DNA of 55,620 bases, the filler included, from Sluysia triapertura (lineage: Eukaryota), in the NCBI GenBank assembly GCA_046118255.1. It is 4 parts of 4 records of this genome, joined end to end, with 100 filler letters (N's around TTAATTAATTAA, not from the genome) between each part and the next. Parts side by side here need not be neighbours in the genome. Positions count along the whole stretch, not along the records: positions 1 to 10,778 come from JBJNIA010193605.1; positions 10,879 to 23,006 come from JBJNIA010136618.1; positions 23,107 to 38,912 come from JBJNIA010218140.1; positions 39,013 to 55,620 come from JBJNIA010200153.1. One strand, given 5' to 3'. Under the pieces are notes generated by a model. The model searched no databases and was not told the DNA's origin. It worked only from the letters and a program-made list of their open reading frames with translations. Shown here in pieces: positions 1-55,620 of this stretch. Position 1 is the first letter of the stretch. Each line of letters begins with the position of its first letter. Both the position numbers and the translations under genes were made by a program.

Positions 1-50
1 CACAATTTTATAATATTAATCGTTATTAATGTTTTGATTTGAATTTTAAG

Positions 51-177
51 ATTGATTTTGGGAGTAACTTTAAATTATTCGAAAAATTAAGAGAATTCAA
101 CTCAAAATTTAATGCTTGCATTAATCAAGCAAAACCTAACACAATTAAACTTACTGCTTATACAATTATACAAAAAT
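51..177 (+). CDS. Putative internal exon of Sec20/BNIP1 (IDFGSNFKLFEKLREFNSKFNACINQAKPNTIKLTAYTIIQK)
   Basis: tttaag acceptor at 50, gtaagt donor at 178, open frame with coiled-coil character, upstream of the clear BNIP1 3' exon. Assignment rests on position and weak similarity. Confidence 0.4.
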
Positions 178-1054
178 GTAAGTTCATGTCCTCCAAGATT
201 ATTGAAAGGAATTCTTTAATTTTGTTTTGTAATGGTTAATTCCGATCTCATGTATTCTGTTCTTCGTTGTGTTCTATTATTGTTCTTTATGAAACTAAAC
301 TGTTTCAGTTTCAGAAAATTTAATTTTGAGTATGATGTCAAGCCATTTTCAGATACTAAATATAGTACAAAATAATTAAAAATTATTACATTATATTCAT
401 AATTAAATTTTTAATATTATTATTGAAGCCTTGAATCCGGTTACATAAAACTAAAAAAACTATATTTAAAATAGTCAAGACTTATTAAAAAAATAAACTA
501 ATGATAAACATAGGTTCTGTTAAGTCGAATTTATTTTTATTAATTTTAAAATGAATATTCCTTAACCAGTTGATTCACTATTAATATAAATCTTTGCAAA
601 ACTTGTAAATATTTTTTGTCGTTAGCTGTGATTTTAAATTGTGATAATATCCAATTTGATTTATGATTCTTAACTATGTTCAATCACTTCTTCATGCCTT
701 TTATATTTATAATAATTATAAGTAGGCCATAGAAGCCTGGTCTTTTTATTGGTATTTTATTGGATTTACTTGTAGTCAGAATCTTATGATGTTTGGTCAG
801 CTCTTGTATAGGATATGCACTGTACTCTTTAAAGAAAATTATAAATTTATTTTTGATTGGAGAGTTACTACTTCAACGTGATACTCTTCTTTTATTAACT
901 GATTTAAATTTTAATGGACTCTATGGATTTTTGAAAAATAAAAAACAGTTTAAACGCCTTAATTAGTACTTTTATCACAAAATACAGCTAAAATAATAAG
1001 AATAAGAAAAATTGTATAATTATAATAAATATGCTGCATGTTTATTGTTTTAAG

Positions 1055-1147
1055 ATTTAAAGTTGCGAAACACGAGTTCTTCTATAGTAGACGACTTCTC
1101 TATAAAATTTTTTTGTTGAGAGTTATCTGAAGGACTTTATTTTCTAG
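1055..1147 (+). other. Possible BNIP1 middle exon with in-frame TGA (LKLRNTSSSIVDDFSIKFFC*ELSEGLYFL)
   Basis: ttttaag acceptor and ag/gtaatt donor, phase-compatible with exon 51-177; resembles the BNIP1 LRQR...ITESL region; TGA at 1117-1119. Confidence 0.25.
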
Positions 1148-2179
1148 GTAATTAATCTTATTCCATGTGTGAGCTTAATTTATTTTTTAATGCCTTAGAA
1201 AAAGAATGTCAATATTTGGTCCACCTATAGTTTATGGCTTTTCTTTTAATGCAAGTTGGAGAGTCACTCTGTACTCTAAACTCTCAGAGTTTATATTTAT
1301 TATTTATATCTATTCAAATTTTATCTCCAAGATCGACAAACAAATATAATCAAGATATTATGTTACAATATTAAGAGAAATTCTTAGTATAAATAAATTT
1401 GATTTTTAAAATGGTTTTGTTATGTTAAATTAGCGTAAAAGACTTTAATTTAAATTAATTTAAGTGTAGTTCACCATACGTTATGTAAGAAAATGCTTAA
1501 TAAAATCGTTTAATAAAATATTGGTCTGTACACTAAATGTCATCAGAAATGTAAAGGAATCGTGAAGCGTACGTAAGGAATTTTCGAAAATTTGCCTTGT
1601 CAGATGTAGATAGAATCTGTAACTGTCATTGTTATGTGCAGTGTTTCTTGCCTCCTTATATATACTCATTTATTATTTAAGGTTTTTTAAATAAATAATT
1701 TAATTATTTTCAATCAACTAATATCCTCAATTAATCATTTTTATTAATTAAACAAATATTTTCAATTCCAAATAATTTAAATTGCCTTTAATTTCATTTT
1801 ATTTATTTGCTTGCATTTAAATTGATTAATTCCGTTTTGTTTACTTAAATAAAATTGATTTCTTCAAATAAATATTCAATTATCATATTATTAATTGTAA
1901 TAATAGCTGAAGATGATTGTTTCTCGCTCGCCTGAATTGTCCTTTTTTGCAGAACCCAGCACACATAGATTGCTGCTTCTATGTGTGGGTTTTCTATTTA
2001 AGATTAAATGTTTTAATAATTTAATTGTATTGGGATTACTTCCGCACTTTTGTGTCTCTATCTTACAAGATTTTTTTATAGTAATTTAGTTGTATTGAAC
2101 TTTTGTTTCTCATTTTAGTTATATAATAAAATTTAACTAATAAATTTAAAGTCGCTAATTGCGATACAAAAGCATTCAT

Positions 2180-2420
2180 ATATGCGTGTATAACTTTGTT
2201 TGGCAAGTTTGAGACATTTGATGGTGGTAAGGATTAGTTTGTAGCCCATGTACTTGATTGAAGTTTGGTTGGTTGGTTTTCTTGTTACCTATATTCAATT
2301 CAATATAAAGATTGAAAATATTTTGGTTTTCCTTGGTCAAATAGCTCGAACTTTGTCAATTATAGTGTTTTTGAAATACAATCTTCCGGGTTAATTTTGC
2401 AGTATCGTGCAACGGTTATT
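2180..2420 (-). mobile_element. Decayed mariner transposase relic, sense strand G-poor
   Basis: Minus strand gives FELFDQG and MGYKLI...CLKLA, remnants of the FELL..G and GYELLPHPPYSPDLA motifs. Confidence 0.4.
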
Positions 2421-3383
2421 TAAATAATATAAACTTATTCTTTTTCTTCACTTGTTAGAATAAATAGTGCTCAACATTTTATATTTACAAAGCATTTTAG
2501 AAGGCTTTTATGTAATGTTGTATTAAGATAGGCGTGACGTCTTAAAATAAATGAAATTTTACCAGGCATTACGCCCTTATTAAAAAATTAATATAAAAAT
2601 TTTTAATTTTTATTATGATAAAATTTTATATGATTTTAGAACTGACAAAGGTCTTGAAATAATTTTTAATCAAAATAATAATAATAATCAAAAAAATCTT
2701 CAGAATTAATTTAATACTTGTTTAAATAAGTAAAACTTTATGAATAGACAAATTTACTAAATCAAAATTAAAAAAGGTTGAAATTGATAGTTTGTTTGAC
2801 TTTGACGTTCTTGCTGGCCATGAAATTAGACAAACAATATCTTCCAAAAGTTGATGCACTTTAACCCGTGAAGCTCATTTTTAAAAATTTCGACAGAGTA
2901 CGTAGTTGTTTATATTTTAGTTTTCCAACGTTTGATGTATTCAAAATGTTTTCAAGAATTAATTTTCTGTTTGTGTTTAGAAAACTTCAATTAAATTTAA
3001 AATTTAATTATTTTCATATCAATTTAATTGTTTCAATATCACTTACATTCGATTAATATATTCGATTAATCTATTTCAGCTGTTATTTATGTATGAATGA
3101 CTTTTTTTGCTTTTTTCACAATTATTGATTAGTTAATGATTAATTATCACAATTAATGATTACTTATATTTTATGTAATTAATTTACATCAACAAGGTTT
3201 AATATTATATTTGAAATTATTATTATTATTATTATTAATATTATGATCATCTAATAAAAGCGAATTATCCTAACACATTTATATAATTTAACAATTAAAA
3301 TGCATGGTGATCATAAACAAAGTAAATTATGTGTTAAATATAAACAAAATTTTTAATTTGTATTCTAATTTATTTTATAATAG

Positions 3384-3614
3384 ACGGAATTATCCAAGTT
3401 TACAACGGATATACTTGTAGAAGATGTTGATACGATGGTTCGAAGTAGAAATATAAATCAGGAATTGGAAAGAAATATTAAAGGCGCAGAAAAAATAGTT
3501 GGAAAATATAACCGAAGACAGTTATGGGATAAAGTTCTTATTGCTATAGCTTTTATTTTCTTTATTTGTGTGTGTATTTATATTATTGCCAAAAGGATTG
3601 GGAAAAGCTTATAA
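3384..3614 (+). CDS. BNIP1: Terminal exon of the ER SNARE Sec20/BNIP1
   Basis: tag acceptor at 3383. Translates TELSKFTTDILVEDVDTMVRSRNINQELERNIKGAEKIVGKYNRRQLWDKVLIAIAFIFFICVCIYIIAKRIGKSL*, matching the Sec20 C-terminus (KYNRRE.TDK, TM helix, KR). Confidence 0.9.
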   Translation, partial: TELSKFTTDILVEDVDTMVRSRNINQELERNIKGAEKIVGKYNRRQLWDKVLIAIAFIFFICVCIYIIAKRIGKSL

Positions 3615-4169
3615 GTTATAATAAGATATAATTATGATTGAGTTATGTTTTACTGTATATTTTATAAAGAGGTGCTTTTATTTTTAAAATTAAAAATATT
3701 TTAAATTTTAACTAACTATATAAAATGCTTTACTAAATAATTGTTATTATTAAATTATTGGGCAAGGATAATATGCCTTTTTATTTAAATATAATCTTAT
3801 TGTGGAAAGTAAACATCGTTAACTCTTTGTGGTCCTTTGTTGAGGCACTAATTTAACAAACATTTATGTAATCTGTTCTGTCGAAGATGGTCCGTTAAGA
3901 AAATTTTTATATTTCGTATTTTTATTCGCATCGACCCATCATTATCGTCAAGTTCGGAGCACTGTACTAAATGCGAAGTATGAAGATATGTTTTATCGGA
4001 GTTGTACAAGTGTGATATTGTAAACAAATAGGAATATTTGTGTTATTATATTGCTAAGTTATATTATAAAGGATTACAAAAAAATAACCAGGCCATTAGA
4101 TATTTTATAAACTAAATATTACATAAATATAATATAAACGTAATTAAATTAATAAATAAATAATTTAGA

Positions 4170-4400
4170 TTCGATTTGAGTATGTATTTTGAGTCAGGTG
4201 TTTAATTGTGAAAATTTTGTGTTTTGGCTGTAATTAAATAGGACCTTTAGAGGATTCAATGGAAATAAAATAGGATCGCAAAAAGTTAAGTTACAAGTAA
4301 TCTGAATTTTTATAAACTTATCAAGTAAATAAGAAATTCGTCAACATTAAGTTTCACTTGCATAATTGCAATGCTGTGTGAACTTAGTGAAATCTTATAT
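4170..4400 (-). mobile_element. Probable 3' part of a decayed mariner transposase
   Basis: Minus strand SDYL...SQNTKF...IKHL resembles the mariner C-terminus; plus strand is C-poor at 4170-4240. Confidence 0.3.
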
Positions 4401-4559
4401 TTTTATTATGTTGAATTAAAATTACGTGTTAAGATTTTGATCGAAAAATTAGGAACGAGATAGAATCCTAGTCGTTAAGTAAACGTTAAAATATTTATTA
4501 AAATTTAATTTGTATGGTAAACTTTGTTGCGCATTAATGCTAGGAAAACAAATTTTTAG

Positions 4560-5340
4560 CTTCGTGATGTGTATGATTATATACACGTCGTTAAATTTTT
4601 AAACTACAACGCAGATGAGTATGAATTTCAATATATTCTAAACTATCACAAAGTATATAAAAATGAATCAATTCTTTTATAATAATTAATTATAATTCAA
4701 TATAAATCAGTTATTAAACTCAATCCTACGTCTGACAGGTGTGCATGTTATACCCAGATAAAAGTAAATTACCAATAAAACTCAAGATCCCACTAGCCAC
4801 GAACAAGTCAACTGAAAATGCAGTTTTATCAGTGGTTGACACATATATTGAATCAGCCTTCTTACGGCAGAAGAGTATTGTCAAAGTTAAATCCTACGTA
4901 TTGATTTAAGTTAACCTTTATAAAAAAAATTACAATAATTGTATTCTATATAAGTCATTCAAATGTAATCATAAGTAAAGGTATCTCAAATACAAAATAA
5001 ATAAGGGAACTATAAAAAATCTGCCAAAGGTCTTAATCAAACCTTCAGAGTAGATAAGATAAAATGAGATTAATCGCGTTTGAATGAATCATTACATGGT
5101 CTCGGTAAAAAATAAATGAATTACAAAATAATCATTCGCGCTGAATAATTCGAGAATAATAATATGCGTTAAAATCTATTACTTTTAAGACGAAGTAAGT
5201 TGGACTGAAGAACATTTCGATAAATAAAAATGTAGAGTGAAATCGAAAGGAAAGATGAAATGATGGCTAATAAAACCCTACAAGAAGTAGAAAGATTAGA
5301 GACATCTGAAAAGAATCATTTGCACTAAAGAGATTAACTG
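4560..5340 (+). pseudogene. Decayed multi-exon coding relic, unassigned
   Basis: Exon-like blocks with AG/GT borders (LRDVYDYIHVVKFLNYNAD; VCMLYPDKSKLPIKLKIPLATNKSTENAVLSVVDTYIESAF; EIERKDEMMANKTLQEVERLE) that do not splice into one open frame. Confidence 0.3.
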
Positions 5341-6020
5341 GTTTATTTTTGATTTTTCATTATTATTAAAATCCTATAGGAACGTCTCCAATATGGGTAA
5401 GAATCGTTTAATATAGGTTAACTATAAACTGACTTAATTTTGTGAGTTGATTTTAAAATAAGACATTTGCAGTATAAGACATTTTTGTGTATGAATGATA
5501 GGAAAATGCGGTCCTTTTTATAAATGTTTGGATAATTGCCAAAAAGTCTGTAATTCAACTTAATTATTGTGCATGTGAACAACACGCTACCTATTTCTTA
5601 GAGTCAGTTTTGTGCTGACCAATTTTAATATTCAAATTTGAACATTAATTTCCATCAAATTCCCATCTTAGTACTTTCCAGCAGTTATCCGAAGGTAACG
5701 AGTTTGTGACAAAGGGACTTTAACCTTTTCAGAATAGTATAATTAAAATTTAAGGTAATGGTTATAAAATTCTTATTGTTTCAATAAAAAATTAACTTGA
5801 ATTGAGCATAAATAATCAAATATAAAACTTATTTCCATTAATAACTTTTGGTACATCACATGCCAATTTCATTAATATAGATAGAACGATCTTTTAATGA
5901 GAATTCGTTTGATATATACTTTTACTGCATGTGCTCATTATAATACATAGAAGTTTAACTTTGTAATGAAGAAAATTAATTAAAACTAATTATTTTACTT
6001 TATCTACTTTGACATGTTTC

Positions 6021-6483
6021 CAGGACCAGATCTAGGATTTTGAACGCCCCGGGAAAAACAAAATTTGGTCCCCTTTCGTAAAAGAATATACAAATTTACT
6101 GCGAATTAAAAAAGTAAAAAATGCAACAAATCAAAATTACACAATAAAGAACTCTATAAAAACAAACTTTTTAGAGATAAAAAATCATTTTCTGCATCAA
6201 TGTTCTTAGGTTTCATTATTTTTATTAGTAAATTTTTGCTTGTCTTTTTTGAGCTATTATGAATTCTGACTATACAAATAGTTTTCTTATGAATAATATT
6301 ACAATTATTAAATATGTTTACAATATTAAAATAATTAGCGTTGTGACCTTTATGTGGTATTATTAAAGAAAAAATCGATGTCTCATGAAAAATGATCGAT
6401 TTTAATTTATAAAATCTAAAAAAATAATATATCGGCGCTCGGGCAGTCTCCCGGCTTGCTCACTCCTTTATCCGCATACTCTG
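6021..6483 (+). mobile_element. hAT-like MITE, copy 1
   Basis: CAGGACCAGATCTAG terminus, GC-rich subterminal motifs, internal blocks shared in inverted orientation with 33615-34143. Confidence 0.7.
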
Positions 6484-7163
6484 TCAGAGTTGGTATAACT
6501 AATAAATGTCATTGTATTTCATCATATATGATGCCCACTCATAAGTAAAGATATATGAGTTTCAAACAATTTTAATTAAATTGTTAAATAAATAAACATG
6601 TTTTTAAATAAATTAATATGTTTTTAAATTTTTGTAAAACGTGATCCTTTTGCTTTCAAGATGTTATTAAAAAATTAATATATAACTTTGGGCTTGTCTT
6701 GTCTTACACTGGAATTGTTCGTTCACTCGTCGTAGATGGAAATGCAAAATTTGATTGCCAAGATTCTAAATACTTAAAAACGTTAAAATTCAAGCTGTGC
6801 TCCTTAAAATCAAATGATATAAACCAAACTCACTAAAAGTTTATTTATCAAGTGTAATTAACAAATACAAAGTCTAGAAAAATAGTTCGAATAATATTCA
6901 CAATACAAAATATTTTAGGTGATTATAAACTTCTTTTAAAATTAAATTTAAATTTAACACTTGAGTTATTTTAAATGTTATTCTGATGAAAATTCACAAT
7001 TAAAATCAAATATTAATGTATTTTAAATTGTAAAATGTCAATTATTCAAATACCTTGAATTGGATACAATAAATACCTTGAACTCGAACAATGGTTTTGA
7101 TATTTTCAATGAGTAACTTATTCTTCTTCGACAATTGTAAATGTAACCACATAACTTCTTTTC

Positions 7164-7255
7164 CAAATAATAATCGTAAATTAAACCAAATATCTTCAAA
7201 TAATAATCGCAAATTGAATCAAATACCTTCAAATAATAATTGCAAATTGGATGAA
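7164..7255. repeat. 33-bp tandem repeat, about 3 units
   Basis: Unit caaataataatcgyaaattraaycaaatayctt; appears as the NNNRKLNQI repeats in ORF 7091..7366. Confidence 0.85.
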
Positions 7256-7460
7256 CCCACCTATTTATACTTGATTCTTTCCATAATAATGACATTTTCC
7301 CATTTTTGCAATACAGTAACATATAGTGTAATTACTTTTTTTAATATTATTTCATATGCACTATAGTCTAATTTCATACACACGATAGTTTGTTACTACT
7401 TTATAGTATATATGTTTGTGAGAGTGTGAAGTAAAGCAATAGAATAAAGTAAAGCTTAAC

Positions 7461-7516
7461 GTGAGTTCACCAACGTACTGGACTTACCAGCTAGGGCCAG
7501 CCGTTGGATTTGTAGA
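7461..7516. repeat. Structured ~55-nt dispersed element, copy A
   Basis: GTGAGTTCACCAACGTACTGGACTTACCAGCTAGGGCCAGCCGTTGGATTT; homologues at 10970, 18442 and 51323. Confidence 0.9.
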
Positions 7517-8794
7517 TAAGAGTAAAAAGAATTTCCTCGAAATGCAGCGTTAATTAAAAAGAGACTTCTTTATTTGTTTTTATTATTACCTTTTGAGATT
7601 TTTAGTAAATTAACTCAAAAATTAATTCAATTGATATTCTGCGTAGATCCTATGAAAATGATCGTTGATAATTATTTTACGTAGTTAGAGTTAAAATCTA
7701 ACTATGGAAAGCTTTTTCGTAGTACTAATTTTACATTTAAAACTATTAATAAGGACTAAAAAATGTTACCAAAAATTTTATTAAAAAATGATTAAAAGGT
7801 TTTTTACAAAATGTAAATAAAAATAATAATAAAGTTTACGATAGAATTACTATAAGTAATTCTTATTTCAATGATATTTTAATACAGGATTTTTCGCAGA
7901 TCTAATATAAGATCTAAAATGATTATTAGGTAGTTTAAGTGGATTTTTCGTGGATATCCCTAGAATATCTGAACTTATTAAAAATAAACTAACGGATATT
8001 TTATTAAATCTGGTAAAAAAATCTTCGTTTTCATTCTCGATATATCGAAGAACCAATCTGAATACATGTTGATCGATTGTACCAAAAATTTATTTTCACG
8101 GCTTTATTAAAAATTTTACTGTCAAAAGATTATTGTCGAAAATTGTCTAATGGTTATTGTGAAATTTGAATTTATTAGTTCGTTATTTATATAGGGTTTT
8201 TTGACCTTGGCCAGATTTAGATTTTAATTTATTAAAATAAATTTTAAATTTAAAAATTAATTAATATTTAATATTTACAAAATTAAAATTTTTTAAAAAA
8301 CAAATGTTAATATTTAAAAATAACAAATAACAGTAAAACGTACTTTTAAATAGAAATCCACAAAAACATTAAAAATAATTGAATATTGTTTGAAAATCAA
8401 TATAAAACATTTAATTAAACATTAAAAATAATTGAATAAAAATAATCAATAATTTAGTTCAAAGTAAAATGTATAATAAGTCACATAATATAACACACAT
8501 AATAATATAACATGTTATTATTTTTTCTCTTAATTTTAATTATTATTATCTTATTCACTTATAGTTTATTATTATGTTATTAAATTTTATATGTAGAATG
8601 ATTAATTTAAATTTTATATAAGAATTAATTTAAATTGGAAATGAAGATTAAGCTAAATTTGAAATGAAGATTAAGCTAAATTTGAAATGAATTTTTTATT
8701 TTCTAATTTGAAATGAATTTTATTTTATTTCTATTTACATTTATTTTAATTTTATTTTATTTACAAAGACTGTAATGGTGTTATGATTTTATGT

Positions 8795-9300
8795 TTGGTC
8801 TGTGGTCAAAAAAAAACTGATTTCAATGTTAAAATGTCAGAAAATAGTAAACATAATCAATTTGATGATTGAATCAAAAACAGATAAATGTTGCAAAAAA
8901 TTTATCGAGAATTACTTCTAGTCAAGACAAGATGAATGGAAATTTACATTGTACAACATTACAAAATCAAACTTATCGTCACATAAATCATTAGTATGTG
9001 CAGTAAAAGATAGTCTACGAATTTTAAAATCATCATACAAACAAAATTCTAATCGTTTCAACAAATTAAGTAAATTTCAAGAAATTCGTTTACTGAAACT
9101 CGAATTAATAAAGTATTAATTGCCGAAAAAATTAATGAATACTAATTGTTTAGATTTAGTGAATCAAAACCCTAAAAGATGCATTCACATAGAATAGAAA
9201 CATTTAAGCACACACATCATTAACAACATACATTCATTTATCATTACATTCTCACATGTTCATATCACAATAACTGTGCTATGGTTTTAAGTAAACGTGG
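8795..9300 (+). mobile_element. Decayed mariner relic, sense strand G-poor towards the 3' end
   Basis: MLQKIYRELLLVKTR resembles the mariner N-terminal MLQK.YG...LS.TR; later RLLKLE, LVNQNP and ITVLW remnants. Confidence 0.5.
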
Positions 9301-10706
9301 TTAACTTATTCTACTTGTCATTTTTAATTGTTTGATTATGTGTTTATTTTAAATATTCACAAATATATTACTGTAAGAGATCTGGATTACAAAAAAGTTT
9401 GAAAAATCCAAAACATAAGTGAAATTAATTAAAGTTATAAAATAAAAATAATTTTAACAAAATAATAAAAATAAAAAATAACAAAAAAATGATTGCAATT
9501 AAACACTTGTGTAAATAAAATTTAATGTATTTATTCAAATTAATGACTAATAAATCGTAAAAATCAAATTTATTAGTTGAAATTAAATGTGTAAATGCAG
9601 GTGTAAATAATTTAGCATAAATAAAATGTAAAAAATAAAACGTAAAAAGTTTTTTACACGCAAATATCGTAAAGGGTTTTTTAACAGTTTAATTTTTGAT
9701 TGGATTTCTATTACGAAGAACTATTCGACTGATCAACAAGTTTCCGGATTTCTACAAATTTTTAATTATATTTATCGAAATAATTCAGTAAATTTATAAT
9801 TGATAAGATTATTCTTCCTCAAGGAAGATATAAAATTCAACTCAAATTTTAAGGATTTTCAAGCTAGATTAAGATAGTTAAAAAATCATTTCAAACTCTT
9901 TAATTATCATACAATAAAAAAATCTTATTGCAGTAATTTTATATTTATTTTATATATTTGTGTAGAATTTTGAATTATATTTTCTGTAAAATATACTTTC
10001 TTTATTCATTTTATTTTTTTTGATAGTGAAAATAAAATTAAAAAAATATTTAACAGAATTAAAATAGAATAAAGTTATAAAGTATTCATAATTGTAGTCT
10101 TCATTGGACGCAGTTAAAGCTTTTATTCTTTCAGTAAATAATATATTTTTATTTTTTATTAATTTTTGATTAATCTGAACCCTTCACTTTATTAATTAAT
10201 TTATTTGTTATTTGTATACTAAAACTTACATATATTATAATGCTGGTGTTCTTCTTAACAAAAGAGACTTAATTATCAGCAAAATAAATTATTATTCAGA
10301 GTCCGTTGACAGTATACGACTTACTAATGGCATATTTGTAAAATTACGTGAGAACAATCCTAAAGATTAACTGTATAAAAATACTCTTTGCATTAACTTA
10401 AACAAAAGAGGACAAAATCGTCGGTTATGTCGAGTGATACTAAATAGCTTATAAAATATAATGATAACAACGACCAACGCGGGTGTCTGTATTTAAGTTT
10501 ATATAGGAATAATGCTGAAAATATTAGTATAAAAACTTATTCCTCTATTATCCTTAAAACTACAATTATTTACTAGGAATCACTATTCTAATGAACTAAA
10601 ACTTCAAAATGACTAAAAGTTTATTATATAACAAAAAGTAAACACAACGGAATTAAAATAAAAATTATAGGTTTATGAAAAATGATAATACAAACAATGT
10701 TAATCA

Positions 10707-10778
<72 letters not shown>
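10707..10778. repeat. (AAT)n microsatellite at contig end
   Basis: Pure aat run directly before the N spacer. Confidence 0.98.
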
Positions 10779-10878
10779 NNNNNNNNNNNNNNNNNNNNNN
10801 NNNNNNNNNNNNNNNNNNNNNNTTAATTAATTAANNNNNNNNNNNNNNNNNNNNNNNNNNNNNNNNNNNNNNNNNNNN
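10779..10878. other. Artificial contig spacer N44-TTAATTAATTAA-N44
   Basis: Exactly 100 nt with a six-frame stop linker; identical at all three gaps. Confidence 0.97.
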
Positions 10879-10924
10879 GTTAACACTAATTATGTTGTTC
10901 GGTAATTGAAATAGTAATGATAAT

Positions 10925-11085
10925 AATAATGCTAGATTTTTCTTATCTTACGGATAAAGAATGGATATGGTGAGTTCACCAACATATATAGACTTACCAG
11001 TTAGGGCTAACCGTTGGATTTTAGAAGCAAAGAGATGTGTGAGGTCAAATGCTAAGCTTATAATTTAGATGCTATAATTAAATCA
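10925..11085. repeat. Dispersed repeat containing structured element copy B (core 10970-11025)
   Basis: About 160 bp alignable with the reverse complement of 51260-51405. Confidence 0.85.
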
Positions 11086-11989
11086 ATATTCTCAAAAAAT
11101 GTTTTACTAAGTTATTTTTGTAGTCCTTAAGAAAATATAATAGATTTAAGAAGAATTCGTTAAAATGATTCAAAAATGAAATATATATTACGACGTCGAT
11201 AAAATTAGACAATACACAAAACAAATTTTGATTTTATTCTCTTTAAAACTATCAAACCTTTTATTTTAATAACTAATAAGACGAATTTTCTCAAAGTATA
11301 TTAATTATGTTACAATAACAATTTAATTATAATAAGCAATAAGTAATACATTACACAATTGACTGTTCTAAGTTAATTAAAAAACAAAAATTTAAACAGA
11401 TATTTTTCGGTAGAACCTTTAAATAGTTCTAAAATAATTTAAATTCATTTAATTTAAGTTAATTTAAAATAAACTAACGAGTAACAGGAAACAATAAATT
11501 AATCATCCAAGAGTCAGTTCCTTTACTAATTATCGAAGATTATCGTTAGAGTATTTTGTCGTTAAAAATGTGTAAATTATTATGTTACGCTGTTTTATAC
11601 TAGTTTTGTAACTGACCTTGACATTAACAAATTAAACAAAAGTAAAAACAAAAATATATTAATTTTTTAATTTAATTAAAATTACTTACGTTTTTCGATA
11701 TTGTGGAGAGGGCTTTTTATTTTTTAATATTCAAAATTTATAATTATTTTTGTTTATTTCTTTCCTTTTTTAGCATTTATTGCGGCATTAAATTTTGTTT
11801 TTAAATTTTTATTTAAGTTAAAAAATTTACCTCACAAAAAACAATTTAACTTTAACTTTAAAGCCATTAATAAAGTAAATAACAACTTAAACACATAACG
11901 TTTAGAAAAATAATAACGCTAATGAATACAGTTATTGAATGATGACTAACTATATTTTTAGAATTTATTTTTTCGAATACTGGATTTTC

Positions 11990-13190
11990 ACCACATACGT
12001 ATACCTTATTATCAAGAGTAGCTGCAGATGAGTGATTGCGCTTAAATATTAATGGTGCTACATATTCCAAACGATTTGTTTTATTATTATATCTTTCCAC
12101 ACTGGATAAAGTTTCCCAACCTTCACGATGTCCTCCAATAGCATATACTTGATTGTTTAAAATGACAGATGCAAAATAACGACATCCTTAAGTTGGTGTT
12201 GATGGTGACCATTAAAGAGTATGGAGTGAAAACTTTTGCATAGTACAAAACGCATGTAAAAATAATCATCCACTACGACTGTTTAAAAAAATCTCGTCCA
12301 AACGGTGTTTTATAGTAACGCGGCAAAATTGACTAAGTTTTATCACCATTATTAAATACTTTGATTTCACGATAGGGTGAACAAAACATACCTCCACCTA
12401 AAACTAAAATACATTGATGTGGTAACCATAGTTTACTTAAATAACGTGCTTCAGGTAAAACACGCATACCACGCTTACTGCGTAAAATTTGACACTTCGT
12501 TAATACTAAAGTCATTTTTGAAGAATGTGGCAAATTTTTATTTTTTCAATTGAATTTATTTCATTTAAAGTTAATCTAGCTAATCTTAAACAATTAATTA
12601 AATAAATGAATGTATTTCACTACTTTTAAAGTCACTTTCAATCCATTTAATAATAGCTTAAAATAAAATAATTTCATTTTGAATGTTAATTTTATCATCA
12701 TCCCGGGAATTTTTTAATTCTTCATAATCCAACATTAAAAATTCCATGTTTTTAGATATATCAGAAAAATTTTCAAGCATATATAAATTAATTTTTGACA
12801 TAATTGATAAATTAAGTCTCTTAGCCAGTTTCAAATAATCCCAACAATTATCAATTTATATTGCTCATTATGAAATTTTCACATGCTTCCAATAACGATT
12901 TTACATCATAACGTTTTGCTATATCACTAAGTCTTTCCACATTTTGTTGAATTATTTTTATTTCGCCAATATGTGCATATCGTAATATAATTTTATGATC
13001 CTTAGGATTATGACAATCGAAATTCAATTTACCATATCGACCAACAGTTTGTAATAAATTCCAAAACGCATTGCTAGTTTTAGCTAATTTAAACGCATTG
13101 CTAGTTTTAGCTAATTTAAACGCATTCATTATTAATTTTTTTGTTCCATTAATATATCTAGTTAAGAGCCATGGTATATTAAAGTTTGTA
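11990..13190 (-). pseudogene. Intronless BTB-BACK-Kelch pseudogene (KLHL10-like), copy 1
   Basis: BTB end (IILRYAHIGEIKI..QNVERL...LLEACENFI), BACK (DDDKINIQNEIILF.AIIKWIE) and kelch repeats (VYAIGGH...SVERYN...VAPL...RNHSSAATLDNKVYVCG), with stops and frameshifts. Confidence 0.88.
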
Positions 13191-13409
13191 ATTTTTTAAT
13201 CAATAAATAATATTTTTTAAGTTTATTATAATTTTTAGTTTTAAGTTAAATTTTAACCTTAACCATTTTTTCCTAATCTATTTTTAATTGCTAAATTTAT
13301 TTAATGGTGTAATTTTCTTTTAGCTCATACTAGATCTAAATATACAATTTATAGGTAAAAATAGGTAAACATAAAAAATTGTGGTATAAATAATGTTAAA
13401 CTTTTCAGA

Positions 13410-13700
13410 CGACAGACTTACATAAATTTTCAGGACGATCAGATTGTTTTTTTGGAAAAAGCACATTCTAAATCGTGTTCAGATTTTCGACATCACAGAC
13501 ATCTAATTCGTGGAACATTATAATTGTGATCAAGTAGTAAGTCTAAATTTCATATATATTGAAAACTCGTAAGAGTTAAAATAAACCATTAATATTACAT
13601 TGTTTCCGTTGGTCCTTAAGATCAATGATAAAATCATTTTAAAATTACTAATCTTAATCTGACCGAGCCTTTGTAGACTACGTCTTTTCAAAGTAACATT
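13410..13700 (-). mobile_element. Tc1-like transposase relic
   Basis: Minus strand gga aac aat gta ata (GGGSVM remnant), a QDNAP-like remnant, and aat ctg aac acg att tag aat gtg (DLNPIENV remnant). Confidence 0.55.
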
Positions 13701-15634
13701 ATTATTTTATTAAAATTTTATTATTATTCGTTCATAAATTCATTTACGTATATATTGGTGTAATTTTATTAATAATTTCTTTGATATATATGTTTTACGT
13801 AAATTTGTTAATTTATAATTTTGATAATACACCTTAAGAACATTTGTTGGTGTATTATCAATAACATATAATATATTACGCAAAAATAAATTAAGTAACT
13901 CTTAATTACTGAGATAAAGTGATAAGGAACTCATAGACATTTGTTACCTTATTTTTCTAAAATAACGACTGGTAAGGTACTTCATTAAATCTTTCTTCGC
14001 AAATTGATTATGCTTCTTACCAGCCGTACGTTGTAAGCGAACTCTATCAATCTATTTTTGCTGATCAGGTTAAGTTTAGGAAATAAAACCACAGCAGTAT
14101 TCATTGGTGTAATAATATTATTGTAAAAATTCAGTGCCAATATTGTATTAATACATATATGAGAAACATACCAATTATAATTATTGAATTTACTTTAATT
14201 TAATTTCTTCAATTTTCTTGTAAATGCGCCTTCATAAGCCGTACATTAAAAGAGAACCCATACGTAAGTTTAATTCATTTTGCAATTAAAGTTTTCAAAA
14301 GAAAAACTCAGCACATTTAACAACATCTGAGAATTATCGTTAAAGTCTTGAAAATATATTTTTATAATATTCAAAAATTTCGACAGAATTTCGATATAAT
14401 TTATCAAATAAGGATGCCGTAATATATGATATTGATGGGAATGAACTACCCTATTAATAGTAAAAGAATATTGACACAAAATTTTATCATGACAACAAAT
14501 TGAAACGAGTAATCCAAAATTGATGTCCACTTAGAAGCTACGACAAAGACAGTTCCTTGCATCTAGCTCGAGAAAATCGTACCGATGTTGGTTTATTTCG
14601 TTTGGCGTATGTAGTTTGATGAAATAAGTTGTAAGTTGTTTATTGTAACAAAATTTCGTTGTGAAATGATTAAATTTGACTTTGAAGTATATTTTTCAAT
14701 ATATTTTGAGATAAATTTATTGGGGTCAACATTATCATTATGGTACTCTTTCATGGACTTCTGCCTTGATTAGTAACTGTCTTTTATTATGTCAGAATTA
14801 AATTCAATTTTATGATAAACTTCTCTAGTCTCTACTTATCCAGTGGAGTTTAACACTAACCTTGTAAAATTCTTTGCAGCAGCTGTATTTTATTTTGTAA
14901 GTGTAAAATTATCTTCACAATGTATTTGATTAACGCTTTGATTTGCTTTATTTGCGTTTATATAATCACCATTCACTTTATAGTATGTAGGATCCGTTAC
15001 TTACACTTTCTGATTAATAGCCCAAAAGTAAGACTCTGGAATCCATTACCAAGAAATGTGAGTTTAATTTTGATTACGAATTATTGGAAATCTAATTTCT
15101 TGATTACCAAACTGTGGATCTAATTTTGATTACAAATTATTATAAATTTAATTTTTTGGCAGACATTTTGATAATTATTTTTTATCTTAATTTTTATTTG
15201 GGAATTTGTTTGGCTACGTAACTTGTTTGCTTTCTCATTGGGGTGTGAGTGAATTAAAACATTCTGCCTGCAAACATACTGCATTAGAAGGGTGGTATTT
15301 ATAACCATTTTGTTTCCAGACAAATTAATTAATTTAACATATTTAATTAATTTCTAATGTAACCATGAAATCTATCAGAATAATTAAACTTCTGCTTAAA
15401 CACTTATTCTTAACATATGTTACTTTAATTTTCAATTTTCCATTTACATGTAATCAATATTTATTATTTTAAATAATTGTATAATTTGTGATATTCCAAA
15501 CTTTATGAAAATGATTGGCGATAATTCTTTGAATGTTGCATCTGAACTTTTCTTCGTGGTTCTTCTTTCTTTTCATGTAAACATTTCTTCAAAAAGTCAT
15601 TATACATAAAATAATGATCTTTTTGTGGTACGAA

Positions 15635-15860
15635 TTAACCCTTTCGCTGCGCAACACGTTTTGAAATTTTGAGACCGCTGTGGAGTTTATTTGTGTTGAG
15701 CAGCACACACTAGTAGATTTCCGTCTGTATGCAATATATGGCGTAAATAGTCGTGTTTAACAGGAAACCATTTTAAAACATGATGCGAAAATACTCGCTT
15801 GGAGTGTATGAGACATTATTTTTACGAATATTTATACATGTAGAGCAGCAAAATGGTTAA
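15635..15860. mobile_element. piggyBac-like MITE
   Basis: TTAA-CCCTTTCGCTGC...GCAGCAAAATGG-TTAA: imperfect TIRs with TTAA flanks. Confidence 0.7.
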
Positions 15861-17488
15861 AGTTATTGTTAATATTCTTAAACTTTTATATTTCTTTTAT
15901 TTAATTCCAGAACACCTTCACTATCTTGAGATAGATCTCTTTCTCATTTTATGAACTGTTTGCTTTTAAAATATCATTTTAGATAATTTCCGATTAATAT
16001 TTAATTTAGAAAAGTGATTCTTTTTGTCTTATGATTGTTCCACAGTTTGCTGAATTTTTCGCAATTATTTCTTTTTTATTTGTGAATATGGTTATCTGAT
16101 GTTTCCTTCGCTAGTATTTTACCTTGGATATTTTTATGATTTTTTTGATACATGGTTTATTAGTACTTAGTACGATCTGTTTCGAATGTACTTGTAAAAC
16201 GAGCTATTTTTGTATTAGATGCAATCTAAAGTATTAATGTTTAAGAGAATGGTCTTGGTTGTTTCAAAAGAATAAAATATACACATGAAACTAAGAAAAA
16301 CATGCAAAAGTAGTTGAATAATGAACTGCTTTAATTTGTAATTTGATTATCATAATTAGGTTTATTTATGCAAAATTGTACTACAAGTGTGATGCAAGAT
16401 TTGATATTTTAATATTGCTATGTTTACTAGGTTGAGAATTAAGTTTAATGTGCAATTTGCGGAGAAATAATGGATTTTATTTAAATTTTGATTAAATCTC
16501 AATATCTAATTTATTAACATGAAATAAACAAATTAATACTTATTCTAATCCAATAAACCAAATTTAATATAATAACTCACTCCAATTCAATTAATTATAT
16601 GAATTGAACTACATGTGCGCGAGTAAACCAGTAAACGAGATAATACTTTCTTTCCAGAGAGAGGTTGGGATGGTTTAGCGCGGACATTTCTATATCCTAA
16701 CAAATAATTAACAATATATTTTAACGCAATAAATGTATAACGATATTATATTTCAATATTAGAGCTGCTAGTATATATTTCTGAAAACTGTTTAGATTTC
16801 TTCTATCAGGTCTCCCGAGAATTTTAAGATTTTTTTACTCTATTCTTGGCGTGAAACAAGAAACTTTACCATGGTACAGTATTCAACAGGATTCGGTATC
16901 ATACAAGTAATTTAAAAATCACCAACAATAGAAATTAAAAAGTGTCGTATTCAATGAAAACATTAGCTAACATAAACAATGCATTTCAGTATTAAAGAAT
17001 ATTGTTCTAATATTTGTTCTAGCTTAATTCGTGTAATTATTAAAGCACAACTTAAGTAGTGTTACATTATATGGAATATATATTTCGGCTTTTGACTTGC
17101 GTTTTGCCTGGTATCATTTTGAAGATGCTTAAATTCAAAACAGGAGTTTAAACGACATATTACAAAATAAAATATTTTAAACTTCATTATAAATTTTTTG
17201 TCACTTTGATTTTTAAACCTTTTTATAAATGTAACAAAGCATAAGTAAAAATAGGTTACTTTTGATACAAATTACAAATGCCTACAAAATTATACTTTAC
17301 AATATTTTAATTATATCCAATTATTTGTAATCAAGTTTACTAAAAATATAATAAAAAATAAGTAAAGAAATTAACTGTTATATTATATTTTAAACTACAA
17401 ATTAAAATCTAAAAAGTTATATTATAGAGTAAAACGGAACAATTACTTATGATTTTGATTATGATTATTATTGATATTATTATCAAGA

Positions 17489-17489
<1 letters not shown>

Positions 17490-17576
<87 letters not shown>

Positions 17577-17595
17577 GTACTATTATTATTATTAA
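17490..17595. repeat. (TAT)n microsatellite
   Basis: Near-pure tat run. Confidence 0.97.
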
Positions 17596-18441
17596 ATACT
17601 ACTTATTCACTCTAGGAATGTAATTATCGATTATTTTTATTAAATTATCTAAGTAAATGTTCGAAATATTATTATTATTATTATTATTTTATTCTTTGAT
17701 GATGTTAATATAAAAATAAATAAGAAAATAAATCTAAATATAAAGGGAAAATAAATTATTAACGATTGTTAATATAAGATGATGTTTAAAGTGTATTAGT
17801 GTATTTAAAATATTTGTATTATATTTATATCAATAACAATTTCTAATACATAACAAACATAACAATTTGTTTTATTAGTAATTAACTAATCATAAAGTAG
17901 TTTATTTATAGAATTAATTAATTTCTCATTAAAATAAATTTTTAAACGATTTACTCTGTTTAAAAAGAAAAGTTAAAAATACATTTTCAGTTTTCCTATT
18001 TTTTACAAATCCAATTTATAAAATAAAAGTGTAATTAAAACTCAGAAAATAAAAATAACATTTAATCAGTTTATCGCAATTAATGCAATTTATCAATTAT
18101 CATAATAAATGTCAACAATTTGAAACTAAGCAATAACAAATTGTTATTCTCCAATAATATAGCTTGAATCCAAAACATGGCTTTCCACTCAATGACATTA
18201 ACGAATATAAATATTGGTTCACTATTACTATACTTATATTGTGAAATTAGAAGTGATATTTTTCAATAAACAAATCTCACTTTAAACCAACATTATGTAA
18301 CATCATTCTAACTTTTGATACGATTTTAAATGGTAAAGAATCCTTATCATAGGATTTATGTAAAATGGCTATTGACAAAATCCTCCAGATAATTAAAGGA
18401 CACAGTAGGAAATTAGTTAAATTTTTAAGAAACCTTTGTTG

Positions 18442-18496
18442 TCTAAAATCCAATGGCTGGCCCTCGCTGGTAAGTCCAGTACGTTGGTGAACTCAC
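18442..18496. repeat. Structured dispersed element, copy C (inverted relative to A)
   Basis: TCTAAAATCCAATGGCTGGCCCTCGCTGGTAAGTCCAGTACGTTGGTGAACTCAC. Confidence 0.9.
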
Positions 18497-19292
18497 GATA
18501 TCTAAAATCAACTTTTATTTTATTCTATTAACTTTATTATTTCTATCACAGTATTTTGTTGGAAATTAGCCTAACAAAATTTATCTTATCAAATATTTGG
18601 TTCACCTATACTAAAAGACTTATGGGGCGGTTTAAGATTTAAACAATGCTTTCAAAAAATAATGAAATATAACCTGAAACTGTTAGTTATAACATTCCAA
18701 AAAGATAATAATAATAATAGTAGTAATAATAATATGGTCATAATCAAGGTGATCGTTATTATAATTACTTTTAGTTTGAATCCCTTCAGTTTTTGATTTT
18801 GAATATTAATATAGTAATGCATTGACAGTTCATTTATTAATTGTTCAAATATGTCTTATCTGGCTTCGATTCAGTGGCTTTAGAAAAGGTAGAAGAGAAT
18901 GAAATACATCAAAATTATTTATTGGAATTACCACATAATTTCTGCGAACACGCAGTGATTCTAGAAGAGATTCAGTTGAATCAGAAAGATTCTGATCCGA
19001 TTCTCATCTCAAATTGTCTCAATTGAAAACTATAAAGATATCTCAAAGCGAAGTTAAAGAGGTTACATTTTCAATAGTTAATAATTTATATGATTTAAAT
19101 AAATTAGAGCTACGCAATAGTAATACAATTGTTTCATTTTCTTCTAATATATTCTCTTTCTTGGGCAATACTAACGCTTTCTTTGTTCATCCTATGTTTT
19201 ATGTAAATTCTTTTATCAATTGTGTTATGGGGAACTTCTGGTAAAGCCTCTTCCCTTTCACTTTTGCATTCCAGTTTGCTCTTTTTCCTTCC

Positions 19293-19293
<1 letters not shown>

Positions 19294-19334
<41 letters not shown>
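19294..19334. repeat. (AT)n microsatellite
   Basis: Pure ta run. Confidence 0.98.
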
Positions 19335-19338
<4 letters not shown>

Positions 19339-19969
19339 CTTTGAATTCATTTTTCGGGCATCCCTAATTTGTTCAAATTGTCTTCTTCCTCTTTTTTGGG
19401 TGTTCCATTTTCTTTTGTCCCTGTTTTATAATAAATATAACAAAATAAAATAGTTTCTGAATAGGACAACTACAATTTTTCACTTACCTTTGTACTTGTA
19501 TTCTCCATTTCCAATTATGCTCTTCTTTTGTGTGCTTATTTTATTTTTATTTGTAATTTTAAAAATAAAATAAAAAATTTATTTCCTTTTCATTTACACT
19601 CTCTTTCTCGTTTATGTTTGTTTAACCGTTTTATAATTTGTCATAATCCTCTTCCCATTTTATTCATGTATTTTGTATATTTTGTATGATGGTATGTCTG
19701 TGTAGAGAGGGCGTTTTAGATTTAAAAATTCGAAATTTTAATTATTTTTGTTTATTTCTTTTCTTTTATAGCAATTATTCGAAACATTGAATTTTGTTTT
19801 TAAATTTTTATTAAAAACGTTAAAAAATTTACTTAAGAAAAAACAATTTAAATATAACTTTAAAACAATTAATAAAGTAGACTTAAGGCCTTTTGTAAAT
19901 AACAAATTCAACAAATAACAAAGGTGGAATTTATTTTTCAACATAACATTTCGAAAAATATAAATAACG

Positions 19970-21016
19970 TTAATAGACAAAGTTATTGAATGTTTTCCAA
20001 CTTTTACGATGTTCTCCAATAGCATATATATCTTGCATTGGTGCTGATGGTGACCATTGAAGAATATTCAGTGAAAACTTAAATACTGATAGTGTTGGTA
20101 AAAACTTTCCGCATAGTCCACCAAGCATGTAAAAATAATCGTCCATTTCGACTGTTTCAAAAAAAACTCGTCCAGTTGGTATATTAGAATAACGCCGCAA
20201 AATTGACCAAGTCTCATTACGATAGGGTGAACAAAACATACTTCCACCAAAAACTAAAATACATTGATGTGGTAAACGTGGTCTACTTAAATGATGTGCT
20301 TCAGGTAAAACACGCTTATCACGCTTAGCTAATACCAAAGTCAATTTTGAAGAATGTGGCAAATTTTTAACCATATTAATATTTTTAATTAAATTTATTT
20401 CATTTAAAATTAATCTAGCTAATCTTAAACAGTTGAGTAAAGATATTAAATGTATTTCACAAATTTTCAAGTCATTTTCAATCCATTTAATAATAGCTTG
20501 AAATAAAATAATTTCATTTTGAATGTTAATTTTATCATCATCCAGCAAATTAAAAATTCAATGTTTTTAAATATTTCAGAAAAATTATCAAGCATATACA
20601 AATTAACTTTTGACATAATTGATAAATTAAGTTTCTTAGCTAGTTTTTAATGATCCCAAAATTATCAATATTAATATTGCTCTTTATGAAGTTTTCACTT
20701 CTTTAAACAACGATTTTACATCACAACGTTTAGTTATACCAATAAGTCTTTCCACATTTTGTTGAATTATTTTTATTTCACCAATATGTGCACATCGTAA
20801 TATAATTTCATCTCGACCAACAGTTTGTAATAATTTCCAAAATGCATTACTAGTTTTAGCTAATTTAAATACATTTATCATTGATTTTTGTGTTCCATTA
20901 ATATACAGCTCTCTAGTTAAGAACCATGGCATATTAAAGTCAAATAAACAATCGGGGTTCATAATTTTTTTTATCATTAATTTATCTTTCTGCTTACATA
21001 AATTATTGATGGACAA
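19970..21016 (-). pseudogene. Intronless BTB-BACK-Kelch pseudogene (KLHL10-like), copy 2
   Basis: ORFs 20684..21016 and 19970..20548; SRPRLPHQCILVFGG and YFYMLGGL...WSPSAPM motifs; frameshifts and internal deletions; colinear with copy 1. Confidence 0.88.
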
Positions 21017-21814
21017 ATTAATACATAATATCTATTAAATTTATTAAAATTTTAGTTTGAAATTTTTTTTTAATTTAACCAATTTTTCTCAATAAATGTA
21101 TAATTGTTACATTTATTTAATGGTATAATTTTCTTTTAACTCATATTAGATCTAAATATATAATTTTTGGGTAAAAATATGCAAACACAAAAGTTGTGGT
21201 AGAAATAGTGTTAAATTATGTGTTGATTTGAACTTGGTGACGATGGTGATATTGATGATGATTCAGATGATGTATGGGCACATTTTTCTTATGATTGCAA
21301 TGCAGGTGGAGAAATGGTTGTAGTTTTATTGGATGGAAAATATGGGTTTCGAATTGCTTGAAAGTGCGGGTTATGAGAGAATGGTACTTTAATAGGTTCC
21401 TTTTTTGATGTGGGGTTTCATTTTCAAGATCCCCTAATTTTACATCAGAAATAGAAGAAGAATAAAAGAATAAGAAAAAAGGTTGAAGGTATAGATAAGA
21501 GAAATAATAATTATCAATAACGAATAACGAATTTATTATATATTTTAAAATAATGGTGTAATAATATTATTATAAAAGTTATTATATGACAATCATGGTA
21601 ATCATATTATATGGCAATAATCATAATAATTATTATATGTTTTAATATGATTTGATTTATAATAACAATAACTGTAGTTTATGACAATTATATACAATTT
21701 TTTTGGCTTTCTCTATCATTAACAAACAATTTTGTGATCTCCACAATTTAGCGTACTATATTGTATGTACTATACATGTAAAACCTGTTATACTGTTAAA
21801 GTACATGTTTTAAA

Positions 21815-21881
21815 TTCATCGAACTGTTCAGCAAGAGGTCCCGTGTTCGATCCCCGTCAATCCATTTTATGAAGTCTAACA
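21815..21881 (+). repeat. tRNA-derived (3' half) SINE-like repeat, copy 1
   Basis: B-box/T-arm GTTCGATCCCC, ends CCA-TTTT, shared tail atgaagtctaaca; no 5' half or A-box. Confidence 0.75.
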
Positions 21882-22349
21882 CAATAAACTTATCAAGTAA
21901 TGATTTCAAACTTTTTTAAGAAAGGAATTCTGATGTTATTGATGAAAGCATAGGTAGATGCGTTCAGTTATCTCATGAAGGACTATTGCTTACTTATTTT
22001 GTTGCATCTTATTCTTCAACAAAATATTTGAATCAACTTATATACTATCTTTCATTTAATCAAACATTGAGTTTTTTATCATGAGTTATGGTTATTGTTA
22101 GCATATATTCCATTGTAATAATAATTCTTATAATAATTTCATATAATAATTCTTTTAATAATATCACAATACTATCAACATTATCATATTAAAATATATA
22201 ATAATTCTATTATTGTTATCATTATGATTTCTGTTATTTTCACAACTAATCTTCATTTTATTCTTTTTTTTGTATTAATTTGTATATATTTATGTATGTG
22301 TAATTCTGATCAATTTACTTTCGAAGCTATTATGAAACTATTAATCAAA

Positions 22350-22830
22350 AGTATCAAAAAACTATTCTAAAATGTTGGAAAACAATTGCTTTCTCCAAAA
22401 ATCCTCCTGAAATTAACTACTAGACACTTACAAATCAATTCAAATATTCAAAATTCATGATTTTTATCACTTAATCCCTAACATCACAGAAAGACAATAT
22501 TACTTAAAATATCAAGAAAATAAATCACATTTTCAGCATTGTATAACCATCTCTTGAACATAACCAAAATCATATCATTTTTAACATCACATAATTACCT
22601 TTTAGAATATACCAAAACATAGCCTATGATCTATCTTATTCACATCCACTAAACTACTCTTTTTCAACATACTTATAATTCATAATCTTTTAACATCCAA
22701 ACATAAATGTACATTTATGATCAATTTTAAACATTTATATTATCTCAAAATACCTTCTACACTCAAATTCGTCTTCAATAAGAAACATTAAATAGCATTT
22801 AAAAATTCACTTGAGGCATTCCACACATTA
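22350..22830 (+). mobile_element. Mariner relic with G-depleted sense strand
   Basis: Remnants NPPEIT TRHL, IPNITERQ, F*HHIIT (FL.RIIT) and SYS..P.NY.LF; 12 G vs 59 C in 22441-22740. Confidence 0.6.
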
Positions 22831-22936
22831 TTGTATAACATTAAAAACACAAGTTCACATTAGATAATTTCAAAAATGTTAAGAAATTAAAGATTTAAAA
22901 GCAAGATCGCGTAATTTTCAAAAAGGATTTGAAATT

Positions 22937-22937
<1 letters not shown>

Positions 22938-23006
<69 letters not shown>
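22938..23006. repeat. (AAT)n microsatellite at contig end
   Basis: Pure aat run. Confidence 0.98.
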
Positions 23007-23106
23007 NNNNNNNNNNNNNNNNNNNNNNNNNNNNNNNNNNNNNNNNNNNNTTAATTAATTAANNNNNNNNNNNNNNNNNNNNNNNNNNNNNNNNNNNNNN
23101 NNNNNN
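23007..23106. other. Artificial contig spacer
   Basis: N44-TTAATTAATTAA-N44. Confidence 0.97.
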
Positions 23107-23164
23107 TTTGTAAATACACGGGCCGCATGATTTGCCTCCGCGGGCCGCCACTTTGACACCACTG
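23107..23164. mobile_element. Terminus of a hAT (Charlie-like) element
   Basis: Repeated CGGGCCGC subterminal motifs, then TTTGACACCACTG (TIR CAGTGGTGTCAAA). Confidence 0.65.
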
Positions 23165-23277
23165 TTGTAGACTGATGTTATTATTAATTGGTGTTGCTGA
23201 ATAAATGATTTGCAATTAGATGCAAAAACTTAATGGTATCAGATAAATGTTTTATGCTTTATTCTATTAACAATTAA

Positions 23278-23342
<65 letters not shown>

Positions 23343-23343
23343 T
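23278..23343. repeat. (TAT)n microsatellite
   Basis: Pure tat run. Confidence 0.97.
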
Positions 23344-23899
23344 AAAATCTTTTTGGGCTATGGCTACTACAGGCGCCTAGCCTTATTTAAAGAAATTAAA
23401 TTAATAATTTGTATCTAAATCTGGCAGGAAGTGTAGTAATAATCCTCCCTATTACTACTTGAAGGCCCTAAATAGATGACTACAAATAGTTTAAACATGT
23501 GTTACTTTTTTAAGTATTAATAGTATACATAAAATCAAAAATTTGCCTCCGTCATTAAATTCATTATTATATCTGGGATAGACATTTACAAAAAGTTAAG
23601 AAAACCCAAAGATAATTAAGATTGGATATTTTGGATATTTTGGATATTTATTGAGATGTGAATTGATCTAAAAAGCAAAATAGAGTAAATTCGAGTCTGA
23701 AGGGCAGTTTGCAAGCAAGTTAGACCGTTTATGTACATGGTCTCGAAAATGACAATATTACAGAACAATTATTGACGAGCTTAAGTATGTAAAAGTTTAG
23801 GCCACTGCTGCAATCAGTAATACGGATGAAAATAATTTAAATATTGTTAAGGCTAGTAGTCTGCAAGTAAATGTAGTTAGGTCATAATAATTAGTATTT

Positions 23900-24850
23900 A
23901 GTACTGATAAACATGTAAATCTGATGTTAAACGCATAAACTATTTGACCAATAATAAGCTATGATAAGCTCTAAATATTTCTTGTTTTATTTGTTAGATA
24001 TGACATATTAAATATTATAAACTAAAGTCTGTATAAATTTGGCTAAGCTAAATGAAAATAAAGCAACATGTTAAAATTACAATTACGGTGAATTATCGAT
24101 AATGGTGTCAAAGTAAATATCATGATGGCCAGTAACATCCGTGAAATTAGGTGGAAGATCTTGAACTTGAAATTAAATACCTTTATTGATGATGGTATAA
24201 AGGTATTATGTTATCATCAGTCTATCGATAAATGATGTTAAAGTCAGTGATATTAAATTAGAAGTATGTAATCTAAAGAATAAATGGATTTGTACATCCA
24301 AAATGCTCTATCGGTTATTAAAGATAAAGCAAAATTGGAACTTCACAAATTACTAAGGTATGCCATGATTGAAGAAGAATAATATGAATATTGTTCACCT
24401 TTCGTGCCAATCGCAAGGCAATTGGTGAATAGTGCAACGAAGAACGAGGTATTTCAAAAACCATCTTTACAAGAATGGTGTTAAATTAGCCTCACTACTC
24501 AACACAATGAAACAATGAAACACTTGAGTAGTAAAAAATATTTAATTTTTTCGTTCTCCATTTGGCCTTATCTCTACTTTGAAGATTTCAAGAGTATCAG
24601 GAGCATATTATAAACGATCATAAGTGTTACTGTGTTACGTAGATGCTTCAAGTAGGGGACATGATTCAATTTTCAGAAGGTTTTGAATCGTTTAAAAGCA
24701 TTCACTTCGATAATAAATGAAGACAAGTATATAATTTAGAAAAAATACTTGTAACGACATAAATCTTCTGAGACGTATGTTAATAAAAATAGCATTAGAC
24801 TATGCTATTTATACTTCAACATTGCATTGATTATTTACTACAAGACAGAT
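23900..24850 (+). mobile_element. Decayed Ty3/Gypsy protease-RT fragment
   Basis: IDNGVKVNIM (protease), KLLRYAMIEE, EYCSPFVPI, RSPFGLIS and CYVD motifs in the expected order, with many disablements. Confidence 0.8.
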
Positions 24851-25647
24851 CATTTTCTAAATTTCATTATGAAATTTTTAGAAATTCCTAAAGTATTTAA
24901 AATAGTAAAGATAGTAAAGAAAGTAAAGATAGTATTTAATTGATATTAATATTATTTTAATGACTACTCTAATGATGGCATAATATAAGAAAGATTAGAA
25001 CTGATTTATCTATTAATAGATTATCTTACTTAGCTCAATAGTCTTTAATACGAAATGTAATATAAATAAGGTTTTTAAACAATCTTAAAAGCACTTAATT
25101 AAATTGTTAGAGTATTTTGATTCATTTAAATAATTAGAAGTTCAATTTGTACAGTAAAAATATTTCTATAATTAACAAATAATTGCAGCATTGTTGTTAA
25201 ATAATAAATTTTGGTAATCTTGCAAATATTTGTTAAGTTTAAGAATTGTCAGATTAGTGTATATATATAATTTTAAAGAAATAATTATTTTTTACATACG
25301 ATTTTTAAATAATTAAAAATTTGTTTAAATAAATAAACAAAACGTACAATATATTTTAGAATTTTACCAATACATAATATTCTTTCTTTAATTTATATTA
25401 AAATACTGTTACTTTCTTACGTGGTAGCATGTGAACAACATTTTAAGACAACATACGAAGAATATGAAAGCATCATTTTTCAACAAATGTCTCCATTTAG
25501 GAAAATTTTGGACTATTTTACAACCCATTTTGAAGTGATTCATTGTATTAAGTGCGGAACATCCAACAGATTAAGATTTGTTTTCGTATTCAACAGAATG
25601 CAATATCACGAAACTAAATTTGAAATAATAATTAAACAAAGTATTCA

Positions 25648-25713
25648 TAAGGTGCTAAAATCGAAGTTCCTGAAAGTTCATAATATGTGGTAATGAAATT
25701 AATTGATATTTTA
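25648..25713. repeat. 66-bp perfect direct repeat, copy 1
   Basis: Identical to 27222-27287. Confidence 0.95.
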
Positions 25714-27221
25714 CATTGCCTAGTATAATCAATATTTTATAGTATTAAATATTACAGTATTAAACATTCTATTACTCTTTCTAATTCTGTTCGAGTACTT
25801 ATTGAACCTACTACTGAAATATAATCTCTAATGATTTAATGAAGCAAACATGTTAGGATTTATTTTAAGTAGTTTAATTCATTTAACAATGTTCATCAAA
25901 GGTATACTTGATTAAATCCAGTGATTTAACATTCCGGAATATCTGAGTTACTTATGAGTTAATTAAACACAAACTTCCGCCCATTATGAAACATTACTTT
26001 TTTAGAAATGTTAAATAATGAGACACTTAAAAATTACAAGTACTCATCTTAAATGTCTTTTATATTCCTTCTGATAACAGGTATTAAAAAAATTAATTTT
26101 TGCCTTGCATAGGCTGAATTCCAAATAGAAATAACATGATATCAATATCTATAATAAAAACGTATGATTTTTAAGGTAAATATTGACGCTACCTGATTGG
26201 ATAGATTGTCGTATTCTAAATTCAGTCTTTAGGGTTATTTCTGCACAGACATAAAAATTGATAGCTCAAATTTAACAAAATACCGTCTAAAAATTGACTA
26301 TAATTATTCAAAGCATTTAAGCATGGATTTCAATTTCAAAGGTAAATTTATTTTATTATTATTTTTAGATGTTTTGTGATAAAGTTCACATTCGACATTG
26401 AATCCTTTTCGAGTATAATGGTGGTTCCAAAGTTGCTTTAAGTTTTAATAAAGTCTTGGTACAGTTGAAAAGTGATTTCAGTGTTTACATAAGAAAAATG
26501 TGATCAAGATCTGGATGACATTCAGAACTGGAAAATGATGCTTTGAGCACACGTTTTGAATCAAAGATACTAAAATGCAACATTTTCGTTCCAAATAATT
26601 TGATAACAGAGCAGAAGTTTCTAAGAGTTTCATTTGTAACTTCTTTACTATCAAGAATGAGTAATGAACCTTTTCTGTTGCGTAAGATGAAAAATTTGTA
26701 TTGTAACATAATCAAAGTTTCAAAAAAGCAGTGACTTCTTCTAGGTCTACTAAAGTGACACGCACCCAAAAAGTGTTTCATACATTATGAAATATTGAAA
26801 ATTGGTGAAAATATATCGACTTATGTCAATAATTGCATAGGTTGCAGAGGAAAATGTTAGAAAACGTATAATTTTCTTCGACTCAAAATGGAATTAAAAA
26901 AGTTATTAATTTATTAATAATTAATTTATTAATGATTAATTTATTAACTAAATATATTTGGAATTTATAAATATATGTATTTTTATACTATTTTTCTTTC
27001 CGTAAAAACAGTTTTTCAACATAATATTGATAACTCATAAAATCAATGACTTCTAAGACACTGTGCACAGTCTTCCAATAATTTGACATTCTCCAGTTAG
27101 TCGTTATTGATTTTCGAAAACAATCACAAGCCAATACTAATAATATTATTATATACTTTAAGGAAACTTCTGTGATATTATGGTCTCTGAAATTGTTTAA
27201 GAATTTCAAAATATAAGTATT

Positions 27222-27287
27222 TAAGGTGCTAAAATCGAAGTTCCTGAAAGTTCATAATATGTGGTAATGAAATTAATTGATATTTTA
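27222..27287. repeat. 66-bp perfect direct repeat, copy 2
   Basis: Identical to 25648-25713. Confidence 0.95.
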
Positions 27288-28730
27288 AAAAATATTGAAA
27301 ATGTAAAATTAATCGCAAAATTATGAATGTAAAGTATTCACCCAAAATTAATTATTACAATTCGGATTAAACGAAAACTATTTACAAAATAATTCCCGAT
27401 GTCTTCCAAAGATCAACGATTCAACTCAGTAGGAGTTGATCTACCAATACGCCATATGACTAAGTCATTTTGTTTCGGTAATACTGAATAGAATTCACAG
27501 TAACTACTATTATCTTCATCTTCTGAGATTTCTATAATTTTTCGACTTATAATAATTATTATATTCGTAATAATAATATTAATATTAATATAAAAAAATT
27601 AATAAAATATCGCAATAATGTAATATTATTTTAGTACTTTATTTATATTTGATTAATTTTTAGATTATTAAATAATCAGTATTATGCTGAATAAATTGAT
27701 TTAAAAAACATATTTTCGTGCAATGTTTTGTATGTAATATTTTTAGTTGATTCGACTTTAACTAAGTTGAATTTATTGTTCACTGCCAACTGCAACTTAT
27801 CACTTAGGTAGAAGTTTGTGTTTGTGTCGTTCAGAATAGAACATTAAAAGTAATATTATAATGATTCATCTATAGTAAGATTATACTATATAAAATTCTA
27901 TATTTTATATTCTATATACATTCTATATTATGAAATGCACTTAAATTTTAATTAATAGTGTTGAAATTTAATAATATTGTGCTAAATGTAAAAGTATCAA
28001 TTTATAAGTTATAAATTTATCACTTTATTAGGATTGTAATGTTTTATCATTTTATTACAATTATTTGAATTATCACAATATGCATAATTAACTATCAAGA
28101 TACACATTAAGTGATTTTTATTTTGCATAAATTCTACTAATTGAATCGATTTATAATAATTCTCTATATCGTGGAAGTTAATACTGAACTCATTTCTGAT
28201 AGTAGAGTTGGAATTATCCAATTTTAGTAGTTACTTGGAAATAACGCTTAATATACACAAATAATAATATATGGATACACAGAAGCTATACTTTTACGTA
28301 TTATTTTAATCTAGTTTAGTAAAGTAAGTACTGAATAGTAGCACCAAATATTGAGTGTTTATCAAATAATAATTCGTAAGAATAATATTTAACAATAATA
28401 TGGAATTGTAACGTTTACCAAATAATCAATTTACTAATTGTGATATCATTTTAGGTCAGGCAGATATAAATCAATAATGATTACTGTTGTCTTTAGTCTT
28501 TTTCTATGTAATTTTTGTTTGTTTTCGTACAGAAAACATTGCTTTATGTAATGTTTTTTACAAAAAAAGTTTCTAATTCCATTCTATATTAATTATTCTT
28601 TAGTTAATTTTTATTTCGCAATATTGAATTTTTTTCTTTTTTTTAATTTGAAATAATTTTGATATTACATTATTCTTAGTGTTCTGCCTAATCTTTATTC
28701 AATCTCAGTTTAATATAATTTTAACTCTTA

Positions 28731-28803
28731 TACACTCAAACCTGTTTTTTTGTGCACAAAAAACCGCGCAAATAAAAATCGCATAAAAACAGGTTTGAGT
28801 GTA
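28731..28803. mobile_element. Tiny pogo/Tigger-type MITE
   Basis: TA-CACTCAAACCTGTTTTT...AAAAACAGGTTTGAGTG-TA, perfect TIRs. Confidence 0.8.
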
Positions 28804-29285
28804 ATGGAATGATCTTTGTGTTCTTAAAATTTAATATTATATTGTCTTCATAGAATCTCAATTTAAAATGACAATTTGATTTTTTAAATTAATATAAAGC
28901 ATTGTAATCTTAATGATGATGATTTTATTTTTACTTTGAAATAATTTTATAAATTTAAGTTAAATAAATTTTGGATTTCATTTGAAAACTTGAAAATTTA
29001 AAATAATTGAAAAAAGAAAAATTGAATATTATGTTTTATTTGAGCAATAGTATTTTTTACCAGAGCCTTCAAGAAACAGTAGATATAATCGTTTTAAGGT
29101 ACCGTTTATTCTTTCCACTATTCAATTTGTTTGTGGATAGTTTATCTGCGTAATCATGTTATTATTATCCCTAACCCAGAAAAAAGGAATTTAATTGCTT
29201 AATGTAGAAAACAAATAAAAAATTCAATTTTACCAAATATTTTTAAATTAGTGAAATTTTTTATTTTAACAATATATTTCAGTAC

Positions 29286-30432
29286 CTCAAATCAAATTAT
29301 TCGTCACAGTTTCAGTTACTCTTTCAGAGTAATCAAGAATATAGCAGCAACAACCATTTGTAGCATAACTGTCCTGATTGAAAATGTCATATGAGGAGAT
29401 AAAAATAATGGAGAATTTGTTTGGTCTGCAGCATTAACCGATCGACGTAATTTTGTAAGATGTACTGACACTTGATTAAATTCGTCAAATAAATCTTTTG
29501 TCAGAGTCAAAAGTGCATCAATTGGTGAATTATCACGTGCTTTTATCGCTTTATGTATCATACATATATTGAGATAATAATTTGCTTTCATTAGTAAATG
29601 ATTGGGTTAAAAATGTGGTAATGTGAATGTATGTTTCAAGATATGATTCATAACATTACAAGACAAAAATTAACAGTACTATTTGATGATATCGTGAAGC
29701 TGTCCATCAATTTTTTATTTTTATTTATCGATTTTTTATTTTGTCAATTTATTTTCTTCATTACTATAATAAATAATCAATAAATAAAATATGCATTCCA
29801 TATAATAGTTTATATACAATAATTAAATAAAATATGACATAAAATAAAATATTACACGAAAATTTCGATAAATTTGATAAATTTTATAATTACATTTTAT
29901 TGTAATCCTTATTAAACTTGTTAATTGGTTTTATTCATTAGAATTCTGAAAGTTCGTTTGGGGAACATTATTTTCCTACTCGAATTTGATAAATTTATTT
30001 CCACACCATTTGTTTTCTTGAATGTATGTAGAACTCTTTTTTGCCTCGGTGTCGACTTTTGTATTTTGAAAAGCAAGTTATATCGATAAAAGTAAGCCGA
30101 AAGTCGGAACATGTAACGAAAAACAAATAAAAAATTTCATTTTTATTAACAAACTTTTCAGAACATTGACTGTTTTGTGAAATAATTGAATTATATTATC
30201 AGGTTTACCAATTATATGACATGTAAAATTAAATAAGTGATCTGATGATGACGTTTGATTATTTTCATCAAATAAAATCTTGTTATTAACGAAAATTTGC
30301 AGACGAGATTTCGGAACATATTTAATGTAACGTTCTTTTTCCAACACTGATTTACAATTATAAGTTTATAGAAGCCCTCAATATACCAACGGACTTGGAT
30401 TTTAATTAATGTAAATTGTTTAATTTGTTTCC
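29286..30432 (-). pseudogene. Unassigned exon cluster with in-frame stops (possible membrane protein)
   Basis: ttacag acceptor at 30433; co-oriented ORFs 30078..30347, 29921..30112 and 29316..29591; hydrophobic LQMVVAAIFLITL; stops in the first exon. Confidence 0.3.
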
Positions 30433-30599
30433 CTGTAAGAATAAATTTTACAAGTAATGCTACTATTTATAGTAAGAAAGAATTTATTTTAAATAGAAAG
30501 TTTGTTTATATTAGAAAAACAGTCAAAGAGAAATATTAAGGAAGAACACCTAAAAATCATTTAAAAATCATGAGCGCATATATAGAGATTTGGATACAA

Positions 30600-31090
30600 A
30601 CGTAGTAAGGATTAGAAAGTATAAAATTAGTAAATGAAGTAACAAAAATATTATTAACAATAATTTTAGTAATAAAATTTAAAAGTATGATGAATTTTGA
30701 TTGTAAAATATGAGATTGTTAAAATGTATGAAAATTGTTCTTGTGTTTCATCTATGTTGTTTGTTGATCTGATATTTTGTGTTAGATTATGCTAAAGTTT
30801 GTTTAGGATTTGTATTTGATTGTGTTGATGTTTGCCATTAATTAGAGTGTTTTGATTATGAGCTCACCACAGTCCACTGCATCAATACTGCATCATTATA
30901 ATAATATAATAATATTTTTCCCTTTACAAATTCATCACTCAATTATATTATGTAACACAGCTCAACATGTAGAGTTACATACAAAAAAGTTACGATCTTA
31001 GATATTCTTGTCACTATATTCATGATAAAATGGATCAAGTTTATCGATATCGAGTATTTCAAAATTCAGAATTAACAAATCACAGAAGAC
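30600..31090 (-). mobile_element. Mariner relic with an internal skew switch
   Basis: Minus strand DPF...IVT, DA.G.V.EL, NINTIKY (TINA..Y) and TIFIH.N; homologous to 40830-41050. Confidence 0.6.
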
Positions 31091-31467
31091 TTATATGCTT
31101 ATTTATGTATTTTTTATTTTAAATAATTAAAATAAAGATAACCGTGATGATAAAAATAATGTATAATAATAATACATATCGTGTGATAGCGACAAAAAAG
31201 ATAAATTTTATAATATTATTTTAATAATAACAAATGACAATGACAACGAATGACATTGGCGGATAATGAGTTAAAACAATAAAACAAATACCTTAATTAA
31301 ATATATACACAAAAAATAATTTTTAAAAATCTTGAGAATAATTTGGAAAACAAATTATAATAAAAATATAATTATGTTATAAATTTTAAAATAAATAAAA
31401 CAATCATACTATATTTGTTACTAAACAGATATAACTTTATTTAATAATAAAAATTCATAACACTAAC

Positions 31468-31899
31468 TTGCGAAACGACATTTGATAATAGAGTAAAATT
31501 CAAACTATTTCGTAATAAATTGCATTCATTACTTGTATTATTGCAATTTTCTTCCAAAGTTTTGCTTATATTATTTTTTGTTTCTGTAATTATATTATTA
31601 AATGTATTTATTCCATTCAAATAATTATCGGATATTGTTGCCATTGTTTGTGAGATATTGTTTATTTTTTCAGAGTCTAAAATCGAACAAAAATTATCAT
31701 TAAATCATGGTTAAAGTATAAATTTCAGAAAATATTACCGCTGTTTCAAATTAAATGAGCTATTAAGAGATGTAAAATGTTCTAAATTGAATTGTAAATA
31801 AAATTGAAAATTTTAATGTTTGTAAAATAATTCCTGACGCACCATGGCCCGCACTGACATAAATGATGTACTTATGACTAATAAATAATTTCGATTTTG
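31468..31899 (-). pseudogene. Prominin-like exons (31739-31899 with in-frame TAA; 31468-31676 open)
   Basis: NNIITETKNNISKTLEENCNNTSNECNLLRNSLNF matches the paired-Cys first extracellular loop of prominins. GT-AG borders are present but phases are incompatible. Confidence 0.6.
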
Positions 31900-33419
31900 C
31901 TATATAGAAAATTGTGTAAATAATGTGATATGCGCGAAATTATTTTTAAAGATTATTCTCTTGTAACCTTACTAGAAGTGACAATATTATGATTAATTTA
32001 TACAGCGCTAATATCTAATATGAACTTAAAAACGTCTATAATAAATTAAAGTACATAATTAATAGTATCTATTTTGTAATTATATCAAGATGTTTTATTT
32101 CTATAAAAACTAATTATGCAGCAAATTGATAAAATATTCATTAACTAATCATTATTCATATCGTAGTTAAAAGAAAACTTTAATTTATTGCTTTATTACT
32201 AAATTTAGACGTTATTAAAATAAATTTAAATTTTCTTCATTTACAAGTATAATTATAAATTTATCACCTACAAAATTAATTAGGGTTCACTTTTAGTGGA
32301 CGATTTATACCAACAACGTTTACGTTCCTAGAGGATTCTCTTAACCTAATACATACATTTCATAGTATACTACTTAATATCTCATCTTTGGCAAGTGAAT
32401 TTCATAACTTTTTTAAATTACTTTTTAAAAAATTTACTTTTTAAAAATTACTTTTTTAAATTTTCCTTTTGGACTTCTCTTTATAAAAATTAAAAATAAT
32501 TTATAAAAAAATTAATAAATAAGGTTTATTAATTAATTAGATGAGTGATATATACTAAAATATTCAAATAAAATCACCAAATTTAAGATATATATAAATG
32601 CTATGATACAAATTTACACCTATAAATATTAGAGTATATATATATATATGTAGTATGTCCTTTTGGATCTTAAGTCTATTTTAATTCTAAATTGTACTTA
32701 AGGATGAAAACTTATATTTACTAGTATAAAAACTTTATTAGCGTTTTTCTATTCAAGAAATTTTTAATTTTTTATTATTTTTTAAATTTTAATGAATGTT
32801 CACCAAATTCATTAAAATTTTAATTTCCATTAAATTACAAGTGTAATTTAAATCACTAATTTTCAAATTTAATTTCTATACTATTTAATTAATTTATTAT
32901 TAAAACATTGTGCTAGCATGTACATTGACAGATGTATTGCTTTTATTACGTCTCTACGATGGGTAATTTTATAGTATCAGTAAGTTTTGTCAATGATACG
33001 AGACTTAGACTCGAGCACAGGGTTTAGAAATCGAAAACTATAAGATAAGATGTTAGAGGTTAAAAGAAACCTAAACTTACATTCGAGTAACACTCACTTT
33101 GTTAATGTAAAATATCTTAAAGACTTAAATATTGGCAAATAACTTGACTCGATTGATTTCAGTATATAAACTCTTTAATTAATTCTGTATCCTCGTATTG
33201 ATGAGGTTTAATTATTTTTTTATTTTACATTCCTTTATTGAAAATTGGTTTTAACACTATATTTAAACCGATTTTTAAGAACAAATTCCGATTAGTTTTA
33301 CGAAATTGAAACTATAGAAATTAGCCCTTTATATATTGAATTCTCAATTAAAAGAGAAGTAAAACATGTGCGGCGATAATTTAAATTTAGCTCGTATTAA
33401 TATTTCCAAAAATGAAATA

Positions 33420-34322
33420 ATAATACTAATAATATATTGATTTAAGCGCTCATATACTGCAAAATAAATACTCAAAAGCGCTTAAAATAAATCATTCACC
33501 ATAATATTCCTAAAACAGAAAAAACTTTGCCTTTTTCTTAAATATTTCACAATCATCCATTAATTTGACATTCTCTGGTAACTGGTTACATGTTTTTGAA
33601 ACATAAACAGTATAAAGGAGCGGGCATGCCGGGTTCCAAATAAAAATAAAATATGTTTTACATTTATTATTTTTTTAGATTTTATAAATTAAAATCAATC
33701 ATTTTTCATGAGACATCGACTTTTTTAGCAAGCAATAAATTTTTTTCTTTAACAAATAAGTCACAACGCTAATTATTTTAATACTGTAAACTGTTTACAA
33801 ACTCATTTTCAAAAAAATTAATTTAATAGCATTATAAAAATATTGTATGTCACACGTATGCAACAAGAATAGCATAACTTACTTTTCAAAGTTCTCGCTG
33901 CTTCGTCGCTCAAACTTCAAATGCGTTCGTTATGTTATTCCATACGTTGTATCGCTTTTAAGTAAATAACTATTGTATTATTTTTTTAAATAAATTTTTT
34001 ACACAGTTCTTTATTGTGTAATTTTGATTTTTTTTGCCTCTTTTACTATTTTTTCTAATTCGCAGTAAATTTGTAAATTCTTGTATGAAAGGAAGCCAAA
34101 TTTTGTTTTGTCCGGGGCGCTCAAAACCCTAGATCCGGCCCTGGTGGTGTGCAAATATCACTGTGGATTCTGAAATGATTTTCAAGTCTCAATGAAATGT
34201 TTATCTTTGTTTCTAAATTTTTTATTATTTCTAACAGATATTATTGTCATGATTTTAATGGCAACCAATGTAATTCCTTTAGATAAGATGTTACATGAGA
34301 TCTTCCCACTTGGAGAATTCTT
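33420..34322 (-). mobile_element. L2-clade LINE 3' fragment interrupted by a hAT MITE
   Basis: HVT.YLKELHWLP motif and an agcgcttttgagta...gagcgc...(tat)n tail; colinear with 39625-40330. Confidence 0.8.
33615..34143 (-). mobile_element. hAT-like MITE, copy 2, with a nested ~130-bp palindromic insert (33840-33975)
   Basis: Terminus CAGGGCCGGATCTAGG; inverted homology to 6021-6483. Confidence 0.75.
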
Positions 34323-35899
34323 TTAACAAATACAATTATAGTCATACTAAAAATTACTTACAAAGTTCTTACAAAAACAAAAACGCATAATAAAAGTAAA
34401 ATATAAATTACGTGAATTAATAAAATTCAACGGTTTTTCTTAATTTATGAGATTTTATTAGACTAATTTTACACTCGGCTGTAAAGTAGTTAAAACAAAT
34501 ATATTAAGTGCAACTTATTCAAAATGAACTAATGTATTTGTGACGGAAGTGAAAATCCTTAATTCCGAATTAATAAATTTGTGATCGAACGCAAAAAAAA
34601 CCAGCAAATAAAGTTTTAAATGAAATTCTTTTCTGTCTCACAATAAACTTTTTAATTAATTAATAAAAGTTAACAGTTATTTGTGTATTTCCTTTTTGTG
34701 CATTAATGCGCTTGCGCGCATTTATTTATCGTCATTTTCGATGATAACATTAAATCTATTTTTGTATTCTGCAACTTTATAGGGTCTTTAAAATTATTAT
34801 TATTATCATCATTATATTATTATTATTATAAAAGAATCATTTTTACTGTTTGATGCTATTATTATTATTATTATTTGATTTTATTATTACTAATTTATTA
34901 TCATTGTTATGATTTTTGTAAATATTACATAATTACTTATGTCCTTGACTGTATCAAATCGGTTTATGATTAGTTTTTCTATCTGAACTCATCTGTGATG
35001 GCAGAAGCGGAAATGCAACTTTTATAATTAAAGTTACACACCCAAAAATAAATTAAATATTCATCACGCGAAGTTATAATTAATGATAGACAAATTAATT
35101 TTAAATTTTAAATCAGTTATAATATTCATTGTCATAATTCATGGCAATCATCATTAACATAACCAATGCATTAATTATTATTTCAATTGTATTTTTATCA
35201 CTGGTATTTACTGTAATCAATATATTTTCAATTCTATAGTTAATATTATATAAATGATTTTCATAAATCTATTAACGTGATAACAATTAATTAATTTATT
35301 CTTACATATACATTGATTTAGTGATCATATGGTGGTTTGGAATAGTGTTTTTGTTAATATTTTTCTGTTTTATAATTATGCTTTTTCGCTTTTAATTTGC
35401 CAATTAAACATATCAAGTTCTATTTTTAATTTTCTTTTATTTATTTATTGATTTAAGAACATTGTGAGATGTTTATTCCTTGATTTCACAACTTTTTACA
35501 GTTTCTTTTAATACCACTGAGATTATTAAAATATTAGTTTTTTTTTTAGATTACTTTTATTAATTTACTACGAAAATTATTATATTATCATAAAAATAAT
35601 CTTATTCGAAATTTTGATAGGTTTATCATATAGAATACAAAATATTCAGTCAATATTTATTTTAATTTTGAAATTAAAATATTAATTATTAATTCATTTA
35701 TTAATTTTTTAAATCTATAATTAAATAATATTTTTGAACAAGTTTACGTATTTTTTTATTTTAGGATTTAAGTTTTTATAACTTTTTAATATACTTTAAG
35801 AATACAAAATCAACTAATAAAAATAGAAACAAAACATTTAGAATAATTTGATATAAGTTCAATTCAGTGAGTCAAACATTCTACAACATTACTGAATTC

Positions 35900-38850
35900 A
35901 TTTGGAGAGAATCTTTTACATTTCTCAATGACTCATTTCTTCAATTGTAGGTGGTTTGCAATGGAAAATCCTAGACTTGAGTATCGCCAAACTAGTAATC
36001 AATTAATATCATATCAGGCGATCTAGAAGATGACACAACCACGATAAATTATCCAATCACAATAAAAGTTTATTGGAGACAATGTTTGTTTAAGAAAACA
36101 GTAAAGTGTGCATTATAAGAAAAGCTCACTGCAATATATTTACCATCTATTCGTGTTACCAAGACAAGATAACGTTTTATCCAAGCTAACGTACACAAAG
36201 TAATTACATTTAATCTGCATCTTTTTTTGTTAATATTAATTTTGTTTCAGTGGATAGTTAATATTTGAAGATTTTTATTAACAAAAAATCATTTCAATCA
36301 TACGAAATTCTAACATCACATTAAAAATTCATTGGATTTGGTAAAACAATACATTGTTCATTAATAATAAATAAACTTACTACTAATGACATATCTAGTA
36401 TTATTAAATATGATTGTAAAGGCTTCAGTCAGTGGATTCGTTATTGTATTAAACATAGTATTGATCATATCTAAATAAGAAAAAACAAATAAATTGAAAC
36501 AAAACATTTTATTGATATTTCCGATTTGGAAACAGTTTCTTTTTACACTAAAATTGCTTTATTTTTGCTTTTCATGAAAAGAAAAATAAGATTCAAAAGT
36601 TTTAAACTTTATAAGCAAAATTACATATTACATCTACTTTACCTGTAAATTTAAACATACATAATCCTAGAATTTTTGTAGATCTAATTACTTATAGTAA
36701 TGTCATATTTTTTAAAAAATAAATAAATTAAAATTTATTTATACTTTAAAGAAAAATTATAATAAATAAATTTTAATTATACTAAAATTTATTAGGATAA
36801 AAAATGCTTTTATTTTAATAATATTAAAAAATTTAAATTTCACAATTCGAAAAAAAATAATTTTATGTTTGCTTTAATTTTATAATTTTAAAATTCCGAA
36901 TTTTTTCCAATGATACAAGTTTTAGAAATTATTGTTATGTCATACAGCTTCATTACAACAATCTTGCAAATGCCAAAAGTGCTGAAGAAAATTGAAGATA
37001 TATAAGGCAAGACGATCTAAGCACACCTTAACACTTATATTAAAAAAACATTAAATATCCCATATTTTAAATTATCTAATAAAAACGAATAAAAAATTTT
37101 AAAAATACATTTTTTGTAACATAATACTTACTTTGAAACGCAGAAGCCATATTAGCAATACTTTCTGAAATAATTGGCAGTACTTTAGTATCAGTCGTCT
37201 GAAATCATAAATTATTATTTAAAATTCTGCCTATCAGTCTAAATTTCACTATTTTTCTGGTAATATGTTACAAAAATTGTTTTAACTTTTTGACTTTTTA
37301 AATAAATTTTTTTAAATAAATCTGTTTAATGGAAAAATTAACTTTATTATATTATGTTACAATGGAATCGCATGGTATGAAATGTATACATACTTTCTTG
37401 GTCGACAGAAAATTAAAATAGTTCTTGAATAATATATTAACCTACTAACTCAATATATGTTTTATCATTTCTTGAAGATAATTCTTAGAGAAATTAAGCA
37501 AAAATTCTATGAATTAATCTCATTACGCAAACCATTTTAACAATTTCCATTTTTACCGTTCATATTTTACATTTTTCTGCATTTATTGGGATTCTCATTT
37601 TTTCTAATTTCAAAAAGAAAGGCAGATAGAGACGAATCAGGTGTCACTGAATAACATATGATAAAATGGCATAAAAAATACCTTTAGACCACTTACTTTA
37701 CTTTGAAAACTTGGTAAAGTATATGATTTTTTTGGATGAAGATTTAACGACTTACAGATCCACACATTTCAACTGAGATTCTTCAAATAAGACTGTGTTT
37801 GCAGTTCATGTAAGTGCATTGATTGTAATTTTACATTACATGCTTTCGAACTTAATATGTGATAACTTTGATAACGAAGCACACAGTATAAACATTGTAT
37901 AATTATAAAAACCCTTTTCAATGAAAATATGTTTTCCTAAAGCTTTTTTAGTTATTTTATGCTCAAATGTCAAATAAAAATTTGATAGTCAGACAATTAA
38001 CTAAATAAATTACAAAAATTAATAAAAGTTTGAAACAGTAATATTTTAATGCAGTTAAATGTAACATACTCGCTTGTCAATCTCATATCACTGCAAATCT
38101 CAGAAATACTCTATATTGTGATATTATTCAAAAAATAATAGTTAACAATTAACAACAGATTACAAAAAAAACAATGCAATAAGCTATCGACAGTGTGTTA
38201 ATATTTATCAAAAGTTAAAATCCATAGAGATTCATGCTTAAAATAAAGAAAACGAAAACAAAATTAGTTATTGTTGAAATATGTATAATATAACTCACAA
38301 ACACATCGCTGTATTTCGTTTGCAAATTTTTAATTGGACATATTGTTTACACATCCTTATGTTAGAAATATCAAGTTAATTAAAATATGTATATTATACA
38401 TGAAATATTAACGTAAATATAAAAATAATATTACATGAGATGTAATATTGAGATACTTTGTTAAAGACTGCTGTGTACTTTTGAAATTATAAATAATATT
38501 TCTTTCGTAGTCTTTTGAATTGTTATCTGGACCCAGAACATCTAGCAGTATAAATACACTCACTATAGATACTAGTGCACCAATTCTATAAATTAAATAA
38601 ATGTATTTTATTATAAATTTTAATTTTTTAATATTGTAAGAAAATAATTTTATTATTATAATTTAAAATAAAATATCCTAGTAATAATCTCAAAGAAATA
38701 ATTGTAAAGTTTGAAATTAAAAATGAGCTACCTTTCATAAAATCATAAACAGAATGCAAGAAACAAAGGATGAAACCTTTAAAACTTAATTAGCGAATGA
38801 AAAAAAAATGTGGATTAAATGGAAGAAAGAAAAATAGAAAGTACAAACCA
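35900..38850 (-). pseudogene. M6/PLP/DM20 proteolipid-like exons, apparently two tandem decayed copies
   Basis: Exon 36381-36470 (MINTMFN...EAFTIIFNNTRYVIS); exon 38457-38585 (IGALVSIVSVFILLDVLG...IIYNFKST); VCLDRL/PYISSI near 37010; ICSDMRLT; FYNYTMFILCAS. Stops and frameshifts are present. Confidence 0.45.
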
Positions 38851-38912
38851 ACACTTTACTAGTAAATAAATGCATGAATTATAATATGACCAAACCATTT
38901 TTTCAGGCAATA

Positions 38913-39012
38913 NNNNNNNNNNNNNNNNNNNNNNNNNNNNNNNNNNNNNNNNNNNNTTAATTAATTAANNNNNNNNNNNNNNNNNNNNNNNNNNNNNNNN
39001 NNNNNNNNNNNN
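38913..39012. other. Artificial contig spacer
   Basis: N44-TTAATTAATTAA-N44. Confidence 0.97.
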
Positions 39013-39192
39013 TATGAGTTAGTGAGGTGTTGTGATTATCAAATGTTGTTTTATGATGTTTGTGTTGGTGTAATTCGGAAGTAAAAAAATATGATTATTG
39101 TGAAGATTGCGTTTTAGTGAAATTTGATTTATGAATATAAGATTTGATATTTTATTAGGTATGAATTATGAGTGTTGTCCACTACAATCATA
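39013..39192 (-). mobile_element. Mariner relic with G-depleted sense strand
   Basis: Minus strand DCSG...FIPN...LP......NIIKQH-DN..PH; plus strand has 40 G vs 3 C in 39013-39177. Confidence 0.6.
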
Positions 39193-39624
39193 AATTTTAG
39201 TTTTTATATATTTTTAATTTAATTTAAACTACATCACCTTCAGTAACTATAAAATTGTTTTCTTTTACACATTCAGATATTTGGTATTTTTTATTTGCAC
39301 CAATTTTAGTAAATTTAGAATTAATGTTTAAAAAATCCGTTTCTTCATTTAAACATCTTATTATCGTATATTGTATTATTTAATGCTCCAGTTCTGGACT
39401 TTTCATAATAAAATTATATTGATTTTATTTTAACTTGTTAATTATTTAATTTTCGTTATTATTAATTTAATATATTAATTTAAATGCAATCCTTAAACAT
39501 GAAAAATTCTTGTCGTAGAAAAAATAAATAAATTATGTAAATATCCATATATTTAAACAATCATTTCATAAAACGTTTACATGCTTTTTGTTTTTCAATC
39601 ATATCTTTTTTGGTATAATTCATT

Positions 39625-40330
39625 GATTAATAATAATAATATATTAATTTATATTGCGCTCATATCTACTGCGAAAGTACTCAAAAGCGCTTAAAGTAAA
39701 TAATTAACCGTAATATTTCTGAAACAGAAAGAACTTTGCTTTTTTCTTAAATATTTCATAGTCTTCAAGCAATTTGTATATTTTTGAGACAAACAGTATA
39801 CAACCTATCACCTAGCTTGTTATCACTTTCGATCCTGTATAGATTATTGTGTCAATGAAATATTCATCTTGGTTTCCAATTTTCGTATTATTTCTAAAAG
39901 GTATTCAGGACTTCCGTAACGTAAGCATTTGTAAATTATTGTCATGATTTTAAATTCTATTTTTACTTTCATTGGCAACCAATGTAATTCTTTAAGATAA
40001 GGTGTTATATGAGATCTTCCAACTTGGAGAATTAATTTTGCTGCTTGATTAATTATTAATTGTAATTTTCACTTTCTATCTGAAATTGAAAATCTATGTT
40101 GCTAATTCTCATTGAGTGAACAATAAGTTTAGCTGTTTCTTTATTAATATTTTCGAATATGTGATATCTTATTTAATTGATATTTACACTTTTTAACAAT
40201 ACAATTAATATTTTCTTCCATGTTCATTTTTGAATCGTATAATAACCTATATTTCGTACTTTCTGCTTTGCATCGAGTGTCTTGAAATATTTTAACTGAA
40301 AATTTCTCAATAAAAACTTATTTCAAAAAC
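39625..40330 (-). mobile_element. L2-clade LINE 3' fragment
   Basis: KLQLIINQAAKLI...RSHITPYLKELHWLP...IEFKIMT...FKKKAKFFLFQKYY* followed by an L2-type tail. Confidence 0.88.
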
Positions 40331-40479
40331 TTTAACTATACATTTAGTTGGCTATATTTTTATTGTAATATAAAATATATTGTAATATATTGTAATAATT
40401 GAAAAATTAATTTTGTTATTTGAACTAAGATAACAATTTATGCAGACTATACAGTGAGAATACAATAAGTGATACTTTA

Positions 40480-40546
40480 TGTTAGACTTCATAAAATGGA
40501 CTGACCGGGAATCGAAACCGTCCCTCTCGCCGCACAGTTCGATGAA
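40480..40546 (-). repeat. tRNA-derived (3' half) SINE-like repeat, copy 2
   Basis: ttcatcgaactgtgcggcgagagggacggtttcgattcccggtcagtccattttatgaagtctaaca on the minus strand. Confidence 0.75.
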
Positions 40547-40829
40547 AAAAACATGTATTAATATATTATGTAAAATTCTTCCCTATTTAAGGAAGGAAGG
40601 TCTTTTCAATTTCACTGTAAGAATCAGGGATTTTTCGACAGACTTTGTCTTCGCTATGGTATTAAGAAGTTTTATTATTATCATCTTTGTATTTTCACTA
40701 TGGTCTTGCAAAGTTTCACCATAGTCTTTAAGCCTTCACTGTAGTTTATAACTGTTGTCTTTTTAATCTTCACCATAGACCTATTTGTTTATACTAGTGA
40801 ATTATTTTTAGGTCATGATGTTTTTTATT

Positions 40830-41050
40830 TGTTCCCATCATTTCAGAACGCATTAGCTGGTGACTCCACAGCCAGTTTCAGACAATTTTTATAATATATT
40901 ATAAAAATTGTGCTTGTGTTTTATGTATGCCGTTTGATGATTTGATACTTTGTATAAGATTCTGTTGATGTTTGCCTATGATTAGAGTGTTTTGATTTGT
41001 AGTTTACCATAGTATTTATTATAAACTCAAAAATAAACAAAGCATCCAGA
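40830..41050 (-). mobile_element. Mariner relic, same subfamily as 30600-31090
   Basis: MLCLF remnant; block tgttgatgtttgcc...attagagtgttttgatt shared with 30823-30857. Confidence 0.55.
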
Positions 41051-41102
41051 TTGTAATAAATCTGAACCAAAAATCATTATTAAGCCTCTTTTTAAAACAA
41101 TA

Positions 41103-41182
41103 TTAACACATTATGAGCGGGGCGGGTATTAGTACCCGTTTTATGTACTGTCACTTAAGAATACCCGCTCATAATGTGTTAA
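41103..41182. mobile_element. Tiny piggyBac-like MITE
   Basis: TTAA-CACATTATGAGCGGG...CCCGCTCATAATGTG-TTAA. Confidence 0.82.
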
Positions 41183-41863
41183 GTTATTTTTCACTGTAAG
41201 ACAAAAAAAAGAAAATTTGTTATTATTTGTACCTAATACATTGAAAATACTATTTTTGGAAATTTATATTAAGAGAAGAAAATTTAAGAAACCTGCATTG
41301 GGTATTTTCAAATAATTTTATAAATTAAATTTAGTATAATAAAATTATAACCTAAATTTGTATTTTAGCACCATTCGTTTATGCGTTATCTAAAATAAAT
41401 TTTTAGTCAATCATTTTGATTTTGTGAAGTTTGAAAAATATTTCAGTTTCATTTCTAACGATAAATTAAATTAAGGATTAAAAATAACTCGTTAATATTT
41501 AAGTTTTGTAAAGATTGAGATTTTTATAAATCACGAATAATTTTAAGATTAAATCAAGTAAATGTTTAAAATAAATTTTTATTTTTTAAATAATTATGAA
41601 ACAAACATGAGTTATCGATTGAAAATAACAGATTGAAAAATACAAATTATTTTAAATAAAGTGATAAACTGTTACTGTTTAAGTTCAAAACTAAAATTTT
41701 TATCAATCACTAATCACAATTAAAAGAGTAGTTTTAATTTCGATGTGGAATCATCACATAAGGATAATTTATTAAATTTATAACTTAAAGTTATAAGATA
41801 CTTTATTTACTTCTTTTAACTTCACTAATAATAGTTAACATTACTTATAAGTTTAAAACATAC

Positions 41864-42048
41864 CCATTTTCAACAGCTAAATCAAAAAGTTCTACATAAA
41901 AGTGCTCATCTTCTTCATACGTTTCGTCATCTAAAATTTTAATAGCAATAGTGCACTGATTTTCATGTGGCAAAAATTTCAAAACACCACTTTGAGCGAC
42001 ATAATCACTTCCAGCTAATGCTGTTCCATCTGTTGTTTTATACTTTAC
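41864..42048 (-). CDS. NCX: Na+/Ca2+ exchanger exon, Calx-beta (CBD1) second half
   Basis: VKYKTTDGTALAGSDYVAQSGVLKFLPHENQCTIAIKILDDETYEEDEHFYVELFD; ttcag acceptor, gtatgt donor. Confidence 0.93.
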
Positions 42049-42379
42049 CTGAATAAATAGTTTACATATATGGAAGTGTTACAGTCAATAAATAAAAATA
42101 CGAATATGTTTGAGAAAAAATTTTAAAGTAATATGACAATTTATAATATATGAAGAATAATGACGCCTTCAGGATAATTTTCCAGATGTTTTATTATTTT
42201 AAAAATGAGGAAATTAATTAATTTTTAATTATTTCTAAAATGAAAACTCCTTTTATTTTAGAAATTATCATATTTTTTATTAATTATGTTGGGAAATTTA
42301 TTTAATGCACCATAAATTTAGAATATTTTAAAATATTCAAGATTATTTTCTATGCTATAAAAATATTAATTAGTTTGCT

Positions 42380-42556
42380 TTAACACATTCTATGCGAGCT
42401 ATTTTACTACAATCCAAGCTGAAAATATTTGCACAAAAAACAAATGTTTCAGTTTTTCATCTTATGATAATTTATTTATTAATTTATTAAAATATTTATT
42501 AAAATTATTACTATGTGCAGAACGTGTTAACTCCTTTCCCGCAAAGAATGTATTAA
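42380..42556. mobile_element. piggyBac-like MITE in the NCX intron
   Basis: TTAA-CACATTCTATGCG...CGCAAAGAATGTA-TTAA. Confidence 0.65.
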
Positions 42557-42559
42557 TAA

Positions 42560-43260
42560 TTATTTAAATGTCATGAAGAAGATATACGGTTAGCAATTCT
42601 GGTTAAGCTTCAATACAAAAAAGATAACACATAAGGTCAAAACATTACAGATTTATATTTCCAGAATGTTTAAAATGAAAAAGTTGCTCAAAAAAGCATT
42701 ATTAAGAGATAGCACATCTTTTATGAGTTATCTAAAAATAACTTTGATAAAAATGTAAGTCATTCAACAAATAAAAGGTTAATGAAATGATTATTTTCAC
42801 AAGCCTTGGTACGAAAATCTCAACTTGCTACATAAGTCACAAAAAAATTAATGATTAGAACGAAAAAATCGTAAATTTAACAAATGAAAAATGTCATTTT
42901 TAGATGAATCAAAATGCGAAATAATTTCTGTTGAAAAAAGAAAAATAAATAATCTATTTTCGTATCTCAAGAAACAATGAAATTCCCGGCATCAAGTATG
43001 ACATTAATATGTATTTCAGTTAGAAGTACAAGATTCGATGCTATTTTGGAAATTTAAAGATTGCAGAACTCTTAAGAGAATTATGTATAAAAGCAAGACA
43101 ACTTTCAAAAAGAAGTGTTAAAATAACTGTCATTAACTGGCTACAAAATTCAGAAGATCTTGAAATTTCGAAAAGTAAACCGCAAAGGAAAAGTTTACAT
43201 AACTTGGTAATCCCAAAAATATAAAAAATTATTTGTTTTGGTTCAACATTTATACACATC
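42560..43260 (+). mobile_element. Tc1-like transposase relic in the NCX intron
   Basis: KNVIF-DESKCEI (first catalytic Asp motif) and MTLICIS (VMVWGCIS remnant). Confidence 0.6.
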
Positions 43261-43695
43261 ATGTTTTCCTAAAATATTAATAGTTAAGTGCTTGAATACC
43301 AGTGTTTCTTATAAAAAAATATTTAATACAATATCTTTTCAAAACTGAGGATTATATTATTGATGTACATGTTTGTGTATTTCTTTTAAAATAATTTAAC
43401 TATTTATGGCCTGAAAGGATGCTTTTGGTTTCTTAGAAATAAGTAAATTAATGTTATAACAGAATCAAAATTAGGTCCAACTATTACTATATTAAATCAT
43501 TACACAGATTCAATAGTGCAAACACATTAAATTAAAAATATTCATTGATCAACTCGAAACATTATTATAAATTTAAATATTTGTAACTGTAGATAAACGA
43601 AAATATTAAACCTTTGCAAAAATACTTTATAATCTATAAATAAAGCATTTTATATATTTTTTATACTATTCAGTACAAATACAACGAAAACAAAC

Positions 43696-43889
43696 ATTTA
43701 AAGTTGATTCCATATATCCACCACTTCGTTTAACTATCATGTTTACTAATCGAGCATTTTCCATCACCGTATAGTGCAGCGGATCAAAATAAACAACTTG
43801 TTCTTTCATATTTTTATTTCCTTCAGAACCTTCATCGTCAACCACATTTTGTAATTTAAGCAAATATTCTGACATAATGTTAACCCCAC
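43696..43889 (-). CDS. NCX: Na+/Ca2+ exchanger exon, start of CBD1
   Basis: GGVNIMSEY...VVYFDPLHYTVMENARLVNMIVKRSGGYMESTLN; ttgcag acceptor; phase-0 donor joins 42048 in frame. Confidence 0.92.
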
Positions 43890-44199
43890 CTGCAAAACAT
43901 ACGATTGAATATTGTAAAATTTATGTAAATCACTATAAAAACTTACAAGCATTAAATGAAAAATTTATGCGAATAATTTTAATTATCTGTATTAAATGAA
44001 TTCATCATTAAGTACATAAATGCTCAGTTCAGTATCTAAATCGTTAACAAATTGAAGCAATTTTTCTCTACCTATTTTGAATGTGGTATTTTTATGTAAA
44101 ATTTAATAAATTAGATAGTACTGTAACGATGATAATTTACTTTCGACGTCAGTATATACTTAACAAATTAGCTAATTGGGACGGGAAAAATATGATTTT

Positions 44200-44940
44200 G
44201 GAAAGTGGCGTGCATCAAACATCGAATTCTTTTCGTTTATGAAATTATGCTGATAAAATATGTAGTCTTTTGCTCGTGCAAAAGTTTACTAAAGTGGCTT
44301 TTGGAATCTGATTTGGAACCAGAAAAAAGTACAATAGACCGTTGCGAAATCATAAAATATTATATTAATAAACCTGGAATGTTTAAATATAACATAGAAA
44401 CTCAATCATCATAAACAATACTACACATTCATAACATCTTAACAACAACTCGATTAACACTTTCAACCATTCACTCCACACATTACTTCGATATTTAATC
44501 TCGAATAATTCATAATACTCACTCATAAGATACTCTATCAAACAAACCATAACCATAATACATTATACAGAAATCATAAATACAATAACACCATTTAACA
44601 ACGTTAACAAATACTTCAGAAATAGAAAACATTTACATTAAAATCTTTAACCAACCACACCAAGTTAAAGCTACTTCATTTATACATATCCATTATCATC
44701 AACATTTATTCCTAATAACATTATAAACACGTTAAGATTATTTCGTAATCGTCTTTTAAAACTAAAATAACTTTGACCTTTCATTAAGCATCTCAAACTT
44801 ATTTTTAATTACAAACTTTTAATAAATTTCAATAAGCTTTCCTAACATTATTCTTTTCAATTACAACTCGATTCATTCCTATTTCATTTAAAGACAGACA
44901 ATTAAGCTTTTAACAATTCATTATCTTAATAAGAAGCAAC
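44200..44940 (+). mobile_element. Mariner relic with extreme G depletion of the sense strand
   Basis: HRILFVYE, TIDRCEI, QPF..HIT, FIPNNIIN and YS.QL..D.FLFHLK remnants in mariner order; 10 G vs 73 C in 44401-44700. Confidence 0.65.
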
Positions 44941-45333
44941 AACGATAGCGGAGACATAATATACCTCGCTATCGTTGTTCTTTCTCGCTATTGAATCAGT
45001 TTTATTTCTCTAATTTTTATATATATGTATATAGAAGGTAAAGAATACAACAGAAGAAAGATCGTGTTAAAGTTTCAATGGGTATTTTATGCGATCTTTA
45101 ATTAATAATAATGATAATAACAATGTTATTATTGTTATTATTATTATTATTCTTTTCAATTAAAAACATAAAATTAATTTTTGTTGTCGCCATCATCAAT
45201 AGTGACACTTCATTTATTATGTTCATTTGCATGTCACTATTGATGATGGTTTAGTATCATAAAACAAGCAATTCGTCAACATCCAATCACAACAAAAAAA
45301 CTATACATAATACCATACAAGTTGTGATTGGAT
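44938..45333. repeat. Three perfect short inverted repeats (13, 18 and 13 bp arms)
   Basis: 44938-44979, 45190-45249 and 45281-45333. Confidence 0.9.
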
Positions 45334-46637
45334 AACCAATGACATCATGGATAAAAAATAAAATTTCATTTTAGTCACAATTTTACAAGACAATCAAAAA
45401 ATTCAGACAAAAACTAAAATTAGTAAAAAAATTAGCAGCTCAACCAAATCATCGTTAAAAATTGCAGTAATATTGATTAAAATCTCGTCAAATCAATATG
45501 AACAAAAAGATTTACGAGAATATCCGATACTAAATTGAATAAACAGTGAAGCATTTTACTCTTTTTCAAACGACATAATATTTCATACTCCGGACGATAA
45601 AAATTTGACTATCTTGGTATATAAATAAAAATGGAAGTCTTTCGATATAAATAAACGAAAATAAGGAAAAAAATTATTATTACATTGTTATTAAGGAATA
45701 TGTTATTATTAGGAATACATATCGTAAAATAATCGAATAAAATAGAATGAATGATTATTAAGGAACCATTCGGACTCTGGTATTTAATCTGAACATAATT
45801 TTCCTATATTAGAAGTTATTAAAATTAAAGAAAATTAGATCAAAAGTTACTTTGTTAGTTATTTAAGGAAATATATTATGTTGCAAAAATTTTTTTTAAA
45901 CTAAAATGTGTTTATTGAAAAATGTTAATTAGTCAAATCATTTATTTTTAGAAGACTAGTAACTTGCCAAGACTTATCGAATTTAATCTACATTAATTTG
46001 ACAAATGAATGTCGATTTCATGAAAACAATGCATTCCAGTGCTTTGATTGTTTAATATGTATTACTAATTTCAGGGATATTTTACAAAAGCCGCAAAATT
46101 AGTGTCGTCTAGCATCATTGAGTGGAAAGTAATGCATTAGATTCGAGTTAATATTATTACAGGATAATGATTATTCATTACTTAGTTTCTAATTGATTTA
46201 ATTTTTTTGGACATGACGGTTTTGCTTGAGCTTCTTTTCTAGAATTTTATGTTAAATAGTGATCTATAAGTTAAATCTTACCTAATAGATGTTTGATTTA
46301 TAATTTAACATTAATTTTTTATAACATCCATTTGGAATATTTAACTTTTACTGTGATAACTGATATTTATTACGCTAATTGATGTTTGCTGTGATACTTG
46401 ATAAATTATTAGGTTGACAAGGATGAAATTTGTAGTTAAAAATATTGCCAACTTTAACAACTTATTGTTTGACAATGGCTAAATACTTTTGCGTTGTGTT
46501 GTTTGTTGAAAATTTAGGTATCTCACATTTTTAAAGAAATCTTTGTAAGCTCTAAAAGTATGAAAATATTTTTTAAAAATTAATTTTGTTCAAAATTGAA
46601 TGGTCAAAAGTTCATAATATTATGAATAATGAGTTAC

Positions 46638-47306
46638 TATTGGGTTGGTGCATAAGTTCGTGCGGTTTTTTACAATTGTGAAAAATGAGTAGTGACCAAG
46701 AATAAAAACCATGAAAAAAAACTTCCAGATTCCAAAATTAATTTATTAAATCATTAGAAAAAGCAAATATCTCAGCAGATTGATGGCGAACGAGAAAGAT
46801 GCAGAAATCGAAACACGTTAATTTTTGTTACTTTTTTTAGAATGTGAGGTACCTATGATCCAAGCTTTTGAACTTTTCCAATTTTTTTGAGATGTCGAGG
46901 CTTGTCCAAGCACTCCTGTAGATTGACGCGGATCATCATGAATCAATTAGTTCAAAAAATCTTCATCAAAGTCACTATGTCGACCTGACTAAGGTGCATC
47001 GTTTACGTCAAAATTTCCAATGTTAAATTTCGAAAGCCACTTTTGTGCTGTTCGTCATTGACTGCCTTTTCTCCATAAACGCAACAAATCATTCTGGTGG
47101 CTTCTGCTGAACTTAAATGTTGATTAAAATAGATAAGAAGTGGATTCCGGTAATATTCTTGTTTATCCACCTGAAGATAATGAAAGTGAAAGTTAGTCTT
47201 AAATGATTTAAATAGATAATACAGCTAAATGATTATAACTCAAATCAGTTAAAACAAGACCTTGGTACGTTTTCTCTGAAACAAATAAAAATGCACCAAC
47301 CCAATA
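46638..47306 (-). mobile_element. Internally deleted mariner with both TIRs
   Basis: TA-TTGGGTTGGTGCAT TIRs at both ends; SAEATRMICCVYGE, RTAQKW...GNFDVNDAP*SGR and KLGS*VPH. Confidence 0.93.
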
Positions 47307-47309
47307 GGT

Positions 47310-48095
47310 GGATCGCGCGAAACATTAAGTTTGTATTTGGCTGTAATGTTACTATACAGCAGACAGTATTAAATTTGATCTCCAAATTTGTGCAGGTAAA
47401 TTTGATCATGTGGTCGCTAAGTATCAAAGGTCACTGTTGAGTCTGATCCATCTAAAAGTGTCTATGAATTATCGTTGAACTTTGGTGTCAGCAAACAAAT
47501 AATATTAACTCATTTAGCTCAAATTGGTAAAGTGAAAATTTGGCTCAGTTGGTTTCACATTTGGAATCAAAAGTATTTGGAAGCTATATTGATGTTGCTT
47601 TTCGTCAGAAATCTTATCCGTTTTTGAATCGAATTGTTACTTATGATGAGAAATCGATCAAGTATGACAATCTCAAACGTTCAAAGCAGTGATTGGATAG
47701 GGATGAATCACCTAAACATACTCAAAAACCAAATATTCATCAAAAGAATCTGAAGTGTAATCCATTATGATTTCATGAAACTTGGTTAATCGACCGCAAC
47801 AACCAACTGGACAAAACTTAAATTCAAAGAACATATATTGGTCAATAGATTGACTTCTATCTTATAGCATGATAACGCTAAATCACACACTGAACAAATA
47901 AGGGTGGCAAAACTACAGTAATTGGAGTTGGAACTTCATCATCTTCCATACTTACCAAACATAAGCTCCACTGATTACTACTTTTTCCGCAATTTGGACA
48001 ACTTTTTAATTGAAAAACAATTTAATTCCTACAATTATGCATAACTAGCCTTCCAGGAATTTATTGACTCTCATCTACCAGGATTTTATACCATC
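47310..48095 (+). mobile_element. Mariner (DD34D) transposase pseudogene, relatively young
   Basis: PFLNRIVTYDEK, HDNAKSH and HLPYLPN.APTDYYFF motifs; balanced composition (30 G, 28 C in 47581-47760). Confidence 0.93.
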
Positions 48096-49159
48096 TGAAC
48101 AACCTTTTCTAATGTGAATTAATTGAATAATAGTGTATAATATTTAGTAATTAGGTTCTATGTAGTTGATGTTGGTCTTTCCAAGAATAAGAAGTTAAAC
48201 CGAATGGATTATATTAAAAATGAAAGTCTCATTCATGTTACTTAAAATTTTCCTAAGAAGATTGATGTTATTAAGTGAGCTTTGTTGTGTCTTTATGCAA
48301 AAATATTGAAATATAATTCAAAAATTAAATTAATGCAAAATCTCAATATATTTTTTAATTATCACAATAAATTGTCGACTACTCTTTTATAACAATTTAC
48401 CTTCAATATATAAATTCAACAATTATAAAGCACTATCTTACGTAGTAACTCTATAAAATGTTAATGACCGTTAAATAACAAGAATAATAAGCATCGGTTA
48501 TTAACCTCAGCAGTAAAAGAAAACTTAAAAAGTTTATTCTTCAATCACAGTGTTTACCACAAATGTGGTGATGCAGCCATCGTAATGGAAATAAAGCTTT
48601 ATATTTTAAATTTTTTGATTTGTGCATATGTCTAGTTCTTATTTAATTATAAAAATTCGATCGTTTATATTATATTTGGGTAATTGCGAGAAGATTAAAA
48701 ATGTGAAAATGGAATTAATTACTTCATATAATTAATTCACTCTTATATGAATAAGTCGACCAATTTCAATAATTAAATTTCGACATTAATTTCTGTCGGC
48801 ATCCATTTTTATTGTCTCCTGCAAATTCAACATAACGCAATCAAAATTTAATATAATTATTATAATTTAATATACATTATTTTAATATACATTATGTTAT
48901 TAAAGTAATGTCAATTTAAAATAAACATAATGCTAATTAAATACCCAATTTCTTTTCTATAGAAAAATTTTTATACAATATTTTTTGCGTCGATTTCTAA
49001 ACGTTTCTGAATATAGTTAATATATATCTTAATATATTTAATATATACCTTAACATTAAAGTATATAGCAACAATTTAATATATACTTTAATTATGCTTA
49101 GACTTTACAATATATATATAAATTCAATTTTAAAATATAACAATTAATTAATATAACTA

Positions 49160-51180
49160 ATTTTTTACTTTATCTGCGTCGACATGTTCCATATCATTAC
49201 AACATTAGGAATACTATAAAGTTCAACATTATAATTCTAATGTTATTTCATCACCTCTGACATTTTCATATAATTATTATATTCAATCATTTTTAAATAA
49301 ATTAATTAATAAATGTACTTTTATCTTTTATTCTATCATCGATGAGAATAAAGATATCCCACCACCCTTGTGTGAGAAATTTAATTTTTGTTACAATGAT
49401 GAATGTTATGTTTGTATTGGGAAGGTTCCTAATATATGACATCACACATTTAATGTGTGAAATTCGAGTTCCTGAATTTACTGCTCGTGAAGTATGGACG
49501 CCATGGGCATTTGGTAAAAATTTTATAATTATATATAGGCAACCATGTTCTGTTACAATTAAAGTTATGTATGATTTAAGTAATAAAGTATCGTTTAGTT
49601 TCAACTTTGCTAAAGTAAGTCTAATTTCTATCAAATTTTTTAGTACTTAATAAAAAATTTATACTCGTCGTTTCAGTTATACGATATAATATAATATAAT
49701 ACGACTTTGTCGTTATGTCAGTCATTTATTTTATTTCGGAATTTGTTAAAATATTATGTTATAAAGTGTAATAAAAAATTTCCTTTTGGATTTAATTTAA
49801 AGATTTAATTAAAGATTTATAATGTTGTATTATGTAATAACAACTTAAGTCTAATTAAACTTGCAAGACCTAAAATTTATACCCTCAATAATACTTACTT
49901 TATTTTTACACTATAAGCTGTAACCCTTATATCTATTTCATCAAATCCAACAGCTTTAATGTTATTTAATTTGAGTTTTAATTTCTATATATTCTTCTAT
50001 TAATCATCCTTGAATACAATGGCTTTTTGGCGAATGGAGATTGTTAGAGGATACGGTGTGTAAGGGTGTCGTAGCTTGTAAATTGAAAGGATCCACATTT
50101 TCTGAAGTTTTAGATAAAAACCTTATAAGTGCATTTATTAATTAATTTAATTGTTTGAAAATTATTTTTACTCAATAACTTTTTTATATCGTGGTGGCAT
50201 AAAATGAAATACAATGATAAAATTTATTCGTGGTATGAACACAAAGATAGCGCCAAATGCCTCGTTGTAGATAACGTAAAATAATTAGTTTCATTAATTT
50301 TTTCTTTTTGAAGTTAAATTACTGTGTATTATTATAAATCTATAAATCCACATGGTTATATGGATCTATGTGTGCATTTTATAAAAATTGATTTGACATT
50401 TTATATGTATTTGACTATGTTTTTGACTTTGACTTTTACCTGATAATTAATTATGTAGTAAAATTTCATTTGATTGTAAAATATTGATTTTCAGAAGTTT
50501 AAAATAATTATTTGGATAAACTAAATAAACGTAAGTAATTTTAAAATTAAATTATTTCTGAATTTAAGCATTTTTATTAAATCCTTATATTTTGTTATTA
50601 ATCATATATTTATTTAAACATTTTTGTTATTAAAATATTATATATTTACTTTGTTTAAATTATTAAAATATTTTAATGGAGTCAAGGTCGGTTCCAGAAC
50701 TACTATAAAATAACACAACGTTTACAATAGCTTTCAATACACGATTTTACAAAAATGCTTGGTATACAATTGGTGATTGAAAATTGTAATCAGAAGGAAC
50801 CGATTATTGAACAATTATTAATTAATCTTTAAATATTCGTTAGTTTACTTTTTTAAGGTGATACCTACTAGGTACAAAGGAAAATTTACTCAAAATCATT
50901 AATCTTAATAATTGTAGGACTATTTAAAGTTATATCATAAAATACTTATTAAAATAATCGTTTATTAAAGTAACTTAAAAAAGTTAATTTCGTAATTTAT
51001 TATTTCTTATTGTTGCACAATAATCTTTTAATGACGTACTTTAGTGACAAAGTTTTTTCTTATTTAGTGAATAATTAATCATATTTAAATTTTATAGATA
51101 TAAAATAATTAAAATTAATACCAGTTTTGAATTTATTCGGGATTTATCGAATTCGTAACATAAATCATTTAACGATTCCC
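49160..51180 (-). CDS. Unassigned multi-exon gene or pseudogene, possibly C2-domain containing
   Basis: ORF 49302..49634 (IRLTLAKLKLND..LKSYITLIVTE...GWWDIF) plus NYNVELYSIP resemble AIDA/PI3K-type C2 beta-sandwich motifs. Further GT-AG exons lie near 49900-50120, 50172-50280 and 51122-51180, but splice phases are not fully reconciled. Confidence 0.3.
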
Positions 51181-51259
51181 CTAAAATCATCACTAATAAT
51201 ATTTTAATTTAATCCTAAAATTTTTTGAAAGAAAACACATGCACTATGAATACATTTAA

Positions 51260-51405
51260 AGTGATTTAATTGCATCAACTCAAATTGAAACTTTAAGATT
51301 TGACCTCATACACTTGTTTGCTTTTAAAATCCAACGGCTAGCCCTAGCGTTGGTAAACTCACCATATTTATTCTTTATTCATAAGACAAGAAAAAATCCT
51401 GGCAA
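51260..51405. repeat. Dispersed repeat containing structured element copy D (core 51323-51362)
   Basis: Inverted homologue of 10925-11085; lacks the 15-nt inner hairpin. Confidence 0.85.
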
Positions 51406-52879
51406 TAATGATCATATGTAGTAAAAATATATATTTTCATTAAGAGATCATCTAATGCATGTACTGTTAAGATATTGAGTATTGTATCAAGTTATTATTG
51501 GAAATAAGTTTCTTATTTGAAAATATTTCAATTCAATTTAAGTTGATGTTTTTTGTATCAATACGGATTGTTAAAATAATTATGATAAATTTGAATTTTA
51601 TTATTCTTGCAAGTAGTTTTTCTCTACAGATAATTAATTAATAACTGATTAATAAATTAATAACTTTGTTCTTGATTAATAACTTTCTTTTCGTTAACTT
51701 GTAAAAAGATATCTGAGCGTATGTTCGCCTCTACTTACCGATTTATATTTCTCAAGAAATGACAGGTTTATATAATTTTAAGAGCAAACAATTAACTACC
51801 AGATTCTATAACACAAAATGCTCTTAATTTAAAATGCAACTTCTGTTCATAAATATAATCTTTCAGTTGTTGATATCTTAAAAATTTAATATAAATTCAC
51901 AAATTCTATACTAAAATAATAAGAAAGGACTGGTGGTACACTAAATGTAGTACACAGAGTAAATTAACAGTGCAATATAAATCGTATCAACGTAAAATAA
52001 ATATTATTGAAGTAATAGTTTATAGAAATATTAAGATCACTCTAAATATTTTTAATAAATAGATTTTATGAAGATTTGACGCTATCTTTAAAATAACTTT
52101 AAATAGTAAATGAGTTTGAGTATGAATTTAACTCTTTTTAATAATTGGGAAAACTTAAAAATACAATCTTAAATATTTCGCGAAGAGACAAATCAATTAT
52201 TGCTAAAAGCTCGTAATATTAATCAACTGTTATGTTCTTAAATATTAATGTTCCAATTGAGTTTTAAAAAATTATAGTAATTATATTCTCATTAACATTA
52301 TTATATCTTCTGTGAATTGATTATGCTCCTTTTATATTTTTTTGCAACAATTATATTTGCACAATAAAACAATTATTGATAAAGCGTTAAAATAATTATT
52401 TTCGAAGTTTACTTGATAAAGCAATTAATACAATTATTTTCTGAATAATTACTAAACTTGCAATAGGGTAATTATTTTAATTATTTTCGTATTTATATAT
52501 ACAATTATTTTTAAACAGTTGTCTCTAAAGCAAATAAATGTTACAATTTTAAATTAAATAAATTTTTACAATTTAAATTGCCTTTACTAATTACCTTTAC
52601 TTTTTATTACTTTACATTATGAAAAGATAAGATTTTGTTTTCGCAAAACTCATTATCTTTGGATAATTGCTGGATAATACAAAGACAGAAATTCAATGAA
52701 AATCAATGTTCACATTTGATTATTAAAATTGGTCAGCATAAACTGTATTTTCAATTGACTTATTTGAGGTTAGTTCGGCCTTGAGGTTTTATTGTTAATT
52801 TGCTATTTGAGTACTAACATTTAAATATGTTACGCCACTCCAGTAATTAAATTTTATAGTTGATGTATTGTTGGGATAC

Positions 52880-53705
52880 AGGCCTAAAGTTCCATGTAGT
52901 ACAAATAACTATAGTAATCTAAAATTTGTTAGACGCGGCTGATAGCTCAATTTACGCCGAAAATACCGAATTTCTGCTAGCTTTTTTTTACTGTGAGGAC
53001 CAAATAAAATTAAATATCAAATACGACATACTTGGTGAAAACGAAGTCACATTAAATTGGTTTCATAAAGAGAAAGTAGGTAAATATCTTCATGATTTAT
53101 TAACATTTCCAATACCAACATTTGGATTTTTATGATTAAGAACAGTATTCTTAAGCTTAACTTCCTTCCACCAAACATTTCACAAAGCATATTCCCATTA
53201 CGTGTCACCGGTGTGGCTTTTAACGGGATACAATTGTCCACTTATTATGTCTTTGCCCTCAAACTGTCATTGGCCGTATAGTCAGACAATAAGATTCTCG
53301 AATGTTTATATAGTAAACTTAAACAAATGGGCTTCTCAGTCAAAATGGACACTCGAACCCTCCTTACTGGTGACAATCGAAGACCTGATATACAAGCGCA
53401 AGTTACAAATTCTTCCCAAGTTTTTCTCAAAGTCTCCCATTGATGATTATGAGAAATTTAAGACCACCCTAACTTTCAATATTACGAAATATTCCGACTT
53501 GAGAGATAAGCTCCAATTACAACTTAAATGTCAGGTCTCCTTTGACACGTTTCTCGTTGGAGCACTTGGTTCTTGGGATCCTGAAAATGATATCCTTCTG
53601 AAAAAACTAGGCTTCAGTAGGGCTGATATAATTGGTTTAGCTCGCCAGTGTATCAAACTCTTCATTGAATCCTCCTTTAAAATCTACAAGGACCATTCTG
53701 CATAA
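52880..53705 (+). mobile_element. 5'-truncated non-LTR retrotransposon with a restriction-like endonuclease (NeSL/Utopia/R2-group)
   Basis: CHRCG...DTIVHLLCLCP zinc knuckle, then KY.DL...L and FLVGALGSWDPEND..LKKLG...SFKIYKDH C-terminus; disablements present. Confidence 0.88.
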
Positions 53706-54219
53706 ATAATATTGTTGTTATATGTGACTTAATTTTGGTACTTTAATGAGTTTGTTTAACCTCTATCTTAGGGGCTTTTAATCTTTAATCGTTTGATTCT
53801 GGGGAATAATCAATCTGATAAACAACTGATATTTTCTTTCACATTTTCATTTTCATTTCCTCCGTTTGCATTCACTAGTTTTCATTTCTTTCTATTCTTT
53901 TATTTTTATTTATTTTGTATATTCTCATTTCTTTATTTCACAAACTTAATTGTATGTCTGTGATTTATCATTGGCGTGATTGTGATTTAAAACCTTTCTT
54001 TATTCTTTCTGACTTATCAATGGTATGCTTATGGTTCCATACTTCAAAGACAATTATAAATATTTTCCTTATCACACCATCAATTTCTTAAATGGACAAT
54101 TAGTATCAGCCTTAACTACTTTTTATATAAATATGATCCCTTTATTTATATTTATTGTATCATATTGTTTGATTATTTACGTACTTGTTTTTTTTGTAAA
54201 ATTAAAGTTTTCAATTCAA

Positions 54220-54287
54220 TTCATCGAACTGCGCAGCGAGAGATTCCGGGTTCGATCCCTGGTCAATCCATTTTATGAGGTCTAACA
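54220..54287 (+). repeat. tRNA-derived (3' half) SINE-like repeat, copy 3
   Basis: ttcatcgaactgcgcagcgagagattccgggttcgatccctggtcaatccattttatgaggtctaaca. Confidence 0.78.
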
Positions 54288-55542
54288 GTATATTTGTATT
54301 TATTTGGAATCATAATTGAATGTTATAAAGGATTTATTTATATTTACTTTGCGAATAAGGTTAGAATAGACTTTTTTTATTGTGCTATAGAATTATTATA
54401 TAATTTATATTGACAATATAATTATTGCCAATATTAAATTATAGACGCATATAAAATCATTTAATATGTGTAGACGTCATCATACCATATTTTATTATAA
54501 TGATTAATAATTGTTATCATTAATTATTATGTTAATTGTAATTTTTTAGAATTACTATTATAATTATATTTGTAAAATTTAATAAATATATGAAATAATA
54601 GTATTTAATATCAGGTCTTAATTCTAGTTTTAGACTTTAGTTTTACTCGAAATTTATTCTTGAAAACTTAAAAATTCTGTTTCTTATTAAAAAATTTTTA
54701 ACGTGTATTCAACGTAAAGCCGACAAATTTATTTATATTTCTTTAATCGCTTACTGTTATCATAAAAGTTAACTTCATAATTATAAATTACATCAAAGTT
54801 TAGTCGCTATCATTCTTTACTGACTGAACTTTAAAATCTAATGCTACATAACGTAAGTTGAATTATATTTATAACTTGGGCTTAAATGTGCTACTTTATT
54901 TAATACAAATTTAACTTAGAGTGTGAGTTCAATACTCGTATCTGTTCTTAAAGATGAAAGTGCTAGTTGAAATTTTATAAAGTTAAACTCATAATATTAT
55001 TTGTATATAACGTGTTTTATCTTATCTCACAATTCTCTGTTGATCCGATACCATATGTATTGTTGAACTTTACCACCTGTATCGTTAGCCGTGAATACAA
55101 TTGTTTTGTAAAACAATGCTTATTTTTTTGTTTTTCATTTTTATATTAAAATCCGTTTATACAAAAAGTTTGTTAATATAACAATCTATTTATAGCATAA
55201 TAATAATGCATAAAAAGGAAAAATCATAATTTTATTATTCATTCGATTTTGTTATAAATTTTATTTAATATACGATATTACAATATAAATTTTTCAATCT
55301 ATTTATGACTTAATAAATTTAATATACAGTATTAATTTCACATATACTACTTATTTCAAACTAAGTTTATGTATTATATATTTCAGAATTTTATTTACAT
55401 AAATTCTACATGTATTATTTTACAAGGATTATTCTAATTTAATATATTATTCAATAACAACATACTATTATACTTATTTAGATTTATATAGTAGCTCACC
55501 ATTGATCGAATTTATTGAGTTGATTGAGTCTTCGACAAACAA

Positions 55543-55552
55543 TATTTTATTA

Positions 55553-55620
<68 letters not shown>
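55543..55620. repeat. (TAT)n microsatellite
   Basis: tat run to the window end. Confidence 0.97.

Follow-up and report, generated by a model that had tools for sequence, protein, structure and literature searches.

Four short stretches of the DNA analysed here are nearly free of G on one strand, with a skew beyond chance, and together contain 44 G against 278 C on that strand. The window, a 55,620-nt stretch of Sluysia triapertura DNA (assembly GCA_046118255.1) made up of parts of four records joined end to end, contains two tracts that are G-poor on the plus strand, the strongest at 44398–44892 (18 G, 107 C) and another at 22389–22770 (14 G, 82 C), and two that are G-poor on the minus strand, at 39013–39178 and 30602–30862 (40 G and 3 C, and 49 G and 9 C, respectively, counted on the plus strand). 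At a scale of 200 nt, five tracts exceeded an absolute z of 4 (6.15, 5.64, 5.58, 5.48 and 4.81), whereas shuffled windows averaged 0.29 such tracts and never held more than 2; the largest absolute z in 300 block-shuffles was no higher than 5.0 (95th percentile 4.4). The four tracts reached best-segment scores of 35.1 (44398–44892), 26.7 (22389–22770), 17.6 (39013–39178) and 15.2 (30602–30862), against null maxima from 200 shuffles with a median of 9.3, a 95% level of 12.5 and a top value of 15.3. A fifth strong tract, at 21189–21418 (score 18.7) and absent from the earlier note on this DNA, has period-3 structure and reads as a probable acidic coding remnant. All nine G/C counts in that note were exact on recount, and its description of the skew as extreme stands for the tracts at 22389, 30602, 39013 and 44398, but those at 40900, 9180, 2180 and 4170 are within chance (best segments 40932–41006, score 4.2; 9209–9275, 8.3; 2195–2280, 6.6; and 4173–4276, 7.2).

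The tracts have sharp edges. At the edge of the 44398 tract, C rises from about 6 to 14 per 50 nt while G falls from about 10 to 0–3. Pooled C content is 21%, compared with 12% window-wide, which fits an insert of about 40% GC that has lost its G; total GC of the tracts, 22–26%, equals the window mean. No tandem repeats were found in 44398, 39013 or 40900, and the other two tracts gave only edge matches of 8–15-nt period in two to three copies; the tracts showed no period-3 autocorrelation, and complexity was mildly lowered in 44398 (z −2 to −2.8). On these tests a decayed microsatellite was rejected. The tract at 39013–39178 abuts an assembly gap, and a (TAA)23 array and an assembly gap begin 168 nt beyond the 3′ end of 22389–22770. 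Closely following the 44398 tract on its 3′ side is a hairpin with intact Gs (44937–44982, from a fold of 44925–45000), which may be linked to it. Two exons of a Na/Ca exchanger, covering the first Calx-beta domain, occupy 41848–43920 on the minus strand, and a Pfam search found no further exons of this gene. Tracts of opposite sign flank these mid-gene exons, making host transcription an unlikely cause.

The tracts had been taken in the earlier note for mariner transposase remnants, a coincidence confirmed for none of its eight tracts in profile searches against shuffles; with the mariner label gone, its statement that the sign of the skew follows element orientation is unsupported. The searches used a G-to-A-aware aligner with 134 of 152 DD34D proteins and 14 subfamily profiles, with shuffles as the null, and the remaining 18 longer proteins were scored on five tracts. 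Whether substitution was modelled as neutral, G>A or C>T, 44398 and 22389 scored 11–16 bits with the DD34D profile, compared with shuffle maxima of 15–20 bits, and p was at least 0.12 for these two long tracts with the subfamily profiles; the three real mariners used as controls scored 233, 131 and 39 bits. In 57–100% of trials the search detected simulated hypermutated 500-nt fragments of the two younger mariners. Among the six short tracts, two of 48 tests reached the lowest p, about 0.04, neither of them in the strand and direction originally proposed; recovery of simulated 110–200-nt pieces was 3–100% (3–78% at 110 nt). No convincing enclosing pair of terminal inverted repeats with TA duplication appeared among the top five inverted repeats by length listed for each region, although relics often lose their ends. 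A k-mer test at first favoured a mariner sense strand with G>A change (+15 log units), a result rejected because random 1.3-kb pieces of the window score 14.9 at the 95th percentile and up to 23.

The verifiable mariners themselves are unaffected. The stretch 47581–47760 is a real mariner, balanced in G and C as first described, within a DD34D relic at 47315–48092 on the plus strand (124 G, 135 C). A relic of an N-terminal part lies on the minus strand at 46640–47170 (90 G, 95 C on its own sense strand), and an older relic, absent from the earlier note, lies on the plus strand at 26378–26680, with 55 G and 41 C on the sense strand, and thus is not G-poor. The proposed sense-strand G-to-A change shows no excess in any of the three (9/84 G>A against 11/66 C>T; 9/45 against 4/26; the third is G-rich). 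Of the proposed antisense-strand C-to-T change, the one-strand C-to-T component is slightly favoured for the real tracts, but no tract was shown to be a mariner. A host defence aimed at DNA transposons, deaminating the antisense strand of mariner relics, is a very improbable account, given the failure of every tract to rise clear of shuffles with the DD34D or the maT/rosa profiles and the lack of bias in the real mariners; the available text of PMC4866542 also reports no strand-biased clusters in DNA transposons. In its favour, the skew is real, short tracts (110–260 nt) could derive from mariners yet fall under the detection limit, and Tc1 DD34E, pogo/Tigger and non-coding mariner ends lay outside the G>A-aware search. 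The literature searched, with most subscription journals and supplements outside its scope, yielded no description of strand-polarised hypermutation in animal DNA transposons.

No source element was found in any library searched, and the direction of change is accordingly not polarised against an ancestor. Profiles of maT (DD37D) and rosa (DD41D), built from 50 and 19 proteins of at least 80 aa (69 of 115 loci), gave the tracts no more than 21 bits, exceeding the best of 20 shuffles by 4 bits or less where they did so at all, in a search with no in-window positive control. No tract matched a Mag-gypsy element (L001; 113 of 120 homologues) above shuffles, with a profile that also missed its in-window control. 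Neither the LINE proteins (82 of 86, including those of L191 and L197), with which an L2 relic in the window scored 57, nor all long frames of loci L001–L116 matched a tract, and a three-letter DNA search of the tracts against 539 kb of loci did no better than shuffles. Plain Pfam scans, also under genetic codes 5 and 9, an Rfam search and a PDB search with one frame gave no tract match; for Tc1 DD34E, pogo/Tigger, hAT, Helitron, Bel/Pao, copia and Penelope the Pfam scans, run with no G>A-aware model, were the ones that covered the tracts, again with negative results. Resemblances to integrase, RT, maT and RTE motifs picked out by eye failed scoring and were rejected.

Aligned to one another, the tracts gave nothing above shuffles apart from a single pair: 30727–30873 and 40900–41013 are two copies of one dispersed repeat, both G-poor on the minus strand. 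Copy 1, which corresponds to the 30602–30862 tract and carries an internal duplication of about 33 nt, and copy 2, whose own skew is within chance, lie about 10 kb apart in window coordinates and are diverged, 40900–41013 being 74% alike to 30727–30838. In hand-set blocks read on the plus strand, the copies differ by C/T at 8 positions (5 shared C) and by G/A at 1 (20 shared G; Fisher p 0.0005); a BLAST alignment gave 8 against 4 differences (p 0.0055). Against a model of a C-free ancestor with background transitions, p was 0.011–0.019 or 0.098, depending on the alignment. The two copies retain different subsets of the rare base. Of the 19 other repeat pairs, one (33421/39628) had a similar transition asymmetry, at p 0.009; the internal duplication of copy 1 showed none (3 against 3).

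The Gs that survive in the tracts are context-biased, with GA/AA at 34/231 and GT/AT at 10/193 (p 0.004). The resulting ratio of 2.84 (95% 1.4–5.9) exceeds both the predicted maximum of 2.09 for uniform G loss from 57 natural ORFs on both strands and the 0.65–1.2 of four unmutated G-poor LINEs. In 44398, TG/TA is 1/66 and AG/AA 15/86 (p 0.003), a bias present in only 1 of 4 tracts (pooled p 0.19). APOBEC3 is of TC/CC type and its editing follows a GA/GG pattern, and AID has the WRC motif. The tract context fits neither: GT appears to have been lost more than GA, corresponding to a preference for AC over TC on the opposite strand, and a deaminase motif test on the tracts did not find the WRC pattern. 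On the G-poor strand, observed/expected ratios are 0.51 for CC and 1.39 for CA, and this depletion of CC is not explained by one-strand loss.

Modest evidence exists for one-strand C-to-T conversion, and the tracts are tentatively read as deaminated single-stranded intermediates of inserted elements of unassigned family. The four tracts would be fragments of inserted mobile DNA that had one strand exposed as single-stranded DNA, its cytosines turning to thymine in one episode. The most plausible substrate would be the cDNA of a retroelement, the target in APOBEC editing, or else a rolling-circle strand, and a putative AID/APOBEC-like deaminase would be the converting enzyme. Conversion, meaning that the tracts once held more G, is supported by the common composition of mutually unalignable tracts, the rise of C with the fall of G at the edge, the asymmetry of the copy pair and the bias of the surviving Gs; it is weakened by the asymmetry of 33421/39628, by the symmetry of the copy 1 duplication and by L191, an intact LINE of equal skew. 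Also counting against it are the failure to match a source element in any library, the confinement of the TG bias to one tract, a context unlike that of APOBEC3 or AID, the depletion of CC, a tract GC no different from the window mean, and the negative screen of 19 invertebrate genomes in PMC4866542. A broader version is doubtful, in which a host deaminase would convert most cytosines on one strand of several unrelated new inserts, in a context differing from that of vertebrate APOBECs, and scar the genome with G-free tracts but spare the cut-and-paste mariners. Nearly as likely as conversion is that the tracts derive from one or several elements, or from organelle DNA, that were G-poor on one strand from the start (an A/C-rich LINE or its long UTR, for example) and then decayed by neutral mutation. 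L191 encodes an endonuclease and RT, and its open frame of 2811 nt contains 8.8% G; one 450-nt segment of the element, with 344 nt inside that frame, holds 16 G and 107 C, compared with 18/97 and 22/88 in the two long tracts, showing that such skew is reachable without mutation. Drosophila telomeric retrotransposons likewise have an ‘extremely G-poor’ strand in the available text of PMC5537684, both copies of the 30727/40900 repeat are G-poor, and no special enzyme would be necessary. Yet none of the 82 LINE proteins matched although the L2 relic did, the copy comparison and context bias lean against neutral decay, and L191 has a CC ratio of 1.11 and more T than A, whereas the tracts have 0.51 and more A than T; as to a mitochondrial origin, Pfam (codes 5 and 9) and Rfam gave no match.

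The opposite change, a gain of C from T on one strand of very AT-rich DNA (A-to-G on the other), would account for a tract GC equal to the genome mean, for the enrichment of CA and for the depletion of CC. It is most unlikely, however: AA, AG and GA ratios should have stayed unchanged, yet they are 0.91, 1.23 and 1.35 in the tracts and 1.04, 0.79 and 0.96 in AT-rich window DNA, and the two copies agree at most positions of the abundant base (18–20 shared). An artefact of assembly or library, arising from converted or damaged reads, is improbable, and so is a decayed simple repeat. The tracts are known from the assembly alone, 2 of 4 lie at or near assembly gaps, and the lowered complexity of 44398 would suit a simple repeat, but tandem repeats are almost absent, period-3 autocorrelation is lacking, two diverged copies exist and the conversion is partial rather than complete.

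If born G-poor, the tracts are an unremarkable quirk of composition in a repeat family without annotation. In composition they resemble the intrinsically G-poor non-LTR elements L191 and, in the available text of PMC5537684, HeT-A, TART and TAHRE, in which one strand runs for hundreds of bases at 4–9% G and roughly 22% C; they differ in lacking protein similarity (82 LINEs) and in the CC ratio contrasted above with that of L191. The three true DD34D mariner relics are unskewed, and the skewed tracts match none of them. One round of fungal RIP can mark a single strand. The CpA-type loss in 44398 is a likeness to that process, but the host is an animal, the corresponding TG depletion affects 1 of 4 tracts, and the other repeat pairs and the mariners in the window show no RIP-type C>T focused on CpA. 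With vertebrate APOBEC editing of LTR retrotransposons (Knisbacher and Levanon, PMC4866542), as described in the available text, the tracts would share clustered, strand-biased G loss within an insert, with different Gs kept in different copies. That system differs in that the edited element has been identified, along with its sense strand and a source copy free of editing. Both copies of the only pair here are G-poor. The same text reports no such editing in 19 invertebrate genomes or in DNA transposons. Invertebrate AID/APOBEC-like enzymes exist, and some deaminate single-stranded DNA (PMC5889660, PMC5956068); such enzymes would supply the cytosine deaminase in a non-vertebrate animal. The available text of these two papers shows no transposon footprint or other genomic target for them. 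If the tracts are real one-strand scars in an invertebrate, they would provide a candidate substrate for such enzymes and a motif open to direct testing.

The earlier note had presented eight tracts as mariner relics hypermutated from G to A on one strand. All of its G/C counts were exact on recount, and five 200-nt windows exceed |z| = 4, where 0.29 are expected and at most 2 occurred in 300 shuffles. Segment scores pick out four of its tracts, 44398–44892 and 22389–22770 (G-poor on the plus strand) and 39013–39178 and 30602–30862 (G-poor on the minus strand), together with an unlisted G-rich tract at 21189–21418 (+; 67 G, 14 C), whereas those at 9180, 2180, 4170 and 40900 score below the median chance maximum. 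Pooled on the G-poor strand (1304 nt), the four main tracts contain 545 A, 278 C, 44 G and 437 T; they are complex sequence, showing neither tandem structure nor a period-3 signal, and tract edges are sharp, G dropping where C climbs. The unlisted tract has a period-3 bias and an acidic frame interrupted by stops, matching no Pfam family, so skew of such size is possible from coding content alone. The four main tracts are a real compositional anomaly, and tying them to mariner was not justified.

We used a frameshift-tolerant codon aligner that takes local background into account and compares DNA with proteins under three models (neutral, G>A, C>T). It detected three true mariners, at 47315–48092 (+; profile score 233), 46640–47170 (−; 131) and, the oldest relic, 26378–26680 (+; 39). 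Whichever strand and model were used, none of the eight listed tracts was distinct from its own shuffles with 134 DD34D proteins, 14 DD34D subfamily profiles or the maT and rosa profiles, and the label of transposase remnant was confirmed for none of them. Simulated pieces were given 80% G loss plus as much as 20% additional decay: at 500 nt, those from the two younger mariners were recovered in 57–100% of trials, 110-nt pieces in 3–78%, and pieces of the oldest relic were mostly missed. Given this recovery, the two long tracts are unlikely to be DD34D transposase, whereas the short ones might be. The tracts matched none of 82 LINE proteins (the in-window L2 control scored 57, against at most 21) and no Mag-gypsy element, in a weak search whose profile also missed its in-window control; Pfam, Rfam and, for one frame, PDB searches gave no family. 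The aligner's reference sets comprised DD34D, maT/rosa, Mag-gypsy and LINE. Lacking a family identity, the tracts have no sense strand, and the claim that the sign of the skew follows element orientation is left without support. Old, unskewed Ty3/gypsy reverse transcriptase and integrase traces lie at 24050–24800 (+) and 29092–29187 (−), scoring 29 and 28–32.

The true mariners in the window are unedited. At fixed codon positions against the nearest protein, one younger mariner has G>A at 9/84 and C>T at 11/66 (p = 0.34) and the other 9/45 and 4/26 (p = 0.76), so the expected G>A excess is missing, and in the oldest relic G outnumbers C on the sense strand. A C-terminal relic of an L2-type LINE at 39847–40068 (−), with a second piece at 34253–34324, gives G>A 7/14 and C>T 0/12 at fixed sites against its nearest protein, a distant reference, an excess that may come from conservative amino-acid change. 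The repeat pair 33421–33567/39628–39776 differs by 10 G/A and 4 C/T (p = 0.009); a duplicated, degraded BTB-BACK-kelch gene pair (11700–13400 and 19700–21215, 74% alike over 1.2 kb) has balanced transitions (47 versus 41). Long hairpins or palindromes at 41094–41191, 40882–40911, 45190–45249 and about 1953–1993, including 28-nt arms, 18-nt perfect arms and a perfect 30-nt palindrome that adjoins tract 40900 at its 3′ end, may be termini of MITE- or Helitron-like elements. A short repeat present in three copies (21810–21886, 40477–40557 and 54215–54292) carries a B-box-like word and is, by eye, probably a tRNA-derived SINE, and a 189-codon frame at 53136–53705 (+), without a Pfam match, ends in what we take to be an R2/NeSL-type endonuclease motif.

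Evidence that G was lost comes from the sharp edges and from the sole homologous pair among the tracts, 30727–30873 (copy 1) and 40900–41013 (copy 2), which differ mainly at the rare base: 8 C/T against 1, 2 or 4 G/A on the plus strand (p = 0.0003–0.0055, depending on alignment), with the C/T differences running both ways. Under a null with a C-free ancestor, p is 0.011–0.019 or 0.098. Comparable transition asymmetry occurs in 1 of 19 other repeat pairs, and a duplication inside copy 1 shows none. Among surviving Gs, GA is favoured 2.8-fold over GT (p = 0.004; a wide interval, 1.4–5.9), above the ratio of at most 2.09 predicted for uniform G loss from 57 natural ORFs. CpA-type loss is strong in tract 44398 only, and no pattern of WRC, the AID motif, was seen in the tracts. 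The CC observed/expected ratio on the G-poor strand, 0.51 against a minimum of 0.64 among the 57 natural ORFs, is a depletion that one-strand loss does not explain.

We tentatively favour, at somewhat less than an even chance, a putative process in which inserted elements had cytosines deaminated along one strand of an unpaired intermediate, in the manner of APOBEC editing of retroelement cDNA. A family born skewed, with G never present on one strand, is a somewhat less probable but serious contender: pieces of a single long G-poor element could account for all tracts with no enzyme, and an intact endonuclease–reverse transcriptase LINE in reference locus L191 (1248–4059, minus; eukaryotic, inside a bacterial genome bin) has an open frame with 8.8% G; one 450-nt stretch contains 16 G and 107 C, on a par with both long tracts. 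Drosophila telomeric retrotransposons also have an extremely G-poor strand (PMC5537684). In the comparison with 82 LINE proteins, however, the tracts showed no homology to such an element. Many other fetched loci were similar eukaryotic LINE contaminants in prokaryote assemblies.

Artefact or simple-repeat decay is improbable, and T-to-C gain and the mariner-defence model are each more improbable still. Host transcription is an unlikely cause, as we infer from tracts of opposite sign on both sides, in contiguous sequence, of the same two mid-gene exons (41848–43920, −); these align with Na/Ca exchangers at the first Calx-beta domain (E = 1.7e-20; also by Pfam), and further exchanger exons were not found in the window. 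With the BACK-kelch relics and a Sec20 exon (Pfam), they mark the window as animal DNA. Its CpG observed/expected ratio of 1.02, at 24% GC, gives no sign of CpG decay. The 100-base gaps (10779–10878, 23007–23106 and 38913–39012) each consist of two 44-N runs around the same 12-base AT-only linker, with (TAA)n arrays before two of the three. All results are based on the window and the reference sets gathered for this analysis.

A literature search, supplements excluded, found no report of strand-polarised hypermutation of animal DNA transposons, the system put forward in the earlier note. PMC4866542 describes sense-strand G>A editing in vertebrate LTR elements and reports none in 19 invertebrates or in DNA transposons; invertebrate AID/APOBEC-like enzymes exist, some acting on single-stranded DNA (PMC5889660, PMC5956068).

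What the first reader, a model, noticed from the sequence alone, without database searches (positions are those of the whole stretch)
44401..44700. Dinucleotide fingerprint of the hypermutation: TG and GG erased, CG and AG spared
SEEN: all 10 surviving Gs in these 300 nt are in CG (4) or AG (6); TG and GG are absent although CA is abundant on the same strand. In the mirror-image tracts surviving Cs are mostly CpG (2 of 3 at 39013-39177) or CpT (4 of 7 at 30661-30860). The 22441-22740 tract lacks GG but keeps several TG, so the preference is not absolute. KNOWN: CpA-to-TpA is the Neurospora RIP preference, and animal methyl-CpG decay would remove CpG first. INFERENCE: targets are CpA/CpC on one strand with CpG relatively protected, the opposite of ordinary methylation decay.
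Basis: partly seen in the sequence, partly recalled or inferred. Interest (0 to 1): 0.7.

Follow-up and report, generated by a model that had tools for sequence, protein, structure and literature searches.

The report
One-strand hypermutated DNA tract
A 540-base stretch next to the exons of an animal sodium/calcium-exchanger gene has lost nearly all G on one strand in a context-dependent way; it looks like the scar of a one-strand mutation burst, but no parent copy could be found, so the cause stays open.

Summary
The G-poor tract really spans 44397-44935. It is far beyond chance, and only one other tract in the piece is significant: the mirror-image C-poor tract at 39016-39177. The two tracts are not homologous, yet they share composition and dinucleotide profile, which points to a shared process.

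TG loss among surviving Gs is real (1 of 23). GG absence is uninformative. CG and AG are only relatively spared, with about 20-35% retained.

The tracts also carry a context-bound excess of C. G>A alone explains it only if the parent was about 45% GC. Ordinary local DNA given both G>A and T>C reproduces all 16 dinucleotide counts.

In both tracts the sharp edge lies at the 3' end of the strand that lost C, and density fades away from it. This fits deamination of an exposed 3' single strand.

No parent copy, transposon identity or reads could be obtained, so polarity is inferred, not shown. Membership in RIP fails on host and is otherwise untested. If real in an invertebrate-like animal genome, this would be a new variant of a known kind.

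The parts
44397..44935 (-). Main G-poor (on + strand) tract. The inferred mutated strand is the minus strand (C>T, probably also A>G). Sharp edge at 44397-44400, fading edge near 44935.
44401..44700 (-).
39016..39177 (+). Mirror-image C-poor tract (G40, C3), cut by the piece's left edge. Sharp edge at 39177/39178. Not homologous to the main tract, but it has the same composition and dinucleotide profile once reverse-complemented.
44932..44985 (.). Hairpin 1 at the fading end of the tract (13 bp perfect core, 16-nt loop). Its Gs are intact.
   Evidence: z -5.2
45104..45151 (.). Hairpin 2, an A/T-rich (TAA)n/(TTA)n palindrome.
   Evidence: z -7.0
45190..45249 (.). Hairpin 3, with an 18-bp perfect stem and a 24-nt loop.
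   Evidence: z -7.9
45281..45333 (.). Hairpin 4, with a 13-bp perfect stem and a 27-nt G-free loop.
   Evidence: z -5.5
43690..43880 (-). Likely coding exon of a Na+/Ca2+ exchanger on the minus strand, about 520 nt from the tract. It reads like the start of a Calx-beta domain, but this is my reading only: Pfam gave no Calx-beta hit for this piece.
41848..42078 (-). Calx-beta exon (Pfam PF03160, E 1.3e-17). It shows that the host is an animal and that the gene runs on the minus strand.

Best explanation
The tract is the footprint of a burst of transitions that hit only one DNA strand while that strand was single-stranded.

On the window's minus strand, about three quarters or more of the cytosines became T. 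Loss was nearly complete at CpA and less complete at CpT and CpG. Probably a quarter to a third of the adenines also became G; this happened after a pyrimidine and did not happen next to G. Both changes are amino-to-keto deaminations (C to U, A to inosine). Copying the damaged strand then fixed them.

The geometry fits a 3' single-stranded overhang. One option is a resected chromosome break or one-ended repair intermediate whose end lay at 44397-44400; another is a single-stranded intermediate of inserted DNA. The second, unrelated tract at 39016-39177 would be the same process on the other strand.

What is shown: the skew, its edges, the context bias, the profile shared by two non-homologous tracts, and the geometry. 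What is inferred: that these are mutations at all, since no parent was found; the A>G component; the single-strand intermediate; and the agent, which would be one or more unknown deaminases.
For: The skew is far beyond chance, and only two such tracts exist in 16.6 kb.

The tract is as complex as its dinucleotide shuffles and has no tandem repeat, so it is not simple sequence.

The two tracts are not homologous, yet they share composition (A 44, T 29-30, C 24-25, G 2-3 %) and dinucleotide profile: CC o/e is 0.41-0.55 against 1.04 in the background, and CA o/e is 1.29-1.37.

The C excess is context-bound in both tracts. C makes up 0.55 of pyrimidines before a purine, 0.32 before T and 0.24 before C. 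The rest of the piece gives 0.28, 0.21 and 0.26. Fisher tests give 1.6e-5 combined, and 9e-4 and 5e-3 for the tracts separately.

Ordinary local DNA given G>A plus T>C reproduces all 16 dinucleotide counts (sum z2 = 12). G>A alone gives 78 on local DNA and 40 on the piece's own transposon segments.

TG loss among survivors has p 0.001 to 6e-5.

Geometry: in both tracts the sharp edge is at the 3' end of the C-losing strand. In tract 1, G rises with distance from that edge (rho 0.65, p 0.03), T rises too (rho 0.64, p 0.03), and C tends to fall (rho -0.56, p 0.07).

Strand-coordinated clusters in resected or break-induced single-stranded DNA are established in yeast and tumours (PMC6786661, PMC9262586). 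Paired C>T and A>G on a long-exposed single strand is the known pattern of the mitochondrial heavy strand (PMC9561281, PMC11792237).
Against: No parent or orthologous copy could be obtained, so no substitution is actually polarised.

The A>G component rests on composition statistics. The rates used were fitted to the same data. About 3% of ordinary 485-nt windows reach tract 1's context log-odds, and 9% reach its CC depletion.

The purine/pyrimidine pattern of the tract is somewhat atypical of local DNA. It has fewer runs of 5 or more (1.7-2.7 against 3.4 per 100 nt) and P(same class) is 0.445 against 0.512 +/- 0.033.

The density, about 20 changes per 100 nt, is far above known kataegis.

No mirror tract lies on the other side of the proposed break.

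No single-stranded-DNA deaminase of adenine is known in animals.

The 3'-neighbour dependence of the C loss is unlike AID/APOBEC enzymes.

A screen of 19 invertebrate genomes found no DNA-editing clusters (PMC4866542).
Confidence: 0.4

Rival explanations
1. A RIP-like or DNMT-type process, or a cytidine deaminase, made C>T changes only, with a CpA preference. The target was one strand of a repeated or mobile element copy (mariner or other) that was much richer in G+C (about 40-48%) than the host genome.
For: CpA on the mutated strand is almost erased, while CpG and CpT survive. This matches the RIP dinucleotide preference (PMC2621366). The dependence on the 3' rather than the 5' neighbour is what a dinucleotide-reading, methyltransferase-like enzyme would give. 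Base composition is compatible with G>A acting on a strand-symmetric sequence of about 46% GC. Transposon segments of the piece are richer in G+C than the background. Mirror-image tracts fit random insertion orientation.
Against: The tract has no second copy in the piece in any alphabet. It has no transposase or RT signal and no relatives by word search. The piece's own mariner and LINE segments reach only 17-19% C and have normal CC o/e (0.87-1.17), against 21-25% C and CC o/e 0.41-0.55 in both tracts. G>A applied to those segments fits poorly (sum z2 = 40). TpA/ApT is not raised over the background. The host is an animal, and RIP is described as fungal-specific (PMC2621366). DNA transposons and invertebrate genomes showed no editing clusters in the one large screen (PMC4866542).
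Confidence: 0.2
2. There was no hypermutation. The tracts are pieces of a sequence class that is G-poor on one strand by nature. This could be a family of elements with skewed strands, or a selected G+U-rich, C-free RNA region on the sense strand of the exchanger gene.
For: No parent was found by any route. Two tracts with the same composition and dinucleotide profile could be two parts of one skewed family. The purine/pyrimidine pattern is a little unlike the local background. The minus strand, which is the gene's sense strand, is 68% G+T.
Against: The tracts are not homologous to each other where they can be compared. The sequence is complex, non-repetitive and non-coding in every frame and code. 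There is no Rfam match. The two tracts lie in opposite orientation, which argues against a role in one transcript. The knife-sharp edge, the gradient and the specific loss of TG look like a process, not a design.
Confidence: 0.15
3. Long-term mutation asymmetry acted in place. A transcription or R-loop hot spot kept the non-template strand single-stranded in the germ line, and C>T and A>G accumulated there to near equilibrium.
For: For tract 1 the C-losing strand is the sense (non-template) strand of the exchanger gene. The resulting G-over-C skew on the non-template strand is the kind that favours R-loops; this rests on my own knowledge and was not tested. Paired C>T and A>G on an exposed strand is known from mitochondrial DNA (PMC9561281).
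Against: The rest of the same transcribed region shows no such skew. The gradient runs the wrong way for a promoter-proximal effect on the minus strand: density is highest at the downstream, sharp edge. Tract 2 has the opposite polarity. The magnitude is far beyond reported nuclear asymmetries. No RNA run is available.
Confidence: 0.08
4. The tract is a sequencing, library or assembly artefact. One option is a damaged single-stranded stretch of one molecule that was filled in during library preparation and then carried into a low-coverage assembly.
For: Only one public run holds the stretch. It has 736 million letters and only 0.67 of the sampled words, so the assembly may rest on thin data. 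Tract 2 touches the piece's edge in the orientation seen for damaged 5' ends. I could not lay reads.
Against: Laboratory deamination is about 2e-8 calls per base, and rises only 29-fold after 6 h at 72 C (PMC9949150). That is many orders of magnitude below the roughly 0.8 per C seen here. The context bias and the survival of CpG argue for an enzyme or biology. The piece's edge may be an arbitrary cut rather than a contig end.
Confidence: 0.08
5. The tract is a nuclear insertion of organelle or foreign DNA that has an extreme strand skew, for example mitochondrial DNA whose coding strand is T+G-rich and C-poor.
For: The composition of the minus strand (T 44, A 29, G 24, C 3 %) goes in the direction of flatworm or nematode mitochondrial coding strands; that comparison rests on my own knowledge. 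An insertion would explain the sharp edge, and a shared source would explain the shared profile of the two tracts.
Against: There is no long open frame in mitochondrial codes 4, 5 or 9. Pfam finds no mitochondrial protein family. ARAGORN in mitochondrial mode finds no tRNA, and Rfam finds no rRNA. C at 2-4% is more extreme than in whole mitochondrial genomes.
Confidence: 0.03

Closest known systems
Repeat-induced point mutation (RIP) of Neurospora and other fungi
   Same: Dense C:G>T:A change with a CpA preference, one strand affected within a tract, and CpG not the first target.
   Different: RIP is fungal and acts on duplicated DNA before meiosis. Here the host is an animal, no duplicate is visible, and TpA/ApT is not raised over the background. 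There is also an unexplained C excess that RIP does not produce.
APOBEC3/AID editing of retroelement cDNA in vertebrates (PMC4866542)
   Same: Strand-biased G>A clusters fixed in the genome, up to 'ultra-edited' copies.
   Different: Those motifs are set by the base 5' of the edited C (GG, GA or GxA on the sense strand). Here the 3' neighbour dominates, and a 5' T is the least edited context. No retroelement identity was found. That screen found nothing in 19 invertebrate genomes or in DNA transposons.
Strand-coordinated mutation clusters (kataegis) in single-stranded DNA at resected breaks and in break-induced replication (PMC6786661, PMC9262586)
   Same: Changes are all on one strand. The mutated strand is the 3'-ended one relative to a sharp end point. 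Density fades with distance, and the tract neighbours inverted-repeat structures.
   Different: The density here is about ten to a hundred times higher and near saturation. The tract is fixed in a germ line. It has a possible A>G partner, and there is no known deaminase in the host.
Heavy-strand deamination asymmetry of animal mitochondrial DNA (PMC9561281, PMC11792237)
   Same: C>T and A>G occur together on the strand that stays single-stranded. This gives an A+C-rich, very G-poor complement, with C>T closer to saturation.
   Different: That is a slow, genome-wide equilibrium in an organelle. This is a 0.5-kb nuclear tract with a sharp edge and no sign of mitochondrial genes.
ADAR hyper-editing of double-stranded RNA
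   Same: The inferred A>G affects a quarter to a third of adenines and avoids a 5' G.
   Different: ADAR acts on RNA, does not touch C, and favours a 3' G, whereas here a 3' G is avoided. A route back into DNA would also be needed.

Membership tests
RIP | C:G>T:A transitions relative to an unmutated copy | not testable with these tools
   No parent copy is in the piece. Public searches were blank.
RIP | Acts on duplicated sequence | tested here: inconclusive
   No second copy in 16.6 kb in any alphabet. The rest of the genome is not visible.
RIP | CpA>TpA preference on the mutated strand | tested here: met
   TG survives 1 of 23 times (p 0.001 to 6e-5). Estimated retention is TG 2%, against CG 34% and AG plus GG 30%.
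RIP | RIP indices shifted relative to unaffected DNA | tested here: not met
   TpA/ApT is 0.91 against a background of 0.90. (CpA+TpG)/(ApC+GpT) is 1.03 against 1.16.
RIP | Fungal host with RID-type machinery | tested here: not met
   Calx-beta exon of an animal-type Na+/Ca2+ exchanger and mariner HTH_48. The host's enzymes are not visible.
APOBEC-type retroelement editing | G>A on the sense strand of a retroelement | tested here: inconclusive
   No RT, gag or integrase signal in any tract frame. The ambiguity-aware alignment to the piece's LINE and mariner peptides did not exceed shuffles.
APOBEC-type retroelement editing | Motif set by the base 5' of the edited C (TC or CC) | tested here: not met
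   G share among purines, by the + strand 3' neighbour, is A 0.105, C 0.054 and T 0.054. So a 5' T on the edited strand is the least edited context. The strong effect is on the other side.
Single-stranded-DNA mutation cluster at a break | All changes on one strand, which is the 3'-ended strand at the end point | tested here: met
   Tract 1: minus strand, sharp edge at its 3' end (44397-44400). Tract 2: plus strand, sharp edge at its 3' end (39177). Gradient shown. Polarity is assumed, not shown.
Single-stranded-DNA mutation cluster at a break | Mutation density of a few per 100-1000 bp | tested here: not met
   About 20% of positions are inferred to have changed.
Nuclear copy of mitochondrial DNA | Mitochondrial genes, tRNAs or rRNA recognisable | tested here: not met
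ADAR hyper-editing footprint | A>G clusters with 5' G avoided and 3' G favoured | tested here: inconclusive
   The inferred new Gs avoid G on both sides: the C share among pyrimidines is not raised next to C on either side. No parent copy is available.

The most novel reading that the evidence does not exclude
An animal that lacks classical APOBEC3 enzymes has a germ-line activity that deaminates both cytosine (CpA first, CpG relatively protected) and adenine on exposed single-stranded DNA. The activity nearly saturates 0.2-0.5 kb tracts that start at a break or at an insertion junction.
Probability: 0.15. Interest if true: 0.85.

Novelty: new variant of a known kind. Interest (0 to 1): 0.55.

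Why it matters
Dense one-strand hypermutation fixed in a genome is known from fungi (RIP) and from vertebrates (APOBEC-edited retroelements). The one broad screen found none in 19 invertebrate genomes (PMC4866542). A CpA-directed process in an AT-rich animal genome, possibly acting on both C and A, would point to an unknown deaminase or an unknown repair-linked mutagenic route. It would also give a ready genomic read-out, namely skew tracts with a sharp 3' edge, for finding that activity. If the tracts turn out to be an intrinsically skewed element family or an artefact of thin data, the finding is ordinary.

Tried and rejected
Searches for a parent copy inside the piece all found nothing. These were blastn with G collapsed to A on both strands, self-blast, an ungapped purine/pyrimidine scan, and a direct alignment of the two tracts.

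Protein routes also failed. Pfam on ten tract pieces gave nothing. The word search with the 59-aa tract frame was blank. An exact-product look-up of two window ORFs found nothing on record. The ambiguity-aware codon alignment to the piece's mariner and LINE peptides had no power, because the score is positive on shuffles.

Routes to an orthologous locus failed too. The exon word search was blank, and the metagenome scan found no relative. The exons were searched one by one and were not joined into a spliced model.

A>R degenerate patterns of the tract and a hairpin pattern found no match in the viral, metagenome and prokaryote collections.

Reads: one run was found. No external search tool received those places afterwards. 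Local scripts that scanned the whole piece did read them from the session's file.

The host taxon could not be narrowed. The atlas and word searches of the LINE ORF were uninformative.

The mitochondrial-origin tests were negative. Rfam and tandem repeats gave nothing.

The purine/pyrimidine periodicity test and the Markov test had too little power to tell a coding-like parent from an intron-like one.

The large all-protein search was not used, because the tract frames show no family signal and a spurious 59-aa frame was unlikely to repay the cost.

Full report
**Observation**

44401-44700 holds A131, T86, C73 and G10. Four Gs are in CG and six in AG, with no TG and no GG, while CA occurs 43 times. 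GC skew reaches -0.76.

A maximal-segment score for C against G gives 31.9 for 44401-44885 (C107, G18). The maximum in 100 shuffles of the piece is 12.3. The only other significant tract is the mirror-image one at 39016-39177 (G40, C3), which is cut by the piece's edge.

Binning at 50 nt shows a knife-sharp left edge: G falls from 11 per 50 nt to 0 at 44397-44400. The right edge fades near 44935. I therefore place the tract at 44397-44935.

**Setting**

A Calx-beta exon lies on the minus strand at 41848-42078 (Pfam E 1.3e-17). A further exon-like frame lies at about 43690-43880. My reading of it as the same exchanger's Calx-beta domain had no Pfam support. So the tract lies about 520 nt from an exon, in an intron or upstream region of an animal Na+/Ca2+ exchanger gene.

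Degenerate mariner fragments lie at 46.8-48.1 kb (HTH_48 at 47006-47224, minus strand). LINE remnants lie at 39.8-40.3 and 52.9-53.7 kb. The exons were searched one at a time and were not joined.

The rest of the piece is 25% G+C, with CpG o/e 1.01. This argues against heavy germ-line CpG methylation.

**What the tract is not**

- It has no tandem structure, and it is as complex as its dinucleotide shuffles.
- It has no Rfam match and no Pfam match in any frame piece.
- It has no long frame in standard or mitochondrial codes and no mitochondrial tRNA.
- It has no relative in the piece, whether compared in plain letters, with G collapsed to A, or as purines and pyrimidines, on either strand.
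- It does not align to the mirror tract.

**The fingerprint**

Over 44397-44935, 23 Gs survive. They are preceded by A (14), C (8), T (1) and G (0). P(at most one TG) is 0.001 from the tract's own T content. It is 6e-5 from the share of Gs that follow T elsewhere in the piece.

I then assumed a C>T-only history and strand symmetry of the parent. Estimated ancestral counts are TG about 45, CG about 24, AG 31 and GG 13. Survivors are 1, 8, 13 and 0. The contrast between TG and the rest has Fisher p 7e-5.

Two parts of the claim do not hold.
- The absence of GG is expected anyway. Only 0.5 pairs should survive at the mean retention of 0.19, and a G whose 5' G mutates is then scored as AG.
- CG and AG are spared only relatively, since most of them are gone too.

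The weaker dependence on the other neighbour runs against APOBEC3-type motifs: a 5' T on the edited strand is the least edited context. RIP indices do not differ from this AT-rich background.

Both tracts are rich in C as well as poor in G: 21-25% C against 12.9% in the background. Both are also poor in T (29-33% against 38.7%). After reverse-complementing the mirror tract, the two have almost the same composition (A 44, T 29-30, C 24-25, G 2-3 %) and the same dinucleotide profile. CC o/e is 0.41-0.55 against 1.04, and CA o/e is 1.29-1.37.

The extra C is context-bound. C makes up 0.55 of pyrimidines before a purine, 0.32 before T and 0.24 before C. Elsewhere the values are 0.28, 0.21 and 0.26. 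Each tract shows this separately.

Simulation gives the following:
- Ordinary local DNA given G>A plus T>C at these context rates reproduces all 16 dinucleotide counts (sum z2 = 12).
- G>A alone on local DNA fails (78).
- G>A alone on the piece's own transposon segments fits poorly (40).

There are caveats.
- The rates were fitted on the same data.
- About 3% of ordinary 485-nt windows reach tract 1's context log-odds.
- The tract's purine/pyrimidine run pattern is somewhat unlike local DNA.
- A parent of about 45% G+C with few CC/GG pairs cannot be excluded.

On the minus strand, the two changes would be C>T and A>G. Both are deaminations of amino bases.

**Geometry**

In both tracts the sharp edge lies at the 3' end of the strand that lost C. 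For tract 1 this is the minus strand, with the edge at 44397-44400. For tract 2 it is the plus strand, with the edge at 39177/39178.

In tract 1, G rises with distance from that edge (rho 0.65, p 0.03). T rises as well (rho 0.64, p 0.03), and C tends to fall (rho -0.56, p 0.07). In tract 2, no C survives within 66 nt of the edge.

This is what a 3' overhang left by 5'-3' resection of a break would give. The exposed strand is longest-lived next to the end. Strand-coordinated clusters of this kind are established in yeast and tumours (PMC6786661, PMC9262586).

The agreement is two out of two, which has a chance of 0.25. There is no mirror tract on the other side of the proposed break.

Directly beyond the fading end lie four strong hairpins within 400 nt, with z-scores of -5.2 to -7.9. 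Three of them have perfect 13-18 bp stems. Their Gs and TGs are intact. Whether they belong to the event (template switching in single-stranded DNA, compare PMC10164571) or to an unrelated element is open.

**Mechanism and rivals**

My best reading, at about 0.4, is a one-off deamination-type hypermutation of an exposed single strand, fixed by fill-in synthesis. C>U would be near saturation, with CpA first, and A>I would probably accompany it. The agent is unknown.

The rivals are:
- An intrinsically skewed sequence class (0.15).
- Slow transcription-linked or R-loop-linked asymmetry. This is disfavoured by the direction of the gradient and by the normal composition of the rest of the transcribed region (0.08).
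- An artefact of thin data (0.08). Only one run of 736 million letters holds the locus. However, laboratory deamination rates are many orders of magnitude too low (PMC9949150).
- An organelle insert (0.03).

**Limits**

The polarity of every inferred change rests on composition, not on an alignment to a parent. After that, no external search received those places. Two word searches for relatives, one metagenome scan by protein and four pattern scans were blank, and a third word search, on the LINE ORF, also gave nothing. The host could not be named beyond 'animal with introns, mariners and LINEs, 25% G+C'.

**Novelty**

RIP is described as fungal-specific (PMC2621366). APOBEC footprints were found in vertebrates, but not in 19 invertebrate genomes or in DNA transposons (PMC4866542). 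My literature searches found no animal RIP-like report. If the tract is a true mutation scar in an invertebrate-like genome, it is a new variant of a known kind. If adenine is also deaminated, it is stranger still. Because the key step, polarisation against a parent, could not be done, I score interest at 0.55.

Noticed in passing
window 44397-44935: Nine of the 23 surviving Gs sit in 4-nt palindromes (TCGA x4, ACGT x2, AGCT x3). Random placement on the tract's purines gives 3.75 +/- 1.7, with P(>=9) = 0.0065. Six of the eight surviving CpGs are TCGA or ACGT (p 0.01). This is a post hoc observation. It might mean site-specific protection of C, or it might be chance.
   Followed up: partly
window 44932-45333: Four consecutive hairpins within 400 nt, right after the fading end of the tract (stems of 13-22 bp, three of them perfect, DNA-fold z -5.2 to -7.9). 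No Rfam match. The origin is unknown: template-switch scars, a small foldback element or young hairpin RNA genes are all possible.
   Followed up: partly
window 40480-40546 and 54220-54287: An inverted pair of 68-nt segments, 84% alike, that carry a tRNA T-arm-like GGTTCGA(T/A)(T/C)CC motif. These are probably two copies of a tRNA-derived SINE. ARAGORN calls no tRNA.
   Followed up: no
window 46821-47224 (-) and 47421-48041 (+): Two degenerate mariner-type transposase remnants lie head to head. One has HTH_48 on the minus strand; the other has the DNA-binding and C-terminal catalytic motifs on the plus strand. Both are full of stops, they are unrelated at the DNA level, and they lack the one-strand skew of the tract.
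   Followed up: partly
window 39847-40317 (-) and 53136-53702 (+): LINE-type open frames without a Pfam hit. One is a 189-codon open frame at 53136-53702, with no relatives in the word search and only weak atlas hits.
   Followed up: partly
window 40882-40911: A perfect 30-nt palindrome.
   Followed up: no
window 49869-49951 and 50032-50090: A short G-poor segment (C20, G2) lies 80 nt before a short C-poor segment (G22, C3). Each is below the shuffle threshold, and they are not inverted-repeat arms of each other.
   Followed up: partly
window 44150-44396: The 250 nt left of the sharp edge are richer in G+C than the background (30-36%, G over C) and hold a 72-codon open frame that runs into the tract's first bases. 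It has no Pfam match, and C is not depleted, so this is not a mirror cluster.
   Followed up: partly
   Followed up: no
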